A stretch of 64,000 bases of DNA, from NCBI GenBank assembly GCA_002482525.1, contig DLGC01000010.1, positions 10,834 to 74,833 of the forward strand, written 5' to 3'. A program made the position numbers and the translations under genes. Shown here in pieces: positions 1 through 64,000 of the stretch. The DNA is from Propionibacteriaceae bacterium UBA7704 (GTDB lineage Bacteria > Actinomycetota > Actinomycetes > Propionibacteriales > Propionibacteriaceae). How positions within the stretch are numbered: position 1 is the stretch's first letter; each line of letters starts with the position of its first letter. The notes under the pieces were generated by a model. It ran no database searches. It saw only the letters and a list, made by a program, of their open reading frames with translations, and had not been told where the DNA came from.

Positions 1-241
1 CGGCATGCGGTGCCCGCAACACTCCGAAAACGCGTTCCAACCCATCGGCGTCGACGACATCGCGGACACCTACCAGATCGAGATTGCAGGCCGGAACTCG
101 CACTACCAGATCATTCTGGCCAACGATGCGCAAGACGAGGTAAAGCTTGTCTTCGCCTTTGATCGTTCGAGTTTCCAGGGCTTCGATGACTGCTGCGCCA
201 TGATTGGGGTAGACCACGGTCTCACCGATTGTGAACGTCAT
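1..241 (-). CDS. carD: CarD/CdnL-family RNA-polymerase-binding regulator, N-terminal part only (gene runs off the window start)
   Basis: Absent from the ORF track because it has no stop in the window. Minus-strand ATG at 241-239 follows GGAAAGG. Hand translation [79 protein letters not shown] matches the conserved CarD N-terminal domain as I remember it. Confidence 0.85.
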
Positions 242-446
242 ATCAGCGTTTACCACCTTTCCCGACTACCAAGTCTAGCACTTTGTAGGGGCTCCCCGAA
301 AGGCATCAATCCTAGCCAGAAGACCATTTCCGGGGTTGACAGCAGGACACATCTATGCCTCCCGGGAGGCCTACGCCAGTCCCTCACTCGTCAAATTACA
401 CATCCAATCGCAAGCACTCCAACTCTCGGCAGTGGGGCCTCACAAG

Positions 447-493
447 CGCAAAAACAGTTGGGTGGACACGGCCTTCCGCCGCGTCCACCCAAC
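447..493 (-). terminator. Intrinsic terminator downstream of fruA
   Basis: Perfect 11-bp inverted repeat GTTGGGTGGAC (457-467) / GTCCACCCAAC (483-493) with a 15-nt loop. On the minus strand a TTTTT run (plus-strand AAAAA 450-454) follows the stem within 3 nt. The stem lies 24 nt past the fruA stop (517-519). Confidence 0.6.
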
Positions 494-516
494 CCATTTG
501 GCGGTGGTTCAGTTGA

Positions 517-2595
517 TCATGCTGCGATCTGCACCTGCTTGGCAGGGAACACCGTCTTTGCCGCAATAACCAGTGTTGCGGCCACCAACACTCCGGCGAT
601 CAGGCTGATCAAGAAGCCCGCGATGGCCCACGGCAGCGGACTGAAGGCGAAGAGCACAAAGATGCCACCATGAGGCGCCCGCAGGCCCACCCCGAGTGCC
701 ATGCTCAACGCACCGGTGACCGCGCCTCCGGCCATCATGGAGGGAATCACGCGCAGCGGATCGGCGGCGGCAAACGGGATCGCGCCCTCAGAGATGAATG
801 AAGCACCCAGCAGCCACGCCGCTGCTCCATTCTCGCGCTCGACGTCGGTGAACAGGTTCTTGCGGACCACTGTGGCCAGTGCCATCGCCAACGGCGGCAC
901 CATGCCTGCGGCCATCACGGCGGCCATCACCTGGAAGTTCGCCGTCAACCCGGCAGATAGGCCTGCCGTTGCAAACAGATACGCCGCCTTGTTGACCGGG
1001 CCGCCCAGGTCGAAACACATCATCAGACCGAGCAAAGCCCCCAGCAGGATCGCCGAACCGCCCGACAAGCCAGAAAGTCCGTCTTGCATGGCTTGGGTGA
1101 GGCTGGCCAAGGGGTGCCCCAGCAGGAAGTACATCAAGGCGCCGGTAATGAAGGTGACCACCAGCGGGATGATCACCACCGGCATCAATCCGGCCAGCCA
1201 ACGCGGTGCGCGCCGTTCCGCCAACCACGCTGCCAGCACACCCGCGATCAGACCGGTGATCAGACCGCCCAGGAAACCCGCACCCAAGGTCACCGAAATG
1301 GCACCGCCGACAAAACCGGGGGCAATGCCAGGACGCCCGGCCAGCGCATAGGCGATGTAGCCGCTCAGCGCAGGCACCAGGAAACCGAAGGCGGCCGCCC
1401 CGACGGCGAACATGACCGCCCCCAACGTCATGATGAAGCCCGCAGGCATCGCCGAAATGGTGGACTGGGCCAGCACCAAGGCTCCGATCGAGCTGCCTGC
1501 ACTCACCCCCGCCTGGCAGGTGTCAGCACTCATCCAGGTCAACTCAGCGCAGCTGCGCGCACCATTGACCCCAGGCACCAGTGCGATGTCGAAGCCACCG
1601 AACAGGAAGCCGAGCGCGATCAGCAGGCCACCGGCAGCCACGAACGGGATCATGTAGGACACACCGGTCATCAGCGCGGTCTGGATTCGGCGCCCCCAGC
1701 CCTGCTTGGCTGCCGCGCTCGCGGTGGGTGCCGATGACGCTGACGAAGCCGAACCCTCGACCCGGGCCGCCGCCGGATTGTTCATTGCCGCCAGTGCTTC
1801 AGCCACCAGCTTGTCCGGTTCGTTGATGCCTCGCTTCACACTGCCCTCGATCACCGGCAGACCAGCGAATCTCTCGCGATCTCGAACCGGCAGGTCAGCG
1901 GCGAAGATGGCAGCATCTGCACCGGCAATGACCTGCGGATCCAGCCAGTCGATGCGTCCGGAGCCTTGCGGTTCGACGTGAATCTCTACTCCGGCAGCCT
2001 TGGCCGCCTGTTCGAGACCGTCGGCAGCCATGAACGTGTGGGCGATGCCGGTCGGGCAGGAGGTGACCGCCACCAACACGGGGGTCTTCGCGTCGGAGGT
2101 CGGGGTCGCCTGGTTCGCCGATTCCGGCTGGCTGCTGGTTGCTTCGGCGACCAGGTCGACCACCTCCTGCGGGGAGCGGGCACTACGCAAAGCGTCGGTG
2201 AAGTCACTGCGCATCAGAGATCGGGCCAGCATGGCCAGCAGCTCCAGGTGCGCGTCATCAGAGCCCTCCGAAGCAGCGATCATGAAGACCAGATCGGCCG
2301 GGCCGTCGGCTGCACCGAAGTCCACCGGCGGCTGCAATCGGGCAAAGGCGACCGAGTTGGTGGTGACAGCAGCCGACCGGCAGTGCGGAATTGCGATTCC
2401 GTTGCCGAGGCCGGTTGCCATCTTCTCTTCCCGGCTCAACGCGTCGGCGGCGAGTCCGGCCGCATCCGCGCGGTCGCCGGCTCCTACAACCTCGGCAAGA
2501 GCAGTGATCACCTCGGTCTTGGTGGCACCGAGGTCAGCGTCCAGGCGCACGAGATCTGCGCTGATCAAAGGGGCGGGTTGCTGTGGAGACATCAT
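517..2595 (-). CDS. fruA: PTS fructose-family EIIABC component
   Basis: ORF 517..3024 trimmed to the ATGATG at 2595, which has a GGAAGGA SD upstream; the longer N-terminus overlaps fruK out of frame. EIIA-type-2 motif GNGIAIPHCR, EIIB Cys motif VTSCPTGIAHTFMAA, and a long multi-TM EIIC C-terminus. Confidence 0.9.
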   Translation of the reverse strand: MMSPQQPAPLISADLVRLDADLGATKTEVITALAEVVGAGDRADAAGLAADALSREEKMATGLGNGIAIPHCRSAAVTTNSVAFARLQPPVDFGAADGPADLVFMIAASEGSDDAHLELLAMLARSLMRSDFTDALRSARSPQEVVDLVAEATSSQPESANQATPTSDAKTPVLVAVTSCPTGIAHTFMAADGLEQAAKAAGVEIHVEPQGSGRIDWLDPQVIAGADAAIFAADLPVRDRERFAGLPVIEGSVKRGINEPDKLVAEALAAMNNPAAARVEGSASSASSAPTASAAAKQGWGRRIQTALMTGVSYMIPFVAAGGLLIALGFLFGGFDIALVPGVNGARSCAELTWMSADTCQAGVSAGSSIGALVLAQSTISAMPAGFIMTLGAVMFAVGAAAFGFLVPALSGYIAYALAGRPGIAPGFVGGAISVTLGAGFLGGLITGLIAGVLAAWLAERRAPRWLAGLMPVVIIPLVVTFITGALMYFLLGHPLASLTQAMQDGLSGLSGGSAILLGALLGLMMCFDLGGPVNKAAYLFATAGLSAGLTANFQVMAAVMAAGMVPPLAMALATVVRKNLFTDVERENGAAAWLLGASFISEGAIPFAAADPLRVIPSMMAGGAVTGALSMALGVGLRAPHGGIFVLFAFSPLPWAIAGFLISLIAGVLVAATLVIAAKTVFPAKQVQIAA

Positions 2596-2623
2596 CGTTC
2601 CTTCCAATAGGGCAGTTGCTGCG

Positions 2624-3583
2624 TCAGGCCAGCGCGGTGACCTGAACCGCGGCGGGATCAAGTTGATCGGGTCGGGGAAGCTGAGTTCCGGCAAGGGCTG
2701 CGGCAGCCGAGCCATGGGCGATGGCTTGACGAAGCCGCTCAGGTTCGGCCAGGCCTCGCGTCTCGGCCAGGATGTAGCCGGCGACCGACGAATCGCCGGC
2801 ACCGACGGTGCTGCGCACGGTGATCGGAGCCGGTGAGCCCCACCAAGAACCGGTGCCGGTGACGAGCACCGCGCCAGCAGCGCCGAGGGTGACCAGCACA
2901 GCAGCAACGCCGGCTTCAACCAGGGTTCGAGCCGCCGCAACGCTGAGACTGGGGTCACCCGCGGCGGCTCCGGCTTCAAGGGCCACGGGATCAGCCCCCG
3001 TGAGCTGGGCCAGCTCGAAGGCATTGGGCTTGATCAGATCCGGGGCAGCCTGATCGAAGCTGGCCGCGAGCACCTGCAGCGGCGCATCGGAGGTGTCCAC
3101 GGCGATCCGGCAGCCCCACGGACGCAGCGCGCGAACAAGCTGGGCATACCAGTCGACCGGGACGCCCGGGGGCAGCGACCCGGAGAGCACAACCCAATCG
3201 GCGCGCTCGGATTCCAGCACCAACAGCCGAGCCAGAGCCTCCACCGTCTCGCCGGCCAGTTCCGGACCGGACTCGTTGATCTTGGTCGTGGTGCCGTCCG
3301 GCTCAGTCAAGGCGAGATTGGTGCGCACCGGGGCACCGAGGCGGACCGTGCGGTAGGGCAGGTCGAGAGCGTCCAGGCCTCGCAGAATCGGATCGTTGGC
3401 GTCGGCGGGCAGTACCGCGCGCACCGGATGCCCGGCGCTGTGCACCACGCGGGCGACGTTGATGCCCTTGCCGCCCGGCTCGACGGTGACGGACTCAGCG
3501 CGTTGCACCTCACCGCGCTGCAGCGGTGCGCCGAGAGTCACGGTGCGATCCAAGGACGGGTTCGCGGTCAGCGTGACGATCAT
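2624..3583 (-). CDS. fruK: 1-phosphofructokinase (PfkB/ribokinase family)
   Basis: N-terminus MIVTLTANPSLDRT, GGKGINVAR, and the C-terminal VGAGDSSVAGY anion-hole motif. The start forms an ATGA overlap with the fruR stop (3580-3583). Sits between fruR and fruA. Confidence 0.9.
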   Translation of the reverse strand: MIVTLTANPSLDRTVTLGAPLQRGEVQRAESVTVEPGGKGINVARVVHSAGHPVRAVLPADANDPILRGLDALDLPYRTVRLGAPVRTNLALTEPDGTTTKINESGPELAGETVEALARLLVLESERADWVVLSGSLPPGVPVDWYAQLVRALRPWGCRIAVDTSDAPLQVLAASFDQAAPDLIKPNAFELAQLTGADPVALEAGAAAGDPSLSVAAARTLVEAGVAAVLVTLGAAGAVLVTGTGSWWGSPAPITVRSTVGAGDSSVAGYILAETRGLAEPERLRQAIAHGSAAAALAGTQLPRPDQLDPAAVQVTALA

Positions 3584-4344
3584 GCGATCACCACCTCCAC
3601 ACCTGCCGCTTCCAGTTCGGTGCGGTCCCCAGGAGTGATTTCGCCATCGGTGATGAGCACGTCGATGTCGGAAACTGCCGCGAAGGCGACCAGGAGTTCG
3701 GCACCGATCTTGGAACTGTCGGCCAGCACGATCACCTGCTTCGCCGCACCCACCATGGCGCGCTTGACGGCAGCCTCCTCCGGGTCAGGCGTGGACAAGC
3801 CGTGAGCGACCGACAACCCGTTGACGCCGATGAATGCGACATCGCAGCGCAGCGTCGAGAGCGCCGCCACGGTTTCAGCACCCACGGCTGCACCGGTGAT
3901 ACCTCGGACGCGCCCACCCAGCAGTTGGAGGCTGATTCCGCTGGCGATCAGTTTCCCTGCCACGGGAACTGACCCGGTGATCACCGTCCGGGCGGAATCC
4001 GGTGTCAGCATCGCTGCCAACCGGGCAGTGGTGGTACCGGCATCCACCAGCAGTGAGCCGGTCGGACCGGGCAGGAACTCCATCGCTGCCGCGGCGATTC
4101 GACTCTTCTGTGAGGCACGGGCGGGTTCCCGATCGGCCAGTCCGGTCTCGGTCAGGGCAACGTTCTCAGCGACAACCGCGCCGCCGTGGACCCTGCGCAG
4201 CACGCCTTGGTCGTTCAAGAAGTCCAGATCCCGGCGAATGGTCTCGGTCGTGACGTCGAACTGCCGGGCCAGTCCGGCCACCGAAACCCGGCCCTTCTGG
4301 CGAGCCAGATCGAAGATCCCGCGCTGACGCTCCGCTGCGTACAT
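3580..4344 (-). CDS. fruR: DeoR-family transcriptional repressor of the fructose operon
   Basis: N-terminal wHTH (VSVAGLARQFDVTTETIRRDL) and a DeoR C-terminal sensor domain. Start placed at ATG 4344 (GGGAGAG SD 5 nt upstream) rather than the ORF-track ATG at 4365. Confidence 0.85.
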   Translation of the reverse strand: MYAAERQRGIFDLARQKGRVSVAGLARQFDVTTETIRRDLDFLNDQGVLRRVHGGAVVAENVALTETGLADREPARASQKSRIAAAAMEFLPGPTGSLLVDAGTTTARLAAMLTPDSARTVITGSVPVAGKLIASGISLQLLGGRVRGITGAAVGAETVAALSTLRCDVAFIGVNGLSVAHGLSTPDPEEAAVKRAMVGAAKQVIVLADSSKIGAELLVAFAAVSDIDVLITDGEITPGDRTELEAAGVEVVIA

Positions 4345-4383
4345 AGGTACTCTCCCAACCAACATCCATGTTGTAATACCTTG

Positions 4384-4444
4384 TTTTACTTGGTATCAAC
4401 TGGAATTGCAAGACCCTTGGGCAGATCCTTGTGGTTTTACTTGG
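4384..4444 (-). promoter_or_regulatory. Candidate fru promoter/operator: two copies of TTTTACTTGG (minus strand CCAAGTAAAA)
   Basis: The exact 10-mer TTTTACTTGG occurs at 4384-4393 and 4435-4444, 51 bp apart, in an AT-richer stretch directly upstream of fruR. The proximal copy lies between minus-strand TTGATA and TATTAC hexamers. Confidence 0.3.
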
Positions 4445-4525
4445 CTATTCTTGGTCTGGCTGGTGTGGAACCGCGCCACGGACCAGCCGTCCGATGAGAG
4501 AGACGGCTGCAGTCACTGCCCGGGC

Positions 4526-5476
4526 TCAGCCGTAGGTGACCTCATTGGAGAACAGGCCGGAGACTGACTCCCCGCAGTTGATGCGACGCACAGCCTCGGC
4601 GAACAGCGGTGCCACCGACACGGTGGTGAGGCGATCCAATCCCTGGGGGCCGGGAACGGTGTTGGTCGTCACGATCTCGTGGATGTCGGGAACCGCATTC
4701 AGACGCTCCACGGCTTTGCCGGAGAACAGACCGTGGGTGCAGGCCACCGAGATGGACTTCACGTTGTAGCCGCGAACCGTGGCGATCAGCTCCACCACCG
4801 ATCCCGCAGTGGCGATTTCATCGTCGAGGATGATGACATCCTTGCCGCCGATCTTTCCCACGATCGAGTCGATCACGACTCGATCATCGGCCAGGCGACG
4901 CTTGGAGCCCGCAGCCATACCAACACCGAGCATCCGCGCGAACTGGTTGGCCTCCTTCGCATTCCCGAAGTCGGGAGACACCACCACGGTGTTGCTCAAG
5001 TCACGATTGCGGAAGTGGTCGGCCAGCACCGGGAGGGCGGTCAGATGATCGACCGGCACCGAGAAGAAGCCGTGCACCTGCTGAGCGTGGAGTGCCATCG
5101 TGAGCACTCGGTGAGCACCAGCGGTGTTGATCAGGTCGGCGACCAGGCGGCCACCGATACTGATGCGCGGTGCGTCCTTCTTGTCGGAGCGGGCGTAGGC
5201 GTAGTGCGGCATGACGACGGTGACGTGGGCTGCCGAGGCACCGCGAGCCGCGTCAACCATCATCAGCAGCTCCATCAGGTTCTCCTGGGTCGGTGGCACC
5301 AGGGGCTGCACGATGTAGACATCGCGTTGCCGACAGTTGGCGCGCAACTGCACCTGGAGGCAGTCGTTGGAGAACCGTGAAAGTCTCGACGGCGACAGCT
5401 CCACGCCGAGGAGAGTGCACATCTCCTCGGCGAAAGCGGTGTGTGCATGGCCGGAGAACACAGTAATGTCCGTCAC
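4526..5476 (-). CDS. prs: Ribose-phosphate pyrophosphokinase (PRPP synthetase)
   Basis: GTG start at 5476. Collinear with Prs: RFSNDCLQVQL, MELLMMVDAARGASA, VVSPDFGNAKEA, and the PRPP loop IILDDEIATAGS. Confidence 0.85.
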   Translation of the reverse strand: MTDITVFSGHAHTAFAEEMCTLLGVELSPSRLSRFSNDCLQVQLRANCRQRDVYIVQPLVPPTQENLMELLMMVDAARGASAAHVTVVMPHYAYARSDKKDAPRISIGGRLVADLINTAGAHRVLTMALHAQQVHGFFSVPVDHLTALPVLADHFRNRDLSNTVVVSPDFGNAKEANQFARMLGVGMAAGSKRRLADDRVVIDSIVGKIGGKDVIILDDEIATAGSVVELIATVRGYNVKSISVACTHGLFSGKAVERLNAVPDIHEIVTTNTVPGPQGLDRLTTVSVAPLFAEAVRRINCGESVSGLFSNEVTYG

Positions 5477-5548
5477 GGCGGGTAACCCTAGCTCGCTATA
5501 GCGGCCCGATCACAGCCGCAGCATTCGGCGAGACGCCGCACCCGGTGC

Positions 5549-6226
5549 TCAGGCGTTGAATTTGTAGCCCAGTCCGCGAACCGTCACCAGCAGATCGGGA
5601 TTGGCCGGATCGACTTCGAGCTTGGCTCGCAACCGTTTCACATGCACATCGAGAGTCTTGGTGTCGCCGACATAGTCGGGGCCCCACACCCGATCGATCA
5701 GTTGACCGCGGGTCAGCACCCGCCCGGAGTTCCGCAACAGCAGCTCCAGCAGTTCGAACTCCTTCAATGCCAACTGCACCGGTTCACCGCGGACGGTGAG
5801 TTCGTGCCGTTCGACATCCATGCGAACCCCGCTGGCCTCGATCACGTCGGAGATCAACTCGACCTCCTGCCCGCGACGCAGCACCGCGCGGATCCGCGCC
5901 ACCAGTTCCCGATGGCTGAACGGTTTGGTCACATAATCATCGGCCCCCAACTCCAGGCCGACCACCTTGTCGATCTCGGAGTCACGCGCGGTCACCATGA
6001 TGATCGGGACACTACCCCGGGTCCTGAGCTGGCGGCACACCTCGGTGCCGGACAGTCCCGGCATCATCAGGTCCAACAGCACAATGTCGGCGCCGCCTCG
6101 GTCGTAGGCAGCCAGACCGCTGGCACCGTCACCGGCCGCCGCCACCTCGAAGCCTTCCTTCTGGAGCAGGAAAGCCAGCGTCTCGCGGTAGCTTTCCTCG
6201 TCCTCAATGATGAGTACCTTGGTCAT
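5549..6226 (-). CDS. regX3: OmpR/PhoB-family response regulator (RegX3/PhoP-like)
   Basis: Receiver domain (KVLIIEDEES, LLDLMMPGLSG, IIMVTAR, VTKPF) plus a winged helix (LTRGQLIDRVWG, LDVHVKRLRAKLE). Start trimmed to ATG 6226, which forms an ATGA overlap with the kinase stop. Confidence 0.9.
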   Translation of the reverse strand: MTKVLIIEDEESYRETLAFLLQKEGFEVAAAGDGASGLAAYDRGGADIVLLDLMMPGLSGTEVCRQLRTRGSVPIIMVTARDSEIDKVVGLELGADDYVTKPFSHRELVARIRAVLRRGQEVELISDVIEASGVRMDVERHELTVRGEPVQLALKEFELLELLLRNSGRVLTRGQLIDRVWGPDYVGDTKTLDVHVKRLRAKLEVDPANPDLLVTVRGLGYKFNA

Positions 6227-7344
6227 TTCTGATCGTCGTCCTTCCTGATGGGCAGCCGGAGGGTGAATGTCGATCCCTGCCCGGCCCGGCTCCACACGGT
6301 CACTTCGCCGCCATGAGCCACTGCGACGTGCTTCACGATCGATAGCCCCAGCCCGGTTCCACCACTGGCCCGGCTTCGATCGGCGTCCACTCGGAAGAAG
6401 CGCTCGAAGATGCGCTTCTGGTCTTCTTCACTGATACCGATTCCGTTGTCGGAGACCCGGATCGCCACCATCTGGTCGGCATCGGTGGCACTGGTGACGG
6501 CCACCCGCGCACCCGGCTCGGAGTAGGCGATGGCGTTCTGAACCAGATTGGTGACCGCAGTCTCCAACTCCTCAGCATCGCCAACCACCATGAGACCGTA
6601 CTCAGCCTGCACCGACACACTGATCTGGCCGGCCTCGGCCAACTGCCGACAGCGCGCCACCGCCGATTCCAGAACCTGGCTGATCACCACCTCGGTGGCG
6701 CTCAACATGGGGTCATCGGATTGCAGCCGCGACAACGCGATGATCTGAGACACCAGTTCGTTGAGGCGTCCGGTCTCCTTGGCCAGCTTGGCCAAGAACA
6801 TGTGGACGGCTTCCGGATCGTCAGCAGCACTGTCGGCAGCCTCGGCCAGCAAGCCGATGGCCCCAATCGGTGTCTTGAGCTCATGACTGATGTTGGCCAC
6901 GAAGTCGCGACGGGTCTCACTGAAGCGCAGATCTTCGGAGCGATCCTCCCCGATGATCACCGCAGCACCATTGCTCAGCGGGACCGCTCTGATGGCGAGG
7001 TGGATCGGTTCGCCGCGGGGCCCGTTCACCCGCATCTCACTTTCGAGCGCCCGCTCCTGGCGGCGGGCATCGGTGAGCAGGTCGACCACGGCCTGCGGAC
7101 CCAGCGAGGACCCGCGCGCCATGCCGAGATTCTTGGCGAAATCGGAGGCAGCCAACACATAATCGGCCTCGGTGACCACGATGACGGCCGCGCGCATGGG
7201 TTGCAGAATCTCGCCGAGATGGTGTCGATTCACGATCTGGCCACGGGCTTTCTGCGCGGCCCGTCGAACCATGAGCCAGACAGTCAAGGTCCCCAGGCCT
7301 GCGCCGAGCACAAACCCAAGCAGGGCCGGTGCATAGGGCGTCAT
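6223..7344 (-). CDS. senX3: Sensor histidine kinase (SenX3/PhoR-like)
   Basis: N-terminal TM segment, H-box FVANISHELKTP, N-box LVQNAIAYS, G-boxes SDNGIGI and GGTGLGLSIV. Lies upstream of the response regulator and is translationally coupled to it. Confidence 0.9.
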   Translation of the reverse strand: MTPYAPALLGFVLGAGLGTLTVWLMVRRAAQKARGQIVNRHHLGEILQPMRAAVIVVTEADYVLAASDFAKNLGMARGSSLGPQAVVDLLTDARRQERALESEMRVNGPRGEPIHLAIRAVPLSNGAAVIIGEDRSEDLRFSETRRDFVANISHELKTPIGAIGLLAEAADSAADDPEAVHMFLAKLAKETGRLNELVSQIIALSRLQSDDPMLSATEVVISQVLESAVARCRQLAEAGQISVSVQAEYGLMVVGDAEELETAVTNLVQNAIAYSEPGARVAVTSATDADQMVAIRVSDNGIGISEEDQKRIFERFFRVDADRSRASGGTGLGLSIVKHVAVAHGGEVTVWSRAGQGSTFTLRLPIRKDDDQK

Positions 7345-7415
7345 GGTTGGAGTCTATGGGTGCCCAGCGCCCTAATTCTCCAAGAATTCAGCTTTCCCAA
7401 AGGCCTTGGCTGAAC

Positions 7416-7448
7416 TTTCACCGACTGTTCACCTTCCGTTCGGCTAAG
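7416..7448 (+). promoter_or_regulatory. PHO-box-like array of three contiguous 11-nt direct repeat units
   Basis: TTTCACCGACT (7416-7426), GTTCACCTTCC (7427-7437) and GTTCGGCTAAG (7438-7448), in the 200-bp divergent region between the kinase gene and phoU. The GTTCACC core and 11-nt period match the Streptomyces PhoP PHO box as I recall it. Confidence 0.5.
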
Positions 7449-7544
7449 TGCCGATTACCCCGCGCACTGGCTACCTAGCCTGAAACGCGTAACAATTACG
7501 CCGCCCGTCCGACCTGGGCCGGCCCGACGATCCGAAAGAAGCAG

Positions 7545-8210
7545 ATGCGCGACAACTACCGCGAAAGCCTGGAGAACGTGGTCACCGAGCTGGTGGAACT
7601 GACTGACCTGGTGCAGGTGGCGGTTCGCGATGCCACCAAAGCGCTGCTGGATGCCGACCTGGCGACTGCGGAGAAGGTGATTTCGGCCGATTCCGAAATC
7701 GACGCTCGCCACGACGCCCTCGAGGCCCAGTGCTTCTCGCTGCTGGCCCGTCAAGCTCCGGTCGCCGGCGAACTGCGCACAGTGGTCGCCGCGCTGCGTA
7801 TGATCGCCGACCTGGCTCGCATGGGCGATCTCGCTGCCCATGTGGCCAAGATCGCCCGGCTGCGCTACCCCGAGCATGCGGTTCCCGAACCACTGGTGGG
7901 CAACTTCACCTTGATGGCCCGGGTGGCCGAGGAGATGGTCGGCACCGCCGGTCGCTCACTCAATGAGCGCAATGCCCACGACGCCGGCAAGCTCGCCGAC
8001 AGCGACGAAGAGATGGACGAACTGCGCCGCAGCCAGTTCCGGGTGATTCTGGGCGACAGCTGGAGCCATTCGGTGGAGGCTGCCGTGGACGTGGCGCTGC
8101 TGGGCCGCTACTACGAGCGCATCGCCGATCACGCCGTCATCATGGCCGCCCGCGTCATCTACGTGATCACCGGCCTGCTCCCCGAGGGCGAGAACTGGCC
8201 GTCCGCCTGA
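7545..8210 (+). CDS. phoU: Phosphate-transport system regulatory protein PhoU
   Basis: 221 aa with two PhoU-type helical repeats (DSEIDARHD..., DEEMDELRR..., YYERIADHA). Divergent from the two-component genes. Confidence 0.9.
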   Translation: MRDNYRESLENVVTELVELTDLVQVAVRDATKALLDADLATAEKVISADSEIDARHDALEAQCFSLLARQAPVAGELRTVVAALRMIADLARMGDLAAHVAKIARLRYPEHAVPEPLVGNFTLMARVAEEMVGTAGRSLNERNAHDAGKLADSDEEMDELRRSQFRVILGDSWSHSVEAAVDVALLGRYYERIADHAVIMAARVIYVITGLLPEGENWPSA

Positions 8211-8221
8211 GCTGAAACGCC

Positions 8222-8296
8222 GAGCGCTCCCGATCGGTCATCCGCTCCACCGTGAGGTGGGGCGAGCGACCGAACCGGGAGCGCTCAGTGCTTTTC
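8222..8296. terminator. Bidirectional terminator-like structure between phoU and gpmA (convergent)
   Basis: Outer 11-bp inverted repeat GAGCGCTCCCG (8222-8232) / CGGGAGCGCTC (8276-8286) encloses an inner hairpin CCACC-gtga-GGTGG (8247-8260). CTTTTC follows on the plus strand. Confidence 0.5.
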
Positions 8297-8298
8297 GG

Positions 8299-9048
8299 CT
8301 ACTTCTTGCCCTGGTTCTTGACCGCCTCGATGGCCGCCTTGGCAGCGTCGGGATCGAGGTAGCGGCCCCCGGGGACGGTGGGACGCAGATCGTCGTCGAG
8401 GATGTAGAGCAGCGGGATGCCGGTCGGGATGTTGAGGGCGGCGATATCGGCGTCACTGATGCCGTCCAGATGCTTGACCAGCGCGCGCAGTGAGTTGCCG
8501 TGGGCAACCACCAAGGTGACCTTGCCCAGGCGCAGGTCGGGCACGATCTGGTCGTACCAGTAGGGCAGCATGCGGTCGACCACGTCGGCCAAGCACTCGG
8601 TCAGCGGACGCACCTCCGTGGGCAGATCAGCGTAGCGAGCGTCGTTGAACTGACTGTATTCGTCATCAGGGTCGATCTCGGGCGGCGGGGTGTCATAGGA
8701 ACGACGCCACAGCATGAACTGCTCCTCGCCGAAGGCTTCCAAGGTTTGAGCCTTGTTCTTGCCCTGGAGGGCGCCGTAGTGACGCTCGTTGAGCCGCCAG
8801 GAGCGCTTCACCGGGATCCAGTGCCGATCGCAGCCGTCCAGCGCCAGGTAGGCGGTATGGATGGCACGTCGCAGCACCGAGGTGTGCACCACATCGGGCA
8901 GCAGCCCTTCGGAGGCCAGCAGCTCGGCGCCACGCTTGGCCTCGCCGATGCCCTTCTCATTGATGTCGACATCCACCCAGCCGGTGAACTGGTTGAGAGC
9001 ATTCCACTCGCTCTCACCATGTCGAAGCAGAATCAGCGTTGAAGTCAT
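8299..9048 (-). CDS. gpmA: 2,3-bisphosphoglycerate-dependent phosphoglycerate mutase
   Basis: Catalytic-His motif [12 protein letters not shown], then [11 protein letters not shown] and [11 protein letters not shown]. 249 aa. Confidence 0.95.
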
Positions 9049-9105
9049 GACGCGAGCCTAGCCAGATTCGAAACCGGTGATCGCCGAATCCAAGCCACTG
9101 AGAGA

Positions 9106-9864
9106 ATGCTCAGTGTGAGCGAACGTGCTGTAGCAGTAGTAACCGGAGCGAGTAGTGGGATCGGAGCCGCCACGGCCCGATCCCTGGCTGAGGCCGGGTT
9201 CGAGGTGATCTGCGCTGCTCGACGCTTCGAGCGAGTGCAGGCATTGGCCGACGAGATCGGCGGACGCGCCGTGGCCTGCGATATCACCGTCCAGGCCGAC
9301 GTCGATGCCCTCGCCGCGGCGGTAGGCGACGAATTAGCGGTGCTGGTGAACAACGCCGGTGGCGCCTTCGGCGCAGACCCGGTGGCCGAGGCCGAACCCG
9401 AGGACTGGGATCGCATGTACGCCCTCAACGTCTCCGGCACCGAGCGAGTCACCCGCGCCCTGCTACCGGCCTTGACGGCTGCCCACGGTGCGGTGGTGTT
9501 CGTCACCTCAACCGCAGCCGAGGCGGCCTACGAAGGGGGCGGCGGCTACTGCGGCGTGAAGGCCGCAGAGCGAATGCTGGCTGGAGCACTGCGGCTGGAG
9601 TTCTACGACCAGCCGGTGCGGGTCACCGAGATCAGTCCCGGAATGGTGCACACCGACGAGTTCAGCCTGGTGCGTTTCGCCGGCGACAAGGCGAAAGCCG
9701 ACGCCGTCTACGCCGGTGTGGCGAACCCGCTACTCGCCGAGGACATCGCCGAGGCCATCACCTGGATGGCGACCCGTCCGGAGCATGTGAACATCGACCG
9801 GATGGTGATCCGTCCGACCGCCCAGGCGGCCAACCACAAGGTGTACCGGGCCAACCAGCGCTGA
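9106..9864 (+). CDS. Short-chain dehydrogenase/reductase (SDR)
   Basis: TGASSGIG Rossmann motif, NNAG, and YxxxK as YCGVK. An alternative GTG start exists 9 nt downstream. Confidence 0.85.
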   Translation: MLSVSERAVAVVTGASSGIGAATARSLAEAGFEVICAARRFERVQALADEIGGRAVACDITVQADVDALAAAVGDELAVLVNNAGGAFGADPVAEAEPEDWDRMYALNVSGTERVTRALLPALTAAHGAVVFVTSTAAEAAYEGGGGYCGVKAAERMLAGALRLEFYDQPVRVTEISPGMVHTDEFSLVRFAGDKAKADAVYAGVANPLLAEDIAEAITWMATRPEHVNIDRMVIRPTAQAANHKVYRANQR

Positions 9865-9905
9865 TCCGCACCGTCGTTCTCGACGGGGGTCCCATCGATC
9901 AGCCC

Positions 9906-10629
9906 GCGAGGTTTCGAGACGGACGCTACGCGTCCTCCTCAACCAACCGAATAAGGAAGCCGTCCGACCGAAGCGCGACCTCCCCCAGCACGGCTGGTTG
10001 AGGAGCGAACGAAGAGAGCGTCTCGAAACCACTCCGCACCAGTCCACACACCGGCTTGCGAGGTTTCGAGACGGACGCTAAGCGTCCTCCTCAACCAACC
10101 GGCGAAAAGGAAACCGCCCAACCGAACAGCAAACACCCCCCACTCCGGCTGGTTGAGGAGCGAACGAAGAGAGCGTCTCGAAACCCCCGAGACAAGTCCA
10201 CAGACCAGCTTGCGAGGCTTCGAGACGGCCCTGCGGGCCTCCTCAACCAGCCGGGGAAAAAGGGGCGCGAAGCTTCGAGACAGACGCTGCGCGTCCTCCT
10301 CAACCAGCCGGGGAAAAGGGGCACGAGGCTTCGAGACAGACGCTGTGCGTGCGCCTCAACCAGCCGAGGGAAAGGAAACCATCCGACCGAAGATCGACCT
10401 CCCCCACTCCGGCTGGTTGAGGAGCGAACGAAGAGAGCGTCTCGAAACCCCCGAGACAAGTCCACAAACAAGCTTGCGAGGTTTCGAGACGGCCCTACGG
10501 GCCTCCTCAACCAGCCGGGGGAAAAGGGGCGCGAAGCTTCGAGACGGCCCTGCGGGCCTCCTCAACTAGCCGGGGGAAAGGGGCGCGAGGCTTCGAGACG
10601 GACGCTGCGCGTCCTCCTCGACCAATCGG
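9906..10629. repeat. Array of 11 REP-like imperfect-hairpin units (8 forward, 3 inverted) filling a convergent intergenic region
   Basis: Unit is GGTTTCGAGAC-[GC hairpin]-CTCCTCAACCAGCCGG. Forward units start near 9906, 10055, 10209, 10265, 10321, 10473, 10529 and 10583. Inverted units are at 9991-10030, 10146-10185 and 10410-10449. Segment 10136-10311 recurs at 10400-10573 (period about 264 bp). Confidence 0.85.
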
Positions 10630-10644
10630 GGGAGGGAGTTCGGG

Positions 10645-12444
10645 TCAGGCAGGAAGGGGCTGGGACTCGGCGTCGGCGAGGTCGTAGATCGCTCCGACCA
10701 GGGCGAGGTGGCTTAGGGCTTGGGGAAAGTTGCCAGCCATGCGGTGATGGGTCGGGTCGTACTCCTCGGAGATCAGGTCGACATCGTTGAGCAATGCCAA
10801 CATGCGCTGCAGGTGAGCGTGGGCGTCGTCGAGGCGTCCGGCGAGCGCGTAGGCACTGGCCAGCCAGAAGCCGCAGGCCACGAAGGGATTCTCATCGCCA
10901 GCCACACCGTCGGCGACCGCCTCGGTGCGGTAGCGCAGCACCAGACCATCGCGCAGCAGGTCACGTTCGATCGCCGCCAAGGTGCCCAGCATGCGCGAGT
11001 CATCGCCGGGAAGGAACCCGACGATCGGAATCATCAGCAGGGCCGCATCCACCTCGGTGGTGTCATCGTGCTGGGTGAAGGTGTTCGCTTCGGCGTTGAA
11101 GCCACGTTCAAGCACGGCGCGCTTGATGGTGTCGCGCAGTTCCCGCCAGCGCTCGACCGGTCCATCCAAGCCGTGTTCCTCAACGGCGCGGACCGCCTGA
11201 TCGAAAGCCACCCAGGCCATCACCCCGGATTGGGTGTAATGATGCGTCGGCCCGCGGGATTCCCACAGGCCGCTGTCCGGTTCATCCCACGTGCGGGCCA
11301 AATGCTCCAGCAACACCAGTTGCACATTCCAGGAGTCCGGGGATTCGGCGAGTCCGGCATCGCGCGCCTCCCCCAGAGCCAGCATCACCTCACCGATCAC
11401 GTCGCCCTGCTGCTGGGTGACCGCGCCGTTGCCGATCCGCACCGGACGCGAATCCGCATAGCCGGGTAGATGCCCAAGCTCGCGTTCGGGCAGGTCGCGT
11501 GCTCCGTCCACGGCGTACATGATCTGGACGTCTTCGGGATCCCCGGCCACGGCGCGCACTAGCCAGTCGCGCCACAGTCGGCTGGACCCGGCATGCCCCG
11601 ATCGCAGCAACGCCCGCACCGTCAATGCCGCATCACGCAGCCAGGTGTAGCGGTAGTCCCAGTTGCGTACGCCGCCGAACTCCTCGGGCAAGCTGGTCGT
11701 GGGCGCGGCCACGATGCCGCCCCGGTCACTGTCGGTGAGCTGGCGGAGCACCAGCAGCGATCGCACCAACTCGGTGCGATACGGGCCGTCATAATCGACC
11801 CGCCCGGCCCAATCGGTGAAGAACTCGATGGTGCGCACCAGTTCGCGATCGGCGTCGATGTCGGGCGGCAGCGGCCGCCAGGACGGTGTCCAGGTCAGCG
11901 AGAAGCGCAACTCCTCCCCGGCATCCACAGTGAATCGATCATGATGCGAGTTTCCCATGGCGACCGGAATTCGCGGGCCTCGCAAGGTGAAACGGTCCGG
12001 TCCGGCCACCGCGGCGAGCACCTCCACACCGCTGTCATCACGCCGCCGTGACACCCACGGCACGATCGCCCCATAGCCCGGACGCACCGTCCACTCGTGG
12101 ATCAACTCCACCTGGCCGGACACTCCCTCCACCAAACGAATCAGATCGGAGCGTCCGTCACCGAAGGGCATGAAATCCAGGATCCGCACCGAACCGGTAG
12201 CGGTGGTGTGGATCGTCTCCACGACCGTGGTGTCTCCCAAATAGCTCCGGGTCGTGGTGGCCGCAGTAGCCGGTCCGAGCAGCCAGCGTCCGTGACCGGG
12301 CCCTCCCAGCAGCGCTGCCAAACTCGCCGGCGAGTCAAAACGCGGCAGGCACAGCCAGTCGATCGAACCGTTGCGGGAGACCAACGCCGCCGTCTCGGTG
12401 TCACCGATCAGGGCATAGTCCTCGATCGGCGTGGGGTCGGTCAT
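10645..12444 (-). CDS. Glycoside hydrolase family 15 (glucoamylase/trehalase-like)
   Basis: N-terminal YALIGDTETAALVSRNGSIDWLCLPRFDSPA is typical of actinobacterial GH15 proteins; 599 aa. Its start forms an ATGA overlap with the rpiB stop. Confidence 0.8.
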   Translation of the reverse strand: MTDPTPIEDYALIGDTETAALVSRNGSIDWLCLPRFDSPASLAALLGGPGHGRWLLGPATAATTTRSYLGDTTVVETIHTTATGSVRILDFMPFGDGRSDLIRLVEGVSGQVELIHEWTVRPGYGAIVPWVSRRRDDSGVEVLAAVAGPDRFTLRGPRIPVAMGNSHHDRFTVDAGEELRFSLTWTPSWRPLPPDIDADRELVRTIEFFTDWAGRVDYDGPYRTELVRSLLVLRQLTDSDRGGIVAAPTTSLPEEFGGVRNWDYRYTWLRDAALTVRALLRSGHAGSSRLWRDWLVRAVAGDPEDVQIMYAVDGARDLPERELGHLPGYADSRPVRIGNGAVTQQQGDVIGEVMLALGEARDAGLAESPDSWNVQLVLLEHLARTWDEPDSGLWESRGPTHHYTQSGVMAWVAFDQAVRAVEEHGLDGPVERWRELRDTIKRAVLERGFNAEANTFTQHDDTTEVDAALLMIPIVGFLPGDDSRMLGTLAAIERDLLRDGLVLRYRTEAVADGVAGDENPFVACGFWLASAYALAGRLDDAHAHLQRMLALLNDVDLISEEYDPTHHRMAGNFPQALSHLALVGAIYDLADAESQPLPA

Positions 12445-12935
12445 GCACGATCCTCACCAGGAAGCGGCGGCAGCACACCGTCGTTCTCATAGGCGCTGAG
12501 CATCTCGAGCCGACGCCGATGCCGAGCATCTCCGCTGAAAGGTGTGCGGAGGAAGACATCAACGAAAACTGCCGCGTCCTCGACCGAGTACACCCGTGCA
12601 CCCAAGGCGATCACGTCCGCGTCGTTGTGGGCCCGGGCCAACTCGGCAGTCTGCTCCGACCAGACCACGGCTGCCCGGACCCCGGGGACGGCATTGGCGG
12701 CCAACTGCTCACCGTTTCCGGAGCCTCCGATGACCACGCCCAGGCAGTCGCGACCGTCCGCACGATCCGCAGCCAGCGCCACCGCAGCACGCAGACAGTA
12801 GACCGGATAGTCATCCTCCGGGTCATAGGTCGCCGGCCCGTGGTCGACGACGTCATGGCCCCAACTGAGCAGATGCTGAACCAGGTACTGCTTCAGTTCG
12901 AAACCGGCGTGGTCACTCCCGATGTGGATCCGCAT
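12441..12935 (-). CDS. rpiB: Ribose-5-phosphate isomerase B
   Basis: MRIHIGSDHAGFELK..., GVVIGGSGNGEQ; RpiB/LacAB family, 164 aa. Confidence 0.9.
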   Translation of the reverse strand: MRIHIGSDHAGFELKQYLVQHLLSWGHDVVDHGPATYDPEDDYPVYCLRAAVALAADRADGRDCLGVVIGGSGNGEQLAANAVPGVRAAVVWSEQTAELARAHNDADVIALGARVYSVEDAAVFVDVFLRTPFSGDARHRRRLEMLSAYENDGVLPPLPGEDRA

Positions 12936-13027
12936 GGCTCCAGTCTGCCCCCGTCGACGGTGACGGTCAGGAAAACAACGGTGCCGAAATCACGCACTTC
13001 AGGAGACGGCCCAGTCTCGGCGGGCTT

Positions 13028-13069
13028 GGGTTCGAGACGCTCACCGCGTTCGCCCCTCAACCAGCCGAG
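13028..13069 (+). repeat. Single REP-like unit downstream of the 1.3S gene
   Basis: GGGTTCGAGACGCTCACCGCGTTCGCCCCTCAACCAGCCGAG has the same flanks as the 9906-10629 units. Confidence 0.6.
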
Positions 13070-13109
13070 ACAGAGCAGCCGAGTCAGTACCCCCAAAGCG
13101 TTCGGGAGT

Positions 13110-13475
13110 TCACTCGACCTCGATCAGGCCCTCTCCGGCTTGAACCGCATTTCCCTTCTCGACCAGGATGCGGGCGACCTTGCCATCGCGCGGAGCGGTG
13201 ATCTCGGTCTCCATCTTCATGGCCTCCAGCACCAGCAGCACCGTGCCGGCGGTGATCTCCTGGCCTTCCTCGACCAGCACCCGGGCCACCGAGCCAGCCA
13301 GCGGCGCAGTAACCGCATTCGCCGAGGCGCCACTCACCGAGGCCGTGCTCGGCACCGAGATCGTGCTCGAGCCTGAACCGCCGATGATGATCGGGCCAAG
13401 CTGTGGGGCTTCGGACTCCTCGACCTCCACATCGATGTCGTAAGGGACTCCGTTGACAGTTACCTTCAGTTTCAT
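13110..13475 (-). CDS. Transcarboxylase 1.3S biotinyl carrier subunit
   Basis: Trimmed to ATG 13475 (GGAAGGAAG SD), giving 121 aa. [18 protein letters not shown]-terminus and the C-terminal biotinylation motif [10 protein letters not shown]. Confidence 0.9.
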
Positions 13476-13494
13476 TGGTCTTCCTTCCGCGCCG

Positions 13495-13761
13495 TCAGCG
13501 GACGTACAACGGGTGATGGGAAAGCTGGGAGCGCCGAGTGCTCGCCTTCCAGCCGGCCGCAGTGGTGAAGTGCGGCTGACGCCGCGACGCGCGGTGCCCC
13601 AGGTAGGCGGCCACGGCGGCGGCGATCGCCACCATGGTCTCCTCCGGGACGTCTTGGCAGTGGATCTCGAGACTCTTGATCTTGACCTCAAGCCCCTCGA
13701 TCCGATCGGTCAGGGAACTGACCAGTTCCAGCAGTTCTTCGTTGGTGGACATGCCGATCAC
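13495..13761 (-). CDS. Small operon-internal protein with an OadG-like C-terminal motif
   Basis: 88 aa from GTG 13761 (GTGA overlap with the 12S stop), or 85 aa from ATG 13752. Heptad-like N-terminus [22 protein letters not shown], then [19 protein letters not shown]. Same strand as 12S and 1.3S, with tight spacing to both. Confidence 0.55.
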
Positions 13762-15317
13762 ACCGGGCCCAGGCCGTGCTTCTTGGCCGGACGCAGCACG
13801 CGCTTGCTGGCCAGGTTCTCCAGAGCCATCGCCAGCGCCTTGCGGGTGTCGCCGGGATCGATGATCTCGTCGACCAAGCCGCGAGAGGCCGCCATGAACG
13901 GGGTGGCGAAAGTGTCACGGTATTCGTCCACGAGCTCCTGCCGGCGCGCCTCGGGATCCTCCGCCGCGGCGATCTCCTTTCGGAACACGACTGCCGCAGC
14001 ACCCTCGGCACCCATCACGGCGATCTCGGCGGTCGGCCAGGCGAACACCCGATCGGCACCGAGATCCTTCGACGCCATCGCCAGGTAGGAGCCGCCGTAG
14101 GCCTTGCGCAGCACCACGGTGAGCTTGGGCACCGTGGCTGCGGAGTAGGCGTACAACATCTTGGCGCCGTGGCGAATGATGCCGCCGTGCTCCTGAGCGA
14201 CGCCGGGCAGATAGCCAGGCACATCGACCAAGGTGACGATCGGAATGTTGAAGGCATTGCAGAAGCGCACAAACTTGCTGCCCTTGTCGGAGGCATTGAT
14301 ATCGAGCACTCCGGCCATCTGGCTGGGCTGGTTGGCCACCAGTCCGACGCTGCGTCCGTTGATCCGACCGAAGCCAACCACCAGGTTGGTGGCGTAGCCG
14401 GCCTGCACTTCGAGGAAGTCACTGTGATCGACCAGTCGGGCGATGACATCGCGCACGTCATAGCCGGACTTGTCGTCCACCGGCACGACGTCGCCGATCT
14501 CCTCGTCGTAGTCCAGGCTGTACTCGCCGGGCACCAGGGGGGCGTCCTCGGAGTTGTTCTGCGGCAGGAAGCTGAGGAGCTTCTTGGCGATCAGGATCGC
14601 CTGTTCGTCGTCGTCGGCGACAAAGCTGTTCACACCGGACACGCTCATGTGGGCATCGGCGCCGCCGAGTTGATCCTGGGTGACATCCTCGCCGGTGACC
14701 TGCTTGATCACATTGGGCCCGGTGATGAACATGTGGGCCTTGCGGGTCTGGATGATGAAATCGGTCAACGCCGGGGAGTAGACCGCACCGCCAGCACACG
14801 GGCCGGCGATGATCGAGATCTGCGGGACCACACCGGACAGCAACACATTGGCGTAGAACACCTGCCCGTACCCGGAGAGCGAGTCAATGCCCTCCTGCAC
14901 CCGGGCACCGCCGGAATCGTTGAAGAACAGGAACGGGGTGCCGTTCTCCAGCGCAGACTGCATCATCGCCACAACCTTCTTGTTGTGGGTTTCGCCGGCC
15001 GAGCCGCCGGCGACGGTGAAGTCCTGGCTGGCCACCCGCACCGGACGGCCCAGGATGGTGCCGCAGCCGGTCACGACTCCGTCGGCCGGCATATCGGCGG
15101 TATCCATGCCGAAGGTCGTGGTGCGATTGCGGCGGAACAGGCCGACTTCCTCGAAGCTGTCGGCGTCCAGCAGCGCGTCCAGGCGCTCCCGGGCCGACAT
15201 CTTGCCTTGAGAATGCTGCTTCTCCAGCCGCGCTTCGCCGCCGCCCAGTCGGGCTTTGGCCTCGGCGGAGTGCAGCGCCTCAACGCGCTTGCCCATGGAC
15301 TGTGGTTTCTTGGTCAT
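13758..15317 (-). CDS. Methylmalonyl-CoA carboxyltransferase 12S subunit
   Basis: Collinear with the Propionibacterium 12S sequence as I recall it: EKQHSQGK, SQDFTV.GGSAGE, IIAGPCAGGA.YSPALTDFII, AEIAVMGAEGAA, RPAKKHG. ATG 15317 has a GAGGTG SD 6 nt upstream; the ORF track starts at GTG 15326. Confidence 0.95.
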   Translation of the reverse strand: MTKKPQSMGKRVEALHSAEAKARLGGGEARLEKQHSQGKMSARERLDALLDADSFEEVGLFRRNRTTTFGMDTADMPADGVVTGCGTILGRPVRVASQDFTVAGGSAGETHNKKVVAMMQSALENGTPFLFFNDSGGARVQEGIDSLSGYGQVFYANVLLSGVVPQISIIAGPCAGGAVYSPALTDFIIQTRKAHMFITGPNVIKQVTGEDVTQDQLGGADAHMSVSGVNSFVADDDEQAILIAKKLLSFLPQNNSEDAPLVPGEYSLDYDEEIGDVVPVDDKSGYDVRDVIARLVDHSDFLEVQAGYATNLVVGFGRINGRSVGLVANQPSQMAGVLDINASDKGSKFVRFCNAFNIPIVTLVDVPGYLPGVAQEHGGIIRHGAKMLYAYSAATVPKLTVVLRKAYGGSYLAMASKDLGADRVFAWPTAEIAVMGAEGAAAVVFRKEIAAAEDPEARRQELVDEYRDTFATPFMAASRGLVDEIIDPGDTRKALAMALENLASKRVLRPAKKHGLGPV

Positions 15318-15327
15318 TTGGTTCACC

Positions 15328-16824
15328 TCACGCCATCTCGACGGTCACACTGTGATCGCGGCCACCGAGCGAGACCTTGTATTTGATCGGCCCACGGACT
15401 GCCTTGGCCGCTCCACTGGCGGCCTCTGCTTCGGAGGCCAGCTGTTCAGCGGTCTTGCCCACATTCTTCGGGCCTTCATCTCGGGTACTGAAGAACCCCG
15501 GTGCGACGCCGGGGAACATGGCGTAGGTCAGCACATCTTCGTCGGTGCCGTTGAAGCCGTCCAAGGCGGCCGCATCGCTGCACAGCTTGTCCCACTCCGG
15601 TTCCAGCAGATCGGCTGGACGCTGGGTGATCGGCTCCTTCTTGGCCTGAGCCTGGGCGATCGCCACAACCTCCGGGTTGCGCTCCCCCATGCACTCGCCG
15701 TAGTAGCCGAGCATCAGATCTGCGAACTCACCGGTAAGCACCTTGTAGCGGCCCATCAGCACATTGAACACAGCCTGGGTGCCCACGATCTGGCTGGACG
15801 GCGTGACCAGCGGCGGATGTCCAGCGTCGGCCTTGACCAGCGGAACCTCTTCCATCACTTCCTTGATTCGGTCGCCGGCGCCTTGAGCCTTGAGCTGGCT
15901 TTCCATGTTGGAGAGCATGCCGCCAGGAATCTGGGAGCTGAAGATGTCGGTGTCGACCAAGGTGGCCGATTCGAAGGCGGCGTACTTGGGACGCACGGTG
16001 GCGAAGTGATCGCGGATCGCGGTCAACCGGTCGGCGTCCAGGTTGGTGGTGTAGTCGGTGCCTTCCAGCATGGCCACCAGCGATTCGGTGGGGTTGTGGC
16101 CCGGCCCCAAGCTCATCGAACTGATGGCGGTATCGACCACATCGGCGCCGGCCTCGATGGCCTTCATCAAGGTCACCAGGGTCACTCCGGTGGTGGCGTG
16201 GCAGTGGACGTTGATCTGGACGTCTTCGCCGTAGGTCTCCTTGATGCCGCGGATGATGTCGTAGGCGGGCTGGGGCTGCAGCAATGCAGCCATGTCTTTG
16301 AGTGCCAGCGATTCCGCGCCCATATCCAGCAGCTGACCGGCGAGCTTCACGTAGCCCTCGACGGTGTGCAGCGGCGAGATGGTGTAGCAGATGGTGCCTT
16401 GGGCGTGCTTGCCGGTCTTCTTCACCGCGGCCATGGCTTGGGCCATATTGCGCGGATCGTTGAGCGCATCGAAGACCCGGAAGACGTCCATGCCGTTCTC
16501 AGCGGACTTCTCGACGAACCGCTCGACCACGCCGTCCTCGTAGTGGCGGTAGCCCAGCAGGTTCTGGCCACGCAGCAGCATCTGCAGCTTGGAGTTGGGC
16601 AATAGTTCGCGGAAGGTGCGCAGCCGTTCCCAGGGATCCTCGTTGAGGAATCGGATACAGGCGTCGTAGGTCGCTCCGCCCCAGCATTCAACGCTCCAGT
16701 ACCCGGCGGCATCGATGTCGGCACAGGCATCAACCATGTCCTCGATGGCCATTCGCGTGGCCATCAGGCTTTGGTGCGCGTCACGCAGGGCGAGCTCGGT
16801 CACCCCAATTGTTCGCTGACTCAT
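15328..16824 (-). CDS. Transcarboxylase 5S subunit (pyruvate carboxyltransferase domain)
   Basis: Trimmed to ATG 16824 (MSQRTIGVTELALRDAHQSL). Motifs ECWGGATYD, VHCHATTG and LKDMAALL; 498 aa. Its stop lies 1 nt from the 12S ORF. Confidence 0.95.
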   Translation of the reverse strand: MSQRTIGVTELALRDAHQSLMATRMAIEDMVDACADIDAAGYWSVECWGGATYDACIRFLNEDPWERLRTFRELLPNSKLQMLLRGQNLLGYRHYEDGVVERFVEKSAENGMDVFRVFDALNDPRNMAQAMAAVKKTGKHAQGTICYTISPLHTVEGYVKLAGQLLDMGAESLALKDMAALLQPQPAYDIIRGIKETYGEDVQINVHCHATTGVTLVTLMKAIEAGADVVDTAISSMSLGPGHNPTESLVAMLEGTDYTTNLDADRLTAIRDHFATVRPKYAAFESATLVDTDIFSSQIPGGMLSNMESQLKAQGAGDRIKEVMEEVPLVKADAGHPPLVTPSSQIVGTQAVFNVLMGRYKVLTGEFADLMLGYYGECMGERNPEVVAIAQAQAKKEPITQRPADLLEPEWDKLCSDAAALDGFNGTDEDVLTYAMFPGVAPGFFSTRDEGPKNVGKTAEQLASEAEAASGAAKAVRGPIKYKVSLGGRDHSVTVEMA

Positions 16825-17010
16825 GGTGCAATCCTGACACGGCTTGTACTGACATGTTGCCGGCGCCACCAACTTGGGAGTTCGTGAGACGACAGGTCCG
16901 ATGGGTGGGAAAAGGGGTACGAATCACCCCGCCGGCCAATGCCAGACTCACTGCCCGAAGACAGTGAGAACAGTGTTACTTCAGCCCGATTGAATCGATA
17001 GACTCCGAGC

Positions 17011-18999
17011 GTGATCCTCTCCGACGGCACCCGGGCCGGATTCGCCCGCACCATAGCGCTCACCATCACCGCCCTCGCGTTAACGTTCTCCGGCACAATC
17101 CCGGCACAGGCCGACACCTCGACCCCGGTCAATGTCCCCGACGCTACGTTGCGGGCCTGCCTGACCACAGCGCTGTCCGACGCTCAACTCAGCACCGATC
17201 TCACCAATGAGAATCTGGTGCAACTCAAGAGAGTGGCCTGCTCGGCATCCCCAGACAAGCCGATCGCCAACCTGACCGGCATAGAGGCAGTTTCCGACGC
17301 TGACATCATTTTTCTGGGGCTGACAACCACCACGGATGTGTCGCCGCTATCCGGGCTCCTTGGCCTGACACAGCTAGCACTCACAGCCCCCAACCTCGAA
17401 TCCGCAGGGCCGCTGTTCCAGGTGTCCACGCTCACCGCACTCAATCTGGCCGCACCGAAGGTCACTGATCTCGATTTCCTGAGCACGATGCACGACCTCG
17501 AATACCTCGCACTCCAGGTCTCCCCCCAGGCTTCCTTCGAGAGATTCCCAGACCTGCCGTCGCTATCCAGATTCTCGCTGAACATCGACACCCCCACGCT
17601 CCCGGCACTAGTCCTACCCGCAAGCGTGACCTCCCTGACGGTGCGAGATGCGTCCCTGACTAGCTTGGTCAGCCTGCCGCAAGCGGCCGGTGCCACGTCA
17701 CTGACCGTGAGCTACGCACCGGAGCTGGCCGACCTCACCGGAGTCGAAGACCTCCCTCGGCTGCGCCAGCTCAGGCTGCCTGCTGGCAAGTACACCGACC
17801 TCACCCCGGTAAGCCAGCTCACGGCTTTGGAGGAGCTTCGAGACCCCGAGGCCGCCATTGGTGATGTGTCAGCGCTGGCATCGATGACGTCGCTGAGCAC
17901 TCTCGATCTGCATGGCAACCAGCTCACCGATCTCACCGCCCTGACCGGCCTGCCGAATCTGACGACGCTGGACGTCGCCAAGAACGGCCTCACGACGCTT
18001 GGAGCATCAGGAAGCCTGTCCCGGCTCTCCGAGCTATCTGCTTCCAGCAACAGTCTCACCTCGATCGACGCACTCACCGGCGCCCACCTCACCAGCGTCA
18101 ATCTCGACAGCAACCGTCTCACCAACGTTGCGCCCCTTGCCGCCGCAGCACCGGGAGCGTGGATCAGCATCCGGTGGAACGCATTGCGCGATCTCAGCCC
18201 CCTGCCCGACACGGCGACGGTCAACGCCTACGGACAGCAATCGATGCACCCGGGAATGGCGACGGTCGGCAAGCCTTTCGACCTGGGATTGCGCGATGTC
18301 GACGGGACACCCATCTGCCCAGACTTCGGCACTAAGGTCGCATGCACCGATGGTGCGGTTGCCTATCCGGTATCGGGCACCTATCAGGGCGAGGTCAGTA
18401 CCTCCGGCAGCAAGCTCAGCTTCAGCGTCACCCAACACGCCGGTCCCGACCGGGCGTTTGCCGCCACCTATGCCCCAACGCTGTTCGGCGAACCGATTGT
18501 CGGTATGGATGTTGTCTCCTGGGTGCGGAGTTGGTCACCGAAGGCGACCTTCACCTACCGGTGGTACCGCGATGGGAAAGCGATCACCGGTGCTGCGGCG
18601 ACCGACTTCTACTACAGGGCGGGCGTTGCCGATCTCGGACACAAGCTTTCGGTCTGCGTCATCGGTCGCTATGACGGCTTCACCCCCACGAAACGGTGCT
18701 CGACGCGCAGCAGCGCCGTCAAGAAGGGCACCTTCACCCGCATTCCCCGTCCGAAGGTCACCCACAGTGAACCGGTGAGGGTCGGCACCTCACTGGCCGT
18801 CAAGACCGGACGCTGGGACGCCGGGGTACGCCTGCATTACCAGTGGCTGCGCAACGGTCGGGTGATCAAGGGCGCAACGAAGGACACCTATCGGGTGCGG
18901 CGCGGTGATCGCCGGGATCTCATCACGGTGCGCGTCAGCGGGACGAAACGCGGCTACTACACCGAGCGTGTCATCGCAGCGTCCCACCGCGTCCGCTAG
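17011..18999 (+). CDS. Secreted internalin-like leucine-rich-repeat protein with two C-terminal Y-x-W Ig-like modules (LRR paralog 1)
   Basis: GTG start and signal peptide ending PAQA. About 22-residue LRRs (LDLHGNQLTDLTALTGLPNLTTLDVAKNGLTTL...). C-terminal modules FTYRWYRDGKAITGAAATDFYY...KLSVCV and LHYQWLRNGRVIKGATKDTYRV...ITVRVSG. Collinear with 35775..37676. Confidence 0.8.
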   Translation: MILSDGTRAGFARTIALTITALALTFSGTIPAQADTSTPVNVPDATLRACLTTALSDAQLSTDLTNENLVQLKRVACSASPDKPIANLTGIEAVSDADIIFLGLTTTTDVSPLSGLLGLTQLALTAPNLESAGPLFQVSTLTALNLAAPKVTDLDFLSTMHDLEYLALQVSPQASFERFPDLPSLSRFSLNIDTPTLPALVLPASVTSLTVRDASLTSLVSLPQAAGATSLTVSYAPELADLTGVEDLPRLRQLRLPAGKYTDLTPVSQLTALEELRDPEAAIGDVSALASMTSLSTLDLHGNQLTDLTALTGLPNLTTLDVAKNGLTTLGASGSLSRLSELSASSNSLTSIDALTGAHLTSVNLDSNRLTNVAPLAAAAPGAWISIRWNALRDLSPLPDTATVNAYGQQSMHPGMATVGKPFDLGLRDVDGTPICPDFGTKVACTDGAVAYPVSGTYQGEVSTSGSKLSFSVTQHAGPDRAFAATYAPTLFGEPIVGMDVVSWVRSWSPKATFTYRWYRDGKAITGAAATDFYYRAGVADLGHKLSVCVIGRYDGFTPTKRCSTRSSAVKKGTFTRIPRPKVTHSEPVRVGTSLAVKTGRWDAGVRLHYQWLRNGRVIKGATKDTYRVRRGDRRDLITVRVSGTKRGYYTERVIAASHRVR

Positions 19000-20669
19000 G
19001 CGGCCGGTGTCGGCGAGGGCGACGGCTGAGCGGTGACCGCCGTCGGCTCGGTGTCGACGACCAAGACCACGCCGTCGCCGACAGCCCACCGTGTCCCTGC
19101 CGCGGGCTGCGTCCTGGCGACCACCAGCGTCGGGCTGGCGTTGTCGGGCACGCTGAAACCTGTGGTGGTCAGCAGCGTCCGAGCCGCCGCCACACTCATT
19201 CCGGCGACTGGGGGCACCCGGTTGTAGCCGGTGGCGAGCGTCACATCCACAGAATCCCCCACGGCGACCGCGGTGCCGGAAGCTGGTGATTGCGCCAATA
19301 CCCGGCCGGCGGGCTCGGCGGAGTCTTTGATGCGCACTCGTCCGACCTCCAAACCGACGGCCCGGAGGGCCGCCTGCGCCGAGGCGAGGTCCCCATACAG
19401 GGCAGGGACCTGCACCTGGGCAGGGCTCGAGGCGGGCGTGTCCTTGCCGCGGGGGCTCACCGTCGGAGTCGGCGTGCTCGATGGTGTGGCACTTGCAGCC
19501 GTCGGCATCGGCATGGCTGCCAGTGAGCCCGAACCAGCCATTCCCAAACCGATCCACGCCACGACGGCAATAGCCAATGCCGCGATCAACACCGGTCCAA
19601 TCAGGCGCGCCAGGCTAGACCCGGCTTCCGCACTCGGAGTGGACGGCGGTGCCAATGTCGCCGATGGCACCGGGGCGAGGGTCTGCCGGGTCGCCGGCGA
19701 CGGGCGTTCCCACGACGCTTCCATCACCCGCGTCGGCCCATCCGTGGGACGCACCGTCACCGCAGCCAGCAGCGCCTGTCGAAACTCCTCGGCATTGGCG
19801 AAACGGCCCTCGGCAGTGGTGGCCAGGGCTTTCACCACGACCCGGTCGAGCCGCCGAGCGGACGGCAGCAACGCCGACGGCACTGGCGGCGGATCCGTCA
19901 GCCGGGCGCGGAGCGTCTCGGCCATCGTGGCACGATGAAATGGCGGCTGACCGGTCAACAGGAAGTGCAGCACCGCACCGGCCTGGTAGAGATCGCTCGC
20001 CGGCCCGACCGTGCCTCCGGATGCCTGCTCCGGTGAGAGGTATGCCACGCTGCCGACAATGGTGGTGGCCGAGCGTTGGCCGGTGGTGAGCAGCACATCG
20101 TCTCCGACCACGGTGCCGCCGGCCGCATCGGCCAGCCCGAAGTCAACCAGCCGGACTGCAGCGGCGGTGATCACCTGATCAGGTGCGACATCGTGCAGGA
20201 TCACATTGCCGGGCGCGACGTCGCGGTGTACCAGCCCGGTGTCGTGGGCTGCCTGCAGGCCGCTCAAAAGCCCATCCATGACCGCCGCCGCCTGATACGG
20301 GCCCATCGGCCCACGCTCGGCCACCCATTCGGCCACGGTGGGCCCGTCAACCGCCTCCAAGGCGATCCAGGCCCTCGGCGTCGCACCAATATCGCGCAGG
20401 CCGCTGGCATATACCGCAGCAACATTGGACTGGTTCACCTCGGCGAGGCGTCCGGCTTCACGCAGAAAGGCCTCCCGGAGCGCCTGGTTCTCACTCAGGG
20501 CCGGGTGCAGCACCTTCAGCGCGACGACCCTCGGTTGGCCCTGCGCATCGAGCTGACCGAAATCCTCACAGCGGTAGACCGCCGCGGAGCCGCCAGCACC
20601 GAGGAGCTCACCGATCTGGAACCGGCCGCCGAACAGTGTCGGCTCCGGCCCGTCGGGCGAGCTGGTCAT
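18996..20669 (-). CDS. Hanks-type Ser/Thr protein kinase with one TM segment and two extracellular PASTA domains; non-canonical catalytic loop
   Basis: Trimmed to ATG 20669 (ATGA overlap with the upstream stop). Motifs LGAGGSAAVY, VALKVL, HRDVAPGN, DFG, SPE. TM segment LIGPVLIAALAIAVVAWIGLGMAG. Two PASTA-like repeats follow (VQVPALYGDLASAQAALRAVGL..., VPPVAGMSVAAARTLLTTTGF...). Confidence 0.85.
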   Translation of the reverse strand: MTSSPDGPEPTLFGGRFQIGELLGAGGSAAVYRCEDFGQLDAQGQPRVVALKVLHPALSENQALREAFLREAGRLAEVNQSNVAAVYASGLRDIGATPRAWIALEAVDGPTVAEWVAERGPMGPYQAAAVMDGLLSGLQAAHDTGLVHRDVAPGNVILHDVAPDQVITAAAVRLVDFGLADAAGGTVVGDDVLLTTGQRSATTIVGSVAYLSPEQASGGTVGPASDLYQAGAVLHFLLTGQPPFHRATMAETLRARLTDPPPVPSALLPSARRLDRVVVKALATTAEGRFANAEEFRQALLAAVTVRPTDGPTRVMEASWERPSPATRQTLAPVPSATLAPPSTPSAEAGSSLARLIGPVLIAALAIAVVAWIGLGMAGSGSLAAMPMPTAASATPSSTPTPTVSPRGKDTPASSPAQVQVPALYGDLASAQAALRAVGLEVGRVRIKDSAEPAGRVLAQSPASGTAVAVGDSVDVTLATGYNRVPPVAGMSVAAARTLLTTTGFSVPDNASPTLVVARTQPAAGTRWAVGDGVVLVVDTEPTAVTAQPSPSPTPAA

Positions 20670-21445
20670 GACGCCGCCGCGGCGTAGTCGTTGGCGAGTC
20701 TGCGCACCCGATCCACATAATCCGAGGAGTGGTTGTAAGCCCAGATCGCGCGCGTCCAGCCCGAGGAGGTGTTCAATGCGCCGCCAGCAGCGCACAGGTA
20801 GTCGGCCGCGGTCAGCGTCGCATCGTCGATCTGATCCGGATCGGCCACGCCGTCACCACTGCCGTCGCGTCCCCACGTGCGCCAGGTCGACGGCAGGAAC
20901 TGCATCGGCCCGACCGCGCGATCCCACTGGGGGTCGCCGTCGAGGCTGCCCTGGTCGCTGTCGGTGATCCGCGCAGTGTGCCTGCCGTCCAGTCGAGGCC
21001 CGCGGATCGCCGGCTCGGCCCGGCCGGTCGCGTCCAGCACCGCGCCGTCATGGCTGCCATGGCCGGATTCCACCGCTCCGATCGCAGCCAGGGTGTTCCA
21101 GCCGATTCGGCACGACGGCTTGTCGGTGCGCAGGGCCAGATCGGCAGCCGCGTAGGCCAGCACGGCCCGTTGTGGAATGCCGGTCACGCCGGCAACGCGC
21201 TGAGCCCAGGCCGGCGACACCTGCGCCACGTCGGTTCGGCTGGGCTCGGCATCAGCCTTGGCAGGCGACGCCGCCATTGACGGCTCCACGACGACGCCGG
21301 CTTCCGAGTCAGGCCCGGACGCGACGATTGCCGAGGTGCGTGACAGGTTGACCCCCGCGAGCAACGCGACCACGATGACCGCAGCCCCCGCAACGGTCAC
21401 CACCGGACGCCACCAGCCGGCGCGCCGCTCAGCCGAATCGTCCAT
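20666..21445 (-). CDS. Membrane-anchored lytic transglycosylase (SLT_2-like)
   Basis: N-terminal TM segment. [12 protein letters not shown] carries the catalytic Glu; [14 protein letters not shown] and AYNHSSDYV follow. The start overlaps the pstB stop by 17 nt, and the stop forms an ATGA overlap with the kinase start. Confidence 0.8.
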
Positions 21446-22322
21446 TGACGTAGTCGAAGGTTCGTTCGTCGACCGGATCGGTGAACATCGCCTCGGTGTC
21501 GCCGTGTTCGACGATGACGCCCGGGGCGCCCTGCGCAGCCAGGAAGAAGGCGCACTTCTGCGATACCCGCTGAGCCTGTTGCATGTTGTGGGTGACGATC
21601 ACAATGGTGACTTCGCTGCGCAGCTCGGTCATGGTGTCCTCGATCACCCGGGTGCTGGTGGGATCCAAAGCCGAGCACGGCTCGTCCATGAGGAGCACCT
21701 TGGGCTTCACCGCCAAGGAGCGGGCGATACACAGCCGCTGCTGCTGGCCACCGGAGAGGCCACCGCCGGGCTGACGAAGCCGGTCGCGGACCTCTTTCCA
21801 CAGCCCCGCCGAGGTCAACGAGCGCTGCACGATCTCGTCTTTCTCGTCGCGCCCGGCTCGGCGTCCGGTGAGCTTCAGACCGGCGATGACGTTGTCGTAG
21901 ATGCTCATCGCCGGGAACGGGTTCGGCTTCTGGAAGACCATGCCGATGTCTTTGCGGGCGTCGGTGAGCTTGCGATCTCGGTCGTAGATGTCATCGCCGT
22001 CCAGGAGCACCTCCCCGGCCATGCTGGCCGAAGGGATCAGCTCGTGCATCCGGTTGAGGATCCGCAGGAAGGTGGACTTTCCACAGCCCGAGGGGCCGAT
22101 GAGCGCGGTGACCTCTCCGGCCGGCATGACCAAGGAGACCCGATCCAAGACCTTGTGGGACCCGAACCAGGCCGACACCGAGCGGGCGTCGATGCTGGAC
22201 AGCTGACGCACGTCCGCAGTCGGGACCGACGACTGGAGGGGAACCGTCTCGGTCACCGCCGACGCCTCGTCGGGCTCGACGAGACGTCGGAGCGATTCCC
22301 GCAGCGGAGCGGAGTTGGTCAT
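21429..22322 (-). CDS. pstB: Phosphate ABC transporter ATP-binding protein
   Basis: Walker [20 protein letters not shown], signature LSGGQQQR, Walker [13 protein letters not shown], and the PstB-type C-terminus [12 protein letters not shown] 22322 has an AAGGA SD. An alternative ATG at 22370 would form an ATGA overlap with the upstream stop. Confidence 0.9.
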
Positions 22323-22366
22323 CAATGGATCCTTATCAGGGGCGAAATCGTTGGGTAGGGGCAGGC

Positions 22367-23356
22367 TCATAACAGGTTCGGCAAGGTGTCGACGATCAAC
22401 GTGGTGGCGATGACGCCGGCCGCGAGCAGCACCGGCGCCCCGATCAGCCAGGCCCAACGCCAACCCCAGCGTCGCCACAGCCACGCCGTCGCGCCGATGA
22501 GGGCAGCCAACGCCACGGTCGCGGCGATCGCCAGCGGCCAGCCGGACGCATCACTTCCCAGGGCACGTTCCTCACTCGGCAGCGCCGGGTAGGTCAACAC
22601 CCGGGCCGAAGCTGGCTGCACGGTCGTGGATTGGGTGGCGTCGATGTACAGCACACCGGTGGGGAACAGCGGCGGTCCGTCGGCGGTGATGAGTTCGAGG
22701 CGGCCTTCGCCGGCAGCGCCGTCGGCCGGTAGCGGATCACCGGCGCGGCGCAGCCCGAAGACGGTGTAGCCGGCCACCCCTTGCCCGGTGGTCACCGTCA
22801 GGGTGTCGCCGGGCTGAAGCCGTCCCAGATTCGCGAAGGGCCCGCCGTAGCTGGTCTGGCGCCCCATGATCACCGAGGTTCCCGCCTGCCCGGGCATCAC
22901 AGTGTCGCGCCGGTGACCGGGGCCTGAGCGCAGCACGGCCGCGGTCGTTCCTTCCCGGATGACCTCCGAGAGGCCCAGCCGCGGAATCTGCAGCAAGGCC
23001 ACCGGAGTGCCCGCCTCGACCAGGTCGCCGTTGACATCCAACTGCCCGACCGGGGTTTCACCCTTGGCCAGTGACGAGCGCAGCTCGTCGTAGCCGTCGA
23101 CCAGATCGCGTTGATGCTGCAGGCCGGAGAACACCACCGCCTGAGCGAAGAAGCTCAGCAGCAGCACCGAAATCGCAGTGATCGCCACCCCGGCTGCCCA
23201 CCGGGCGTCCCGGGGTGCCAGCGGACGCGGCGGCTTGGGCTTGGGATAGCGGACTCGGCGCCACCAGGCCAACAGGCGGGCTCGCACCGTGATGCGCACC
23301 GGTTTGGTCTGCTCATCGTCGTGCACCGGTGGCAGAGCGGTAAGAGTTCCGGTCAC
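22367..23356 (-). CDS. Sortase-fold membrane protein lacking the catalytic His and Cys (predicted pseudo-sortase)
   Basis: GTG 23356 forms a GTGA overlap with the upstream stop. Collinear with class E sortases as I recall them: [34 protein letters not shown] (expected ..GHR..), [14 protein letters not shown] (expected L.L.TC). No Cys anywhere in the 329 aa. One N-terminal and two C-terminal TM segments. Confidence 0.7.
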
Positions 23357-23976
23357 GATTCCTCCTGTCCGTGGCGCTGCCAGAGCTGGACGGCGAGCCA
23401 TCCCACCGATGCGAGCACGACGATGCCGGCCGCGAGTGCGGCCCAGCCGACCCAGGAGGGGTAGGCCGTGCCCGGCCAGGTGCCGGCGCCGATGCGTCCG
23501 ACGAGGAGTCGTCCCACGGCGACTCGATTTGCGCACCAGCCGGTGAACTGCACGGTGTGCCAGCCGGCGAGCGCGGATTCGGGGACGGTGAGGTCGACGC
23601 GGATTCGGCCCTTGCGGTCGGCGATCACCGTCTTCGGTGCGCCGCCGGTGCCATAGAGCACGACCTGGACCTTCTCCTTGGCTGTGAATCCGGTGGCGCG
23701 AGCCTGGGTTCGACCGCCGGCAGCGACGACGGGCTCGGTGAAGGTGACCGGAGCACCGGTGCTGGCCGGCTGGGGTTGAAGCTGTGGTTTGGCACTGCAG
23801 TGAGTGCTGGTGCTGGGGGCGTCACTGGCCGGTTCGGCGGGCTGACGAGGGCTGTCGGCGACAGCGGAGGTCGCCACGACGGCGGCCAGCAGCAGCGCAG
23901 CAACGGCCACCGCCAGTGCGGTGGCCACCGTCGAACCGATCCGTCGGCTCGACGTCAACAGAACCTGCCAACTCAT
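23353..23976 (-). CDS. Small secreted protein with a beta-sandwich-like domain and a C-terminal TM anchor
   Basis: GGAGGTGA SD. Signal peptide ending SAVA-DSP and a Pro/Gln-rich linker. Domain FTAKEKVQVVLYG...GRIRVDLTVPE...GWHTVQFTGWC, then the C-terminal helix WVGWAALAAGIVVLASVGWLAV. Confidence 0.6.
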   Translation of the reverse strand: MSWQVLLTSSRRIGSTVATALAVAVAALLLAAVVATSAVADSPRQPAEPASDAPSTSTHCSAKPQLQPQPASTGAPVTFTEPVVAAGGRTQARATGFTAKEKVQVVLYGTGGAPKTVIADRKGRIRVDLTVPESALAGWHTVQFTGWCANRVAVGRLLVGRIGAGTWPGTAYPSWVGWAALAAGIVVLASVGWLAVQLWQRHGQEES

Positions 23977-24047
23977 CAGGTCGAATCACCTCCAGCCCGG
24001 TGGCCGCCCCCACGACAGAGGGCGGCCACCGGTTGATCAATCAGGAA

Positions 24048-25691
24048 TCACTTGACCTTGAGCGTCAGCGTGCGCGAGGAGCTCGCCACGCCGGTGCTGC
24101 CGGAGTAGGTGATCTTCATCTTGTGCTTGCCCTTGGACAGCTTCTTGGTCAGCTTGACGGTGACGATGCCCTTCTTGGAGGTGGTCACCTTGGCGCTACC
24201 GACCTTCTTCTTGCCGTCATAGACGTTCACAGTTCCGGTCGGAGCGGTCACACCGGACGCGGTGACGGTGATCTTCACCTTGCCCTTCTTGGCGTGCTTC
24301 TTGGCGTTCTTGTCGAAGCTGGCCTTGACCGAGGAGCTGATCTTGGCGACTGCAACCTTGGCGGTGGTGGCCGACGCGGAGACCGAACCGGCGTTGGCGA
24401 CGATCGCGACCGAGATCGAGGTGCCGGCATCAGCGGCGGTCAGCTTGTAGCTGGCAGCGGTGGCGCCGGTGATGGTCGCACCGTTACGCATCCAGCGGTA
24501 GCTGAACGTCGGCTTGGTGACGGTTCCGGTCCAGGTGCCCGCGAAGGCGGTGAGGGTGGAACCGACCTTGGCCGAACCGTTGATGCGAGGAGCCGCGGTG
24601 GCGGTGAGCATCGGCGTAGATCCGTCGACGACGAAGCCGGCCTTCTGGGTGGTGGTACCACAGCCGGAGCCGAGGTCGCCGAAGCCGTACTCGTGGATGA
24701 CGGCCACCTGCGAGCAGACCGCGGAGGTCTCACCGACGAAGGTGGACTGCAGCAGCTTGTCGGCGTCGCTGGTGCCACTCAAACGGTCGGTGGACACCAC
24801 GTTGTACACATTGCGCGTCACCGAGAACGCAGTGTTCAGGGTGCCATCGCCCAGGATCGGATCGGAACCGGCGATCTTGCCCAGGATCACCTTGTTGGCG
24901 CCGACGGTGTTGGTGACGACCCCGTTGGTCTGCGCGATGTAGGCCGCAACCGAGAAGGGTGCGATCTCGCCGACAGCATCAATCGTGGTGCCTTCATTCT
25001 CCTGGAAGGTGGTGGTGATCCACGCAACCTGAGTCTCAGACAGGCCCAGGGTCTTCAGGAAGAAGGAGCGGCTGCCCGAACCCGTCTGCGGCAGCAGCGG
25101 GACGTAGTTGTGGCTCAACCCGTCGGTACCGGTGTAGCTGGTCGTTGTGCCGTCGAAGATGGCGGTCAACTGGGCCACGGTCAGATCCGAGGGCACCGCG
25201 GCTGCCGAGTCGGTGTTGGAGTAGGCGTAGCTCAGCGCATCCTTGGCGAAGGGGATGAAGGTGAGATCGGTACCGGCAGCCGAGGGCCCGCTCGACGAAC
25301 GCGAGTAGTCCAACTGGCCGGTGATGTCGACGCCGTTCGCCGCCGGGTAGGTCAGGCCCTTGATGGATGAGGTGAGCGCCTTCTGTCCGGAGCCCGATCC
25401 GTTCGGGCGAGTGAAGGGCAGGCCGTCCGCGCGGGTCTGGATGAGGTCGCCAGGCAGACCGGTGGTCGGATTGACGGCATCGTAGGAGCCGAGAATCTTG
25501 TTGCCCGAGCCGTCCTTGATCGCGTCAGCCATCCCATTCATTACCGACTGGGTGGTGTCGCTGCCGACACCGACCAGGGGCCGGTAGGTGGGCGTGCCCG
25601 AAGGGTCGGCGTAAGCGGGTGCCACGCCGAAGGCCACCGTGCACGCGAGTGCACCGGTGAGCACGCTGAGAGCCAGCTTGTTGGCTTTCAT
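24048..25691 (-). CDS. Secreted PstS-superfamily (PBP type 2) protein fused to a Y-x-W module and a bacterial Ig-like domain
   Basis: Trimmed to ATG 25691 (AAGGGAG SD). Signal peptide ending PAYA. PBP motifs VGVGSDTTQ, NGSGSGQKAL, LPQTGSGSRSFF. Then FSYRWMRNGATITGATAASYKLTAADAGTSISV and a Lys-rich Ig-like C-terminus (KVKITVTASG...KMKITYSG). No membrane anchor. Confidence 0.75.
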   Translation of the reverse strand: MKANKLALSVLTGALACTVAFGVAPAYADPSGTPTYRPLVGVGSDTTQSVMNGMADAIKDGSGNKILGSYDAVNPTTGLPGDLIQTRADGLPFTRPNGSGSGQKALTSSIKGLTYPAANGVDITGQLDYSRSSSGPSAAGTDLTFIPFAKDALSYAYSNTDSAAAVPSDLTVAQLTAIFDGTTTSYTGTDGLSHNYVPLLPQTGSGSRSFFLKTLGLSETQVAWITTTFQENEGTTIDAVGEIAPFSVAAYIAQTNGVVTNTVGANKVILGKIAGSDPILGDGTLNTAFSVTRNVYNVVSTDRLSGTSDADKLLQSTFVGETSAVCSQVAVIHEYGFGDLGSGCGTTTQKAGFVVDGSTPMLTATAAPRINGSAKVGSTLTAFAGTWTGTVTKPTFSYRWMRNGATITGATAASYKLTAADAGTSISVAIVANAGSVSASATTAKVAVAKISSSVKASFDKNAKKHAKKGKVKITVTASGVTAPTGTVNVYDGKKKVGSAKVTTSKKGIVTVKLTKKLSKGKHKMKITYSGSTGVASSSRTLTLKVK

Positions 25692-25841
25692 TCGAATCTC
25701 CCTTAGAGTTTCAGTTTCGGACAACCTTCTGGCTGCCTCGAACTCCCCCATCCCGAGTAATGCTTTCCACGGCTATCGGGATGGGGGTTCTTCCGTTCCA
25801 CGGCTGGTGCCGAAGCGGGAAGTTGTAGGGGCTGCGTCGAC

Positions 25842-28562
25842 TCATGGTCCGAGTCGCCTTCGTCGCAGCAGGAAGGGACCGGCTGCCAGGCCGATCACCG
25901 ATGCCACCAGTACTCCGCCGTAGATGGCCGTTGGTGGACCGTTTGTTGTGGAATCGGGCGTCGGGGCGGGCGTCTGCGACGGAAAGTCCACCGGCGTCAG
26001 GCCACTGCCCGCGCTGGGCTGCGACGCGGGCGCGGCTGCTGACGATGTCCCAGCGGGTTGGCTCGACGAACTGGCCGAAGGCTTCGGCGATGACGTGGCC
26101 GGAGTCGACCGTCGAAGGCTGTCAGCGGCTTTACCCGCCTGGGAGCGCAGCGCCGCCGGCAGCGGCGCATAGCCCTCGGGAAGCTCACCGATGGCCGTGC
26201 CGACACTCTGACCTTGGGCGCTGGTGGCGGTGTCGATCAAGTCGGCGTAGGCCCGCCGCTGCGCCGCCGGGGTCGAGGCATCGACAGCGAGATAGACGAT
26301 GCCTGTCAGCGGGTAGGCCGTGGCCGGCAGGGCATCAGCATCGGGAACCATCGAGAAGCCGGTCACCGTGCTGGAGGTGCGCGCTGCGACAGCGGCCGAC
26401 ATGCTCTTGGTCGAGGCCGACACGAAGGTGTCGGGCTGGTTGGGAACCTGCAACGCGGCCATCGGCAGTCCGAGCCGTTCGGCCTCGGCATAGCTGGTGA
26501 CCCCATTGATGAAGGCGTTGGTCCAACGCAGCTGGCCATCGCTGGTGTAGGTGCCCCCGTTGGGCAGATTCGAATTGGGATTCCAGGTGGTCTTGGAGCC
26601 GGTGTTCACCTTGAACACTCGGGTCGCCGCTGCGGCGAAGCTTGCCGCATAGGGAACCGCCTGCGACATGTCATAGCGCGGCTGGCTCTCGGTGGTGAGC
26701 ATCCGGGGCATGAGGGTCTGATCCGACTGCCCCAGGGTGTCGACGTCGGCGTCGCACAGGCACAGTGAATTCCCCGCACTGTCGGCAAGCCCTACCTTCG
26801 TCCACAGATAGGCGCCATCGGCGTCGGTCTTGGGGACCAGCGTGGAGACCTTCGCGCCGGTGGTGTTGGGCAGGTTCTTTTCCACCATCGTGGGCACCAC
26901 GCCCGCATAGCTTTTCGGCAAGTAGTAGGGGTTGATCGTCATTCCCGCGTTCTTGCTGTCGCCGTCGCGAACGTTGTCGGCCTGGCCTGCCAGAAACGCC
27001 CGAGCCTTGTCGTCGGCTTGCAGGTAGCTCCACAACGCGGCGATGGCATCCGAGCCGTTGGGCCCGACAAGCACCAGGCTTCCATTTCCGCTGAGGTTCA
27101 CGCCGGGGTTCAGCTCAGTGAATTCCCGGTCCAGGCGCAGCGCGCGAACCGGGCTTTGCCAGGTGCTGGCTGGAAGCTTCCAGGTGCTGTCCGGCACGGT
27201 GTGGAGGACGCCCAATCCCCCGACGCCCGTCGTCAAACCCAATCCGCTGCTCCAGGCGTAGGAGTTGGTGACCAGTTTCGCGATCAGCCGGGGGGTCAGC
27301 TTGATATTGGTGTAGCTGGCGCCGTCGTTGTTGGCCACATAGGCGATCCCGATCGACGCCACCGCCATCGGCGCATAGACGACCTTGGTCGCGGCCAGGG
27401 CCGAATCGGTGACCGAATCACTCACATACTTCGCCGTGATGGGACGCATGGTGAAGACGGCGGACGCCTGCCCGCTCACCAACTGCTCCCGAGCCAGGGC
27501 GTCGGCAGAACTTGTGAAGGTGAATGCCTGGGAAGTCGCGCGACACAGTTCTCGCTGCCAGGAGCTGATGGCGTTTTGCGCCAACTCCGATCCGCCCACC
27601 GGAATCTCACTACCCCCGGTGGCGCAGGCATCGGCAGTCGGACGGAAGGTGAGCGGGACCACGACTCGGTTTCCCCAATAGTCGCAGTTCGGGTTTACCG
27701 GCGACCCTTGCTGGGCAACCGGATAATCCGTCAAGTTCGTGGTGCAGTAGTTGCGCGAGGTCGAGTTGTGTTCGCCGCGGGGAACCACGACGAGCCAGCA
27801 CTGGTCGCTGGTCGCGGTGACGGTTCCGCCGCAGCCCAGGTAGGGCTGCGAAGCCGACGACTGCGTTTCAAATTCGAAAGTGGCACTGCCGTTGGATTCC
27901 ACCGGAACGGTGCGTTCGTTGGTGGTGGCGGCGTTGAAGACATCCAGGATGGGGGCGTCCTGACTGATCGAGTCGGTGGCGCCGCTGGAGTAGACCGTGC
28001 CGTCCACCGCGCGGAACGGCACGTCGAGTTCGCCGGGGTGCTTGAAGTAGGACTTGGTGAAGGTGGTACCGCGGCCATTGGCATTGCCGACGCCGGTCTC
28101 TTCACCGATGAGCACGCTGGGAGCGCTCTTCGCGTCGTACTCGAAAGCGCCCCACTCGCAGTTCTTGTAGAAATCGGCGGCCTGCGGGTCACCCCAGCAC
28201 TGCATCGCTTGCAGGAAGTTCGAGCCGAACTCATACCGGGTGCCGCCGGTCGATTCGACGATGGCTGTTGCGCCCGGCATTCCGGTGACCTTCACCGTGA
28301 CGGTCTGATCGATCAGGTCTTTGGTCTGATCCACGCTGACCGTCAGGTTCTTGAAGTCTTGATAGTGCTTGCTGGTGGCATCGCGCACGGGTTGATATGC
28401 CGCCGCCCGACTGGTGTCGGCATTCCACGCCACCGAGAGCGCTGAATCGCTGGTCGACGTGGCTCGCGCCACGGTGACACTGAACCCGGCGCCGCTTGCC
28501 ACAACCATCGCGCTGGCAGCCAGCGCACTGATCAAGGCCCACGCGGCCCGCCTTGTGTTCAT
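25842..28562 (-). CDS. Large (906 aa) secreted protein: N-terminal Cys-rich domain plus a divergent PstS-like PBP domain, with a C-terminal TM anchor
   Basis: Trimmed to ATG 28562 (GGAAGGA SD; ATGA overlap with the upstream stop). Signal peptide ending ARA. PBP-like segments IPVGGSELAQNAISSW, PMAVASIGIAYVA, AYPLTGIVYLAV, EGYAPLPAALRSQ. Ser/Pro-rich linker, hydrophobic helix, RRRRLGP tail. Confidence 0.65.
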   Translation of the reverse strand: MNTRRAAWALISALAASAMVVASGAGFSVTVARATSTSDSALSVAWNADTSRAAAYQPVRDATSKHYQDFKNLTVSVDQTKDLIDQTVTVKVTGMPGATAIVESTGGTRYEFGSNFLQAMQCWGDPQAADFYKNCEWGAFEYDAKSAPSVLIGEETGVGNANGRGTTFTKSYFKHPGELDVPFRAVDGTVYSSGATDSISQDAPILDVFNAATTNERTVPVESNGSATFEFETQSSASQPYLGCGGTVTATSDQCWLVVVPRGEHNSTSRNYCTTNLTDYPVAQQGSPVNPNCDYWGNRVVVPLTFRPTADACATGGSEIPVGGSELAQNAISSWQRELCRATSQAFTFTSSADALAREQLVSGQASAVFTMRPITAKYVSDSVTDSALAATKVVYAPMAVASIGIAYVANNDGASYTNIKLTPRLIAKLVTNSYAWSSGLGLTTGVGGLGVLHTVPDSTWKLPASTWQSPVRALRLDREFTELNPGVNLSGNGSLVLVGPNGSDAIAALWSYLQADDKARAFLAGQADNVRDGDSKNAGMTINPYYLPKSYAGVVPTMVEKNLPNTTGAKVSTLVPKTDADGAYLWTKVGLADSAGNSLCLCDADVDTLGQSDQTLMPRMLTTESQPRYDMSQAVPYAASFAAAATRVFKVNTGSKTTWNPNSNLPNGGTYTSDGQLRWTNAFINGVTSYAEAERLGLPMAALQVPNQPDTFVSASTKSMSAAVAARTSSTVTGFSMVPDADALPATAYPLTGIVYLAVDASTPAAQRRAYADLIDTATSAQGQSVGTAIGELPEGYAPLPAALRSQAGKAADSLRRSTPATSSPKPSASSSSQPAGTSSAAAPASQPSAGSGLTPVDFPSQTPAPTPDSTTNGPPTAIYGGVLVASVIGLAAGPFLLRRRRLGP

Positions 28563-30202
28563 AGCGTTGTCCTTCCGCGTGATCTTCGCGATCGGCGACG
28601 CACGAGCATCGGCGGCAGCAATACCGCAACCGCCACCAGCAGCCCCGCCGACACCATCGAGGCGTAGGCGGCCGGCGTCGGCCGAGCGAGGGGAATGGAC
28701 ACCGGGACACCCGCCACCTGGCCTTGGGGCGCTGACAGTTCTGAACCGGCTGCGATCTCGCTTCCGGTGCCTTGGGCCGCGCCTGCCTGAGCGGCGCTGC
28801 TTGCTGCCGCACCGCTGCCGGTGCCCGTCCCCGAACTGCCTGAGGCGGAGGATCCCGGGGTGGTGGACGTTTGTTTTGCGCCGCCGGTGCCGGAGGTGCA
28901 CTGGGTGGGCCCCTTCTTGTCACACGCGGCCGGATAGGGCGCGGTCTGGGCCAGTTTGTTCGCCCCGGAGGCCGAGAAGGTCGGATTGTGGCAATCCGAG
29001 ATCCCCTTGATCACCGGGTCGCCGCCCGGAATCTTCTGGATCTGGCTTTGTCCGGCCTTGACGAGGTTGATCGGCAGCGGAGAGTAGCCCAGTACCTCGG
29101 CAGACTGTTGGCCTTCGCACAGGAAGTAGGCCCCGAAGTCAGCGAGCGTGCGGCCTTTGTCGAGAGTGAACCCGTTTTGGGTCGACGTCGGCAGGATGAT
29201 GTAGGAGTAGCTCGACAGCGGATAGGTGCGCTTGTCCTTGTCGGTGTAGACCCCGTTCAGGTTCTGGGTGAGGTAATCCACCGAGTTCTTGTCGGTGTTG
29301 ATGCGCGCCTTCAGCAGCGCGACCGCGACGTTCTGCGCAGTGGGTTCGGTGTAGTAGCCGGCAGCGTTGAGGACTTTGGCCACCGGAAAGCCGGAGTTCA
29401 GCGCATAGGAATACTCGACGAAGGTGATCGCGCCCACGGCATGGGGCTGCGCAACGTAGCCGGCCACCCCATTCGACCCGGAGCGGGAGACGAAGCCCGA
29501 TCCGGGGGCCACCGGATAGTTCGAGGTCACGCCGCAGTGCCCGCTGACCAGCGGACGCCCCACCTTGCCACAGTAGGCATCCCAGTACTTCGGGTACATC
29601 TGGCGCAGCCAGATCGACACCTGTGCGGTCGCGCCGGAGCCGTCGGAGCGCACCACCGGCACGATGGGGATGGCGGGAAGATCCAGCAGCGGGTTGTCTG
29701 CCTTGATCGCCGGATCGTTCCAGCGAGTGATCGAACCGGTGAAGATCTGCGCGATGGTAGTGCCGGACAGCCGCAGATTGGTGACCCTCTTGCCGCCGAT
29801 CACCAGGTTGTACATGAAGGCGGTTCCACCGGCCACGATCGGCATGTACGCATACGGCCGTAAGGGGCGGGTGTCCTTCTCGTTGGAGTTGGAGATCGCA
29901 TAGGGAATCTCGCTGACCCCGAAGTCGGCGGTGCCGTTGGCGAAGTCGGTGCGTCCGATGGTCGATCCGGATTCCGAATAGGTGATCTTCCACTGGTAGT
30001 TGGCCCACACGTTGCGGATCCACGCCTGCAGGGCGTTGGCAGACCAGGTGGAGCCCGATCCCACGATCGGGGCATGGATACCAGACGCCTGGGCAGGCGT
30101 GACGGCGGTCAGGCCGGTGAAACCAAAGCTGATCAGCGTAAGGCCGGTAACCACAGCGACCATCCGCCACCACTGGGGGTGTGACCCCATCCTCGTACTC
30201 AT
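28559..30202 (-). CDS. pstS: Phosphate-binding protein PstS homolog with signal peptide, low-complexity linker and C-terminal TM anchor (no lipobox)
   Basis: IVGSGSTWSANAL, ESGSTIGRTDF, VRSDGSGATAQ, GAITFVEYSYAL and YPLSSYSYIILP are collinear with E. coli PstS as I recall it. The signal peptide ends AQA-SG and has no Cys. C-terminus is AGLLVAVAVLLPPMLVRRRSRRSRGR. ATGA overlaps at both ends. Confidence 0.85.
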   Translation of the reverse strand: MSTRMGSHPQWWRMVAVVTGLTLISFGFTGLTAVTPAQASGIHAPIVGSGSTWSANALQAWIRNVWANYQWKITYSESGSTIGRTDFANGTADFGVSEIPYAISNSNEKDTRPLRPYAYMPIVAGGTAFMYNLVIGGKRVTNLRLSGTTIAQIFTGSITRWNDPAIKADNPLLDLPAIPIVPVVRSDGSGATAQVSIWLRQMYPKYWDAYCGKVGRPLVSGHCGVTSNYPVAPGSGFVSRSGSNGVAGYVAQPHAVGAITFVEYSYALNSGFPVAKVLNAAGYYTEPTAQNVAVALLKARINTDKNSVDYLTQNLNGVYTDKDKRTYPLSSYSYIILPTSTQNGFTLDKGRTLADFGAYFLCEGQQSAEVLGYSPLPINLVKAGQSQIQKIPGGDPVIKGISDCHNPTFSASGANKLAQTAPYPAACDKKGPTQCTSGTGGAKQTSTTPGSSASGSSGTGTGSGAAASSAAQAGAAQGTGSEIAAGSELSAPQGQVAGVPVSIPLARPTPAAYASMVSAGLLVAVAVLLPPMLVRRRSRRSRGRTTL

Positions 30203-31440
30203 CCCGACCCGACCGCCTCCGAGCCGGAGATACCGGCACGTTCACGCCCGAGGAAGCGCCGCAGATCGCGAGCCGAAGCCCGTTGAGCGCGCGCTAAGCC
30301 CCGCTCGGTGAGGACGCCTGGTCCGCGTCCCCCCAGCAGGCGGGCAAGCATGAATAACACGAAGACCAGCACCATCAGTACGGCGGCGGCGCCGAAGCCG
30401 CGCGCGATCTGGGTGGGTTCGGGGCTCTTCACCAAGGTGAAAGTCGCAAACGGCAGCGAGGTCATCGGACCGGAGAAGGGGTTGAGATTGAAGAAGGTGG
30501 TGTAGCCGGCGGTGAGCAACACCGGACTGGTCTCGCCGATGCCGCGGGCGGTGCCGAGCACTACCGCGGTCATGAGTCCGGAGCGCGCCGTGGGGAGGGT
30601 CACATGCCACACGGTGCGAAGCCGGCTGGCACCGGTGGCCAGTGCCGCCTCTTTCAGGGTGGCCGGAACCAGTCGCAGCACGACATCGGCCGAGCGGATG
30701 ATGATCGGCAGGATCATGATGGTCACGGCCAAGGCTGCGGCGAAGCCGGACTTGTCCAGGCCGAACATGAGCACGTAGGTGGCCAGAATGAACAGCCCGC
30801 AGATGATGCTCGGCAGCGCGGTCATGGCCTCCACCACGGTGCGCAGCACTCGGGTGAACCGGGAGGGAAACTCCGCCATGCAGACCGCAGCGAGCAGCCC
30901 CAACGGGATGGAGATCGCCAACGCGATCGCGATCATGATCAAGGTGCCCACGGCGGCGTGCGCCATGCCGCCGACACTCAACGGATCCAAGGGTCCGGCC
31001 AGGGAGAGATCCTGAACCCAGAAGTTCCACTGGCTGAAGGCCGCCGACCCTCGAATGAGGGCGAACACCACGACCAGGATCAGCGCCAGCAGCAAGGTGA
31101 CGGCCGCAGAGTGGATCACCACTGCGATGATGCGGTCCTGCACCGTGACCCGATCAGCGTCCAAGCTGACCATCACCGCGTAGAGCCCGACGAAAAGCAG
31201 ATAGGCGATCGCGACGAAACCGACCGGGCTGTCAATCGGCAGCACCTGAGTGGTGAGCCAGTAGGTGATCGCCACCGCAGCGAGGGCGGCACCGACGATT
31301 CGCACTATGTCATCGGCTCGGATTCCCGACAGCGGACGGCGAATCTGCCCGGCGGCATCGGTGGTGACCTCCTCCGAGCGCACCTGGGTGCGGGCACCGA
31401 TACTCGCCAGTCCGGTCGAGGCGTTCAGCCGATCGCTCAT
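30199..31440 (-). CDS. pstA: Phosphate ABC transporter permease PstA
   Basis: Multi-TM permease with GGMAHAAVGTLIMI...IPLGLLAAVCMAEF and the EAA-like loop ALATGASRLRTVWHVTLPTA. Second permease of the pair. Confidence 0.85.
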   Translation of the reverse strand: MSDRLNASTGLASIGARTQVRSEEVTTDAAGQIRRPLSGIRADDIVRIVGAALAAVAITYWLTTQVLPIDSPVGFVAIAYLLFVGLYAVMVSLDADRVTVQDRIIAVVIHSAAVTLLLALILVVVFALIRGSAAFSQWNFWVQDLSLAGPLDPLSVGGMAHAAVGTLIMIAIALAISIPLGLLAAVCMAEFPSRFTRVLRTVVEAMTALPSIICGLFILATYVLMFGLDKSGFAAALAVTIMILPIIIRSADVVLRLVPATLKEAALATGASRLRTVWHVTLPTARSGLMTAVVLGTARGIGETSPVLLTAGYTTFFNLNPFSGPMTSLPFATFTLVKSPEPTQIARGFGAAAVLMVLVFVLFMLARLLGGRGPGVLTERGLARAQRASARDLRRFLGRERAGISGSEAVGSG

Positions 31441-31444
31441 GACG

Positions 31445-32485
31445 TCAGCTCGCCGCCCCGGATCGGGACCGTTGGATCAAGGCGCCGGCTGCGAAGTTGA
31501 TTCCCATGGTGATGATGAACAACACCAACCCGGCGGCCATCAAGGCAGACAGTTCGAACTGCGACGCCTCGCCGTTGCGCAGAGCGATCAGAGCCGACAC
31601 CGAGTTCGACCCGGTCGTCAGCACCTGCCAGTTGATGACGAAGACCGGACTGATCACCAGGTAGACCGCGATGGTCTCCCCCAGTGCCCGGCCCAGGCCG
31701 AGCATGGTGCCGCCGACGATGCCTCCGAAACCGAAGGGGTAGACGACGGTGCGGATCATTCCCCATTTGCTCGAACCCAGGGCGAGCGCGCCTTCGCGTT
31801 CGCCGACCGGCGCCTGGGTGAAGACCTCACGCATGATAGAGGCTGCGATCGGGGCCACCATCATGGCCACCACCAGGCCTGCGATGAGCGCGCTGGCGGT
31901 GAACACCGTCGGGGTGGCCAGCGGATCGTCGGGATTGAACTGCGGCGCGGCGAAGATGGGGATCCACCCCAGATAGGTGCTCAACCATTGCGCCACCGGC
32001 AGCACCTGGCCTTCTAGCCAGAACATTCCCCACAGTCCATAGACCACGCTGGGAATGGCGGCCATCAGGTCCACCACGCCAACCAGGAGTCCACGCAGGT
32101 GTTTGGGGGCGTATTCGGAGATGTAGGTGGCTGTGCCCAGCGCCAACGGGAGGGCCACGGCGATCGCGATCACCGCAATGGTCACGGTTCCGAAGAGGAC
32201 CGCCGCAATCCCGAAGCGGTGCGAGTTCGGCTCCCAGGCCTGTTCGGTGAAGAAGGAGAATCCGGCCGCTGACACCGCCTCCGCACCACGCACGGCCAGG
32301 AACAGCCCGACCAAGGTCATTAACAGCAGTACCGCGACGCCGCCGCCGTGGGTGACGATGCCGAAGGCACGATCCGAGCCACCCAGCCGTGCCGTGATCG
32401 CCCTGGGCGAATCCGGTTGCGGACGCACGACGACCTCCGGTTCGGGTGGACGTGCCACCTGACCCAGCACCGCGGGGTTCGGCAT
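31445..32485 (-). CDS. pstC: Phosphate ABC transporter permease PstC
   Basis: Multi-TM permease with FGIAAVLFGTV...LPLALGTATYISEYAP and EGALALGSSKWGMIRTVV. First gene of the chain; 4-nt gap to pstA. Confidence 0.85.
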   Translation of the reverse strand: MPNPAVLGQVARPPEPEVVVRPQPDSPRAITARLGGSDRAFGIVTHGGGVAVLLLMTLVGLFLAVRGAEAVSAAGFSFFTEQAWEPNSHRFGIAAVLFGTVTIAVIAIAVALPLALGTATYISEYAPKHLRGLLVGVVDLMAAIPSVVYGLWGMFWLEGQVLPVAQWLSTYLGWIPIFAAPQFNPDDPLATPTVFTASALIAGLVVAMMVAPIAASIMREVFTQAPVGEREGALALGSSKWGMIRTVVYPFGFGGIVGGTMLGLGRALGETIAVYLVISPVFVINWQVLTTGSNSVSALIALRNGEASQFELSALMAAGLVLFIITMGINFAAGALIQRSRSGAAS

Positions 32486-32927
32486 CCAGTACTCCTGCTT
32501 TCCGTGCGGCCCCGCGATTGCGAGTCCGACGGCGTCAGCGTGCCAAAGGCGTCGCTGTCACCGTCGCGAGCTAGGTATCGGAATGCCCCGTGTCAGATGA
32601 ACACCAGGAAACCGCTAACCCTCGGTCAGCGTCGCGCCGCGGTGCGGGCACGGGCACCACAGGCCTGCAGCAGCCGGGAAGACGGCTTAGTCGCCCCGCA
32701 GCGCACGAGCCGAGCCGATCCGTTAAGACGAACTGATGAGTTGGATGAAGTTGCCCTGAGAATTCATCCATTCGGACGATAAGTCCCCCGCGAGGAGACG
32801 CCACCATCACCGCATTGCCATGCGGGGATCACCGTCTGGACAACTGCCAGCCATCTGGTGTTGACGTCGCCGTGTCACCATTCGAGTCGAGGCCCTGCGT
32901 TCCTGGCCGAGCGAAAGGCAGGTCGGT

Positions 32928-33644
32928 GTGATCCGGGTGGTCCTCGGTGACGACAATCTTCGACAGCGCAGAATGCTGCGTCAGCATCTGGAGGAATCCG
33001 GCGACATCGTGGTGGTCGGCGAGGCCGGCACGCACGAGGCGGTTCAGTTGCTGGCTCGGAATCGGCGTCCACACGTTGTACTCACCGACGTACTGTTGGC
33101 CGGCAAGCCCGGCCTGGCCACCATTCGGGCGCTGACCGCGCCGCAGCCGGCCCGTGCGGTGGGCGTCATGGTGCTCACCTCCCACCGAAACCACGCCCGA
33201 GCGATCGATGCCCTCGATTGTGGCGCGATCGCCTTCCTGACCAGACCGATCAACAATGCCGACCTGGCATCGTTCGTGCGGGCTGCCGCTGCCGGCCAGG
33301 TACTGCTCTCGGCCACCGTCACCACCGCGATCCGCACCGAATTAGTGGCTCGCGGAGCGATGCTGTGGGGTGATCGGGATCCGATCACCGACCTGCTCAC
33401 CGCTACCGAACTCAGCGTGGTGGCCCTGCTGTGCTCAGGCTTGACCACCAACGAGGCGATCGCCGAGCAGCACCATGTGAGCGTCAACACCGTGCGATCC
33501 CAGTTGCAGCGGTGTCTACGCAAGACAGGCTTGAGTGATCGCACCCAACTGGCGCTGTGGGGGGTGCGGCACGGCCTGGGTCAGCCGAGCCGTCCTACGC
33601 CGCCACTCTCACCGGATCTGCTCGCGCTGCCGGATTCGGGGTAG
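32928..33644 (+). CDS. NarL/LuxR-family response regulator, orphan and atypical
   Basis: GTG start. Receiver motifs VVLGDDN, VVLTDVLL, VLTSH, but AFLTRP where K-P is expected. C-terminal LuxR HTH LTATELSVVALLCSGLTTNEAIAEQHHVSVNTVRSQL. No adjacent kinase gene. Confidence 0.75.
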   Translation: MIRVVLGDDNLRQRRMLRQHLEESGDIVVVGEAGTHEAVQLLARNRRPHVVLTDVLLAGKPGLATIRALTAPQPARAVGVMVLTSHRNHARAIDALDCGAIAFLTRPINNADLASFVRAAAAGQVLLSATVTTAIRTELVARGAMLWGDRDPITDLLTATELSVVALLCSGLTTNEAIAEQHHVSVNTVRSQLQRCLRKTGLSDRTQLALWGVRHGLGQPSRPTPPLSPDLLALPDSG

Positions 33645-34739
33645 CCGCTTGGCCAGCTCGGATTCGAAGAGGTGACGCACGGCCTCGGTGTCGACCTTGC
33701 CGTCCAGCATCGGCAGGTTCTTGGTGAACGCCCGCTGGCATACCACCAGCCAGGCCTGACCCATCGCCAAGGTGAAGCCTGAGGCGACGGTGGCGTTGAT
33801 CACACCGCCTGCCACGGATCCGGCACCGGGAATCAGCTTCAGCAGGCTCGACGCCGCAGCCCGGCCCGCCGAGGTGGCCACCGAGGTCGATGCCACCGCC
33901 AGCAACGCGGACTTGTCCAGACCGAAGCCGTGCAGGTGGGCGATGCGCGCCATCATCGACAACTGGATGGGCACCAGTACCGCCGCTGAGGAGAACGGGA
34001 TCGGCACCGCGGCGGCAGCAGCCGCTGCAGTGACAGCGGCGGCTACGGTCTTGTTCGATTGCGACGATTTGAGTTCCAGATCGATCTCCTGCGCTGCGGC
34101 GAGGGCTGCCTGAACCGCTTCTGGAGCACGGTGAAAGGTCGCCCGTAACACGTCGATCAAGCCGTAGGGCGACTGACCGGCGAACTGGTCCCTCAAGGCG
34201 TAGGTCATGAAGGGGCGCCCGCCGTAGATCGGCAGGTTGCGGTCTTTGATCTGGTTGGCGAGCTCGACGGCGTCGGGATGGAATCGACCTTCCCGCATCG
34301 GAACCTGAGTCAGCACCACGACCACCGGCAGGCCGAGGTCCGCCAGGGTACGGATGAAGCGCTCCTCGACCTCCTCGAACCGGCGGTCCATGCCACGCAC
34401 GCAGTACCAGGCGACATGGATCTGGTCACTCAGTGCCTTGGTGCGGGATTGCTTCACCATGTCGGTGAGCTCTTTGAGGATTTCGGCGTCATCGCGCCCG
34501 ATCTCCACCCCGCGGGTGTCGATGATGCCCAAGGTGCCGCGGTCGTCGAGGTAGATGTGCGAACCCATCGTGACCGGCGCCCCGATGCCGGTGTCGGCCA
34601 CCGGCGCGCCGAAGATGGCATTGACCAAGGTGGACTTTCCCACCCCGGTCTTGCCGAAGACTGCAATATTCACACGACCGAGTTGCTCGGCCTGTTTGCC
34701 GAACTCGGCGCTGAACGATTCGGTGAACCACTGGGTCAT
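33609..34739 (-). CDS. P-loop GTPase-like protein with a C-terminal DUF697-like membrane-associated domain
   Basis: G1 GKTGVGKS and G3 DTRG are present. VVVVLTQVP sits where NKxD is expected. Ala-rich hydrophobic C-terminal half (AVPIPFSSAAVLVPIQLSMMARI...). The 3' end overlaps the convergent response-regulator gene by 36 nt. Confidence 0.65.
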   Translation of the reverse strand: MTQWFTESFSAEFGKQAEQLGRVNIAVFGKTGVGKSTLVNAIFGAPVADTGIGAPVTMGSHIYLDDRGTLGIIDTRGVEIGRDDAEILKELTDMVKQSRTKALSDQIHVAWYCVRGMDRRFEEVEERFIRTLADLGLPVVVVLTQVPMREGRFHPDAVELANQIKDRNLPIYGGRPFMTYALRDQFAGQSPYGLIDVLRATFHRAPEAVQAALAAAQEIDLELKSSQSNKTVAAAVTAAAAAAAVPIPFSSAAVLVPIQLSMMARIAHLHGFGLDKSALLAVASTSVATSAGRAAASSLLKLIPGAGSVAGGVINATVASGFTLAMGQAWLVVCQRAFTKNLPMLDGKVDTEAVRHLFESELAKRLPRIRQREQIR

Positions 34740-34860
34740 GCAGCCAGCCTAGGGAGCACCCTTTCGCAAAGACATGGGGACCTCCCCTGACCCAACCCCG
34801 CTCGGGCCTCCCGCCGCGCCCTGACCAGGTCTCGCCTGCGGCGGCATGCCGCCAACCGGT

Positions 34861-35514
34861 CTAGGGACTGATGTAGCGCCGAGGGCTGGTCACCGTGGTG
34901 CTGTAATAGCCCGGCGCCGAGGCGGTTACCCGCACGCTCAGATACCTTCCGGCGTCGGCGGAGGTCGACTGATACTTGTCCTTGGTCGCCGTGGGAGCAA
35001 TGATGGCAACTCCGTCGCGGAACCACTGGTAGCGGTAAGTCGCTCCAACGGCCGGGCCGACGTTGGGCCACAACATGTTCACCGCCAAGAGATTGCCCGC
35101 GTAGGTGTTGTTGCTGATCCACACCTGTCCGGGGGTGATCCTCCCTCGACCGATGGGATTGACCAGCCGCACCGTTCTGCTTTTTGCCTTGTAGCCCTTC
35201 TTCTTGGCCGTCACCTTGATCTGGAGCTGCCTTCCCAGATCCAGCCGCGTGGGTCGATATGTCTGCTTGGTGGCGTACTTGATCTTTGTTCCTGATCGAT
35301 ACCACTGGTAGCTGTACGTGAGCCGTTTCGGCTTCCACCCCTTGGTCGATACCGTCAATTTGCCGCCGACGACGGCTGTCCCTGAGAGTGCGATTGTGCC
35401 GGTCGTGATTCGCTTCGCCGCCCACGCCTCGGTGCCCGGTACCAGTCCGATCATCAAGGTCAACGCCACGAGCGCCGACACCATCCGTCCACCCGGTTTT
35501 AACAGCTTCCCCAT
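34861..35514 (-). CDS. Small secreted protein built from Y-x-W Ig-like modules
   Basis: Trimmed to ATG 35514 (GGAG SD). Signal peptide ending EAWA. Modules LTYSYQWYRSGTKIKYATKQTYRPTRLDLGRQLQIKVTA and YRYQWFRDGVAIIAPTATKDKYQSTSADAGRYLSVRVTA. Confidence 0.65.
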   Translation of the reverse strand: MGKLLKPGGRMVSALVALTLMIGLVPGTEAWAAKRITTGTIALSGTAVVGGKLTVSTKGWKPKRLTYSYQWYRSGTKIKYATKQTYRPTRLDLGRQLQIKVTAKKKGYKAKSRTVRLVNPIGRGRITPGQVWISNNTYAGNLLAVNMLWPNVGPAVGATYRYQWFRDGVAIIAPTATKDKYQSTSADAGRYLSVRVTASAPGYYSTTVTSPRRYISP

Positions 35515-35774
35515 TGCCACTCCAACCCGAGTACCTAGGCCGAATTGTGCCACTCTCGCGGTGCAATGAACAGTGTTTCCGCCATCGGAATCGATCACCG
35601 GTCGCGCACCTGCGTACCCAGAAAGGCGTTCCCCAACCGCACGAACGCCACCACGTTGGGCGTTCAGTCGGAAAGCCCATTGGGGCGCACGCTATCGGTG
35701 GCCCCATGCAAGGACTACAAGGGGTGCTGAGAACGGGACAGACAACGGAGAACACCGTCTGCTATCTTCCCTGA

Positions 35775-37676
35775 GTGAGGGTGGTTCATCGGTCGCCACG
35801 ACAACGGACGCGTCCAATTCTCATTGTCATCGCACTGTGTTTCGCCATGCTCGGCATCGGACCTGCGCCTGCCCATGCCGCGAATACAGTGCTCATCCCC
35901 GATCCGGCTCTTCGAAGCTGCGTACAAAACGAGCTGCAAGCGCACAGCATTTCGACCGAACTCACTGACGAGAACCTCGCGGCACTCCCATCCATCTCAT
36001 GCTCAGCGACGCGTGACGGCACTATTGCCAGTCTCGCCGGGTTGGAAAACCTGGCCAACGCTGATCAAGTCTCGCTTCCCGCAACAACGGTGTCGAATCT
36101 CACTGCACTGACCACACTGCCGAAGCTGACGACACTGTCGTTGGCGAGCACGACGCTGACCGATGGTTCGACGCTTGGCCAGCTGACTCAACTCACAGTC
36201 CTGCACCTGGATACACCGCAGCTCGGGAACGTCGGTTTCCTCTCCGAGCTCAGCCACCTGCGGGGCTTGAGACTGAAGGTTGCTGCCACGGCGTCAATGG
36301 CCCCGATTGCGCAGCTCGCCGATTTGTACTCTCTCTATCTCACTGTGCAAACGCCACAACTCCCGGAACTCACTCTGCCGCCGAGCGTACGAGCCCTGGG
36401 GGTTCTGGGAACATCTCTCACCACCGTGAACGCGTTGCCCAACGCAAGCCACGTCACGACCCTCGTCCTCGACCAGACTCGCAAGCTCGTCGAGCTCGAC
36501 GGGTTGGAAGGACTCTCGGGACTCACCACTCTCTACATCGGCGAAGGTAGCTTTCGCGACCTGCATCCGTTGACGTCGCTGACATCACTCACCAAACTGC
36601 GTGCCAACAACGGTGTGGTCGATGACCTCTCAGGCTTGGCCAACCTAACGCAGTTGACCACGCTCGAACTGGCGAACAACGACATCAGCGATCTCACGCC
36701 GCTGGCCGAACTGATCAATCTGAGCTACGTCAAGCTATCGGACAATCGTGTTTCTGATGTGACCGCTCTGGCCGGTGTTGCGCCCGACGCTACCGTCCAA
36801 CTGAGCGGCAATCGTCTGCGTGACCTCAGCCCGTTACCCGATGGCGCAACGGTGTACGCACTGAACCAGGCCACGCTGAAAGCGCCCGCCGCGACGGTCG
36901 GCGTCCCCTTCGACCTCGGCTTGCGAGCGGTTGATGGAACTCCACTGTGCCCGTCGTATCGGCAGAGTGCGCAGTGCGATGCCGGTCGAGTTAGCTATCC
37001 GCAATCAGGCACCTATGCCGGCACCGCTGTCTCCGCCGATGGCAGATTCCGGGTTGAAGTGTCACAGTATGCGGGCCCTGACCGGCCCTTCGAAGCGACG
37101 CTTCGTCCCAAAGTTGAAGGAACACCGCTGGTCGGACGCGTCTTGAGTTCGTCCTACCCGACGTGGATTCCGTACCCGGACACCGGGAGCTTCCGCTGGT
37201 ATTCGGGAGGCAAGGCGATCACCGGCTCTCTCGGAGCGGGGCAGACCTATCGGCTCCGTACTTCCGATGTCGGCAAACGCGTTCACGTCTGCTACACCGC
37301 CTCCCGAGACGGCTTCATCACGACGCAAGCGTGTTCGGCTCCCACCCTGGCCGTCCACAGCGGCGACATCTACTCGACGGCTCGCCCCACCATCAAGCGG
37401 AAACGCTACGGCAGGTTGGGCGTCGTGCTCGAGGGTAGGTTCAACGCCAATCGCTGGGACCCCGGGGTCGTGTTCCACTACCAGTGCTACCGCAACGGCA
37501 AACGAGTACGGCATTACAAGGGCGCCACCGAGAGAGGCCCCGTGTCCATCGGCTTCCTCACACGGCGCGACGTGGGCGCCCGCTACGAACTGCGGGTCAA
37601 AGCCACCAAGCCCGGCTGCCGCCCTGTCGTGGTCTACTCCAAGACCTTCCGCGTGAAGAAGTCCACCCTGCGCTGA
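35775..37676 (+). CDS. Secreted internalin-like LRR protein (LRR paralog 2)
   Basis: GTG start and signal peptide ending PAHA. Same architecture as 17011..18999: cap (IPDPALRSCV...STELTDENL), 22-residue LRRs, and two C-terminal Y-x-W modules (FRWYSGGKAITG..., FHYQCYRNGKRV...). Confidence 0.8.
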   Translation: MRVVHRSPRQRTRPILIVIALCFAMLGIGPAPAHAANTVLIPDPALRSCVQNELQAHSISTELTDENLAALPSISCSATRDGTIASLAGLENLANADQVSLPATTVSNLTALTTLPKLTTLSLASTTLTDGSTLGQLTQLTVLHLDTPQLGNVGFLSELSHLRGLRLKVAATASMAPIAQLADLYSLYLTVQTPQLPELTLPPSVRALGVLGTSLTTVNALPNASHVTTLVLDQTRKLVELDGLEGLSGLTTLYIGEGSFRDLHPLTSLTSLTKLRANNGVVDDLSGLANLTQLTTLELANNDISDLTPLAELINLSYVKLSDNRVSDVTALAGVAPDATVQLSGNRLRDLSPLPDGATVYALNQATLKAPAATVGVPFDLGLRAVDGTPLCPSYRQSAQCDAGRVSYPQSGTYAGTAVSADGRFRVEVSQYAGPDRPFEATLRPKVEGTPLVGRVLSSSYPTWIPYPDTGSFRWYSGGKAITGSLGAGQTYRLRTSDVGKRVHVCYTASRDGFITTQACSAPTLAVHSGDIYSTARPTIKRKRYGRLGVVLEGRFNANRWDPGVVFHYQCYRNGKRVRHYKGATERGPVSIGFLTRRDVGARYELRVKATKPGCRPVVVYSKTFRVKKSTLR

Positions 37677-37715
37677 TACCCAACCGCGCTCGCGTCCCCT
37701 GATCGACGCGACTCT

Positions 37716-37775
37716 GCGCTCGAATCGTGTTCTTTGCGCCGGAAATTTGCAGCGCAAAGAACGCGTTTCGAGCGC
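37716..37775. terminator. Long hairpin between convergent genes (U-tract-less terminator candidate)
   Basis: 24-nt arms GCGCTCGAATCGTGTTCTTTGCGC (37716-37739) and GCGCAAAGAACGCGTTTCGAGCGC (37752-37775), 22/24 complementary, with a 12-nt loop. Lies between the LRR2 stop (37676) and the hydrolase stop (37796). Confidence 0.55.
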
Positions 37776-37795
37776 AAGGTGGGGGAAGGGGGCGG

Positions 37796-38752
37796 CTAGG
37801 TGGTGACGGTCTTTACTGGGTGGTCGGTGAGGACGGCGACTACGGCGTCGATGGTGATCTGTAGGTAGCTGCGGCCGTCCTGCTCGGAGAAGGTGTTGGG
37901 GTCGAAATAGTGGGCCTTGGCGTTGTGGTTGATCGGGCCGAGGTCGTAGATGGTAATACGGCCTTGGGCCAGAGCGTCACTCCACGGCGAGAAGACGGCG
38001 TGCGGCCAGCGACCGGCGAACATGACGCCACCGAGCTTTTCGAAGATGTCCTTGGTGCCGCGCAGATGCCAGACCTGCTCCACCCGATTCAGCCCGGGAT
38101 CGTCGCTCATCATGCCGCCGATGGACACCACCCGAATCGGGATGTCGCTCATTCCTAGATAGCTGGCTGCCCCGATGGAGATCTGAGCACCACCACTGAA
38201 TCCGACCAGGGTCACCGGTTTGCCGCTGTCGAACGGATACCCGTTGCGCAGCAACGCTTCGAATACCTCCCGAGCGGTGCCGATGTTGTAGGTGGGTCCG
38301 TAGCGCCGATCGGCGCTGACGAAGAGTTGGGCGGCGTTGCGGCCGTTGATGAGCATGCCTGCCAGCGACTCGGGGTTCTTGAAGCGGAGCTTCTCGATCC
38401 ACTTCCACAGCCACGCCAGCGGACGCTGCCCGGTGAGGCTCTTGTTCTCCACCGAGTAGGGAAACACGTCACGGATCAGACAAACCCCGGGGATGTCACC
38501 GATCGCGGCGATGAGCGGCTCCTCCTCGGCAGGAACCGAGCGTCCGTCGATGGCACCGATCCCGGACAGATAGACGACATACTGCTCGTAGTCGGTGATC
38601 GTGTCGATCGCCTGCTCCTCATGGAGTTCAGTGACCAACTCGGCAGCCTCGTCCGCGCCTTCGCGCGACCACCAGCCCAGCGCATCCAGCGGCGCAACCG
38701 CCAGCGCCAGCAGCACGAAAACGCCGAGCCCGATGAGGATTCCCGAGATCAT
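37796..38752 (-). CDS. Membrane-anchored alpha/beta-hydrolase-like protein
   Basis: Long ORF trimmed to ATG 38752 (ATGA overlap with the upstream stop). N-terminal TM segment MISGILIGLGVFVLLALAV. G-x-S-x-G nucleophile elbow as GFSGGAQ. 318 aa. Confidence 0.6.
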   Translation of the reverse strand: MISGILIGLGVFVLLALAVAPLDALGWWSREGADEAAELVTELHEEQAIDTITDYEQYVVYLSGIGAIDGRSVPAEEEPLIAAIGDIPGVCLIRDVFPYSVENKSLTGQRPLAWLWKWIEKLRFKNPESLAGMLINGRNAAQLFVSADRRYGPTYNIGTAREVFEALLRNGYPFDSGKPVTLVGFSGGAQISIGAASYLGMSDIPIRVVSIGGMMSDDPGLNRVEQVWHLRGTKDIFEKLGGVMFAGRWPHAVFSPWSDALAQGRITIYDLGPINHNAKAHYFDPNTFSEQDGRSYLQITIDAVVAVLTDHPVKTVTT

Positions 38753-39429
38753 CGCCGGGCCTCCTTGGCGACGAATCCGCCGTCCAACGGAATGAAGAAG
38801 TCGCCGCTGAGCAAATCGGTGCCACTGAGCATCGACGGCCTGCCGGAGACGAGTTGCCAGATCCTGTCGCCGATCCACTTCATCGGACGCGACAGGCCCC
38901 ACGACGCGAGTTGCATGACTCCCCAGCCGATCAAGGTGACCACCAAGGCGTGTCCCACGTCGGTGACGAAGACGACAGCGACTACGGCCCACAGCGCCAC
39001 CACGCTCCAGGCCTGCAACACCCGCCCGATCGCCGGCCCGAGGTACGGGATGAGCACCAAGAAGCCAAAGACCAAGGGGGCGCTGGACAGCATGACTGAG
39101 CGCACCACGATCCACGTGCCAGGCCCATCGCTGCCGACTATCGGCGGCGCGACCAGCACGATGACCAACGCCTGCACGATGTAGAGCAGCACCATCGCAA
39201 CCCCGTTGAGCAACAAAGTGACGGCAAAGCGCCAGCCGCGCACTCGGTTGATAAACAGCACCACGCTGTTGCCGATCAGGGTGGAGACCCCGGCGAGCAC
39301 CGCAATAGTGATTGCGATCGCGCTTTTGTCCGGCAGCGACTCGAACCATGCGGCCTGGGAAGAATCCATCCCAAGGACCATGCCGATCGTCGCGAAAAGG
39401 TCCCCAACGAACTCCAAGAAGCCTGTCAC
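38749..39429 (-). CDS. Yip1-like polytopic membrane protein
   Basis: 226 aa with about 5 TM segments (ITIAVLAGVSTLIGNSVVLF, AVTLLLNGVAMVLLYIVQALVIVLV, ...). Translationally coupled to the hydrolase gene. Confidence 0.55.
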   Translation of the reverse strand: MTGFLEFVGDLFATIGMVLGMDSSQAAWFESLPDKSAIAITIAVLAGVSTLIGNSVVLFINRVRGWRFAVTLLLNGVAMVLLYIVQALVIVLVAPPIVGSDGPGTWIVVRSVMLSSAPLVFGFLVLIPYLGPAIGRVLQAWSVVALWAVVAVVFVTDVGHALVVTLIGWGVMQLASWGLSRPMKWIGDRIWQLVSGRPSMLSGTDLLSGDFFIPLDGGFVAKEARR

Positions 39430-39555
39430 GGTGCTCCTTCGGGTGAAGAATGGGCCGCTTCGACGATATCAGCGCGGCATCGGCCGTGAGCGGGAATTCA
39501 AGGCAGCCACAGCCCACCGGCCAGCAGAGCGACGAGCCCGGCGAGCGACCGCCGT

Positions 39556-40677
39556 TCAGCCACGGCTGCCGGCGGTTGCTGCGCGTTGCATCATGATGGC
39601 GCGCCGGTAATGCTCGATCAGCTCCGCGGTGAGCGCCGACCAGCTGCGTCCCTGAACCCCCTGCCAGGCAGCTTCGGCGAAGGCGCGGCGCTTGGCATTG
39701 TCGCCAATCAGGTCGGCGACGCGACGACGCAGATCGGCGAGGTCACCGGGACGGTACAGCCAGCCGTCGAAGCTGGACCGCACCAGATCGAGAGGTCCGC
39801 CGACCCCGGTCGCAACGACCGGAACTCCACTGGCGTGTGCCTCTTGGATGGTCTGACCGAAGGTTTCGCTTTCGCCGGTGTGGACGAACACGTCGAAACT
39901 CGCCAGTGCCTCGGCGAGTTCGATGCCGCTCAGCCGACCCGTGAAGTGGGCCTCAGGTAGCAGCTTCTCCAGGCCGGGGCGGCTGGGTCCGTCGCCGACC
40001 ACCACCAGTCGCACGCCGGGAAGGTCGGTGAGCACTCGCAGATCCTCGACCTGCTTCTCGGGGGCGAGGCGTCCCACGTAGCCGACGATGAGCTTGCCGG
40101 GCGCTACCTGCTGGCGCCAGGGCTCGCTGCGGCGCTGCGGGTCGAATCGAACCAGATCAACGCCGCGACGCCACAGGTGCAGTTCGGTGACCCCGAGTTC
40201 CTGCAATTGCTGCAGCGAATGCTGGGAGGGCACCAGGTTCAGGGTGGCCCGGTCGTGCAGACGCCGCAGGTGGGCCTCCACCAGAGCTGTGGCACCGGCC
40301 CAGCCATAGCGCTGGGCGTAGGCGCGCATGTCCGTTTGGTACACCGCCACCGTGGGTAGCTGGAGCCGTCGCGCGGCGGCCAGTGCCTGCCAGCCCAGCA
40401 CAAAAGGCGACGCCAGGTGCACGACATCGGCCCCGAAATCGGCCAGGATCCCCTCCAGTCGGGCGCTTCGGGCCAGGCCGAGCCGCACCTGCGGATAGCT
40501 GGGAATGGCGAACGACAAGGTGCCCTCGCCGGGTACCGGGGTGCCCCCATCGGAGTCTGGCGCGATGATCAGGGTTTGGTGGCCTGCGCGCTGCAGTTCC
40601 TCCTCAACCCGAAGCACCGAGTTGGTGACGCCGTTGGTGTGGGCCAGGTCAGATTCAGAAACGACTGCGACTCGCAC
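39556..40677 (-). CDS. GT4-family glycosyltransferase (mannosyltransferase-like)
   Basis: MRVAVVSESDLAHTNGVTNSVLRVEEEL N-terminus is typical of actinobacterial GT4 MgtA/PimB-like enzymes. C-terminal E-x7-E region (HTGESETFGQTIQEAHASG). Confidence 0.8.
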   Translation of the reverse strand: MRVAVVSESDLAHTNGVTNSVLRVEEELQRAGHQTLIIAPDSDGGTPVPGEGTLSFAIPSYPQVRLGLARSARLEGILADFGADVVHLASPFVLGWQALAAARRLQLPTVAVYQTDMRAYAQRYGWAGATALVEAHLRRLHDRATLNLVPSQHSLQQLQELGVTELHLWRRGVDLVRFDPQRRSEPWRQQVAPGKLIVGYVGRLAPEKQVEDLRVLTDLPGVRLVVVGDGPSRPGLEKLLPEAHFTGRLSGIELAEALASFDVFVHTGESETFGQTIQEAHASGVPVVATGVGGPLDLVRSSFDGWLYRPGDLADLRRRVADLIGDNAKRRAFAEAAWQGVQGRSWSALTAELIEHYRRAIMMQRAATAGSRG

Positions 40678-40799
40678 AACCCCAGCTTGCTGGGCAGAAC
40701 ACCGCCGTCGATGCGATTGGACGCCTCGGAAGCGAAGATTCCCCAGACTGCCGTCTGGTGATCACCTGCTGTTTGCCGCTACCTCGATGAGCACAACGG

Positions 40800-42407
40800 C
40801 TACCTTTGGCCGACCTCCAGCAGAGCGGGGAGTTCCCGTCGCAGGATCTTTCCTGCTGCCGAGCGCGGCACCTTCGTCACGAAGGTCACGCCGCCGAGTC
40901 TCTTGTAGCTGGCGACCTGGTCGGAGACCCACCCGATGAGTTCCCGCGAACTGACCTCCGCCCCCTCACGCAACTGCACCACCGCGTGCGGGATCTGTTC
41001 CCCGGCGGTGCTGGCGGCGATACCGAGCACCCCGGCGTCGGCGACTGCCGAATGCGAACACAGCAACGCTTCGAGTTCGGCTGGTGCCACCTGGAAGCCG
41101 CGGCGTTTGATCAATTCCTTGATCCGATCGACGATGCGCACCACGCCTTCGGCATCAACCCGCACCAGGTCGCCGGTGTGCACCCAGCCGTCGGCATCCA
41201 GGACGGCGTCGGCGTCGCGCGGTATTCCGAGGTAGCCCAGCATGGCGTTGGGCCCGGTGCACCACAGCTCGCCGGGCTCACTGAGGCCTTCGGCGGGCAC
41301 TGCGACGTCCTGGCCGGTTTCGGGGTCGACAACCCGGAAGCGAACATTGGGGATGGCCAACCCGATAGTGCCGAGGTCAATGTCGCGCCGCTCCGGCGGA
41401 ATGACGTGGGTGACCGGGGAGAGCTCCGTCATCCCGTAGCCCTGCACCACGCGGGTGTTCAGGCGGGTTTGGATGGCTTCGCCGACCGGGCCGTCCAGCG
41501 GCGCGGCTCCGGAGACGATCAGCTTCACGCTGTCCCACGGCACTGAATCCACGGCCGGATGCTTGGCCAGGAAGGCTGCCACCGGCGGCACGACGAACAG
41601 CATGGACGGCCGGTAACGCGCGATGATCTCCAAGAACGCCTGCGGTGCAAAGCCCGACATCGTGTATTGGGTGAAGTGACGCAGCAGCCCGTAGTTGAGA
41701 TTGGTGGTCATGCCGTAGATGTGGCTGTAGGGCAGGAAGGCGACGATGGAGTTGTCATCGCCGAAGGAGGCCAGCACCTCGTTGAACTGCAGCAGATTCG
41801 CAACCAGATTGCGATGGCTGAGCATGACGATCTTCGGCAGGCCGGAGGTGCCCGAGGACACCGGCATGCAGGCGATGTGGGTGGCCGGGTCAATGCTCAC
41901 CTCGGGAAGGTCGACCGTGGTCTGCAGAAGCTCCGACCAGGCGGTGTGAGGCGAGCCCTCGACGGGATCGATCACGATGACCGACTCGGGCGGCAATCCG
42001 GCAGCAGCAGCACCCTCGGCAACCTTGGGCAACAGCAGTTGATTGGTGATGACGTAGCGGGCACCGGTCTCGCGCAGCTGACGGGCGATCTCGGTGGCGA
42101 TGGCGGCCGGGTTCACCGGGGTGGTCGCGGCGCCGGTGCGGGCAATGCCGTGAAAGGCGGCTGCGTAATGCGGGCAGTTGGGCAGATCGATGGCGACCGC
42201 CGATCCCGTTGCCACGCCGTGGGCGGCCAGCCAGCTGGCGACGGCGTCGGTCTGCTGTTTGACCTCGCCGTAGCTGAGGCTCAAGCCGGTTTCGGGCTCC
42301 ACGAAGGCGGTGCGTACCGAGTCGGCGTCCGAAAGGTCGGCGAAGAGCAGGGTGTAAAGGTCAACATCGGGGACGTCGATGTCCGGCAGCGGGCCGCGAT
42401 ACTCCAT
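40800..42407 (-). CDS. AMP-dependent synthetase/ligase (acyl- or aryl-CoA ligase)
   Basis: Trimmed to ATG 42407 (MEYRGPLPD...). AMP-binding motif SSGTSGLPKIV, then YGMTE, GDL..VD..G and IKRRGFQV. Confidence 0.85.
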   Translation of the reverse strand: MEYRGPLPDIDVPDVDLYTLLFADLSDADSVRTAFVEPETGLSLSYGEVKQQTDAVASWLAAHGVATGSAVAIDLPNCPHYAAAFHGIARTGAATTPVNPAAIATEIARQLRETGARYVITNQLLLPKVAEGAAAAGLPPESVIVIDPVEGSPHTAWSELLQTTVDLPEVSIDPATHIACMPVSSGTSGLPKIVMLSHRNLVANLLQFNEVLASFGDDNSIVAFLPYSHIYGMTTNLNYGLLRHFTQYTMSGFAPQAFLEIIARYRPSMLFVVPPVAAFLAKHPAVDSVPWDSVKLIVSGAAPLDGPVGEAIQTRLNTRVVQGYGMTELSPVTHVIPPERRDIDLGTIGLAIPNVRFRVVDPETGQDVAVPAEGLSEPGELWCTGPNAMLGYLGIPRDADAVLDADGWVHTGDLVRVDAEGVVRIVDRIKELIKRRGFQVAPAELEALLCSHSAVADAGVLGIAASTAGEQIPHAVVQLREGAEVSSRELIGWVSDQVASYKRLGGVTFVTKVPRSAAGKILRRELPALLEVGQR

Positions 42408-42699
42408 GGGAGCGCTCCGATCACTGGAAGAGTGGATCACAGGGTAGGGGTTCGCGACACCGCAATCCAGAGTGGATGATGAATTAGTCTTCTCCCGTCG
42501 CAGCAGCAACAGCATCCCCATCAGCAGGTTCTCGCAGGGATCAGTTCCATGCCTGATGAATTAGATCGGGCTTGAGGATCACCAAACAAACCGATCACTC
42601 CATCTGCAATCATCACCCCAGACGCTCTGCCAATCACACTCTGCGCGTCCTGCATTCCCACCCCTACAGGTGCTGCAATTGCCACTCTAGTGATAGCCT

Positions 42700-43980
42700 G
42701 TGGTTGTGGACACCTCAAAAGCACTTGGCCGGCGCTACCAACAGCGGGTCATCGATGCGCCCCTCCAACGTGCCCTGGAGGCCGCGGGCGCGGTGCTGAT
42801 AGAGGGAGCCCGCGCCACCGGAAAGACCATGACCGCCATGAATGCAGCGCGCTCTTTCGTCTTCATGGATGATCCAGAACTCAAACTGGTGATAGAAGAC
42901 GCCCCGCAGATGTTCCTCGGCGGCGAGAGACCCCGACTTCTCGACGAGTGGCAAGTCGCCCCGAGCCTGTGGAATCTCGTACGACGTTCTGTCGACTCCA
43001 CGGCCAGCCCCGGGCAGTTCATTCTGACCGGATCATCGGTGCCCGCCGACGACGTAACCCGCCACACTGGTGCCGGTCGATTCCTTCGGTTGCGACAGCG
43101 AACGATGTCCTGGTGGGAGAAGCTCGAATACCCGACCACGCAGGTCAGCCTTGCCGACTTGTTCGATGGCCGACGCCCCTCTGCGAGCCCGACCAGTAGC
43201 GATCTCGACACAGTCATCGACAACATATTGCGTCCGGGCTTCCCGGCCATGACCCAGCTCACACTGCCCCAGTCTGCGAAACGACTGCGCAGCTACATTG
43301 ATGATGTCGCGCGAACCGATATCCCCCGTCTAGCCGAGGTTCGACATCGGCCCGAGGTGGTGAAGCGCCTCATCAGCGCGATAGCTCGATCTGCGGCTTC
43401 TGAAGTTTCCCACGCCACACTCGCCAAGGATGTCCGCAGCGTTGCCCCGTCAATAAAGGCCGAGACGATCGCAAGCTACGTAGAGCTTCTTCAGCGGCTC
43501 TTCATCGTTGAACCACAGCCGGCCTGGAGCCCTGCGCTACGCTCCCGAGCCAGATTGCGCCGCGCTTCAAAGTTGCACCTGGCAGATCCGGCATTGGCTG
43601 CGGCGGCCCTGAGCGCAGGGCCGGATCAGCTCCGATCTGATCTGAAGACCCTGGGCTTTCTATTCGAGAGCGCAGTGATTCACGATCTGACGGTGTTCGC
43701 GCACGCACTCGACGGCGAGACGTTCCACTACCGCGACTCGAACGGCCACGAGATCGACGCAATCATCACTCTCCCCGATGGGCGCTGGGGCGCCGTTGAG
43801 GTCAAACTCGGTGGTTTGCGCGTACCCGATGCCGTGGCCTCACTTGACGCCGCCATCAGTCAAATCGACACCGGGGCAGTGGGCGATCCGAGCTTCCGAC
43901 TCGTCATCACCGGCACTGGCCCCACTCTGGTCACCTCCGATGGCACCGTGACGGCACCTCTAGCGGCGCTCTCGCCGTAA
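42700..43980 (+). CDS. AAA_14/DUF4143-family ATPase
   Basis: Walker A GARATGKT near the N-terminus, Walker B-like LLDEWQ, and a C-terminal DUF4143-like region (FESAVIHDL...YRDSNGHEIDAI). GTG start. Confidence 0.75.
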   Translation: MVVDTSKALGRRYQQRVIDAPLQRALEAAGAVLIEGARATGKTMTAMNAARSFVFMDDPELKLVIEDAPQMFLGGERPRLLDEWQVAPSLWNLVRRSVDSTASPGQFILTGSSVPADDVTRHTGAGRFLRLRQRTMSWWEKLEYPTTQVSLADLFDGRRPSASPTSSDLDTVIDNILRPGFPAMTQLTLPQSAKRLRSYIDDVARTDIPRLAEVRHRPEVVKRLISAIARSAASEVSHATLAKDVRSVAPSIKAETIASYVELLQRLFIVEPQPAWSPALRSRARLRRASKLHLADPALAAAALSAGPDQLRSDLKTLGFLFESAVIHDLTVFAHALDGETFHYRDSNGHEIDAIITLPDGRWGAVEVKLGGLRVPDAVASLDAAISQIDTGAVGDPSFRLVITGTGPTLVTSDGTVTAPLAALSP

Positions 43981-43994
43981 CTCCACCCGATCCG

Positions 43995-44050
43995 CTCCCA
44001 GAAGTGGCAGTTACTCCCAAAGGTTCGGGAGTAACTGCCACTCTTGGGAG
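43995..44050. terminator. 24-bp-arm hairpin downstream of the ATPase gene
   Basis: CTCCCAGAAGTGGCAGTTACTCCC (43995-44018), loop AAAGGTTC, GGGAGTAACTGCCACTCTTGGGAG (44027-44050); 22/24 complementary. Starts 15 nt after the stop codon. No U-tract. Confidence 0.55.
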
Positions 44051-44142
44051 CGCCTGACGGGGGGGCCGGTGTCCGCGGTCGGGAGCGGAAGGAGTGCGGG
44101 CGGTAGACTTCTCAGGTTGCCCCACCCAGACCGGAGTTCTGC

Positions 44143-46005
<1,863 letters not shown>

Positions 46006-46032
46006 GGCAGGGCGCTTGGGCTCTGCTTCCTG

Positions 46033-46125
46033 CCCTTCGACAAGCTCAGGGAACGACGGCCGAGTCTGACGCCTCCCCGCTGGCCGAGCCCGACGAAGCC
46101 CCCGCTGGCCGAGCCCGCCGAAGCC
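46033..46125. repeat. Short intergenic repeats: one CCCTTCGACAAGCTCAGGGA element plus a tandem 25-nt repeat
   Basis: CCCTTCGACAAGCTCAGGGA at 46033-46052. CCCGCTGGCCGAGCCCG(A/C)CGAAGCC occurs twice in tandem at about 46076-46125. The first motif recurs at 52427, 55092, 55177, 57117 and 57148. Confidence 0.55.
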
Positions 46126-46203
46126 GGTCCCTAGAATCGGTGTCGGCGCCGCTTGACTCTCCCCCGGCGGGAGACCCCAGGCTGGAAATGGAGGGAGAAA
46201 AGA

Positions 46204-47019
46204 ATGAACCTCATCCAGATCGGCCGATTCTCTCGGGTGACTCGGTTGTCGGTAAAAGCGCTTCGTCGCTATGCCGACGAAGGCTTGCTCGTCCCCGCGC
46301 ATATTGATGCGTCCAGCGGGTACCGGTATTACACCTATGAGCAGGCTCGAGACGCCGAACTGATCCGGGTGCTGCGATCGTTGGACGTGCCGCTGAGCGA
46401 CATCCAGCGTGCCCTGCAGGCCACCGATCGACAGTCGTTCCTCACGATCCTGAGCGAGCACGAACTCAGGATCCAGAGCGAACTGGCTCACCAGCAGCGA
46501 ATGCTGGGCTTCCTCCGTCAACTCATCAACAACGAAGGAGTCCTCATGCCTTACGACATCTCGATCAAGCAGACCCCGGCCCACTTCGCCGCGGTCGTCC
46601 GTGCCGACGCCACTGCCGCCACCATGGCGGACACTGTCGGGGCCGGCTTCGCGGCAGCCGCGGCTGCCATCCAGGCCAGTGGCGCCGCCTTTGCGGGGCC
46701 TCCGTTCTTCTCCATGGCCACTCCACCCGACGACGAGCCGGCGGAAATCGAGGTGGGTTTCCCGGTGGCGACGGCCTTCACCGACCGTGACGGAGTCATC
46801 GGGGTCGAAGTGCCCGCCATGGTGGTCGCGGCGGCCATCCACCGCGGGCCTTACGATCAGGCCGGACCGGTCTACCAGGCGATCGAGGCCTGGATTCAGG
46901 CGCATGGCCACGCCGGGGTCGGTGCTCCCCGCGAGGTGTATCTGAACTCACCGGGCGATACCACCAACCCCGAGGACTACCTCACCGAGATTCAGTTCCC
47001 GATTTCGACTCCCGCGTAA
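46204..47019 (+). CDS. MerR-family regulator with a GyrI-like effector-binding domain
   Basis: ATG 46204 (GGAGGGAG SD). HTH IQIGRFSRVTRLSVKALRRYADEGLL, a coiled-coil linker, and a GyrI-like C-terminus (GPYDQAGPVYQAIEAWIQAHG...REVYLN). Confidence 0.85.
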   Translation: MNLIQIGRFSRVTRLSVKALRRYADEGLLVPAHIDASSGYRYYTYEQARDAELIRVLRSLDVPLSDIQRALQATDRQSFLTILSEHELRIQSELAHQQRMLGFLRQLINNEGVLMPYDISIKQTPAHFAAVVRADATAATMADTVGAGFAAAAAAIQASGAAFAGPPFFSMATPPDDEPAEIEVGFPVATAFTDRDGVIGVEVPAMVVAAAIHRGPYDQAGPVYQAIEAWIQAHGHAGVGAPREVYLNSPGDTTNPEDYLTEIQFPISTPA

Positions 47020-47186
47020 TCCCAGCGCCGCGATCGGCGGACGCGCCCGACATTTCCGGTCGCGCCGCCGATTGCGGGAATACCCGGCAGAATCGTCGAC
47101 GCTATTGCCCGAAATCACTGGGCCGCGCTGCTGCCCAGGCGGTTTCGCCCTCTAAGCTGACCGGTGATGCGCACTTTGGAACTCCG

Positions 47187-48164
47187 ATGACAGCCCCCGG
47201 CTGGGACGTGACCGGCTACTACGCCGTGCAGCTCCTTCCGGAGCAGGCACCGGCGGAATCGGGCGGACGGCTCGCCGAGCCCGGCATCATCGAGCCGCGA
47301 CCGCTGACGGTGGGCGATGTGCTCGGCGGCGCTTTTCGCGCCGTCCGCTATGCCCCGCTGACCATGTTCGGACTCACTTTGGTTGTGGTGCTCGTCGCCC
47401 AACTGGTCGCGGTGGGAGCGGGGTACCTGATCGATCGGCAGTTCGCGCCGATTCTTCCCCAGGATGACCTCGGCGGTGTCACCTCGATGTTCGGCTGGTC
47501 CAGTCTGACGTCCACGCTGGCCACGATGCTCGCAACCATTGTTGTGGAGATAGGGCTGTCTTTTGCCGTCCATGAAGCCGTCTTCGCTCGGCGGACGACG
47601 CCGTCCGCGGCGCTGCGACGGCTGGGCTCACGAGCTGGCGCCGCGATCGCCTTCGCCACCTTGACCGGGCTCGCCGGAGTCGTCGCGATTGGGCTCCTGG
47701 TTTTCGGCGCTGGAATGCTCGCCGAGGCTGTCGGCGAAGACGGCTGGCTGATCCTGGTGGTGCTGGTGCCCGCCTTTTTGGTTGCGGCGATCTGGATCAG
47801 CATCCGACTGCTGCTGGCACCGTGCGCGATCGCGATCGAGAAGGCCGGTCCGATTCAGGCGATTCGGCGAAGCTGGCGTCTCAGCAAAGGCCAGTTCTGG
47901 CGCATCCTGGGGATCTACCTGCTGGCCAGCATTCTCATTTCGATGGCGGCCAGCACGGTGTCATCGGTGTTCAGCTTCGTGATCTTGCTGATCGGCATGG
48001 CCAACATGGAGGTAGGACTGATCGCGGCCACCGTGGTGTCGACGGTGATCTCTGCGGTGCTCAGCGTCCCGCTCACCGCGGCCGTGGTCACCTTGTTGTA
48101 TGTGGACGCTCGCATCCGTGGTGAAGGGTATGAGCTGCAACTCGCCGAGGCCTTGTACGGATGA
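47187..48164 (+). CDS. Polytopic membrane protein, first gene of the MoxR-associated cluster
   Basis: 325 aa with about 6 TM segments. Its stop forms an ATGA overlap with the next gene. Position matches the membrane protein that precedes DUF4129 in actinobacterial MoxR clusters. Confidence 0.6.
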   Translation: MTAPGWDVTGYYAVQLLPEQAPAESGGRLAEPGIIEPRPLTVGDVLGGAFRAVRYAPLTMFGLTLVVVLVAQLVAVGAGYLIDRQFAPILPQDDLGGVTSMFGWSSLTSTLATMLATIVVEIGLSFAVHEAVFARRTTPSAALRRLGSRAGAAIAFATLTGLAGVVAIGLLVFGAGMLAEAVGEDGWLILVVLVPAFLVAAIWISIRLLLAPCAIAIEKAGPIQAIRRSWRLSKGQFWRILGIYLLASILISMAASTVSSVFSFVILLIGMANMEVGLIAATVVSTVISAVLSVPLTAAVVTLLYVDARIRGEGYELQLAEALYG

Positions 48165-48814
48165 GCCCACCACTGACTCCGAACAGCGACGAGGCCCGCC
48201 GCGAACTCGCCCATGAGCTGTCCAATCCCATCTACTCCGACCAGGGCAGTTGGATCGATGATCTGATCAATCGACTGCTGGACTGGCTGACCGGCGGCAC
48301 CCCACCAACTGAAGGGCTGTCCACCGGCCAATTGGTTGCCCTCATCGCGGTCGCAGCCGCTCTCGCCGCAGTCGTGGTGTGGGCACTGCTGGGTCCAGTC
48401 CGAAGCCGTCGCCGGGCTCGCGGCACCGCCTTGTTCGCAGCCGACGAGCGCACCGCGACGCAGCTGCGCGCCGAGGCCGAATCACTGGCCAGCTCCGAGC
48501 AGTGGAGCCTGGCCTACGTGACCCTGTTCCGGGCGATGATCCGTACCTTGGGTGAGCGGGGCGTGATCACCGAGTTCGCCGCCATGACCGCCCAAGAGGC
48601 GTCCGATCTCGCCGGCCAAAGACTGCCTGGTTTCGAGGCGCGTCTCGGCGCCGCGGCGGGGGTGTTCGATCTGTTGGCCTACGATCACCGCACCGCTCGC
48701 GCCGACCAGTATCAGCAGTTGGTGGATCTGGACGCTGAGGTGTCGACCGCTCAAGCTGTTGCGCCTGAAGCGGCCGTCGCGCTGACGCCGGTCAGGGTGG
48801 AGTCGGCGTCGTGA
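48161..48814 (+). CDS. DUF4129-like protein
   Basis: PLTPNSDEARRELAHELSNPIY N-terminus, one TM segment, and the C-terminal region YVTLFRAMIRTLGERGVI...MTAQEA. Call rests on remembered family features and on position in the cluster. Confidence 0.65.
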   Translation: MSPPLTPNSDEARRELAHELSNPIYSDQGSWIDDLINRLLDWLTGGTPPTEGLSTGQLVALIAVAAALAAVVVWALLGPVRSRRRARGTALFAADERTATQLRAEAESLASSEQWSLAYVTLFRAMIRTLGERGVITEFAAMTAQEASDLAGQRLPGFEARLGAAAGVFDLLAYDHRTARADQYQQLVDLDAEVSTAQAVAPEAAVALTPVRVESAS

Positions 48815-49947
48815 AGAAGCTGCTGATCATCTCCGGTGTGGTGCTGGCCCTTTTCGCCGGCCTTATCGCCGCCACCGTCTTCCTCCCTGAAAGCCCGGAT
48901 CGGCTGGCGAATTCGTTGACGAACCCTCGTCCCGAAGGTGCCCGGGCGCTCGGCCAGGTGCTCGCCCAGGATGGCGTGGCCGTCAACCAGACGAACTCGA
49001 TCGCCGACATCGCTGCCGCCCCGGCTGACTCGACCGTGGCCGTCGTGCTAGAGACGAGTCTGTCCGAGGACGAGGTTGCCGCACTCAACCAGACACCAGC
49101 CGACCTGGTCGTCATCTATTCCGGTTCCGGATTCTCAACCGACCCCGGCAAGCTCGCCGAGGGCCGCCTCGGCGTCCAGGATTGGTCGTGGGGCTATCCC
49201 GCGCCAAATGCCGAATGCGCCGACGCGGACGCCCTGGCCGCAGGCCGGCTCAGTGGCGACGTCGGCTACGGTCTGGTGGCTTTCGACGATCGTGTGATGA
49301 CGTGCTTCACCGACGGCAGCTATGCCAGCCTCTATGCCGACCTGACGACCAGTCGACACCGAGTGACGGTGGTGGCAGGCCTGTCCTGGATTCGAAATTC
49401 GGGCATCACCGACATGGGCAACGCAGCCCTGGCGCTGCGCACCCTGGGTCGCCATGATCAGCTCACCTGGTATCTGCCCGCGGACCGATCACCCACCACG
49501 GTCATTCCTGGCTCGCAAGGCATCGACTCCTTCGAGTTGCTGCCGCCGTGGTCTCGTCCGGTGTTCGGCGTGCTGCTGGCGGCTGCCGCTGCAGCCGCAC
49601 TGTGGCAGGGTCGCCGGTTCGGGGCGCTGGTTCGCGAACCGCTGCCGGTGGAAGTGCCCGCCTCGGAGGCCTCCGCCGGGCTGGCCCGGCTCTATCGTCA
49701 GGCCGGTGCTCGTGGCCACGCCGCTGCAGCCCTGCGTGCTGCGACCATCCACCGTGTCGCCGCCCGGGTGGGCGTGACGGCATCGGACGCTCCGGACACG
49801 GTGATCAGCCAACTCGCGCAGGCCAGCGGAGCTGATCCCGCAGCACTCACTGAGGCGCTCTACGGCCCCCCACCGACCACCGATACTGGCCTGGCGATTC
49901 TCGCCGAGACCTTGACCGACCTCGAAAGAAAGCTGAGCAGCCGATGA
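48811..49947 (+). CDS. DUF4350-like protein
   Basis: GTGA overlap at the start. N-terminal TM segment, then NPRPEGARALGQVLAQDGV. A second TM segment lies near residue 250. Position is immediately upstream of MoxR. Confidence 0.65.
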   Translation: MKKLLIISGVVLALFAGLIAATVFLPESPDRLANSLTNPRPEGARALGQVLAQDGVAVNQTNSIADIAAAPADSTVAVVLETSLSEDEVAALNQTPADLVVIYSGSGFSTDPGKLAEGRLGVQDWSWGYPAPNAECADADALAAGRLSGDVGYGLVAFDDRVMTCFTDGSYASLYADLTTSRHRVTVVAGLSWIRNSGITDMGNAALALRTLGRHDQLTWYLPADRSPTTVIPGSQGIDSFELLPPWSRPVFGVLLAAAAAAALWQGRRFGALVREPLPVEVPASEASAGLARLYRQAGARGHAAAALRAATIHRVAARVGVTASDAPDTVISQLAQASGADPAALTEALYGPPPTTDTGLAILAETLTDLERKLSSR

Positions 49948-51089
49948 CCGATTCCCTGCCGCCCAGTGCGGGACAGCCGTACCCCACCCCGCCAGGCGTC
50001 GGCGCCCTGCCGCCGGTCACGGACTCGCCGGAGTCCTTTTTCGCACCCACCCCGGCATCGGCTCCCCCGTCGGGCCTGCCGACCCCGATGGGTACGCCTC
50101 CGGCAGCCGTCGCACCGCCGTCGACGCCCCGGTTCGCGCTGAATCCGGCGCAGGAAACCCTGCAGCGGGTCCGTGCCGAGGTGGCCAAGGCTGTGGTGGG
50201 TCAGGACGCCGCGGTCACCGGCCTGTTGGTCGGGCTGTTGGTCGGCGGTCACGTGCTGCTGGAGGGTGTGCCGGGGGTCGCCAAGACACTGCTGGTGCGG
50301 GCCCTGTCGGCGAGCCTGAGCCTGGAGACTCGACGCGTCCAGTTCACCCCTGATCTGATGCCCGGTGATGTCACCGGTTCGTTGATCTACAACGCCCAGG
50401 CCGGCGAGTTCGACTTCCGTCCCGGCCCGATCTTCACCAACCTGCTGCTGGCCGATGAGATCAACCGCACTCCGCCCAAGACGCAGGCGGCTCTGCTGGA
50501 GGCGATGGAGGAGCATCAGGTGAGCGTGGACGGCGACTCGCGCGAGCTGCCTGATCCGTTCATGGTGGTGGCTACGCAGAATCCGGTCGAGTACGAGGGC
50601 ACCTATCCGTTGCCGGAGGCCCAACTGGATCGCTTCCTGTTGAAGATCGTGCTGCCGATTCCGCCGCGTGAGGACGAGATCACCGTGCTGTCGCGTCACG
50701 CTGCCGGCTTCAACCCCAGCGATCTGAAGGCTGCCGGGTTGACCCAGGTCGCGCAGGCATCCGACTTGGTCACCGCCCGTGAGCAGGTGGCTCGCGTCCG
50801 GGTCGATCCGCAGGTCACCGGCTACATCGTGGATTTGTGTCGCGCCACCCGCTCGGCACCGTCGGTGTCGCTGGGGGTGTCGCCGCGTGGCGCCACCGCA
50901 CTGTTGAAGACTGCGCGGGCGTGGGCCTGGCTCAGCGGGCGCGATTTCGTCACTCCCGATGATGTGAAGGCCATGGCGGTCGCCACGCTCAATCACCGCA
51001 TCGGCATTCGCACCGAGGCCCAGATGGACGGCCAGCAGGCGGCCGGCATCATCACCAATGTGCTGGCCACGGTGCCGGTGCCGCGCTGA
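49944..51089 (+). CDS. MoxR-family AAA+ ATPase with a Pro-rich N-terminal extension
   Basis: Walker A GVPGVAKT, Walker B LLADEINR, and ATQNPVEYEGTYPLPEAQLDRF. About the first 60 residues are Pro-rich low complexity. Confidence 0.9.
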   Translation: MTDSLPPSAGQPYPTPPGVGALPPVTDSPESFFAPTPASAPPSGLPTPMGTPPAAVAPPSTPRFALNPAQETLQRVRAEVAKAVVGQDAAVTGLLVGLLVGGHVLLEGVPGVAKTLLVRALSASLSLETRRVQFTPDLMPGDVTGSLIYNAQAGEFDFRPGPIFTNLLLADEINRTPPKTQAALLEAMEEHQVSVDGDSRELPDPFMVVATQNPVEYEGTYPLPEAQLDRFLLKIVLPIPPREDEITVLSRHAAGFNPSDLKAAGLTQVAQASDLVTAREQVARVRVDPQVTGYIVDLCRATRSAPSVSLGVSPRGATALLKTARAWAWLSGRDFVTPDDVKAMAVATLNHRIGIRTEAQMDGQQAAGIITNVLATVPVPR

Positions 51090-51094
51090 CGCCG

Positions 51095-52399
51095 ATGGCG
51101 ATTTCGGGGCGAGTACCGCTGCTGGTGCTGCTGGGGGTGGTGCCGACCATCATCTGGCCACAGCCGCTGACAGTGATCGGCTGGGTATTGCTGGTCGTGA
51201 TCGTCAGCGGTATTGATCTGCTGGCTGCGGTGCGTCCGGAGTTGTTGCAGTTCAGTCGCGAGTTACCGCCCAGTGTGCGACTCAGCGAGACCACCACCTC
51301 GACGGTGACGGTGTTGAATCCGACGCGGCGGCGTGCTCGGGTGCAGGTGCGTGACGCGTGGCCGCCGAGCGCGACTCCAGCGGCACAGCGTCCGCTGCTG
51401 GTGGTGAATCCGGGCAGTTCGCTGCGTCAGCTCACCGAGCTGACGCCGACTCGGCGCGGCGATCTGGCTGCGGCTGCGGTGACGGTGCGCTCCTTCGGGC
51501 CGCTGCGGTTGGCGGCCCGTCAGCGTTCGCTGAGCGTGCCGGGGGTGCTGCGGGTGCTGCCGGAGTTTCGTTCGCGCAGCCACTTGCCGTCCCGGCTGGC
51601 CCGGCTGCGGGAGCTGGACGGTCAGGCCTCGGTGCAGGTGCGCGGCCAGGGCACTGAGTTCGATTCGTTGCGCGAGTATGCCGCCGGTGATGATGTGCGC
51701 TCCATCGACTGGCGGGCGACCGCGCGCGCCACACGCACCATGGTTCGCACCTGGCGTCCGGAGCGGGATCGGCATGTGCTGATGGTGTTGGATACCTCTC
51801 GCTGGGCGGCTGGCCGGATCGGCGGTGCTGCTGCCGATCAGTTGCGGTTGGATGCCGGTATCGAGGTGTGTCTGTTGATGGCCGCGCTCGGCTCGGCGTC
51901 CGGGGATCGGATGAGCCTGTTGCTGGCCGATACCGAGGTGCGCCAGCGCCTGGCCGGCACGGCGAAGGGTTCAGCGCTGGCCGCCTTCGCCGACCGCCTG
52001 AGTCTGGCCGAGGCCGAGCTCACCGAAACCGACTGGTCGATGGTGGCCGCCCAGGTGAACCAACTGTGCCGCCAGCGCAGCCTGGTGGTGCTGATCACCG
52101 GCCTGGACCCGGCCTTGTACGCCGAGGGTTTGGGCACCGTGCTGGGTCAACTCGCCCACAGCCACCAGATCGTCATCGCCCACGTCACCGATCCGGCCGA
52201 ACAAACCCCGCTCGACGACACCCCCGACGCCGATGCCTCCTACGACGCCGCCGCCTCAGCCCGACTGTGGCTGGCAACCCAGGCCCTGTCCAACCGAGTG
52301 CACCGCATGGGCGTCGAAGTCGTCCACGCCGACCCCGATCACCTCGCCCCCGCCGTCTGCGACACCTACCTGACCCTGAAAGCCACCGGTCGCCTCTAA
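51095..52399 (+). CDS. DUF58 protein (MoxR partner)
   Basis: GTEFDSLREYAAGDDVRSIDWRATAR signature, two N-terminal TM segments, and a VWA-like C-terminal half. Confidence 0.85.
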   Translation: MAISGRVPLLVLLGVVPTIIWPQPLTVIGWVLLVVIVSGIDLLAAVRPELLQFSRELPPSVRLSETTTSTVTVLNPTRRRARVQVRDAWPPSATPAAQRPLLVVNPGSSLRQLTELTPTRRGDLAAAAVTVRSFGPLRLAARQRSLSVPGVLRVLPEFRSRSHLPSRLARLRELDGQASVQVRGQGTEFDSLREYAAGDDVRSIDWRATARATRTMVRTWRPERDRHVLMVLDTSRWAAGRIGGAAADQLRLDAGIEVCLLMAALGSASGDRMSLLLADTEVRQRLAGTAKGSALAAFADRLSLAEAELTETDWSMVAAQVNQLCRQRSLVVLITGLDPALYAEGLGTVLGQLAHSHQIVIAHVTDPAEQTPLDDTPDADASYDAAASARLWLATQALSNRVHRMGVEVVHADPDHLAPAVCDTYLTLKATGRL

Positions 52400-52426
52400 C
52401 TGCCCGCAGCCAGCCCATTCCTCGTT

Positions 52427-52571
52427 CCCTGAGCTTGTCGAAGGGCCCACCACCGGCTGGTTGAGGAGGCCCAAGGGGCCGTCTCGAAACCACGCAAGAT
52501 ACACGCACAGCCAAACGACACCACAACCCCGGTTTCGAGACGCTCGCTTCGCTCGCTCCTCAACCAGCCGG
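52427..52571. repeat. Repeat cluster: FDKL-type element plus an inverted/forward REP pair
   Basis: CCCTGAGCTTGTCGAAGGGC at 52427-52446. Inverted REP unit at 52453-52491 (inner hairpin GGCCC-aag-GGGCC). Forward REP unit at 52531-52571. The same pair recurs at 53536-53652. Confidence 0.75.
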
Positions 52572-52591
52572 CCGGCCAATTGGTGCGTAGG

Positions 52592-53278
52592 TCAGGGACG
52601 ATCTTCGTAGTAGGTCTGGCCGACAGTGATCCACGCGAACCATTGATACTCCGACAAGCTACGGAGGAGTTCATCCGATGACGGACCAGAAATTCGCCGA
52701 GACTGCTCCGTGGTCTCACCAACAAGAAAATCCGAAATCGGCACTATCGACCGCTGTGCCGACGCAAACGTTACCCAGACCCTCGCCTGATCAGAACACC
52801 TGTATATTGCCACCGTCGTTGGAGCACCCCCAATGGGCGACTGGGGCCCGGGATCCAGCTCCAGGGTTGGGCACTTGCCTGCAATTCGGTCGCGAACTGC
52901 AATCGCCATATCTTCATATTCCCCGGACCACGCCAAGTACGACGCCGCAGAGGCTGCGCACGACAACCGAAATCCGTCATGGACCTTGTAATTGTTCTGA
53001 CCCTGCTCACACGAAGTCCAGACGGTCTCACCGATGGAAGAGGCACTGTCAGTCCTCAATTCTCTCGAAAGATCCGACACTTGACTGATAGCGGCAAGCC
53101 GCTCCCCATTCGCGACTCGCCCATCCAACACGTCAGCCATCGTCGGCCTTGCCCATTCGAAAAATGGGTCCACTCCGAGTGCCCACGCAGATACTCGTCC
53201 AGCAACAAACAACCCCGCAGTCATCGTTATAGCAACCAGGACCCCACCAACTGCCGCCCGGACCCATTTGCGCTTCAT
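52592..53278 (-). CDS. Membrane-anchored extracytoplasmic protein, islet paralog A
   Basis: Trimmed to ATG 53278 (AGGAAGG SD). N-terminal KRK + TM segment. About 45-50% identical by eye to 53843..54541, including four aligned Cys. GC content is visibly lower than in the flanks. Confidence 0.6.
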   Translation of the reverse strand: MKRKWVRAAVGGVLVAITMTAGLFVAGRVSAWALGVDPFFEWARPTMADVLDGRVANGERLAAISQVSDLSRELRTDSASSIGETVWTSCEQGQNNYKVHDGFRLSCAASAASYLAWSGEYEDMAIAVRDRIAGKCPTLELDPGPQSPIGGAPTTVAIYRCSDQARVWVTFASAQRSIVPISDFLVGETTEQSRRISGPSSDELLRSLSEYQWFAWITVGQTYYEDRP

Positions 53279-53535
53279 AACACCCTTCCTCGGGCTCACC
53301 ATAATCACCCCAGCCTTACCGGGGACACACCTCGGCGTCACGCAAGGAATGCCGACCGACGCCGTATGCGCCTCCTCTTGGCTTTGCACTGCAACGCGGG
53401 GATCGCATCGCACGCACTACCTCACCTCCATGCGTCGCGACGAAACCCACTGCGAGTTGACCCCGGCCACACGGCAGCGACTTGCGACTCCGCACCCTCC
53501 ACGAAGCGCCCCACACGAAGCCACCCCTACCCCCA

Positions 53536-53652
53536 CGGCTGGTTGAGGAGGCCCGAAGGGCCGTCTCGAAACCACGCAAGACACACGCAGAACCAAGCGG
53601 CACGACGACCTTGGTTTCGAGACGCTCGCTTCGCTCGCTCCTCAACCAACCG
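53536..53652. repeat. Inverted/forward REP pair between the two islet paralogs
   Basis: Inverted unit 53536-53573 and forward unit 53613-53652, nearly identical to 52453-52571 including the spacer ACGCAAGA(T/C)ACACGCA. Confidence 0.75.
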
Positions 53653-53842
53653 AGGCGGTGACGCGTCCAGGAACTGCCGCCCACAGCAGCCGTGTACGAG
53701 TCGCCGGGCGCGAGGACTTTCGGGCGTTCTGGCGCTTCACCCTCCGGCACTTGAGCGCGCGCCACCGATGACTGAAGCCACATCAGTACCACTAGCATTA
53801 TTGAGATTAGAGGCGTTACGCGCCGCTTTTCAACTACTGGAA

Positions 53843-54541
53843 TCACGGCTGATCCTCAAAGTAGACTCTGCGACTGCTAACTACAGCAAACCATTGATAC
53901 CCGGAAAGACTCGTGAATAGCTCGGTGGACGACGGACCTGACACTCGCCGCGCACTATCGGACGTTTCGCCTATTGAAAGACTCGGATACGAGGAACTCA
54001 TCCCATTGGTGGTCGAAAATTTCACGAGTACGTAAGTTCGTTGATCACACTCGTATCGCGAGACTTCTGTTGGATACCCTGGGGGAGGTTCATGAACATC
54101 GGGCGAAAGCGTGACGCCTGGGCACACACTTGCGACTCTTGCCCGGATCTTTGCAGCCGTGTCAGCGAACTCCCCCGACCAGGCTCGATAGGACACTACA
54201 TCAGCCGCGCATTGAAGCCGATAGCCATCCTGACGCTTCCAGCTGTTCTGCCCCTCCACACAGGAGGTCCAGACCACCTCCGCCACAGGGGTAACACCGT
54301 CAACCACGGACTCCCGAGAAAGGCCCGTCATCTCACTGATCACCGCACGTCTCTCCGCATCAGCAACCCGACCGTCCAAAACATCAGCCACCGTCGGCTT
54401 CGGAGGCTCGAACAGGCCATGACCGTAGACGAACTCAGACATCCGATCAGTCACAAACAGGCCCGCAGCCACCAACACACACACAGATGCCACCACGGCG
54501 ACAGTGGTCCAAATCCGCTTGCTCTTCACACGTTTCACCAA
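53843..54541 (-). CDS. Membrane-anchored extracytoplasmic protein, islet paralog B
   Basis: 232 aa. MVKRVKSKRIW + TM segment. Shares PT(V/M)ADVLDGRVA, VWTSC.(E)GQN, DG(Y/F)RL.CAA, AWSGE, GETS/T, SGPSS.EL, YQWFA and Y(F/Y)ED(Q/R)P with paralog A. Confidence 0.6.
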   Translation of the reverse strand: MVKRVKSKRIWTTVAVVASVCVLVAAGLFVTDRMSEFVYGHGLFEPPKPTVADVLDGRVADAERRAVISEMTGLSRESVVDGVTPVAEVVWTSCVEGQNSWKRQDGYRLQCAADVVSYRAWSGEFADTAAKIRARVASVCPGVTLSPDVHEPPPGYPTEVSRYECDQRTYVLVKFSTTNGMSSSYPSLSIGETSDSARRVSGPSSTELFTSLSGYQWFAVVSSRRVYFEDQP

Positions 54542-54856
54542 TCAGTTTCGCCACTGCGCTCCGGCAACACGTGAGGATGCCGACCCCGCACGCATCGGAA
54601 GCGCATCCCCCAACCAAGACGAGCACAACTCCGCCAACACCACGGTGTACCGAATAGCCGATTGCATAGCGAGCGTTGCCTCATCTCCCGGGCCGAGTCG
54701 AGCCCCTCGGCACACGCTACTGCAAATCAGTCGATCGAGAACAGTGTTTCTGCATGTGTCTTTCTGGTGTTCTTCCGGAACCCACCAGCACACCCTCAGG
54801 AGCGCCTTCAGGGGCCACCTCAAAGCCACACCGGACCTGAGCACGCTGGCGAGCGA

Positions 54857-55195
54857 GGTTTCGAGACGCTCGCTTCGCTCGCTCCTCAACCAACCGGCGA
54901 AAGTAGACCCACACCAATCCAAGAGGGCATCACCGCACTCCACCGGTCCACGCCACCCCGCGGCTGGTTGAGGAGGCCCGCAGGGCCGTCTCGAAACCAC
55001 GCACGGTGCATGTGGAGTTGAGGGGTGCGACGGCCTTGGTTTCGAGACGCTCACTTCGCTCGCTCCTCAACCAGCCGGGGCAAAGTGGGCGGGATTCGAC
55101 AAGCTCAGCCAACGGGGCGGGGGGATTCGAGACGCTCGCTTCGCTCGCTCCTCAACCACCCGGGGTGAAATGGGCGGGCTTCGACAAGCTCAGCC
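54857..55195. repeat. Repeat cluster of four REP units and two FDKL-type elements
   Basis: REP units at 54857-54897 (forward), 54961-54998 (inverted), 55038-55078 (forward) and 55123-55163 (forward). GG(A/C)TTCGACAAGCTCAGCC at 55092-55110 and 55177-55195. 55038-55110 and 55123-55195 form an 85-bp tandem duplication. The last element overlaps the SpoIIM-like stop codon. Confidence 0.75.
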
Positions 55196-56185
55196 GGCGA
55201 CGGCGACTTCGGTGCGGGCTTCTTCTTCGGTGAGGCCGGGGTCGGTACCGGCATCGACGGCGCGGCGTCCGGCCACGAACATGACCAGCCAGAACGCGGT
55301 CACGGCGAGCACACCGAAGGCGATCTTCAGCCAAGGCGCAAGCTGGGAGCCGGTGATGAATCCCTCGATGAGGCCACTGACACCCAAACCGATGGTGATC
55401 GCCACCACCACGACCAGCGTGGTGCGTCCTTCCTGGGCCAACGATTGGACGCGGGTGCGATGCCCGGGCACCAGCCACGCCCAGAACAGTCGCACCCCGG
55501 CAGCACCGGCAACGAAGACACAACTGAGCTCGAGCAGACCGTGGGGCAGGATCAGCGTCCAGAACACCTGATCAGCGCCTTGGACGTGCATGACCGCTGC
55601 GGCCGCCCCCAGGCTGACCGAGTTCTCGAACAGCACCATCGCCGGGTACAGCCCGGTGATTCCGGTGGCGATGCACAACGCAGCGATCATCGAGTTGTGG
55701 GTCCACACCAGACTGGCGAAGCTCGCACTGGGATAGGTCGAGTAATAGGACGCGAAAGCCTCCTGGGCATACTCCTTCTGGTCTTCCGGCGAGATCACCG
55801 AGTTCAGCAGCTCGATATTGCCGGCCATCCAAAAGCCGGCCACCACTGCGACGAGCAGGCCGAAGACCGACGCCGCCACCGACCACCAGCGCACCCGATA
55901 CAGCGCGGCTGGAATGGTGCGGGTGAAGAACCGGCCCACCGAGATCCAGGTGAGATCGTGCGGACTGCTGATGCGCGCCTTGGCTTTCACCAACAGCACC
56001 GACAGCTCGTTCACCAAGCCCGGCTCAGGTGCCCGTGAACGCAGCAGCGACAGGTGAGTGGCGGTCTGTCGATAGAGGCGCACCAGCTCGTCGGCCTCTC
56101 GGCCGGTCAGGCGACGCTGCGCCGACAACTGCTGCAGCCGCTGCCACTGCCCGGTGTGCGCGGCCACGAACACATCGACATCCAC
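55190..56185 (-). CDS. Stage II sporulation protein M-like (DUF95) membrane protein
   Basis: Long ORF trimmed to GTG 56185. The N-terminus VDVDVFVAAHTGQWQRL matches the typical actinobacterial SpoIIM-like start. About 6 TM segments. Divergent from the RDD gene. Confidence 0.75.
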   Translation of the reverse strand: MDVDVFVAAHTGQWQRLQQLSAQRRLTGREADELVRLYRQTATHLSLLRSRAPEPGLVNELSVLLVKAKARISSPHDLTWISVGRFFTRTIPAALYRVRWWSVAASVFGLLVAVVAGFWMAGNIELLNSVISPEDQKEYAQEAFASYYSTYPSASFASLVWTHNSMIAALCIATGITGLYPAMVLFENSVSLGAAAAVMHVQGADQVFWTLILPHGLLELSCVFVAGAAGVRLFWAWLVPGHRTRVQSLAQEGRTTLVVVVAITIGLGVSGLIEGFITGSQLAPWLKIAFGVLAVTAFWLVMFVAGRRAVDAGTDPGLTEEEARTEVAVAG

Positions 56186-56242
56186 GCGCCTCAGCGTAGC
56201 GTCGGCCACCGCAGCCGCGACGCGGCACGCTAGCCTCGTCCC

Positions 56243-57067
56243 ATGAGCGACGAGATCCTGACCGGCGAAGGGGTTGCGCTGCAACTCAGCGCCGCCTCTG
56301 TGCTCATCCGTGCCGGCGCCTGGCTGATCGACGCCTTCGTCATCGTGTTGGTCATGATCGCGCTGCCGCTGGGGCTGCTCGCCGTTGTCGGCACCGATCG
56401 CTTCGATCCAGCCATGGCCGAAGCCGCAGTATCGGTGATGATCTTCATCGCCTTCATCGTGGTTCCCGCCGCGACCGAGACCCTCACCCACGGTCGATCG
56501 CTGGGAAAGCTCGCCTTGGGCCTGCAAGTGATCCGCGACGACGGCGGCCCGGTGCGGCTGCGTCACTCCGCCGTGCGCGCCCTGGTCGGATTCTTTGAAC
56601 TGTGGCTGCTGATGGGCGGCTTGGCCTTCATGGTGGCGATGTTCAACGACCGCGGCAAACGAGTGGGCGACTTCCTCGCCGGCACCTACGTGGTGCGCAT
56701 CAAATCCCGCCCCCGAAGCAACACCCCACTCTGGCTGCCCGCGCAGCTGGCGACGTGGGCCAGCCTGACCGACATCCGCCCACTGCCGGCAGGCTTGGCG
56801 CTGCGCGCACGCCAGTTTCTGGGACGCGCCCACCAGTTCCCGCCGCAGGTTCGCTACCGCATGGCGTTGCGGTTATCGGCGCAGCTGGAACGGTTCGTCG
56901 CACCGGCGCCACCATGGGGGACGCCTCCAGAGGAGTACATCGCCGCTGTGCTGTTCGAGCGCCGTCGCCGCGACCAGGAGGCCTACGATCGCCGACAACC
57001 TCGGCTGCAAAGCCACCTGGCCGCGATCGATGTGCTGCCCTATTCGGTTCCCGATCCCGAGAGCTGA
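56243..57067 (+). CDS. RDD-family membrane protein
   Basis: N-terminal TM pair and LGLQVIRDDGGP, which contains the RDD motif. 274 aa. Partners the SpoIIM-like gene, as in other actinobacteria. Confidence 0.8.
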   Translation: MSDEILTGEGVALQLSAASVLIRAGAWLIDAFVIVLVMIALPLGLLAVVGTDRFDPAMAEAAVSVMIFIAFIVVPAATETLTHGRSLGKLALGLQVIRDDGGPVRLRHSAVRALVGFFELWLLMGGLAFMVAMFNDRGKRVGDFLAGTYVVRIKSRPRSNTPLWLPAQLATWASLTDIRPLPAGLALRARQFLGRAHQFPPQVRYRMALRLSAQLERFVAPAPPWGTPPEEYIAAVLFERRRRDQEAYDRRQPRLQSHLAAIDVLPYSVPDPES

Positions 57068-57083
57068 CCCGCCCCGCTGGCTA

Positions 57084-57162
57084 CCCCAATTCCGTTAGCT
57101 GCCCCAATTCCGTTGGCTGAGCTTGTCGAAGCCCCGCCGGGGGTGCCCTTCGACAGGCTCAG
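57084..57162. repeat. Tandem 18-mer plus a palindrome of two FDKL-type elements between convergent genes (terminator candidate)
   Basis: CCCCAATTCCGTT(A/G)GCTG twice (57084-57101 and 57102-57119). Arms CTGAGCTTGTCGAAG (57117-57131) and CTTCGACAGGCTCAG (57148-57162), 14/15 complementary, with a 16-nt GC-rich loop. Confidence 0.55.
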
Positions 57163-59057
57163 GGCACGGGATTGGGCTCAGGGAGGTCGGCAACCTGCAC
57201 CTCGTCGGGGGTGCGGTCGGCCGCCGAGCGGTCGTAGGGCGTCAGCCGGAGCTTCGCCCGGGGCCGAGGCGCCCCAACGCTGAGCGCGTCGACATCGACA
57301 GCATCCACGAGATCGTTAAGCTCGGCGACCATGCTCCGCACGGTACGCAGACTCCTGTGGTAGGACGGCAGTTCTGCTGCGGTCAGCTTCACCAACTCCG
57401 GGTACGGCAGCGCACCGTCGCCGGGCTGATCGAAGGTCTCGGCGAACTCATCGAGCCATTCACCCAGTCCGGCCAGGGCGGCCCGCAGCCGTAGCCAGCG
57501 ATGATTGTCGAAGCCAGTCAGGGCATCGCTTCCCGGTTTCGGGGCGAATTTGTCGACCAACTTGGCCCCGGCCACCTGGCCGCGATCAGCGAGCGCAGTC
57601 ACCGTCTCCGGCGGCATGGTGAGATTCAAGCCACCCTCATTGGCGGTGGTGTACACCGTCACCACCCGGTCCCGGTAGCCAGGAAGTCGTAGCGCCTCGC
57701 CGTCCACCCAGCTCTGCCAGGTGGAGAGTATTGCGCTCACCAATTGCCCGACCCCGTCCTTGGCTCCGGCCTCCCAGGTGAGCAGTTCCCGAGACAGACC
57801 GTCCTGATTGTCCTTCGGCAGGAAACTGCCCTCTTCAACACTGGTGATGGTCCAGTCGACCTGCTCCATGTCGATGGCGAAGGTCGGATTGCCCGGGATC
57901 GGACGGTCGAAGAAGTGCACGGGCAGGTTGGCGCACAGTCCGCCGTCGGAGAACCAGTTGGTGACGAACTCCACAGAGTCCGTCGACCACTCCGTCGACG
58001 CCATGGGCACCGCGCTGATCAACAGCGGAAAACTCAGGCTCATTCGCACGGCGACCACCACCGGGAGCAGGTCGCCATAGGGCAGCGGCACCAGACCCTG
58101 TTGAGCCGCAGCCTCAACTCGCTCCCGGAACTCACGAGCTCTCACCCCACCCTTCGGGCCGTCCGGAGCGTGCTCGGGACGGCTCATCCACTCCACGACC
58201 TGCGGCGGAAATAGTTCCTGCCAATCGCTGCGGCGGAAGAAGAAGCCCGCTTCAGCCCAGGGCATCGCCATCGGACGACGCTGCGAAAGGTTGGTGGTCA
58301 TCACCCGCAGATTGATTCCTTGGGACGCCAAGTCGGCGAACGTGACCGGGGCATCCTCGGGGCCTCGCCCGGCCAGCTCTTGGAAGTAGTTGTGCAGCCA
58401 GTCAGTGAGAGCCGGCGCCGCCTCGCTACCGCCGCGGCCCGAGCACAGCCCGAACAGGTTGTCCGGAACCTGATGCGACAGCGTGCTCCAGGCGCCGACG
58501 ACTGCGCCCACCACGGCCCCGATCACGGCCAGAATCAGTCCACCGATCAGGCCGATGCCCATCGCCGCACCCCCGGCCAGCACACCCCAGGTAGCCAACG
58601 CCAACCCCGGCAGGGCACCCAACAGTGTCGGGATCGGGTAGGAACCGAACCAGGCCCTGGCAGCGTCCACCACCCGAGCCAGCGACGAACGGGGTTGCGG
58701 TGCATCCACCAACGCCACCATCGTGTCGAACAGCGCAGCGGTCTTCGGCTGGGGCTGGAACAGCGACAGCAACACGCTGCGCTTGCCGACCGGCTTCGTC
58801 AACTCCTCGGGAAGCCGGGACAGCATCTGAAAACCTGCATCGCTGTGGTCTCGCTGGCGTCGATATTCGGCGATCGCGGCCGCGGCTGCGGCAATCGCGC
58901 CGGCCGAGGTGCCCCCAATGTCGGCGAATCGGTAGGTCTGCGCCAATTCCGTGACCAGCCGGGGGTAGACCACACCGCTGGTGATGCCGCCCTTCATGAT
59001 CAGACTGCAGGCCAGTTCGGGCATTGCGGCGTCGTCGGGCTGCGGCATGGCGTCCAT
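57159..59057 (-). CDS. Patatin-like phospholipase with an internal TM hairpin and a long C-terminal domain
   Basis: ATG 59057 (AGGAGGA SD 4 nt upstream). Oxyanion-hole region MKGGITSGVVYP, nucleophile GGTSAG (G-x-S-x-G), catalytic Asp FSDGGLCANLP. Gly/Ala-rich TM pair LALATWGVLAGGAAMGIGLIGGLILAVIGAVVGAVVGAW. Confidence 0.85.
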   Translation of the reverse strand: MDAMPQPDDAAMPELACSLIMKGGITSGVVYPRLVTELAQTYRFADIGGTSAGAIAAAAAAIAEYRRQRDHSDAGFQMLSRLPEELTKPVGKRSVLLSLFQPQPKTAALFDTMVALVDAPQPRSSLARVVDAARAWFGSYPIPTLLGALPGLALATWGVLAGGAAMGIGLIGGLILAVIGAVVGAVVGAWSTLSHQVPDNLFGLCSGRGGSEAAPALTDWLHNYFQELAGRGPEDAPVTFADLASQGINLRVMTTNLSQRRPMAMPWAEAGFFFRRSDWQELFPPQVVEWMSRPEHAPDGPKGGVRAREFRERVEAAAQQGLVPLPYGDLLPVVVAVRMSLSFPLLISAVPMASTEWSTDSVEFVTNWFSDGGLCANLPVHFFDRPIPGNPTFAIDMEQVDWTITSVEEGSFLPKDNQDGLSRELLTWEAGAKDGVGQLVSAILSTWQSWVDGEALRLPGYRDRVVTVYTTANEGGLNLTMPPETVTALADRGQVAGAKLVDKFAPKPGSDALTGFDNHRWLRLRAALAGLGEWLDEFAETFDQPGDGALPYPELVKLTAAELPSYHRSLRTVRSMVAELNDLVDAVDVDALSVGAPRPRAKLRLTPYDRSAADRTPDEVQVADLPEPNPVP

Positions 59058-59165
59058 CGGGTCCTCCTGCTCGGGTGACTTCAGCGAACTCGCCGCAGCG
59101 CAGCGCGTCAAGAGCCTCGCGAAGCGGTGGACCTGCTCACGCGGCTACGCAATTGCGGCCACTTT

Positions 59166-59188
59166 TTTGCATGCCTGCAAAGTTGCAG
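59166..59188. promoter_or_regulatory. Overlapping palindromes upstream of the MFS-TetR operon (candidate TetR operator)
   Basis: TTTGCA-tgcc-TGCAAA (59166-59181) overlaps CTGCAA-ag-TTGCAG (59175-59188), in an AT-richer stretch about 60 nt upstream of the MFS start. A further inverted repeat CGCCGCT-gcactg-AGCGGCG lies at 59202-59221. Confidence 0.35.
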
Positions 59189-59244
59189 TACTGTAAATAT
59201 GCGCCGCTGCACTGAGCGGCGTTCAGTATGTCCGGAGGATTTTG

Positions 59245-61818
59245 ATGGCAACAGCAGTCACGGAAGCTCGCCCTGAAGCGTCCCCACCCGCATCCGCACC
59301 CCTGATGACGCAGCGGCAGATCCGGTTCGTCATCTACGGTCTGATGGCTGGCATGTTCCTGTCGTCGTTGGACCAGACGATCGTCGGTACCGCGATTCGC
59401 ACCATCGGCGACGATCTCAATGGCTTGGATCAACAGGCTTGGGTCACCACCGGTTACTTGATCGCGGCCACCGTCACCACACCGCTGTACGGCAAGTTGT
59501 CCGACATTTTCGGACGACGCCCGCTGTTCCTGATCAGCATCAGCGTGTTCATCCTCGGATCGTTCCTGTCCAGCTTCTCGACCTCCATGCTGATGCTGGC
59601 CGGTTTCCGCGCCATCCAAGGCCTGGGCGCCGGTGGCCTGATGGCGCTGCCGCTGGCCATCATCGGCGACATGCTCGCCCCCCGCGAGCGCGCCAAGTAC
59701 CAGGGCTACTTCATGGCCACCTTCGGCATCGCCGCCGTCATCGGCCCCTTGGTCGGAGGCATGTTCGCCGGCGCCGACACCATTTTGGGCATCGCCGGCT
59801 GGCGTTGGGTCTTCCTGATCAACGTGCCGGTCGGCCTGATCGCCTTGGCCATGGTGATCGTGTTACTACACCTGCCGCACTTCCGCCACGGCCATCCGCG
59901 CATCGACTGGTGGGGAGCCGGCTTAGTGGTGGCGACCTTGGCCCCACTGCTACTGGTCGCCGAACAGGGCCGCGACTGGGGCTGGACCTCGTCCGCGTCG
60001 ATCACCTGCTACGCCATCGGCGTCGCCGGGCTGGTCGGCTTCATCCTGGTCGAGCGTGCCATGGGCGATTCCGCGATCCTTCCGCTTCGGTTGTTCAATC
60101 CGAAATTCTCAATCATCACCGTGCTGAGCATGCTGGTCGGCTTCGGCATGTTCGGCGCCATGATGACCATTCCGCTCTATCTGCAGATTGTGGACGGCCT
60201 CAGCCCGACCGAATCGGGCCTGGCGAGTTTGCCGATGATGCTGGGAGTGATGATCGCCTCGGTCGGCGTGGGCCAGCTCATCGCCCGCACCGGCAAGTAC
60301 GGCATCTTCCCGATAACCGGCACCGCCACGATCGCCATCGGCTTCACCATCTTGCTGTTCATCACGGTCGACAAGCCGTTCTGGTACATGGTGATCGCCA
60401 TGTTCGCCATCGGTGCCGGGCTAGGCCAGTTGATGCAGACCCTGACCTTGGCAGCCCAAGCCGCAGCCCCAGCCAAGGACATCGGGGTGGCCACCAGCGC
60501 AGCCACCTTCTTCCGCCAGATCGGCGGCACCCTGGGCACCGCCATCCTGCTGTCGGTGCTGTTCACGGCACTGCCGGTGAACGTCAGCAACTCGCTGACC
60601 GACAAGGCCACCCTCACCGATGCCCTGGACGCAGCACTGGACCCGGCAGTGGCAACCGCCCCGAACAACACCGCGGTCATGGACAAGATGTGGACCCCGA
60701 TCATCGACAAGGTGAAGACCACGATCAACACCAACCTGGCCGACGCCACCGATCAGGTGAACACCCAGGTTGAGGCCACCGTTCGTCAGAAGGTCTCCGA
60801 AGCGGTGTGGAAGAACGCCGGAACCGGCGCCGGGAAACTCGCCGACGGTGTCGACAGCCTCAGCCTGGGCCTGAACAAGCTGGCCGACGGCACCTCTGCC
60901 TATGTGGCCGGCATCGGAAAGCTCAGCACCGGCACCGCCTCGCTGTCGCAGGGTCTGAACCAACTCAATGGCGCCTTGCAGACCGCGGCCAAGGAGTCTC
61001 ACGGCGCAACCGGCGACTTCGCCACCGCCCAAGCCGCGTTCACCGCACTGGCCACCGATCAGCAGAAGTGTGTCGGCGGTGACACCGCGGCCTGCGACGC
61101 CGAGGCCGCCGATACCGCCGCTCTCGGTGCTGCCTTCAAGGATCTCGGCATCAGCGTGTACACCACCGATGGCTACCTCAATGGCGCCAGCGGCAAGCCG
61201 GGCGTTGCCGATGGCATGAACCAGTTGAATCAGGGTGCGAAGAAACTGGCTGCCGGCGCTAAGGCTGCCGCCAGCGGTGGCAGCAAGCTCGCCTCGGGTA
61301 CCCAGAGCGCTGCGTCCGGCACGAAGAAGCTGGCTGTCGGAACTCGTGAACTGGCCAAGATCAACGCTGTGATCGACCAGAAGGTCGCCGAGCTCACCCC
61401 GGATGCGCAACGCAAGGCGCTGGAGAAGGTCGCCAAAGAGAAGCACTTCAGTGTTGTCGACGGCAAGCTCGCCATCGATTACGCCGATGCCACCCAGCGT
61501 CAGGCCATCATCGACCAACTGGTGCCCTCGATGATCGATGCGATCAACAATGGCGACAACTCCGACCTGTCGAACACCGACACCAGTGCCAGCGACTCCT
61601 CGTTCGTCAACGGTGCCGACCCACGGCTGACCAAGCCGTTCCTGACCGGGTTCAACTCCTCGGTGGTGAGCGTCTATGCGGTCGCCTTGATCGTGGTGCT
61701 GGTCGCCTTCGTGATCACCTGGTTCTTCCGGGTGCCGGAGTTGCGCAATCGTTCAGCATTGGAGGAGAAGGCCGAACTGCGCGAGAATGCCAGCACCGAG
61801 CAGGGAGCTGAGGCATGA
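59245..61818 (+). CDS. DHA2-type 14-TMS MFS transporter with a ~360-aa extracytoplasmic heptad-repeat insertion between TMS13 and TMS14
   Basis: ATG 59245 (GGAGGA SD); the ORF track starts at TTG 59242. MFS motifs [10 protein letters not shown] and [11 protein letters not shown]. 13 TMS by residue ~446, then repeats such as [33 protein letters not shown] and [37 protein letters not shown]. Final TMS is [22 protein letters not shown]. Confidence 0.85.
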
Positions 61819-62393
61819 CAGGCACAGCGGAATCATCGCTACGCGAACGCAAGAAGGCCGCGACCCGGCAGGCGATTCACGAAATCGCTTTGCGGCTGGT
61901 GGCCGATCGCGGCCAGGACGGCGTGACCATCGAAGAGATCTGCACCGAAGCCGACATTTCGCAGCGGACTTTCTTCAACTACTTCCCCTCGAAGATCGCT
62001 GCCGCGTTGGATCTGGCCGAAGTTGAGGTGACCGAGGAGATGCGTGAGCGCTTCGTCCACGGCACCGGCAGCCTCATCGGCGACCTGTGTGAGCTGCTCG
62101 CCGAAGGGGTGAGCATTCCCCGCGACTATCCGCAGGTCAAAGCGTTGATCCAAAGCGATCCTGAGCTGGGTCTGAACTATTGGCGGCAAGTGAACCTCCG
62201 CGCCCGTCCCACCATTGCCCTGATCGAGGAGCGAGTCGGTGATCACGCCACTGCGGCCAGCGCCTATGCGGTGGTCATGGTGGCGATCATGGCCACGATG
62301 CGCCAGCCCGGCGACACGTCCACCGATGCCATCGCCGCCCGCCTGAAGGCCGAGATCTGCCGCATCAAAGACCTTATTGCCGACTGCTCCTAG
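61815..62393 (+). CDS. TetR-family transcriptional regulator
   Basis: ATGA overlap with the MFS stop. N-terminal [27 protein letters not shown]...[23 protein letters not shown]. Confidence 0.9.
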
Positions 62394-62403
62394 CCCCTCA
62401 CGT

Positions 62404-62445
62404 CCGGCTGGTTGAGGAGACCGCGAAGCGGTCGTCTCGAAACCC
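62404..62445 (-). repeat. Single inverted REP unit between convergent tetR and amidase genes
   Basis: CCGGCTGGTTGAGGAGACCGCGAAGCGGTCGTCTCGAAACC with inner hairpin GACCGC-gaa-GCGGTC. Confidence 0.7.
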
Positions 62446-62472
62446 TCCCGCACCCCGGCACCCACTCAACCC

Positions 62473-63864
62473 TCAGCCCATCGCCGGCCGCACCTGAGCC
62501 CACGGGCGCAGCCGCTCCAACTGGGCCGACACCTGCACCACCAGCGGCTCGCCATCAGGAGGGCCAACCACCTGGACGCTGAGCGGCAGCCCGGTGCTGC
62601 TGAAACCGGACGGAATAGCTGCCGCCGGATTGCCCAACACATTCCAAATGGACGTGAAACCGGAGGCCTTCGTCGCCTTGGCGCTAGCGCTGACCGCGTT
62701 CGCACCGTCCAGTTGCCCCACCGGGACGGCCGCACTGGGGGTGGTCGGCATGAGCAGCAGGTCGTAGTCAGCGAAGTACTCCCGGGCGAACTGGGCGCCC
62801 GCGGCGACGGCAGTGCGATCAGCCCAATCAGCGCGACCTCGCAGGGGAGCGGTCAGCGCAACCAGGGTGCGGGTGCGTTGCTCCAGCAGTTCGGGATGCT
62901 CTGCCCTCGCCGCCTCTTCTGCAACGCCGGCCGAGGTCAGCGCCAAAAACGGAACCGAGACCTCCGGCAGTTTGGGTCGTACCTGGCTGACCAGATGTCC
63001 GGCCTCTCGCAACGCGTCAACAGTCTCCGCAAGCGCAGCCAGGGTTTCGGCATCGGCGGTGTTGGCACCGAAGCGAGTCAGATAGCCGATCCGAAGCTGT
63101 CCCGGCTCGGTTCGACAGGCCTGCGACAGCGACATCGACCAGGGTCCGGCCTGCCACACATCACTGGGAAGCGAACCTGCGATTGCGTCGTAGATCAGCG
63201 CACTGTCTTCCACCGATCGGGTGAGCGGTCCGATGACGCCCAATGCCCGCCACAGGTGACGATTGGGCGCGGCACTGACCCGTCCGCGTTGACACTTCAA
63301 CCCGTACAGGCCGCAGAACGACGACGGCAGCCGAATCGATCCGCCGCCATCGCCGCCGATAGCGCCAGGCACCATGCCGGACGCCACGGCGGCAGCCGAG
63401 CCACCCGATGATCCGGCCGTGGAGCGCAGCGGATTCCACGGGTTGCGGGTGTAGCCGTTGGCGCTGGTCTCTGTCCAAGGCCAGATCCCGAACTCCGGCA
63501 TTCGGGTCTTGCCGATGATGACCGCGCCGGCGGCACGCAGCTTGCGCACCACTTCGGAGTCGGCCGCAGCGGGGGTGGTGAAGGCCGCACCTCCGAAGGC
63601 AGTGGGAAATCCCGCGACATCGTTCTCGTCCTTGATCGCGATCGGCACCCCGTGCAGCGGTCCGCGCTCGGCAGCCGGCGTCGCGTCGCGGACGGCGGCC
63701 TCGGCACGGGCCTCATCGCGCAGGACATAGGCGAAGGAGTTGAGGCGATCATCGAGGCGGTCAATGCGATCGATGGCATGGTCGACGAGCTCGGCCGAGG
63801 TGGCCGAGCCTTCCGAAACCAGCCGGGCCTGTTCGGCGACACCAGTGAAGTTCAACTCGGTCAT
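62473..63864 (-). CDS. Amidase-signature family amidase
   Basis: Trimmed to ATG 63864 (MTELNF...). Catalytic Lys region GVPIAIKDE and the Gly/Ser-rich signature TAGSSGGSAAAVASG. 463 aa. Confidence 0.9.
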   Translation of the reverse strand: MTELNFTGVAEQARLVSEGSATSAELVDHAIDRIDRLDDRLNSFAYVLRDEARAEAAVRDATPAAERGPLHGVPIAIKDENDVAGFPTAFGGAAFTTPAAADSEVVRKLRAAGAVIIGKTRMPEFGIWPWTETSANGYTRNPWNPLRSTAGSSGGSAAAVASGMVPGAIGGDGGGSIRLPSSFCGLYGLKCQRGRVSAAPNRHLWRALGVIGPLTRSVEDSALIYDAIAGSLPSDVWQAGPWSMSLSQACRTEPGQLRIGYLTRFGANTADAETLAALAETVDALREAGHLVSQVRPKLPEVSVPFLALTSAGVAEEAARAEHPELLEQRTRTLVALTAPLRGRADWADRTAVAAGAQFAREYFADYDLLLMPTTPSAAVPVGQLDGANAVSASAKATKASGFTSIWNVLGNPAAAIPSGFSSTGLPLSVQVVGPPDGEPLVVQVSAQLERLRPWAQVRPAMG

Positions 63865-64000
63865 GGCCGAATCATGGCCGCTGCCGACGCGGTCGTGGGC
63901 GCGTCCCACGCGGAATTTCCGCCGGCGACGATTTCCTCGTGAAGTTCGTACAGGGTGTCCTATTCTCCCTGCATGAGTTCCAACCTGGCGTGTATCGGGC

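Follow-up and report, generated by a model that had tools for sequence, protein, structure and literature searches.

A ten-gene locus on the minus strand (18996-32485) of the window, meaning the whole 64,000-nt stretch of DNA analysed, belongs to a gene cluster that is conserved across several actinobacterial orders. Our preferred reading, to which we assign a probability of about 45%, is that the locus encodes a paralogous Pst importer whose membrane-tethered accessory complex has a pseudo-sortase as its scaffold; the composition was read directly from the genes, and the mechanism is proposed from it. All open reading frames were confirmed at their coordinates and independent gene calls on two public contigs (ENA and Logan) gave the identical gene set, confirming the gene order of the initial annotation. 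Domains were assigned with Pfam and NCBIfam profiles against family cut-offs, and signal peptides and transmembrane (TM) segments by a hydropathy scan. In minus-strand order, the features are:

31445..32485, minus strand: pstC, permease, 346 aa, six TM-like segments
30199..31440, minus strand: pstA, permease, 413 aa
28559..30202, minus strand: TM-tethered PstS-like binding protein, 547 aa
25842..28562, minus strand: 906-aa TM-tethered protein (p906), predicted beta-sandwich and PstS fold
25692..25841, minus strand: structured intergenic RNA, three hairpins, 150 nt, upstream of the PBP/Ig gene
24048..25691, minus strand: secreted PBP/Ig fusion (PBP3), 547 aa, signal peptide, no anchor
23997..24032, minus strand: GC-rich 15-bp hairpin without U-tail, directly 3' of the PBP/Ig gene
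23353..23976, minus strand: small surface protein, 207 aa, signal peptide, one Ig/MG2-like domain, C-terminal TM
22367..23356, minus strand: dead class-E-like sortase homologue, 329 aa, three TM, C-terminal LPNLL
21429..22370, minus strand: pstB, ATPase, 313 aa, N-terminal extension of ~55 aa
20666..21445, minus strand: SLT-type lytic transglycosylase, 259 aa, N-terminal anchor
18996..20669, minus strand: PASTA Ser/Thr kinase, 557 aa, kinase domain, TM, two PASTA

The dead sortase is encoded in 477 species-level genomes, and synteny was counted on 80 fetched loci, with denominators that vary by gene. pstB lies immediately downstream of the dead sortase gene in 74 of 75 loci, plus one overlapping case, and p906 (58/59), PBP3 (56/60) and PstS (54/59) are encoded upstream. 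Carriers comprise Micrococcales, Propionibacteriales, Bifidobacteriaceae MAGs, Jiangella, Pseudonocardiales, Micromonosporaceae and Streptomyces, with Agromyces badenianii, Leucobacter luti and Microbacterium album as cultivable examples. The order pstC-pstA-pstS-906aa-PBP3-...-dead sortase-pstB recurs in at least six actinobacterial orders; genes called independently in genomes of Agromyces and Streptomyces gave a concordant cluster. Sequence identities between loci of 27-60% argue against the recent horizontal spread of one mobile island. Five genomes carry the whole cluster in two copies, in some of them divergent from each other, which fits a specialised paralogue rather than a housekeeping system. 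The initial annotation had proposed a dedicated module unlike any described system: the gene-neighbourhood comparison spoke clearly against a strain-specific insertion, and no published description of the cluster was found in the literature searched.

Six junctions in the ten-gene run overlap, which counts in favour of translational coupling. These are ATGA overlaps at pstA/pstS, pstS/p906, SLT/kinase and sortase/pstB (22367-22370), a GTGA overlap between the small protein and sortase genes, and a 17-nt overlap of pstB and SLT. pstC and pstA are separated by 4 nt, and two larger gaps measure 150 nt (25692-25841) and 71 nt (23977-24047). While all overlaps and gaps listed initially were confirmed, that at sortase/pstB had been missed, and describing all ten genes as one coupled chain is only partly correct, because conserved RNA structures in both larger gaps isolate the PBP/Ig gene. 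The 150-nt element (minimum free energy -61.8 kcal/mol, z -3.75) matched no Rfam family and is kept in the loci L003, L004 and L005, with compensatory changes at 3 pairs. A covariance model of the window's clade gave 10 weak matches elsewhere, every one in the p906-PBP3 gap, and a related element in Microbacteriaceae and Promicromonospora covaries at 8 of 13 pairs (0/500 shuffles). The 71-nt gap also folds stably (-42.1 kcal/mol, z -4.36); L004 and L005 have a hairpin of different sequence in the equivalent 3' position, and a strong hairpin follows the orthologous PBP3 gene in 23 of 61 loci.

The transporter core is of the Pst type. PstC scored 238.3 bits against TIGR02138 (cut-off 196.45) and also matched PF00528, and PstA scored 197.7 against TIGR00974 (cut-off 193.45). 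The PstA match spans residues 103-370, preceded by an N-terminal extension of ~100 aa with extra TM-like segments (eight TM-like segments in total by hydropathy scan). PstB matched TIGR00972 with an E value of 2e-101 and 338.5 bits, about 5 bits short of the cut-off of 343.2. The PstS-like protein consists of a signal peptide, a PstS domain, a Cys-rich extension, a low-complexity linker, a C-terminal TM helix and an Arg-rich tail. Its signal peptide and C-terminal anchor, like those of the 207-aa protein, were supported by the hydropathy scan, in agreement with the initial annotation of both as anchored. It matched PF12849 (E 6e-35), PDB chains of PstS (E 1.7e-27) and TIGR00975, the latter with a score of 191 below the cut-off of 205. 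A conserved LPPxL-RRR motif lies in the C-terminal TM, and TM-proximal motifs are conserved on both this protein and p906. Comparison of the pocket residues across 37 orthologues revealed that S38, R135, S139 and G140 are retained, T10 is T or S, T141 is T, A or S (A in the window protein), F11 is W in all and D56 is E in all. These residues predict a nearly intact oxyanion pocket whose ligand specificity could differ owing to the invariant D56E.

Two further proteins of the locus are related to PstS. The sequence of p906 had no Pfam, NCBIfam or PDB match. Its AlphaFold2 model (pLDDT 82, pTM 0.83) shows a disulfide-rich beta-sandwich (~36-312) and a PstS-fold domain with a large insertion (~315-820), followed by a linker, a TM helix and an RRRR tail; the hydropathy scan supported a signal peptide and the C-terminal anchor. 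The protein had initially been annotated as PBP-like, and both Foldseek of the model against PstS structures (E 3e-11 to 1e-9, TMt 0.66-0.76) and hhalign against the PstS-like family (96.6% probability) bear this out. The PstS ligand motifs are altered from GSGSTW to GSEL and from RSDGSG to GPxGxDA. A model of the N-terminal domain (pLDDT 88) matched no PDB structure (best E 0.018), and this domain was seen only at the N-terminus of ~800-1000 aa proteins (342 clusters). Judged by the models, p906 combines a novel beta-sandwich with a PstS fold predicted to lack the phosphate ligands. PBP3 is a third, secreted PstS-family protein, fused to Ig-like domains in the window's clade. With its start at 25691, the 547-aa protein matches Big_3_5 at residues 471-546, and its N-terminal 350 aa have stand-alone orthologues of ~360-400 aa in other loci, 18 of 34 of which match PF12849 PBP_like_2 (best E 8.5e-12); hhalign against the PstS-like family gave 75%, for the N-lobe only. 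The five surface-protein genes described initially are present, but three of them encode PstS-fold paralogues.

The altered residues raise the question of the substrate. The importer might take up a different oxyanion or phosphorus compound, such as phosphite, arsenate or pyrophosphate, or a small organophosphate freed from eDNA or from wall or teichoic polymers, with the extra PstS-fold proteins binding the polymer or a precursor. The invariant D56E and F11W, the variable T141, the PstS-like score below the equivalog cut-off and the remodelled pockets of the two further paralogues point in this direction, and the divergent cluster copies within some genomes would fit differing specificities. 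We nevertheless regard a different substrate as unlikely, since every orthologue has the E. coli residue at five out of eight canonical ligand positions for phosphate, the variation at T10 and T141 is conservative, and Glu could in principle still accept a proton like Asp56. PstC and PstA, moreover, pass the Pst equivalog thresholds, and domain searches detected no phosphatase, nuclease or other hydrolase domain in any cluster version. Capture of a phosphorylated polymer, as suggested initially, found no supporting sign either: no hydrolase domain was detected and the sole intact pocket looks orthophosphate-type.

The sortase homologue matched PF04203 with 54.1 bits over the first 83 of 125 profile positions only, NCBIfam class_E_sortase with 70.6 (cut-off 160) and the PDB entries 5go5, 5cuw and 5uus. 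Its GRQ motif aligned with aGHr of solved sortases, placing Arg at the catalytic His, which is absent in all 84 loci. Where TLxTC has its Cys, Ala or Gly was read directly in most loci and Cys in 0 of 84; the window protein has no Cys at all, as the initial annotation had stated. Because catalytic His and Cys are both replaced, the homologue is predicted to be incapable of transpeptidation. Most loci encode the C-terminus LPNL[L/I], and nearly all others a close variant of it. The adjoining 207-aa protein, detectable in just 45 of 75 loci, had no family match in the window, and 10 of 30 orthologues matched MG2 weakly. Streptomyces Ig proteins that terminate in LAxTG, a TM and a basic tail have a C-terminal domain homologous to that of the 207-aa protein; in the window protein WPGTA precedes the TM (WPGTG in L004). 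The true LAxTG on the adjacent Streptomyces Ig protein indicates descent from a sortase-substrate pair.

Downstream of pstB, the transglycosylase passed the cut-off of PF13406 SLT_2 (30.4 versus 24.3) and its orthologues keep the catalytic-type 'ES' motif IGAVESGHG. The kinase matched Pkinase (E 7e-27) and two PASTA domains, and scored 260 against PknB_PASTA_kin (cut-off 450). Only 16/53 and 27/60 loci, respectively, have these two genes downstream of pstB, and they are facultative members of the cluster and not part of its core; the initial annotation had included both in its ten-gene chain. The catalytic loop of the kinase is HRDVAPGN, and HRDx[S/T/A]PxN replaces HRDxKPxN in all 29 kinases linked to the cluster; its activity is uncertain owing to this atypical loop without the conserved Lys.

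The Pst system doubles as a phosphate sensor in E. coli and M. tuberculosis, and pknD lies inside the M. tuberculosis pst locus. Phosphate-responsive regulation in M. tuberculosis needs one Pst system (PMC4996455). By analogy, the elaborated Pst could mainly signal the status of phosphate or the wall to the neighbouring kinase, whose gene is translationally coupled in the window, or to the GerE-type response regulator encoded divergently upstream, with transport being secondary. We consider such a sensor improbable: more than half of the loci lack the kinase, its catalytic Lys is missing, and the upstream regulators are not conserved, as the window has a response regulator where Agromyces has an ECF sigma factor and Streptomyces TetR. 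In addition, the cluster contains no phoU gene.

The accessory complex is not uniform, since the window's clade is a reduced version without two genes found in most lineages. One encodes a WxLIP_PGBD-like TM protein (28/28 members match PF06030, though weakly, best E 1.5e-8), the other a separate Ig protein whose WxL-like C-terminus is conserved as ...YxATLTLTLI, with no Pfam WxL domain detected. Together with the Ig-like and MG2-like anchored proteins and the sortase ancestry, this pair would suit a surface or adhesion complex with a wall-associated WxL/Csc-like core, which a Pst-like transporter would energise or assemble without importing a nutrient. That is very improbable, as PstC and PstA, which score above the Pst equivalog cut-offs, belong to the type I importer permeases, a mechanotransmission-type ABC architecture is lacking, and the WxLIP-like gene is missing from the window's clade and Streptomyces, where pst genes, PstS paralogues and dead sortase remain. 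Chance interruption of an ordinary pstSCAB operon by an unrelated surface-gene island is scarcely credible: although the inserted genes are slightly poorer in GC (0.64-0.65 versus 0.68-0.69 downstream) and the two structured gaps are possible transcript boundaries, the order is identical across several orders with near-complete penetrance, start/stop overlaps join the inserted genes to pst genes on both sides, three inserted genes are PstS paralogues, and GC3 is even over the ten genes (0.79-0.87).

We favour the tethered importer scaffolded by a pseudo-sortase. Weighing against it are the PstS and PstB scores slightly under their NCBIfam equivalog cut-offs, the possible change of specificity through D56E, the two genes missing from the window's clade, the patchy detection of the 207-aa protein and the lineage-dependent upstream regulators; no Pho box was identified. 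The locus would be an ancient actinobacterial paralogue of the PstC/PstA/PstB importer with its extracellular side enlarged into a tethered assembly; the term paralogue draws on the duplicated clusters and on Streptomyces gene content, and is to that extent our inference. Streptomyces species have a canonical pstSCAB located elsewhere in the genome. The PstS, held by its long flexible linker and C-terminal TM helix instead of a lipid anchor, would capture orthophosphate or a very similar oxyanion in the wall zone and hand it to PstCA for import powered by PstB. The dead sortase may keep its sorting-signal-binding groove along with the three TM helices and might act as a non-covalent receptor or scaffold, keeping the sorting-signal-like C-termini of the anchored proteins beside the permease. 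Degenerate PstS paralogues and Ig proteins could make up the structural portion of the assembly or serve as a relay inside it, and the secreted PBP/Ig protein, its gene bracketed by a structured leader RNA and a 3' hairpin, may be produced in amounts unlike the rest. The divergent PASTA kinase and SLT, appended in the window and in roughly one third to one half of the loci with sufficient flanking sequence, would plausibly couple the assembly to the state of the peptidoglycan or open the wall for it.

Compared with canonical PstSCAB (E. coli; cryo-EM 9k3s/9k3x; PstS 1ixh, 8ods, 1pc3), the locus has clear PstC, PstA and PstB homologues, and its PstS-like protein shares the fold and most phosphate-ligand residues. 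In contrast, the order is pstC-pstA-pstS ... pstB, D56E and F11W are invariant, PstA and PstB have N-terminal extensions, phoU is missing, 5-7 extra genes are embedded, and the PstS is held by a C-terminal TM helix with a long linker, where the canonical protein is periplasmic or lipid-anchored. M. tuberculosis has two Pst systems and a third PstS, with a duplicated pst locus (PMC4996455). Its pst locus resembles ours in being actinobacterial and in having several PstS paralogues and a Ser/Thr kinase gene among the pst genes. However, PstS1-3 are lipoproteins with intact sites, unlike the window paralogues; the M. tuberculosis kinase has a beta-propeller sensor and no PASTA, whereas that of the window belongs to the distinct HRDx[S/T/A]PxN group; and a sortase homologue, a 906-aa protein and Ig proteins are absent there.

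Class E housekeeping sortases (e.g. Streptomyces coelicolor SrtE1, 5cuw) are the best family match of the dead sortase and likewise membrane-anchored; they use LAxTG substrates, and the Ig neighbour in the Streptomyces cluster bears LAxTG, a TM and a basic tail. In every member examined here, however, His is replaced by Arg and Cys by Ala, Gly or another non-Cys residue, and two extra C-terminal TM helices, the conserved C-terminal LPNL[L/I] and the always adjoining pstB set the family apart. WxL/WxLIP (Csc) clusters of Firmicutes combine WxLIP, WxL and small LPXTG proteins (Hassan et al. 2023, PMC10599100), and no association with ABC transporters or sortase homologues is described for them (PMC10599100). 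Most lineages of our cluster resemble this layout: a WxLIP_PGBD (DUF916) TM protein is joined by a small anchored protein and by one or two secreted, Ig-rich proteins whose hydrophobic C-terminal motif is conserved, a set not found in the window. In contrast to Csc clusters, no Pfam WxL domain was detected, the WxLIP matches are weak, and the gene is absent from the window's clade and Streptomyces. Finally, in OpuA, GlnPQ and archaeal TM-anchored substrate-binding proteins a protein tether keeps the binding domain at the membrane, raising its local concentration near the permease. Whereas those tethers are N-terminal anchors or permease fusions, the one here is a TM helix at the C-terminus whose basic tail resembles that of a sorting signal, alongside a dead sortase.

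The ten-gene cluster occupies positions 18996-32485 of the minus strand as consecutive open reading frames of uniformly high GC3 (0.79-0.87), encoding PstC, PstA, a PstS-like protein, a 906-residue membrane-tethered protein (p906), a third PstS-family protein (PBP3, here fused to Ig domains and called PBP/Ig), a small Ig-like surface protein of 207 residues, a 329-residue Cys-less sortase homologue (the dead sortase), PstB, an SLT transglycosylase and a PASTA kinase. Independent gene calling on the 277-kb ENA contig and on a Logan contig returned exactly the same ten genes. All junctions listed in the initial annotation were correct upon rechecking, and an additional ATGA overlap was found between the sortase-like gene and pstB (22367-22370). 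Beyond the Pst proteins, the domains recognized by Pfam or NCBIfam were a sortase, an SLT_2 domain and a kinase with two PASTA repeats, and zero matches were obtained for p906 and the 207-residue protein. A hydropathy scan supported a signal peptide and a C-terminal transmembrane (TM) anchor for PstS, p906 and the 207-residue protein, a signal peptide only for PBP/Ig, and three TM segments for the sortase homologue. The nearest genome record was the Propionibacteriaceae MAG UBA8946 (98% identity over the sortase homologue), and the flanking genes (methylmalonyl-CoA carboxyltransferase subunits, rpiB, a GH15 enzyme, typA and a MoxR/DUF58 cluster) fit an origin from a Propionibacteriaceae MAG. 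No second pst operon, canonical pstSCAB included, was present within the 64-kb window.

Further features of the window
17011-18999, plus strand: gene for a large secreted leucine-rich-repeat protein, on one side of the cluster
22370-22384, minus strand: LPNLL, the last five codons of the sortase homologue
32928-33644, divergent from pstC: gene for a GerE-type response regulator
35775-37676, plus strand: gene for a large secreted leucine-rich-repeat protein, on the other side of the cluster
47187-52399, plus strand: gene run encoding a GPDPase-membrane-domain protein, DUF4129, DUF4350, a MoxR AAA ATPase and DUF58; it appears unrelated to the cluster

The first leucine-rich-repeat gene convergently overlaps the kinase stop codon, and the C-terminal repeats of its product resemble the mid-protein Ig-like repeats of PBP/Ig (24-36% identity). 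Pairing of such proteins with the cluster was seen in the closest relatives only.

The sortase homologue has 765 database relatives and, in a scan of a genome collection, was encoded by 477 species-level genomes. Mapping the window proteins onto the best 80 loci of these 477 genomes revealed pstB directly downstream of the dead sortase in 74 of the 75 loci with enough flank, the remaining case being an overlap. Upstream lay p906 (58/59 loci), PBP3 (56/60) and the PstS-like gene (54/59), and the five loci counted as lacking the latter were Promicromonospora loci whose clusters extend past the flank. Carriers comprised Microbacteriaceae, Promicromonospora/Myceligenerans, Cellulomonas, Sanguibacter, Rarobacter, Aeromicrobium, Propionibacteriaceae, MAGs of Bifidobacteriaceae, and further Jiangella, Amycolatopsis and other Pseudonocardiales, Micromonospora/Actinoplanes and Streptomyces, and gene calls with Pfam marks showed the same layout in the complete genomes of Streptomyces sp. 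NBC_01224 and Agromyces badenianii. Because identities to the window proteins across loci were 27-60%, the linkage is old and vertical, or at least long-standing, rather than that of a recent island. The initial annotation had read the inserted genes as part of a dedicated module, and the neighbourhood comparison upholds this reading: they were linked to pst genes at all loci inspected, which argues against a strain-specific insertion. Chance juxtaposition is excluded by the same comparative data. Both the composition of the cluster and the linkage of its genes are matters of direct observation.

Most lineages carry two more genes between PBP3 and the small protein, encoding a ~450-residue Ig protein (Big_3_5) with a strictly conserved C-terminus (...YxATLTLTLI) and a ~390-residue TM-anchored protein resembling WxL-interacting proteins (WxLIP-like). 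In the clade of the window (loci L003-L005) the WxLIP-like gene is missing and PBP3 is fused with the Big_3_5 domains, and Streptomyces has a shorter form, pstC-pstA-pstS-(p906-PBP3)-Ig-dead sortase-pstB. Two copies of the whole cluster were present in five genomes, namely Microbacterium album, Cryobacterium melibiosiphilum, Compostimonas suwonensis and two MAGs. The copies within each pair are divergent (L022 and L037, L023 and L049, L030 and L075, L047 and L051, L061 and L062), and in at least two of these pairs one copy has the kinase and the other does not.

PstC and PstA scored above their equivalog cut-offs (TIGR02138, 238.3 versus 196.45; TIGR00974, 197.7 versus 193.45), and PstB fell 5 bits short of its own (TIGR00972, E 2e-101, 338.5 bits versus 343.2), which was nonetheless its best-matching family by far. 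The PstS-like protein (28559-30202) matched PF12849 (E 6e-35), stayed below the TIGR00975 cut-off (191 versus 205) and aligned to solved PstS proteins (E 1.7e-27). It has a C-terminal TM anchor and no lipobox; after the PBP domain follow a conserved Cys-rich stretch, a low-complexity linker of ~100 residues and a TM helix whose LPPxL-RRR end is conserved. Proposed here is a specialized Pst importer, for which the tethered PstS would collect phosphate. An importer for a different oxyanion or for an organophosphate is the strongest rival, and the ligand positions of the PstS-like family speak to both sides. The phosphate ligands of E. coli PstS are T10, F11, S38, D56, R135, S139, G140 and T141, with F11 as a backbone contact, which we take as our reference. 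Among 37 orthologues from several orders, numbered after the E. coli sequence, S38, R135, S139 and G140 were invariant, T10 was T or S, and T141 was T, A or S (A in the window); F11 was always W and D56 always E. The invariant D56E and F11W signature may alter oxyanion selectivity.

Two further cluster proteins have a PstS fold with altered ligand sites. Relatives of p906 are without annotation, all being labelled 'hypothetical' or 'PBP domain-containing'. Its AlphaFold2 model was confident (pLDDT 82, pTM 0.83), residues ~315-820 matched PstS structures (E 3e-11, TMt up to 0.76), and hhalign related p906 to the PstS-like family (96.6%). The ligand motifs are replaced (GSGSTW by GSEL, RSDGSG by GPxGxDA). 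A beta-sandwich with conserved cysteines, modelled with confidence (pLDDT 88), makes up residues 36-312 as a domain of its own. A PDB fold search with this N-terminal domain found no counterpart (best E 0.018, generic beta-sandwiches), hhalign found no relation to the WxLIP-like and Ig463 families, and the domain was confined to the p906 architecture (342 clusters). PBP3 is a PBP_like_2 protein (18 of 34 orthologues match) which keeps the SGT(R) motif and has Asp at the T10 position.

The sortase homologue matched PF04203 (54.1 versus 26.6) over profile positions 1-83 of 125 only, and a profile search retrieved solved sortases (E 3.6e-15). Likewise, the family aligned with class E and class D sortases over its N-terminal half only, carries two extra C-terminal TM helices, and the window protein scored below the curated class_E_sortase family (NF033747, 70.6 versus a cut-off of 160). 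Arg takes the place of the catalytic His, with 'GRQ' at the site of 'aGHr' in the alignment. At the Cys position of the TLxTC motif, Cys was found in 0 of 84 loci, Streptomyces included; where the motif was readable the replacement was mostly Ala or Gly ('RLELxTADG', 'GRLTLxTA'), and the window protein contains zero Cys over its whole length. In most of the 84 loci the protein ends in LPNL[L/I], and nearly all others have a one-residue variant; the single clear exception was a locus apparently cut by the contig end. The LPNLL end of the window protein resembles a sorting pentapeptide and might sit in a sortase groove, in the same protein or in a neighbouring one. We found no description of this Cys-less family in the open literature, and the Actinoplanes sortase study deals with different genes.

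Sorting signals of the LPXTG/LAXTG type were sought in the neighbouring surface proteins. In the window, the 207-residue protein has WPGTA followed by a TM segment and a weak basic tail, and PstS and p906 end in a TM segment and RRR tails with no sorting motif. The small Ig protein beside the dead sortase has its homologue in the C-terminal domain of the Ig proteins of Streptomyces, which in two loci adjoin the dead sortase (L079:8458-9873 and L083:13693-15063) and end in LASTG, a TM segment and a basic tail. The LASTG end is a textbook class E sorting signal, which in Streptomyces would place a live substrate next to a dead enzyme. Sorting-type motifs were also found elsewhere (LPATG in locus L078, LADTG in L082), Microbacteriaceae have a degenerate pre-anchor motif 'G[IV]PxWxWW', and the window clade has WPGTA or WPGTG. 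We infer that sortase and substrate were once a pair, and that the enzyme then lost its catalytic activity and probably kept binding. A 'P-x-T-A-x-Y' pre-anchor motif shared by the three anchored proteins of the window was considered as a new sorting signal and rejected, as it was unconserved beyond the closest relatives.

The initial annotation had also counted the transglycosylase and the kinase as parts of the unit. This did not hold generally: after pstB, a PASTA kinase was found in 27 of 60 loci and an SLT gene in 16 of 53, and both are therefore facultative members. The SLT protein gave a partial match to PF13406, above its gathering score (30.4 versus 24.3; profile positions 152-200 of 292), scored far under the cut-offs of the MltB NCBIfam models, and has a catalytic-type Glu-Ser ('ES') motif, IGAVESGHG, that is conserved in orthologues. 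The kinase (18996-20669) has a Pkinase domain (E 7e-27), two PASTA repeats and a TM segment (residues 360-378), and remained far below the PknB/Stk1 equivalog cut-off (NF033483, 260 versus 450). Its catalytic loop reads HRDVAPGN instead of the canonical HRDxKPxN, and Ser, Thr or Ala replaced the catalytic-loop Lys in 29 of 29 kinases following pstB in related clusters, which usually retain HRD, Asn, DFG and the VAxK Lys. The cluster-linked kinases are a distinct subfamily, and the window's kinase is possibly of low activity. A primarily sensory role for the whole cluster is a second rival. The pst locus of Mycobacterium tuberculosis likewise has an embedded kinase gene, pknD; the facultative occurrence and altered catalytic loop of the cluster kinase stand on the other side. 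The importer-centred reading would include an optional coupling to peptidoglycan sensing and remodelling.

The initial annotation proposed a single coupled chain. Three tightly coupled blocks, kept apart by conserved RNA structures, give a better description of the cluster: pstC-pstA-pstS-p906, PBP/Ig, and 207-residue protein-dead sortase-pstB-SLT-kinase. Both gaps longer than 50 nt fold strongly (-61.8 kcal/mol, z -3.75; -42.1 kcal/mol, z -4.36). Directly 3' of the PBP/Ig gene lies a GC-rich hairpin of 15 bp without a U-tail (23997-24032, minus strand); L004 and L005 have a hairpin of different sequence at the same site, and a strong hairpin followed the orthologous PBP3 gene in 23 of 61 loci, mostly those with the kinase-linked subfamily. 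It is similar to the mRNA-stabilizing hairpins after binding-protein genes in other ABC operons.

The p906-PBP3 gap of ~100-220 nt is nearly universal and typically contains three hairpins (25692-25841, minus strand, in the window; loci L006-L074). A covariance model of the window clade gave 10 weak matches elsewhere, all 10 in the p906-PBP3 gap and 9 on the coding strand, and a Microbacteriaceae model matched 33 loci, with 32 of the matches in this gap. In the alignment from the latter, pairing holds for 93.6% of cells, and both sides have changed in 8 of 13 pairs, values that were reached by 0 of 500 shuffles and lay far above slid controls, in an alignment that was fitted to the model itself, which biases in its favour. 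The link between the window's own element and the Microbacteriaceae model is only weak. Hairpin 1 has an apical loop that complements a segment 3' of hairpin 3, with sequences that differ by lineage (CCCCCC/GGGGGG, UUUCCC/GGGAAA, GCCCUC/GAGGGC, GCCCA/UGGGC and GCUCC/GGAGC), and permuted partners reached this in 0 of 500 cases, which suggests a candidate pseudoknot. No Rfam family reached its gathering threshold, and at E<=1 one chance match fell within 23900-25900. For the third PBP gene, the intergenic RNA may act as a new cis-regulatory leader, and the block-separating structures are probably attenuators, stabilizers or a regulatory leader.

The regulators encoded upstream of the cluster vary by lineage: the window has a response regulator there, Agromyces an ECF sigma factor, and Streptomyces TetR. 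A scan for sigma-70 promoter and U-tailed terminator consensus yielded nothing above shuffles, and no recognizable Pho box was detected upstream of the cluster. The 442-bp region between pstC and the response regulator gene contains an inverted repeat, TGGATGAA-N13-TTCATCCA (32742-32770), which was dismissed as a conserved operator since it occurred in no other locus.

Taken together, we propose that the degenerate PstS paralogues and Ig proteins form an accessory complex round the importer, organized by the pseudo-sortase. In a bolder form of this reading, dead sortases act as non-covalent sorting-signal receptors and assemble a membrane-tethered, wall-penetrating 'phosphate antenna' round a dedicated Pst importer in hundreds of actinobacterial species. 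The antenna would consist of Ig proteins, the tethered PstS and the two PstS-fold proteins that have degenerated, and the gene for the secreted binding protein would be under the control of a pseudoknotted leader RNA of a kind not described before. We consider this bolder form tentative, with a probability of roughly one in four. If true, it would show how a high-affinity nutrient importer is extended outward in thick-walled bacteria, with the binding protein on a long leash and a dedicated protein scaffold instead of a lipoprotein at the membrane surface. It would likewise give a first role to a conserved pseudo-sortase, a clear example of an enzyme's fold turned to binding or scaffolding, whose former LAxTG substrate still adjoins it in Streptomyces. 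At present the cluster genes are labelled 'sortase', 'hypothetical protein' or 'PBP domain-containing protein', and the pstB and pstCA among them will probably be mistaken for the housekeeping system.

We found no description of the whole cluster in the open literature. The nearest known systems are the canonical PstSCAB importer and the duplicated pst locus of M. tuberculosis, which has three PstS proteins (PMC4996455), with class E sortases and the Firmicute WxL/WxLIP clusters also close. WxL clusters are defined by a WxLIP (PGBD, HBD and TM) and at least two WxL-domain proteins within a few genes (PMC10599100). A WxL-like surface complex, a third rival, finds an echo in the TM-anchored ~390-residue family, of which 28 of 28 tested members matched PF06030, the peptidoglycan-binding domain of WxL-interacting proteins, weakly (best E 1.5e-8), but the cluster is set apart by its lack of WxL domains, the Pfam WxL model having no match among the cluster Ig proteins, and the window has no WxLIP-like gene. 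A catalytic His and Cys define class E sortases, and the cluster homologue lacks both. Gene order, PstS anchoring and content all set the cluster apart from the canonical Pst operon: its genes run pstC-pstA-pstS-[4 genes]-pstB instead of pstS-pstC-pstA-pstB(-phoU), no phoU is present in the cluster, and PstS is anchored by a C-terminal TM helix, whereas canonical PstS is a lipoprotein or periplasmic. Next to these known systems, the cluster holds four uncharacterized protein families (the dead sortase, p906 with its new domain, the third PBP and the small Ig protein) and a candidate new, cis-regulatory RNA motif, all testable in cultivable Microbacteriaceae, Cellulomonas or Streptomyces.

Follow-up and report, generated by a model that had tools for sequence, protein, structure and literature searches.

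A sortase-like gene within a Pst-like importer operon

The window, by which we mean the whole 64-kb stretch of DNA analysed here, carries on its minus strand an operon for a Pst-like ABC importer that also encodes a 329-residue sortase homologue, hereafter the pseudo-sortase (Table 1). The permeases PstC and PstA pass the equivalog cut-offs of their families, and the PstB and PstS models score just under theirs (338 against 343.2 and 191 against 205, respectively). In comparison with PstSCAB (E. coli, 9k3s and 9k3x; M. tuberculosis PstS-1, 1pc3), the anchored binding protein PstS-anch aligns end to end with the PstS structures and keeps most of the phosphate-ligand motifs: alignments to 8ods and others show GSGSTW, SGSTIG and RSDGSG retained and differences at DFGVSE (Asp to Glu) and GSGA (Thr to Ala), at positions which we take to be the ligand residues Asp56 and Thr141 in E. 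coli numbering. The operon nevertheless departs from the canonical system, as its genes run pstC-pstA-pstS...pstB with four extra genes inserted, its receptor has a C-terminal TM helix as its anchor where canonical PstS has a lipid, two further PstS-fold proteins and the pseudo-sortase are encoded, and no PHO-box-like repeat lies upstream. Control of the operon through a PHO box was considered and dropped, since GTTCAC repeats with 11-nt spacing occur at chance level and none is found upstream of pstC. The lone convincing GTTCAC triple repeat is found between phoU and phoRP. A search for Rfam families gave no match in the window, including the 340-nt leader upstream of pstC.

Table 1. Genes of the importer cluster and features of the pseudo-sortase, in window coordinates
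Feature	Position	Strand	Remarks
Ser/Thr kinase with PASTA domain	18996..20795	-	Downstream neighbour in Micrococcales and Propionibacteriales only
SLT-domain lytic transglycosylase	20666..21445	-	Downstream neighbour in Micrococcales and Propionibacteriales only
PstB-like ATPase	21429..22370	-	N-terminal extension of ~60 aa; ATG overlaps the pseudo-sortase stop
Pseudo-sortase gene, 329 aa	22367..23356	-	N-in, TM1, extracellular sortase-like domain, TM2-TM3 hairpin, C-out
C-terminal pentapeptide LPNLL	22370..22384	-	Predicted on the outer membrane face
Trp-rich TM2-TM3 hairpin, residues 270-324	22385..22549	-	Cytoplasmic turn WRRWGWRW; AF2 and hydrophobicity
Sortase-fold core, residues 113-242	22631..23020	-	Pfam, PDB alignments, Foldseek
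Val235 codon, catalytic Arg position, strand beta-8	22652..22654	-	Joint alignment
Ala225 codon GCC, catalytic Cys position	22682..22684	-	LELITA(D) against LTLTTC(D)
Arg166 codon CGC, catalytic His position	22859..22861	-	HMMER and joint alignment
TM1, residues 51-80	23117..23206	-	Kyte-Doolittle profile and AF2 helix 51-98
Upstream partner, 207 aa	23353..23976	-	Signal/TM, linker, two-Cys Ig-like domain (FTGWC), Trp-rich C-terminal TM
Secreted PBP-like protein, C-terminal Big_3_5 Ig domain, anchor-free	24048..25751	-	
X906, giant PstS-fold protein, 906 aa	25842..28562	-	C-terminal TM ending GPFLLRRRR
PstS-anch, PstS-like binding protein, 547 aa	28559..30202	-	SPase-I signal, no lipobox
PstA-like permease	30199..31440	-	TIGR00974 197.7 against cut-off 193.45
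PstC-like permease	31445..32485	-	TIGR02138 238.3 against cut-off 196.45

We place the start of the pseudo-sortase at the GTG at 23356, which has a GGAGGA Shine-Dalgarno sequence directly 5' of it and is backed by homologues of 329 to 334 residues that open with MTGT. An initial sequence-only reading of this DNA had counted from an upstream GTG at 23536; the residues that it called Arg226 and Ala285 are Arg166 and Ala225 of the 329-residue product, whereas its codon coordinates stand. It had also described the gene as coupled to that of the upstream anchored protein and as lying directly 5' of pstB, and both statements are borne out, as the start overlaps the stop of the upstream ORF in a GTGA and the stop overlaps the pstB ATG at 22370 in an ATGA that had gone unrecorded. 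The N-terminal and the two C-terminal TM segments proposed there are seen as three hydrophobic stretches (residues 51-80, 270-294 and 301-329) in the AF2 model and the hydrophobicity profile. With 12 basic against 4 acidic residues at the N-terminus, the first segment anchors the protein with its domain outside and its helix, conserved in the juxtamembrane part, extends to about residue 98, and it is from this positive-inside topology that the C-terminal LPNLL is predicted to reach the outer face.

Sortase ancestry and the catalytic positions

Sortases are cysteine transpeptidases that staple proteins to Gram-positive cell walls and are drug targets. The homology of the pseudo-sortase to them is genuine and far exceeds what chance would give. 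Pfam Sortase (PF04203) matches it with 54.1 bits (cut-off 26.6, E=1.7e-14), the match spanning only model positions 1-83 of 125, and sortases in the PDB match it by sequence with a best E of 4.6e-11, 5uus and 5go5 being on top. The AF2 model (pLDDT 86.1, pTM 0.75) has the eight-stranded sortase beta-barrel, and the best 50 Foldseek matches to it in the PDB are all sortases, which confirms the sortase-like fold that had been proposed from the letters. The best of them is CpSrtD of Clostridium perfringens (4d70; E=4e-11, target-normalised TM-score 0.74, rmsd 3.8 over 164 columns), which is also the best PDB profile match at 22% identity, and SrtE (5go5) reaches 0.72; unlike the pseudo-sortase, which has three TM helices and none of the catalytic residues, CpSrtD has a single TM helix and is active as a Cys transpeptidase. 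The NCBIfam class E model (NF033747), whose match begins at residue 57, gives 70.6 bits where its cut-off is 160, and yet no other sortase class scores as high; the outer domain of the pseudo-sortase descends from a class-E-type sortase.

The collinearity with class E sortases that had been claimed through the conserved blocks holds at the level of HMMs up to about residue 203-255 and not beyond, and the C-terminal third was aligned through the fold and a MAFFT alignment. By hhalign, the family aligned with class E sortases only locally, as far as residue 200 (probability 97.3); since this does not include the Cys and Arg columns, these were assigned by aligning the protein jointly with genuine class E sortases in L-INS-i and by the AF2 strand positions. 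In the position of the catalytic His, within the AGH motif after beta-4, stands Arg166, a 13-residue segment of the pseudo-sortase aligning with vAGHRrtYGdPF in HMMER. The catalytic Cys of the TLxTC motif at the end of beta-7 is replaced by Ala225, as LELITA(D) falls on LTLTTC(D), and its GCC codon is two changes from TGC. At the start of beta-8, where the catalytic Arg is expected, TGV(LYIDA) falls on SHR(LIVWA), which puts Val235, or Gly234 if the alignment is ungapped, in that column. The loss of both His and Cys, the complete absence of cysteine from the 329 residues and the lack of an obvious counterpart of the catalytic Arg, all noticed in the sequence-only reading, are thus upheld. Two residues past Val235 the protein has Tyr237, where many other clades have an Arg that is a candidate counterpart of the catalytic one. 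A nucleophile or His elsewhere in the active site was also considered and rejected, as the protein has no Cys and His148 is the non-catalytic GH His common to true sortases.

The closest family by sequence comprises the class E sortases SrtE1 (5cuw, S. coelicolor), SrtE (5go5, S. avermitilis) and SrtF (5uus, C. diphtheriae), which share with the pseudo-sortase the N-terminal TM segment and juxtamembrane helix, the beta-barrel and the motifs L..G.GH, PG..G, G-x-x-x-YG.PF and GR.L.L.T-x-D. Unlike these enzymes it has, in addition to the three catalytic replacements, two extra C-terminal TM helices, the LPNLL end and a beta6/beta7 loop shorter by about nine residues, and it is encoded in an ABC-importer operon, whereas class E sortases lie beside chaplin- or adhesin-type substrates. 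The substrate subsites have changed as well. Tyr229 of SrtE1, a conserved residue of the beta3/beta4 loop which lies in the S3 subsite and recognises the Ala of LAXTG, is replaced by Arg149 where the GHY of SrtE1 aligns with GHR; Ala249 has become Met164 and Ile215 has become Thr137, and Leu221 is kept as Leu142. Position 149 varies among 150 representatives of the family (R90, L23, Q12 and others). With the beta6/beta7 loop shortened, the peptide groove of canonical sortases may have been reshaped or filled in. The idea of a cationic groove for phosphate was dropped, in view of this variability and of an ectodomain net charge of -6 (15 K/R against 21 D/E).

Family conservation, synteny and the co-encoded receptors

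Relatives of the pseudo-sortase occur in at least 384 actinobacterial species and form 479 representative clusters at 50% identity (E<=1e-30); the 150 diverse representatives likewise stand for clusters at 50% identity. A survey of the substitutions across orthologues, proposed as a check by the sequence-only reading, gave the following counts. The His position is Arg in 64/64 homologues, in 85/85 loci and in 146 of the 150 representatives, the other four having Lys, and it is Arg or Lys in all of the approximately 300 family members examined. Ala225 is kept in 63/64 homologues, and Cys never occurs at its position in the 85 loci or the 150 representatives (A109, S19, T8, V6, G5). Conservation is highest in the sortase core, which has a mean column conservation of 0.70 and holds 33 of the 45 columns that are at least 95% conserved, and in the last five residues, and it is lowest in the TM helices. 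The C-terminal end reads L-P-N-[LVMI]-x in 85/85 loci and in ~145/150 representatives, with Pro326 and Asn327 invariant, and invariant polar residues (H148, R150, D151, R166, T224, D226 and D239) lie near the former active-site strands. The fixed substitutions and the conserved core argue against decay, and the conservation peak in the core and the last five residues argues that the ectodomain is functional.

The genomic setting is equally constant. In every locus with flanks the order is pstC-pstA-PstS(anchored)-X906-PBP/Ig genes-pseudo-sortase-pstB; a pstB-like gene lies directly downstream of the pseudo-sortase in 82/85 loci, the remaining three contigs ending there, and a search that started from X906 homologues led to the same arrangement in 2/2 loci. 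The earlier description of a dead sortase kept in an operon therefore holds across the family (85 loci), which is marked by the sortase fold, the lost catalytic residues, strong purifying selection on the core, obligate synteny and overlapping genes. This synteny shows an association with the transporter and not with the tails of the co-encoded proteins.

Two of these proteins, PstS-anch and X906, are always found beside the pseudo-sortase, and both combine a signal peptide with a C-terminal TM helix and a basic tail that bears conserved juxtamembrane and TM-end motifs. PstS-anch has a linker of ~100 aa, the juxtamembrane segment GVPVSIP and a C-terminal TM helix ending LPPMLVRRRSRR. A conserved V-x-[AG]-x-P-x-x-[LI] motif stands at a fixed distance from its TM helix, which in nearly all of 49 placeable tails ends in PP-phi-phi followed by basic residues. 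X906 has an N-terminal beta domain with six invariant Cys and then a long linker, and in many orthologues, mainly from Micrococcales, its tail ends [AGS]P[FLIV]L[LM]RRR. Single-sequence searches of Pfam, NCBIfam and the PDB with X906 gave no match, so its PstS fold is seen only with a profile and an AF2 model. Judged by their sequences, the receptor tails are built like sorting signals without a cleavable LPXTG, and the two receptors are held in the membrane. Kinship of the PstS-anch motif with LPXTG was considered and dropped, since conservation is confined to the Pro and the spacing (x-P-x-x-[LI]) and the Pro is the only residue that the two have in common. The TM-end motifs, PP-phi-phi-RR and PFLLRRR, are at the helix ends that face the cytoplasm, beyond the reach of the ectodomain.

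Neither an LPXTG/LAXTG protein nor an active sortase was found within the window. The claim that the co-encoded proteins have no such motif is correct for the window, whereas related clusters do encode LPXTG or LAXTG proteins adjacent to the pseudo-sortase; likewise, the Arg-rich tails ascribed to all the anchored proteins do not extend to the 207-residue upstream partner, whose tail QRHGQEES is weakly basic. In other clades, the slot of this partner holds LAxTG/LPxTG proteins: in Micromonosporaceae, Streptomyces, Amycolatopsis, Jiangella and others, the adjacent gene product ends in LASTG, LALTG, LANTG, LPRTG or LPVTG, a TM helix and RRRR, and such a protein lies directly upstream of the pseudo-sortase in 12-17 of the related loci. 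Micrococcal homologues carry a decayed motif (GGSLADTG in L003, SLASTG in L036). LAxTG/LPxTG neighbours are commoner in clusters whose pseudo-sortase has Arg237 (12/20 against 6/41; Fisher p=6e-4, uncorrected for phylogeny). The motif has been lost from the neighbour in the clade of the window and the pseudo-sortase is still highly conserved there; binding of LAxTG thus cannot be its universal function.

Possible roles of a sortase homologue without the catalytic residues

It is from this context that we infer what the pseudo-sortase may bind and that it may serve as a scaffold. The sequence-only reading had proposed a binding, chaperone or scaffold role for C-termini that resemble sorting signals, and binding or scaffolding of this kind, supported here in part, is also what we rank first. 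Our leading interpretation, tentative and at somewhat less than an even chance, is that the pseudo-sortase serves without catalysis as an accessory subunit which retains tail-anchored receptors at the transporter, having kept the substrate-capture half of sortase function without the chemistry. Made together with PstB through translational coupling, the protein would lay its ectodomain on the membrane surface, tied at both ends, where it would grip the juxtamembrane segment of a receptor, and its Trp-rich hairpin would pack against the receptor TM helices. As a non-catalytic subunit, the pseudo-sortase might in this manner keep the receptors beside the PstCA permease. Counting against this are the changed SrtE1 subsites and the shortened beta6/beta7 loop, the decay of LAxTG in the neighbour within the clade of the window, the scant likeness of the PstS-anch motif to LPXTG and the cytoplasmic position of the TM-end motifs. 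Here we also speculate, as a rather unlikely proposal termed 'iSortase', that it is a non-catalytic receptor which would recognise uncleaved anchors resembling sorting signals and link several PstS-fold surface receptors non-covalently to an ABC importer, with its own LPNLL as a pseudo-substrate that gives way to client tails.

Several other roles need to be weighed against this accessory subunit. The near-universal LPNLL end, which has an outline like that of LPxTG and lies outside by positive-inside topology, could occupy the protein's own groove as a pseudo-substrate and make it a rigid subunit of a PstCAB-like complex at the membrane surface, or a latch displaced in the transport cycle, and not a receptor for the tails of other proteins; a domain that AF2 shows tied to the membrane at both ends would suit such a role, and yet the last block has a pLDDT of just 67, the polarity of the peptide relative to the membrane is opposite to that of a real sorting signal and the altered SrtE1 subsites put binding of a peptide in the groove in doubt, which leaves this reading unlikely. 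Somewhat more doubtful is a factor that binds the LAxTG/LPxTG signals of its cluster uncleaved, whether to protect them from the housekeeping class E sortase, so that they stay in the membrane near the transporter, or to hand them over to that enzyme. The motif-bearing proteins with TM helix and RRRR that lie directly upstream in at least 12 loci, and their correlation with Arg237, point in that direction, but most clusters of Micrococcales, Propionibacteriales and Nanopelagicales, including that of the window, have no such motif and a pseudo-sortase that is no less conserved, and the class E Tyr that recognises the alanine has been replaced. The placement of SLT and PASTA-kinase genes after pstB in the window and in most loci of Micrococcales and Propionibacteriales, and the fact that sortases naturally bind lipid II, could be taken to mean that the protein is a cell-wall or lipid II binding module that keeps the second-substrate site of sortases, for lipid II or the peptidoglycan cross-bridge, that places the transporter in the wall or senses the state of the wall, and that is maybe tied to these two enzymes; we consider this quite unlikely, as both genes are missing from clusters of Streptomyces, Micromonosporaceae and Nanopelagicales in which the pseudo-sortase is kept.

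That the protein is a cryptic enzyme, acting on a peptide or phospho-ligand with a new apparatus of, for example, Thr224, Asp226, Asp239, His148 and Arg166, seems improbable. The seven invariant polar residues do cluster and 27/150 representatives have Ser or Thr in place of the Cys; against this, most members have Ala, Gly or Val where the nucleophile should be and none has His as a general base, H148 and T224 are conserved in true sortases without being catalytic there, and no precedent is known for such an enzyme. Very improbable, finally, is an evolutionary relic, with a sortase domain that is merely carried along because nothing but the TM helices counts or because the gene is in decay: all catalytic residues are indeed lost, but it is the core that is best conserved and the TM helices least, and intact ORFs with fixed substitutions persist across the many species and clusters of the family.

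The accessory subunit that we favour would have parallels among inactive membrane and envelope enzymes. iRhoms and Derlins are membrane pseudo-proteases that retain recognition of client TM and juxtamembrane segments, and the client binding of iRhoms, which has been demonstrated, is used to hold or traffic single-pass membrane proteins; the likeness is an analogy only, with unrelated fold and organisms and a client role that we infer here. In FtsEX-EnvC/PcsB, a dead LytM/CHAP-type factor is tied to an ABC complex, FtsEX being a type VII mechanotransducer without binding proteins. The common feature is a pseudo-enzyme ectodomain linked to an envelope ABC system, whereas the system here is a PstC/PstA importer with PstS-fold receptors.

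In the searchable literature, we found no description of a catalytically dead sortase family, and the 'all five sortase candidates' of an Actinoplanes paper do not include the pseudo-sortase family. In public databases its members are named 'sortase', 'sortase A' or 'class E sortase', which implies an activity that proteins without the catalytic residues are not expected to have. As such, pseudo-sortases need a model of their own, so that they are no longer counted as active in surveys of sortases and their substrates. The family is a fixed component of a Pst-like importer operon that is itself uncharacterised and encodes in addition a family of 800-900-residue PstS-fold proteins without annotation.

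If the pseudo-sortase does act as a non-catalytic receptor of uncleaved anchors, it would be the first sortase homologue to work without chemistry, it would represent a new class of accessory subunit in ABC importers, and Actinobacteria would have a means, derived from a sortase, of organising their surface proteins non-covalently. As a scaffold, it would be a bacterial counterpart to inactive rhomboids and would explain why binding proteins carry tails resembling sorting signals in place of lipid anchors, and it would turn the manner in which thick-walled Actinobacteria present receptors to an importer into a testable question.

Fold and active site of the pseudo-sortase

The sortase fold that the sequence-only reading had assigned to the pseudo-sortase, a membrane protein with three TM helices, held up in both sequence and structure comparisons. 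The Pfam Sortase model scored 54.1 bits over residues 122-203 (cut-off 26.6, E=1.7e-14), with only positions 1-83 of its 125 covered, and the top NCBIfam model is class E sortase, at 70.6 bits vs a cut-off of 160. PDB sequence searches returned exclusively sortases (C. diphtheriae SrtF 5uus, S. avermitilis SrtE 5go5, C. perfringens SrtD 4d70 and S. coelicolor SrtE1 5cuw). The AF2 model, built from 64 homologues (mean pLDDT 86.1, pTM 0.75), comprises a long helix (51-98), a beta core (118-242) and a helical hairpin (270-324), in agreement with the one N-terminal and two C-terminal TM segments expected earlier. In a Foldseek search of the PDB, each of the 50 top-ranked matches was a sortase; the target-normalised TM-score was 0.74 with 4d70 and 0.72 with 5go5, the latter providing the suggested comparison with SrtE.

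The 329-residue translation contains zero cysteines, as had been claimed. Its GTG start, with the Shine-Dalgarno sequence GGAGGA just 5' of it, overlaps the stop of the preceding ORF (GTGA), and at its other end the TGA stop shares bases with the ATG at 22370 (ATGA) that opens the pstB-like gene and so defines that gene as 21429-22370; both the coupling to the upstream anchored protein and the position directly before pstB were thus correctly read. A longer ORF of 389 codons was rejected as the true gene because close homologues (329-334 residues) share the MTGT... start. The residue numbers given earlier, Arg226 and Ala285, had been counted from this longer ORF, while the codons were right and encode Arg166 and Ala225 of the real product.

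HMMER alignments with four class E/D structures set the Arg166 segment against vAGHRrtYGdPF, and the catalytic His therefore corresponds to Arg166, in the AGHR column. Because a profile-profile alignment of the family with class E sortases ended at residue 200, a joint L-INS-i alignment with retrieved genuine class E sortases was made. It placed GRYLTLTTC, followed by D, on GR-LELITA, followed by D, so that the catalytic Cys corresponds to Ala225, and SHR, followed by LIVWAHL, on TGV, followed by LYIDATQ, so that the catalytic Arg corresponds to Val235, or to Gly234 if the gap is removed. In the AF2 model the Cys column closes strand 218-225 and the Arg column opens strand 235-242, and sortases carry their catalytic Cys and Arg at those two strand positions (PMC5148588). 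The proposed replacements of His by Arg and Cys by Ala, and the lack of a counterpart of the catalytic Arg, are all upheld; as judged by alignment, all three catalytic residues of sortases are missing. Compared with SrtE1, the class-E-specific Tyr229 (GHY, beta3/beta4 loop) is Arg149 (GHR), Ala249 is Met164 and Ile215 is Thr137, whereas Leu142 preserves Leu221; the beta6/beta7 loop is also shorter than in class E sortases. The protein belongs to the sortase superfamily by fold and sequence, with class E nearest; it falls short of every catalytic criterion and of the class E cut-off and hence does not warrant classification as a sortase enzyme. Even so, public annotation labels these proteins 'sortase', 'sortase A' or 'class E sortase'.

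Family and operon

With one genome scanned per species, relatives turned up in at least 384 species; the matches listed range over Micrococcales, Propionibacteriales, Bifidobacteriaceae MAGs, Nanopelagicales, Streptomyces, Kitasatospora, Micromonosporaceae, Amycolatopsis, Jiangella and others, the best among them being Propionibacteriaceae MAG UBA8946 (98% identity). Arg166 is present in all 64 homologues and Ala225 in 63. All 85 loci have Arg at the His position and Ala, Gly, Val or Thr at the Cys position. An exhaustive profile search (E<=1e-30) yielded 479 representatives of 50%-identity clusters, and the best 150 have Arg (146) or Lys (4) at the former position, with Ala (109), Ser (19), Thr (8), Val (6) and Gly (5) at the latter. 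Neither the 85 loci nor these best 150 have a catalytic His or Cys at its position. The substitutions hence extend to orthologues, with Arg or Lys throughout and mostly Ala, never Cys. On these comparisons, the loss of the catalytic residues is both ancient and selected.

Features of the Pst-like cluster and its surroundings
Feature	Coordinates	Strand	Remark
pstC	31445-32485	-	1st in cluster; above equivalog cut-off
pstA	30199-31440	-	2nd; above equivalog cut-off; ~100-residue N-terminal extension vs family model
PstS-anch, anchored PstS-like protein	28559-30202	-	3rd; PstS score 191 vs 205
X906, 906-residue protein	25842-28562	-	4th
Secreted PBP-like/Big_3_5 protein	24048-25751	-	5th
207-residue anchored protein	23353-23976	-	6th
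Pseudo-sortase	22367-23356	-	7th
Arg166	22859-22861	-	codon CGC; catalytic His position
Ala225	22682-22684	-	codon GCC; catalytic Cys position; two changes from TGC
C-terminal LPNLL	22370-22384	-	
pstB-like	21429-22370	-	8th; PstB score 338 vs 343.2; ~60-residue N-terminal extension vs family model
SLT transglycosylase, then PASTA Ser/Thr kinase	within 18996-21445	-	9th and 10th; follow pstB, ORFs overlapping
Leader/intergenic region upstream of pstC	32486-32830		unusually long, ~340 nt
LuxR/NarL-type response regulator	32928-33644	+	divergent from pstC
Leucine-rich-repeat proteins (LRR_4 / EndoS-type LRR)	17011-18999; 35775-37676	+	paralogous, one each side of cluster
PHO-box-like repeats	7416-7443	+	phoU / divergent phoR/phoP-like pair intergenic region, between 6223-7344 (-) and 7545-8210 (+)

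In a tblastn survey, all loci with flanks had the identical order pstC-pstA-PstS-anch-X906-one to three PBP/Ig genes-pseudo-sortase-pstB, and pstB lies directly downstream of the pseudo-sortase in 82 of 85 (the remaining 3 contigs end there). With an X906 homologue as the starting point, the same cluster, including the pseudo-sortase, was recovered in one Streptomyces and one Raineyella genome. The SLT and kinase genes follow pstB in Micrococcales and Propionibacteriales clusters only, being absent from those of Streptomyces, Micromonosporaceae and Nanopelagicales. The PstB and PstS of the cluster score just under their equivalog cut-offs. In Streptomyces sp. NBC_00872 (1-20813 of the locus) the cluster occurs in two tandem copies, the second pstC-pstA-PstS-X906-PBP series beginning right after the first pstB. 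A contig of a MAG labelled Synechococcus sp. UW140 carries a complete actinobacterial-type cluster, probably through mis-binning rather than as a cyanobacterial occurrence.

The PHO-box-like element consists of three GTTCAC-type direct repeats with 11-nt spacing, TTTCACCGACT GTTCACCTTCC GTTCGG. The stretch upstream of the cluster (32486-32900) has no repeat of this kind, and the cluster may thus, from its sequence, be outside PhoP control. A Raineyella cluster has a response regulator and a HisKA_3 kinase (2769-4705 of its locus) in the same place as the LuxR/NarL-type regulator, which may therefore be dedicated to the cluster. The leader region gave no Rfam match.

Receptors and their anchors

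The operon encodes three PstS-fold proteins, as the following comparisons of PstS-anch and X906 indicate. PstS-anch aligns along its full length with solved PstS proteins (E=1.7e-27), has an SPase-I-type signal (AQA/SG) without lipobox and keeps most phosphate-ligand motifs, with DFGVSE replacing DFGASD and GSGA replacing GSGT; we presume residue roles as in E. coli PstS. X906 had no Pfam, NCBIfam or single-sequence PDB match; its profile of 16 orthologues matches M. tuberculosis PstS-1 (E=3.6e-10), and its AF2 model (pLDDT 81.7; TM-scores 0.76-0.79 vs PstS structures) shows large insertions as well as a beta domain at the N-terminus that carries six invariant Cys. The X906 family, unannotated ('hypothetical' or 'PBP domain-containing'), occurs widely in Actinobacteria, many Streptomyces among them.

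Of the anchored proteins, PstS-anch and X906 do end in the long low-complexity linker, single hydrophobic helix and Arg-rich tail described before, an arrangement as in a cell-wall sorting signal stripped of its pentapeptide. In PstS-anch orthologues the helix ends in PP-[LIVF]-[LIVF], then basic residues, and V-x-[AG]-x-P-x-x-[LI] precedes the helix end by ~30 residues at fixed spacing (VAGVPVSI in the window, VNA[TS]PQSL in Micrococcales, VxGVPV[SA]L in Micromonosporaceae); many X906 orthologues, Micrococcales chiefly, end the helix in [AGS]P[FLIV]L[LM]RRR. The PstB and PstA extensions could contact these conserved cytoplasmic PP-LL-RR and PFLLRRR ends.

The absence of LPXTG or LAXTG motifs, noted for the co-encoded proteins, holds for the whole 64-kb window, which also has no real sortase. 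Canonical signals (LASTG, LALTG, LANTG, LAQTG, LPRTG, LPVTG or LPTTG, then a hydrophobic stretch and RRRR) lie at the end of the gene or genes immediately preceding the pseudo-sortase in Micromonosporaceae, Streptomyces, Amycolatopsis, Jiangella, Allonocardiopsis, Actinophytocola and one Cryobacterium subclade. In Micrococcales this slot is filled by a 207-residue family, characterised by FTGWC and two conserved Cys, which keeps motif remnants (GGSLADTG and SLASTG at two loci, L003 and L036); the window's 207-residue protein has no LAxTG remnant. Sorting-signal proteins are commoner where the pseudo-sortase has Arg237 in beta-8 (12/20 vs 6/41 clusters, Fisher p=6e-4), a suggestive sequence association whose statistic ignores shared ancestry.

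Possible roles of the pseudo-sortase

Searches of full-text literature turned up nothing relevant on pseudo-sortases, sortase pseudoenzymes or sortases without catalytic Cys, nor on a link of sortase with pstB or PstS, and the family is not among the candidates in a 2026 survey of all Actinoplanes sortases.

Among 84 distinct sequences, conservation is 0.70 in the sortase core (which holds 33 of all 45 columns with >=95% conservation) vs 0.47-0.57 in the TM helices, 0.11 at the N-terminus and 0.95 in the last five residues. This pattern shows that the ectodomain is under constraint, not the membrane part alone, and contradicts the notion of a relic, which is scarcely credible. Essentially every member ends in L-P-N-[LVMI]-x. 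As the N-terminus is basic (12 K/R vs 4 D/E) and the TM2-TM3 turn reads WRRWGWRW, the positive-inside rule predicts the C-terminal tail outside, beside the sortase-like domain. LPNLL, predicted on the outer membrane face, resembles a sorting pentapeptide in outline. A structural module liganded by its own near-invariant LPNLL seems unlikely, and a guard or hand-over factor for genuine LAxTG proteins rather less likely; a wall or lipid II binding module is improbable, and a cryptic enzyme more doubtful again.

We tentatively rank first, short of an even chance, a non-catalytic capture or scaffold role. Here, we speculate that the ectodomain, membrane-tethered at either end and hence sitting where sorting signals emerge, would grip the tail-anchored PstS-fold receptors by their juxtamembrane segments, and the Trp-rich hairpin would do so by their TM helices, so that the pseudo-sortase would keep these receptors at PstCA. 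Its translational coupling to pstB points to joint production with the transporter. Against this role stand the altered groove residues and shorter beta6/beta7 loop, the dispensability of the LAxTG motif in the window's clade and the cytoplasmic position of some conserved tail motifs. Functionally, inactive rhomboids may offer an analogy, as may FtsEX-EnvC with its dead LytM factor. An evolutionary course consistent with the data is that a Pst-like operon captured a class-E-type sortase and its LAxTG substrate gene, catalysis was lost at the root of the pseudo-sortase family, and the protein has since been retained as a component of the transporter system.

Follow-up and report, generated by a model that had tools for sequence, protein, structure and literature searches.

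How did two low-GC genes come to lie inside a widely conserved actinobacterial gene cluster? The question is raised by a 64-kb stretch of DNA from Propionibacteriaceae bacterium UBA7704 (64,000 nucleotides; hereafter the window), in which Pfam assigns, in order, a GPDPase_memb membrane protein, DUF4129, DUF4350, MoxR (AAA_3), DUF58, a SpoIIM-like protein on the opposite strand and RDD. The original prediction, made from the letters alone, had taken this order for the MoxR–DUF58 cluster of the Rv3689–Rv3695 type, and the Pfam match for each gene confirms it. The DUF58 gene (51095–52399, plus strand; PF01882, 3.4e-23) is the last of the membrane protein–DUF4129–DUF4350–MoxR–DUF58 operon and forms the left core flank. 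The SpoIIM-like membrane protein gene (55190–56209, minus strand; PF01944, 2.3e-34; 339 residues in the gene call of L083, from the same genome) converges on it as the right core flank. The prediction had also noted that the DUF58 and SpoIIM-like genes adjoin each other in M. tuberculosis. There, Rv3691–Rv3695 encode DUF4350, MoxR, DUF58, SpoIIM-like and RDD under consecutive locus tags in a published table, and the cluster is co-regulated in mycobacteria (PMC8191103). We surveyed 41 related actinobacterial loci holding both DUF58 and SpoIIM, in which the cluster order is the same. The two genes are at most 180 bp apart in 18 of the 41 loci, and unrelated cargo of 0.5–6.2 kb separates them in 23, the Streptomyces cargo being an rRNA operon. 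Unrelated cargo has repeatedly settled at the convergent DUF58/SpoIIM junction.

In the window, this junction holds an islet of roughly 2.5 kb, whose core spans 52592–54856, or 52449–54856 with its own hairpins. GC is 0.59 in the core against 0.65–0.70 in the flanks. Measured over 400 nt at a time, it falls to 0.53–0.60 across 52400–54800 and stands at 0.65–0.70 on either side; over 700 nt at a time, the minimum of the window (0.559; mean 0.650, sd 0.027 over the 64 kb) is reached in the islet. Minus its hairpins, the islet has a GC of 0.587 over 2139 nt. Third-codon-position GC (GC3) is 0.594 and 0.584 in the two islet genes, A and B, against 0.813 ± 0.030 in 26 neighbouring genes (minimum 0.760), which gives z of about −7. 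The predicted lower-GC islet between the DUF58 and SpoIIM-like genes is thus real. It occupies the convergent 3′–3′ spacer that separates the MoxR/DUF58 operon from the SpoIIM-like gene, where an insertion breaks no operon. As had been predicted, there is no tRNA gene, and this holds for the whole 64-kb window. Besides A, B and a hydrolase stump, the remaining open reading frames of the islet all overlap those or span repeats, and a promoter and terminator scan gave nothing above shuffled expectation. Searching for a carrier, we found no match of B by tblastn among 72,556 plasmids and 50,697 phages, and none to the family alignment in a scan of viral contigs. The region is an accessory islet, well documented and fairly ordinary in kind.

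Paralog A (52592–53278, minus strand; 228 residues) has an N-terminal membrane helix and an extracytoplasmic alpha/beta domain, and a Shine–Dalgarno-like motif, GAGGAAGGG, lies 5 nt ahead of its ATG. Paralog B (53843–54541, minus strand; 232 residues from a TTG start, 228 from the GTG at 54529) has the same architecture. The two proteins are 46% identical (E = 6e-69), so that the predicted paralogy holds. The alignment and an AF2 model (pLDDT 81 for B) place the helix at residues 5–40, followed by the alpha/beta domain; three cysteine columns are invariant in the family and one nearly so. The proteins are accordingly predicted to be single-pass, extracytoplasmic and cysteine-bearing. Against their orthologues in L092, A has a dN/dS of 0.40 and B one of 0.21, indicating that both are still functional coding genes under purifying selection. 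The region upstream of A (53279–53530, minus strand) has no detectable similarity to the corresponding region of L092. That upstream of B (54542–54856, minus strand) is kept in L081 and L104 (local alignment z = 26.6 and 16.4; blastn 73% over 124 nt).

A and B fit a small unnamed family of about 225 residues with 35 invariant alignment columns, the motifs DVLDGRVA, C-x-EGQN, AWSG, SGP and Y-x-WF, and a C-terminal tail (Y/F)(F/Y)(E/Q)D. At E ≤ 1e-3, 107 clusters belong to it among 1.84 billion representatives, and judged by sequence the family is rare, uncharacterised and actinobacterial. A and B matched nothing in Pfam, NCBIfam or PADLOC, nor did ten distant members in Pfam or the family profile among PDB sequences. 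Foldseek of the AF2 model against the PDB gave a meaningless best hit (E = 0.012, TM ≤ 0.27), and among characterised proteins A and B have no homologue by sequence or fold. Esterase genes adjoin family members in L081 and L084, and in L117 members lie inside a cell-envelope polysaccharide cluster. From this neighbourhood, A and B are likely cell-envelope proteins working with, or guarding against, a secreted esterase. The family defined here, whose members are paired extracytoplasmic proteins with a membrane anchor and a link to secreted esterases, is a source of candidate partner or immunity proteins.

The islet itself retains a trace of such an enzyme. Downstream of B lies the stump of a GDSL/SGNH hydrolase gene of secreted type (53657–53846, minus strand), about 57 codons comprising a signal peptide and 'LAPGDSYTAAVGG', whose GTG start codon shares bases with the stop codon of B. 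The stump has no Pfam match of its own; by tblastn it is 44% identical over 48 residues to a GDSL protein of L081, which matches Lipase_GDSL_2 (PF13472, 3e-10) and whose intact-looking gene overlaps the stop of the L081 paralog B′. GDSL/SGNH hydrolases are recognised by the block I GDS motif together with downstream blocks bearing the other catalytic residues. In the window, the reading frame runs into hairpin M and is cut exactly there, so that nothing beyond the signal peptide and block I ('GDSYTA') remains. With the downstream blocks gone, the stump is by its sequence a gene remnant and not a working hydrolase gene. A and B may have survived the loss of their hydrolase partner, in the manner of orphan immunity-type or partner genes. 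As far as gene neighbourhood can suggest, the L081 arrangement, in which the gene for a small membrane-anchored extracytoplasmic protein shows translational coupling to that of a secreted GDSL hydrolase, is like lipase–foldase or lipase effector–immunity pairs, and tandem paralogs persisting after hydrolase decay are like orphan immunity arrays. A and B have no similarity in sequence or fold to any characterised foldase or immunity protein, and no secretion system lies nearby. The stump was absent from the original prediction, as were the gene-order differences and the identity mosaic described below.

The prediction had placed repeat clusters at both edges of the islet and between the paralogs, and these resolve into three full 126-nt hairpins plus half units. 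The hairpins, L (52449–52574), M (53531–53656) and R (54956–55081), all given on the plus strand, each consist of two inverted REP units, GGCTGGTTGAGGAG..CGTCTCGAAACC and GGTTTCGAGACG..CTCCTCAACCAGCC, around a loop of about 39 nt. They fold with minimum free energies between −70 and −73 kcal/mol (z from −5.7 to −6.4); for L, which has a 39-nt loop, the minus-strand value is −73 kcal/mol (z = −6.4). A solitary REP unit or half hairpin, H (54857–54896, plus strand), precedes the spacer to R. A second motif, TTCGACAAGCTCAG, occurs as a single arm at 52428–52442 (minus strand), in a left flank common to the empty sites described below. It recurs twice among the right-flank repeats (55095–55194, plus strand), at 55095–55109 and 55180–55194, with a REP unit at 55123–55162 between; the copy at 55180 supplies the SpoIIM stop codon. 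Further copies lie at 46036 and 57117–57162. No repeat match arose by chance in 100 shuffles.

The same repeats are found at 9880–10640 (a gene-free cluster of 11 units), 13018–13075 and 62405–62465, about 21 REP units in all at five intergenic places in 64 kb. They are all extragenic, single or clustered, often right after stop codons and between convergent genes. The repeats are therefore a genome-wide REPIN-like family and not specific to the islet. REPINs go with a cognate RAYT (Y1 transposase) gene elsewhere in the genome, as a rule one with REPs on its flanks; within the 64 kb no RAYT gene was seen, and the neighbours of the REP clusters (SDR, GH15, RpiB and a biotin-lipoyl protein) include no transposase. 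An Rfam search of 51500–56000 at E ≤ 1 returned only a chance mir-133 match on R, placing the hairpins in no curated RNA family. The loops fall into two types. The loop of L matches those of M and of a 3′ copy in L092, not that of R, and the loop motif of R, GGAGTTGAGGGG, is also found in L109 and, with a one-base change (GGAGTTGAGCGGG), in L105. Hairpin M, with an islet-type loop, has a counterpart at the corresponding position in L092, with 93.7% contiguous identity, and in L104 a REP unit likewise follows the hydrolase stump. All joints of the islet coincide with one of these elements, either a full hairpin or a half.

We compared the filled junction with that of three sampled relatives, whose records are named Propionibacteriaceae. 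In L109/L110 (DUF58 95% identical in amino acids) and L105 (90%), the gap between DUF58 and SpoIIM is 447 and 435 bp and holds repeats only; in L112 (80%), the genes are 9 bp apart. An empty site consists of the left flank, one hairpin and the right flank, and the filled site of the left flank, hairpin L, the islet, a half unit with spacer, hairpin R and the right flank. Collinearity between L109 and the window extends to 52437, and R is the ortholog of the single hairpin at empty sites (87% identity to L109 over 155 nt, continuing into the right flank). H and the following spacer are probably resident as well, because the empty site of L105 has the same layout. These comparisons support the predicted insertion. 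Synteny and GC3 had been chosen beforehand as checks, and the outcomes that would speak against insertion, the same genes with native GC in close relatives or an insignificant GC difference, did not appear: the junctions are empty, and z is about −7.

Other relatives carry the genes. In L092-type relatives (90–94% DNA identity), A/B genes are present on contigs that end in repeats; contigs of relatives with 98% and 88% identical DUF58 end 65 nt past DUF58, inside repeats. L104 has the order B–stump–REP–A of the window at about 70% DNA identity. In L081, paralog A′ stands beside a DUF58 3′ fragment whose best match among living DUF58 lineages is only 60–69%, marking it as an eroded remnant that assigns no host. 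The order of modules is permuted among relatives, even between those only 6–9% apart in DNA. The window, L092 and L104 have repeats where the modules meet; the L081 joint holds the DUF58 fragment as well. Scanning GTDB species representatives with DUF58 yielded only relatives of at most 56% identity, none with the paralogs, and a scan of metagenome contigs added only short contigs.

Given these comparisons, we consider it fairly probable that the islet is a strain-variable accessory segment, gained in a repeat-colonised spacer with REP units at its joints, exchanged by recombination and containing a decayed tandem array. REPIN-like hairpins would have colonised the spacer in this clade before the islet arrived. 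The segment was presumably gained in the lineage of the window rather than lost three times; gain and loss would yield identical structures, and this polarity is drawn from parsimony over three relatives only. The joints may have formed by recombination at REP units, L on the DUF58 side taking the position of the resident hairpin with an islet loop type and R on the SpoIIM side retaining the resident loop. In this array the two paralogs are accompanied by the remnant of a secreted GDSL/SGNH hydrolase gene, translationally coupled and cut off by a hairpin. Subsequently, homologous recombination in the hairpins and flanking core genes could swap or remove the islet among related strains. The REP-type repeats, predicted as possible substrates or scars of the insertion, are plausible recombination substrates, and all joints fall on them; being a genome-wide family already resident at the empty site, they are no signature of a dedicated mobile element. 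We identified no recombinase, circular form or donor. Two observations complicate the preferred account. The position of A′ beside a DUF58 fragment in L081 suggests that the link to this locus may be old, which a recent gain fits less well. Moreover, copies of the window subfamily about 30% apart in DNA all have GC3 of about 0.56–0.61; there has thus been no amelioration, and a simple one-off transfer does not explain them.

The identity of the window to L109 is a mosaic around the junction, which indicates recombination. Identity at third codon positions is 92–94% in the three upstream genes, 85% in MoxR, 81% in DUF58 and SpoIIM, and 65% in RDD; dS rises from 0.08 in the membrane protein gene to 0.30 in DUF58 and 0.70 in RDD. 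In more distant comparisons, the three upstream genes are the fastest-evolving. These steps fit a tentative alternative in which the hairpins play no part and the islet came in at the centre of a longer stretch of DNA that a diverged relative supplied, acquired by homologous recombination in the core flanks through conjugation, transduction or transformation. Such replacement would account for spread among relatives, but not for first entry into the spacer or for the REP unit at every module boundary, and its right end would lie beyond the L109 contig, which ends in RDD. It is also compatible with the preferred account rather than exclusive of it.

We regard it as unlikely that the islet was ancestral at the junction and was deleted in the L109, L105 and L112 lineages through its directly repeated hairpins, leaving one hybrid hairpin. 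A crossover in the left arms of the direct repeats flanking the islet would give exactly the L109 structure, and both the A′/DUF58 fragment of L081 and the shared order in the diverged L104 suggest an old association with the locus. Yet two or three independent losses would be needed, the 9-bp gap of L112 offers no repeat to recombine, and a GC3 of 0.58 must have resisted amelioration over long vertical descent. Still less probable is a native origin, with low GC arising from the gene family itself, through fast evolution, weak expression or selection on composition, and not marking foreign DNA. The uniform GC3 of the subfamily would agree with it, as would an unrelated high-GC contig, L117, in which a tandem pair of family members likewise occupies a patch of lower GC (0.62–0.65 versus 0.69–0.75). 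Against it, the junction lacks the genes in three relatives, a family member in L084 has a host-like GC3 of 0.79, and the hydrolase stump and non-coding DNA of the islet are low in GC too. Finally, we give only the slightest chance to gene-plus-hairpin modules (A+L; B/stump+M) being mobile cassettes. A hairpin-specific recombinase encoded elsewhere in the genome (RAYT-type Y1 or other) would excise them, change their order and insert them at resident REPIN-like hairpins, making an integron-like system on REPINs in an actinobacterium. The observations compatible with this reading are that hairpins or half hairpins bound all modules, that the islet loop type is distinct from the resident one, that the order is permuted between relatives 6–9% apart in DNA and that the empty site has exactly one hairpin.

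The likeness to integron cassettes is a resemblance only. All modules point the same way, their order is permuted among relatives, and behind each lies an imperfect palindrome, about 125 nt long, whose ends are conserved and whose centre varies; the outer inverted boxes (GTTGAGG / CCTCAAC) agree at 6 of 7 positions with the integron core consensus, GTTRRRY / RYYYAAC. In an integron array, attC sites are recognised by IntI encoded next to attI and Pc, and the cassettes are mostly promoterless. A true integron was rejected: by the list of open reading frames and Pfam there is no recombinase in or beside the islet, the hairpins also occur free of genes (11 units at 9880–10640), each module has 250–300 nt of its own upstream DNA, and there is no Rfam match. 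A composite transposon was likewise considered and rejected, as was a tRNA-targeting island, the window having no tRNA gene. The islet shares atypical composition and presence/absence with classical genomic islands and integrative elements, but has neither their integrase nor their tRNA site, and in place of their short direct repeats it is flanked by genome-wide REP hairpins. It also resembles small islets at recombination or integration hotspots between core genes, in composition and presence/absence as well as in its convergent core neighbours and the other cargo in other lineages, and differs in having host repeats as borders and no integrase, tRNA target or recognisable mobile-element gene.

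None of these results overturns current understanding; they provide a clean filled-versus-empty comparison where all joints of an actinobacterial gene islet are marked by REP hairpins of the host. This bears on whether REP sequences and REPINs seed gene gain, loss and rearrangement or merely accumulate in neutral DNA. L, M and R form doublet hairpins and are multi-copy and extragenic, as are REPINs and REP-BIMEs, inverted REP doublets with a spacer that form a long hairpin, as described by Bertels and Rainey 2011 (PMC3116915) and in PMC3337134, studies of REPINs in Pseudomonas and Enterobacteria. They differ in their host, an actinobacterium of the Propionibacteriaceae, in coinciding with the joints of a gene islet and in having REP units with a variable inner mini-hairpin. 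By eye, this mini-hairpin is present in each REP unit, and its stem varies between copies with the pairing preserved.

The islet between the DUF58 and SpoIIM-like genes is a well-characterised example of a kind of feature already known; whether it was gained or lost, by which enzyme, and what its proteins do are matters that we infer. The composition profile revealed a GC content of 0.53–0.60 across about 52400–54800, against 0.66–0.70 on the DUF58 side and 0.64–0.69 on the SpoIIM side, and among 700-nt windows across the 64-kb window (mean 0.650, sd 0.027) the minimum of 0.559 falls in the islet. It holds two minus-strand genes, A (52592–53278), with the Shine-Dalgarno-like motif GAGGAAGGG ahead of its ATG, and B (53843–54541), which are 46% identical (E = 6e-69) and have GC3 values of 0.594 and 0.584, respectively, against 0.813 ± 0.030 for 26 neighbouring genes. 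The original prediction of two lower-GC paralogs at this place is thus confirmed, and Pfam analysis recovered every member of the flanking cluster in the predicted order: a GPDPase_memb membrane protein, DUF4129, DUF4350, MoxR (AAA_3), DUF58, convergent SpoIIM and RDD; a patatin-like gene follows. B may start at TTG 54541 or at GTG 54529, the latter matching homologues better. L083 matches the window at 99.99% identity and represents its own genome; B is absent from the called-gene table there (8089–10001), its exact sequence has no copy in the protein collection searched, and gene calls for its close relatives begin at an internal start (213 aa).

Directly downstream of B lies an open frame whose GTG start overlaps the B stop codon and which encodes a signal peptide and 'LAPGDSYTAAVGG' before entering the hairpin between the paralogs. 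This frame is homologous to the N-terminus of the gene following B' in L081, a contig with relatives of both paralogs (A' and B'); that gene matches Lipase_GDSL_2 (3e-10) and has a Sec-type signal peptide. Therefore, this frame is the stump of a gene for a secreted GDSL/SGNH hydrolase, an islet component that the first description had left out. The same stump and hairpin are found in the paralog-bearing contig L092; in L104 the stump is longer, at 81 codons, and a REP unit comes after it. The remaining islet ORFs all overlap A, B or the stump or cross repeats, and the whole window is devoid of tRNA genes, in line with the predicted lack of an integrase or tRNA.

A DUF58 protein search yielded graded relatives, the named ones being Propionibacteriaceae bacterium or Propionicimonas sp. 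The gap between DUF58 and SpoIIM is 447 bp in L109/L110 (DUF58 95% identical at the amino-acid level; GCA_003451975.1), 435 bp in L105 (90%) and 9 bp in L112 (80%), and A and B are absent from the junction in all three. The two longer gaps consist solely of the repeat motifs seen in the window. In L109, collinearity with the window extends from DUF58 as far as 52437, is interrupted there by five tandem 20-mers and a single hairpin, and resumes at the right arm of the SpoIIM-side hairpin through to SpoIIM. These 20-mers (TATCGTTCCCTGAGCCTGCC, L109 5720–5800, after the DUF58 stop) derive from the second repeat motif. Such islet-free relatives support the reading of an inserted, compositionally foreign islet. 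The DUF58/SpoIIM-like adjacency in mycobacteria is corroborated by a table in PMC8191103, which lists Rv3691–Rv3695 and MAB_0390c–MAB_0386c as DUF4350, MoxR, DUF58, SpoIIM-like and RDD, genes shown there to be co-repressed.

The junction is a generally variable spot. At 41 of 80 DUF58 loci from GTDB species representatives of Actinomycetota, a convergent SpoIIM gene lies within reach, with gaps of ≤180 bp in 18, 0.5–0.9 kb in three and 1–6.2 kb in 20; A and B occur at none of the 80. Different lineages carry unrelated cargo, including MIP channel, AlkZ-like glycosylase, YibE/F, catalase, glycosyltransferase, MFS transporter, HTH protein and, in Streptomyces, a complete rRNA operon. In Streptomyces sp. 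NBC_01511 (L033, 11421–16593), as in L070, 5S, 23S and 16S genes lie between DUF58 and SpoIIM; about 20 Streptomyces draft contigs end 100–400 bp past DUF58 because this operon occupies the junction.

The predicted repeat clusters at both islet edges and between the paralogs are present as three full 126-nt inverted-repeat elements, L (52449–52574), M (53531–53656) and R (54956–55081), with additional half units at 54857–54896 and 55123–55162. In each element, an inner mini-hairpin separates GGCTGGTTGAGGAG from CGTCTCGAAACC; a loop of about 39 nt and then the reverse complement follow, giving two inverted units. On the minus strand the predicted folding energy is −70 to −73 kcal/mol, and on the plus strand it is −59 kcal/mol (z −5.7 to −6.8). 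Copies of a second short motif, TTCGACAAGCTCAG, occur at 52428, 55095 and 55180, the last one supplying the SpoIIM stop codon. Judged by architecture, the islet repeats are REP units and REP doublets, i.e., REPIN-like elements, under the definition given in PMC3337134 and PMC3116915. No Rfam family matches the hairpins, and no RAYT transposase adjoins the repeat clusters within the 64-kb window. The proposed tie between the islet and REP-type repeats stands as an association; however, the repeats are not islet-specific, but belong to a genome-wide family already present at the empty site. A gene-free cluster of 11 units of this family (9880–10640; hairpins and tandem units) sits between an SDR gene (9106–9864) and a GH15/trehalase-like gene (10645–12444), single units lie at 13018–13075 and 62405–62465, and the second motif recurs at 46036 and 57117–57162.

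Hairpin alignment distinguished two loop types. One, GGAGTTGAGGGG in R and L109, is shared with L105 except for one base; the other, ACGCA.A.CCAA, is common to L, M and the 3' hairpin of L092. R is thus the spacer's resident hairpin, and L and M are the islet's own. Since the empty site of L105 likewise shows a half unit, a spacer and a hairpin, the segment 54857–55081 is probably resident.

The relatives carrying the paralogs differ in arrangement. In L092–L097 (Logan contigs of about 2 kb, GC 0.58), A and B share 90.6% and 93.7% DNA identity with the window in the order REP-A-B-stump-hairpin, different from the window, with 33 nt of unmatched spacer between the matches and 41 nt from the A stop to the B start. 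L104 (about 70% DNA identity) has B'-stump-REP-A', as in the window. L081, 86% identical to L104, reads A', short hairpin, eroded DUF58 3' fragment, B upstream region, B' and GDSL. The internal joints thus lie at repeats in the window, L092 and L104, and the A'–B' joint of L081 also holds the DUF58 fragment; given these differing orders and joints, the islet is structurally plastic. The fragment (L081 385–520, minus strand; about 45 codons) is at best 60–69% identical to any real DUF58 C-terminus. Either of two events would account for it: a duplication in tandem that had one of its ends within DUF58, or an integration that duplicated the DUF58 end and left this scar. All of these contigs end in repeats and do not place the islet on a chromosome. 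A and B are real genes under purifying selection weaker than that on core genes: dN/dS between the window and L092 is 0.40 (A) and 0.21 (B), compared with 0.07–0.09 between the window and L109 for DUF58, the membrane protein gene and RDD.

Divergence from L109, the closest relative, is mosaic across 46700–57100, with identities of 95–98% at 46.7–50.5 kb, 86–94% in DUF58, 87–95% in SpoIIM and 83–85% in RDD. At third codon positions, identity to L109 is 92–94% for the three upstream genes, 85% for MoxR, 81% for DUF58/SpoIIM and 65% for RDD, yet against L105 and L112 it is these three that show the greatest divergence (identity 47–53%). This inverted ranking excludes a rate effect and indicates that, in either the window or L109, homologous recombination with a more distant relative has exchanged the junction region. 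Such recombination in the flanks would offer a second route for islet gain or loss, and is as likely a vehicle as the repeats themselves. That hairpin-bounded modules move as cassettes is improbable, though it would be the more interesting outcome if true. The BipA/membrane-gene interval is another variable junction of this cluster: a MerR/GyrI-like regulator gene (46153–47019) lies there in the window and in L116, the L109 contig covers just its 3' end, L105 passes directly from BipA to the membrane gene, and L112 has a different 219-aa gene.

The paralog family is rare. A word-based search found 6 clusters among 5.8 billion proteins, and an exhaustive profile search of 1.84 billion representatives 107 at E ≤ 1e-3 and 27 at 1e-30; all members checked come from metagenomes and are labelled 'hypothetical protein' at most. 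Alignment of nine members revealed 35 invariant columns, including DVLDGRVA, C-x-x-GQN, R-L-x-C, AWSG, a third Cys, SGP and Y-x-WF, with a fourth Cys kept in eight. The AlphaFold2 model (pLDDT 81, pTM 0.72) shows an N-terminal helix (residues 5–40) followed by an alpha/beta domain, for which fold and profile searches returned no relative of solved structure. We infer a single-pass membrane anchor and an extracytoplasmic domain, probably disulfide-bonded. Family members neighbour a translationally coupled secreted GDSL hydrolase gene in L081, and a downstream alpha/beta-hydrolase esterase and an upstream HisKA_3/LuxR two-component pair in L084–L091; from this gene neighbourhood we propose that the proteins may act as partners of a secreted esterase or protect against one. 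L101 holds a second tandem pair. Another pair, on an unrelated high-GC contig (L117 4152–5856; second member matching the profile, hhalign E = 1e-44), lies in a lower-GC patch (0.62–0.65 against 0.69–0.75) within a polysaccharide/cell-envelope cluster with GH71, acetyltransferase, GT4 and a Wzz-kinase fused to a GDSL domain.

Other parts of the window are also lower in GC. The stretch 34700–37700 (0.59–0.60), with no flanking REP units, contains an ORF without Pfam matches (34736–35755, GC3 0.57) and a gene for a 633-aa leucine-rich-repeat protein (35775–37676, GC3 0.72). GC is also below 0.60 at 1–800 and at 42250–43150, the latter overlapping the start of an AAA_14/DUF4143 ATPase gene (42700–43980, GC3 0.70).
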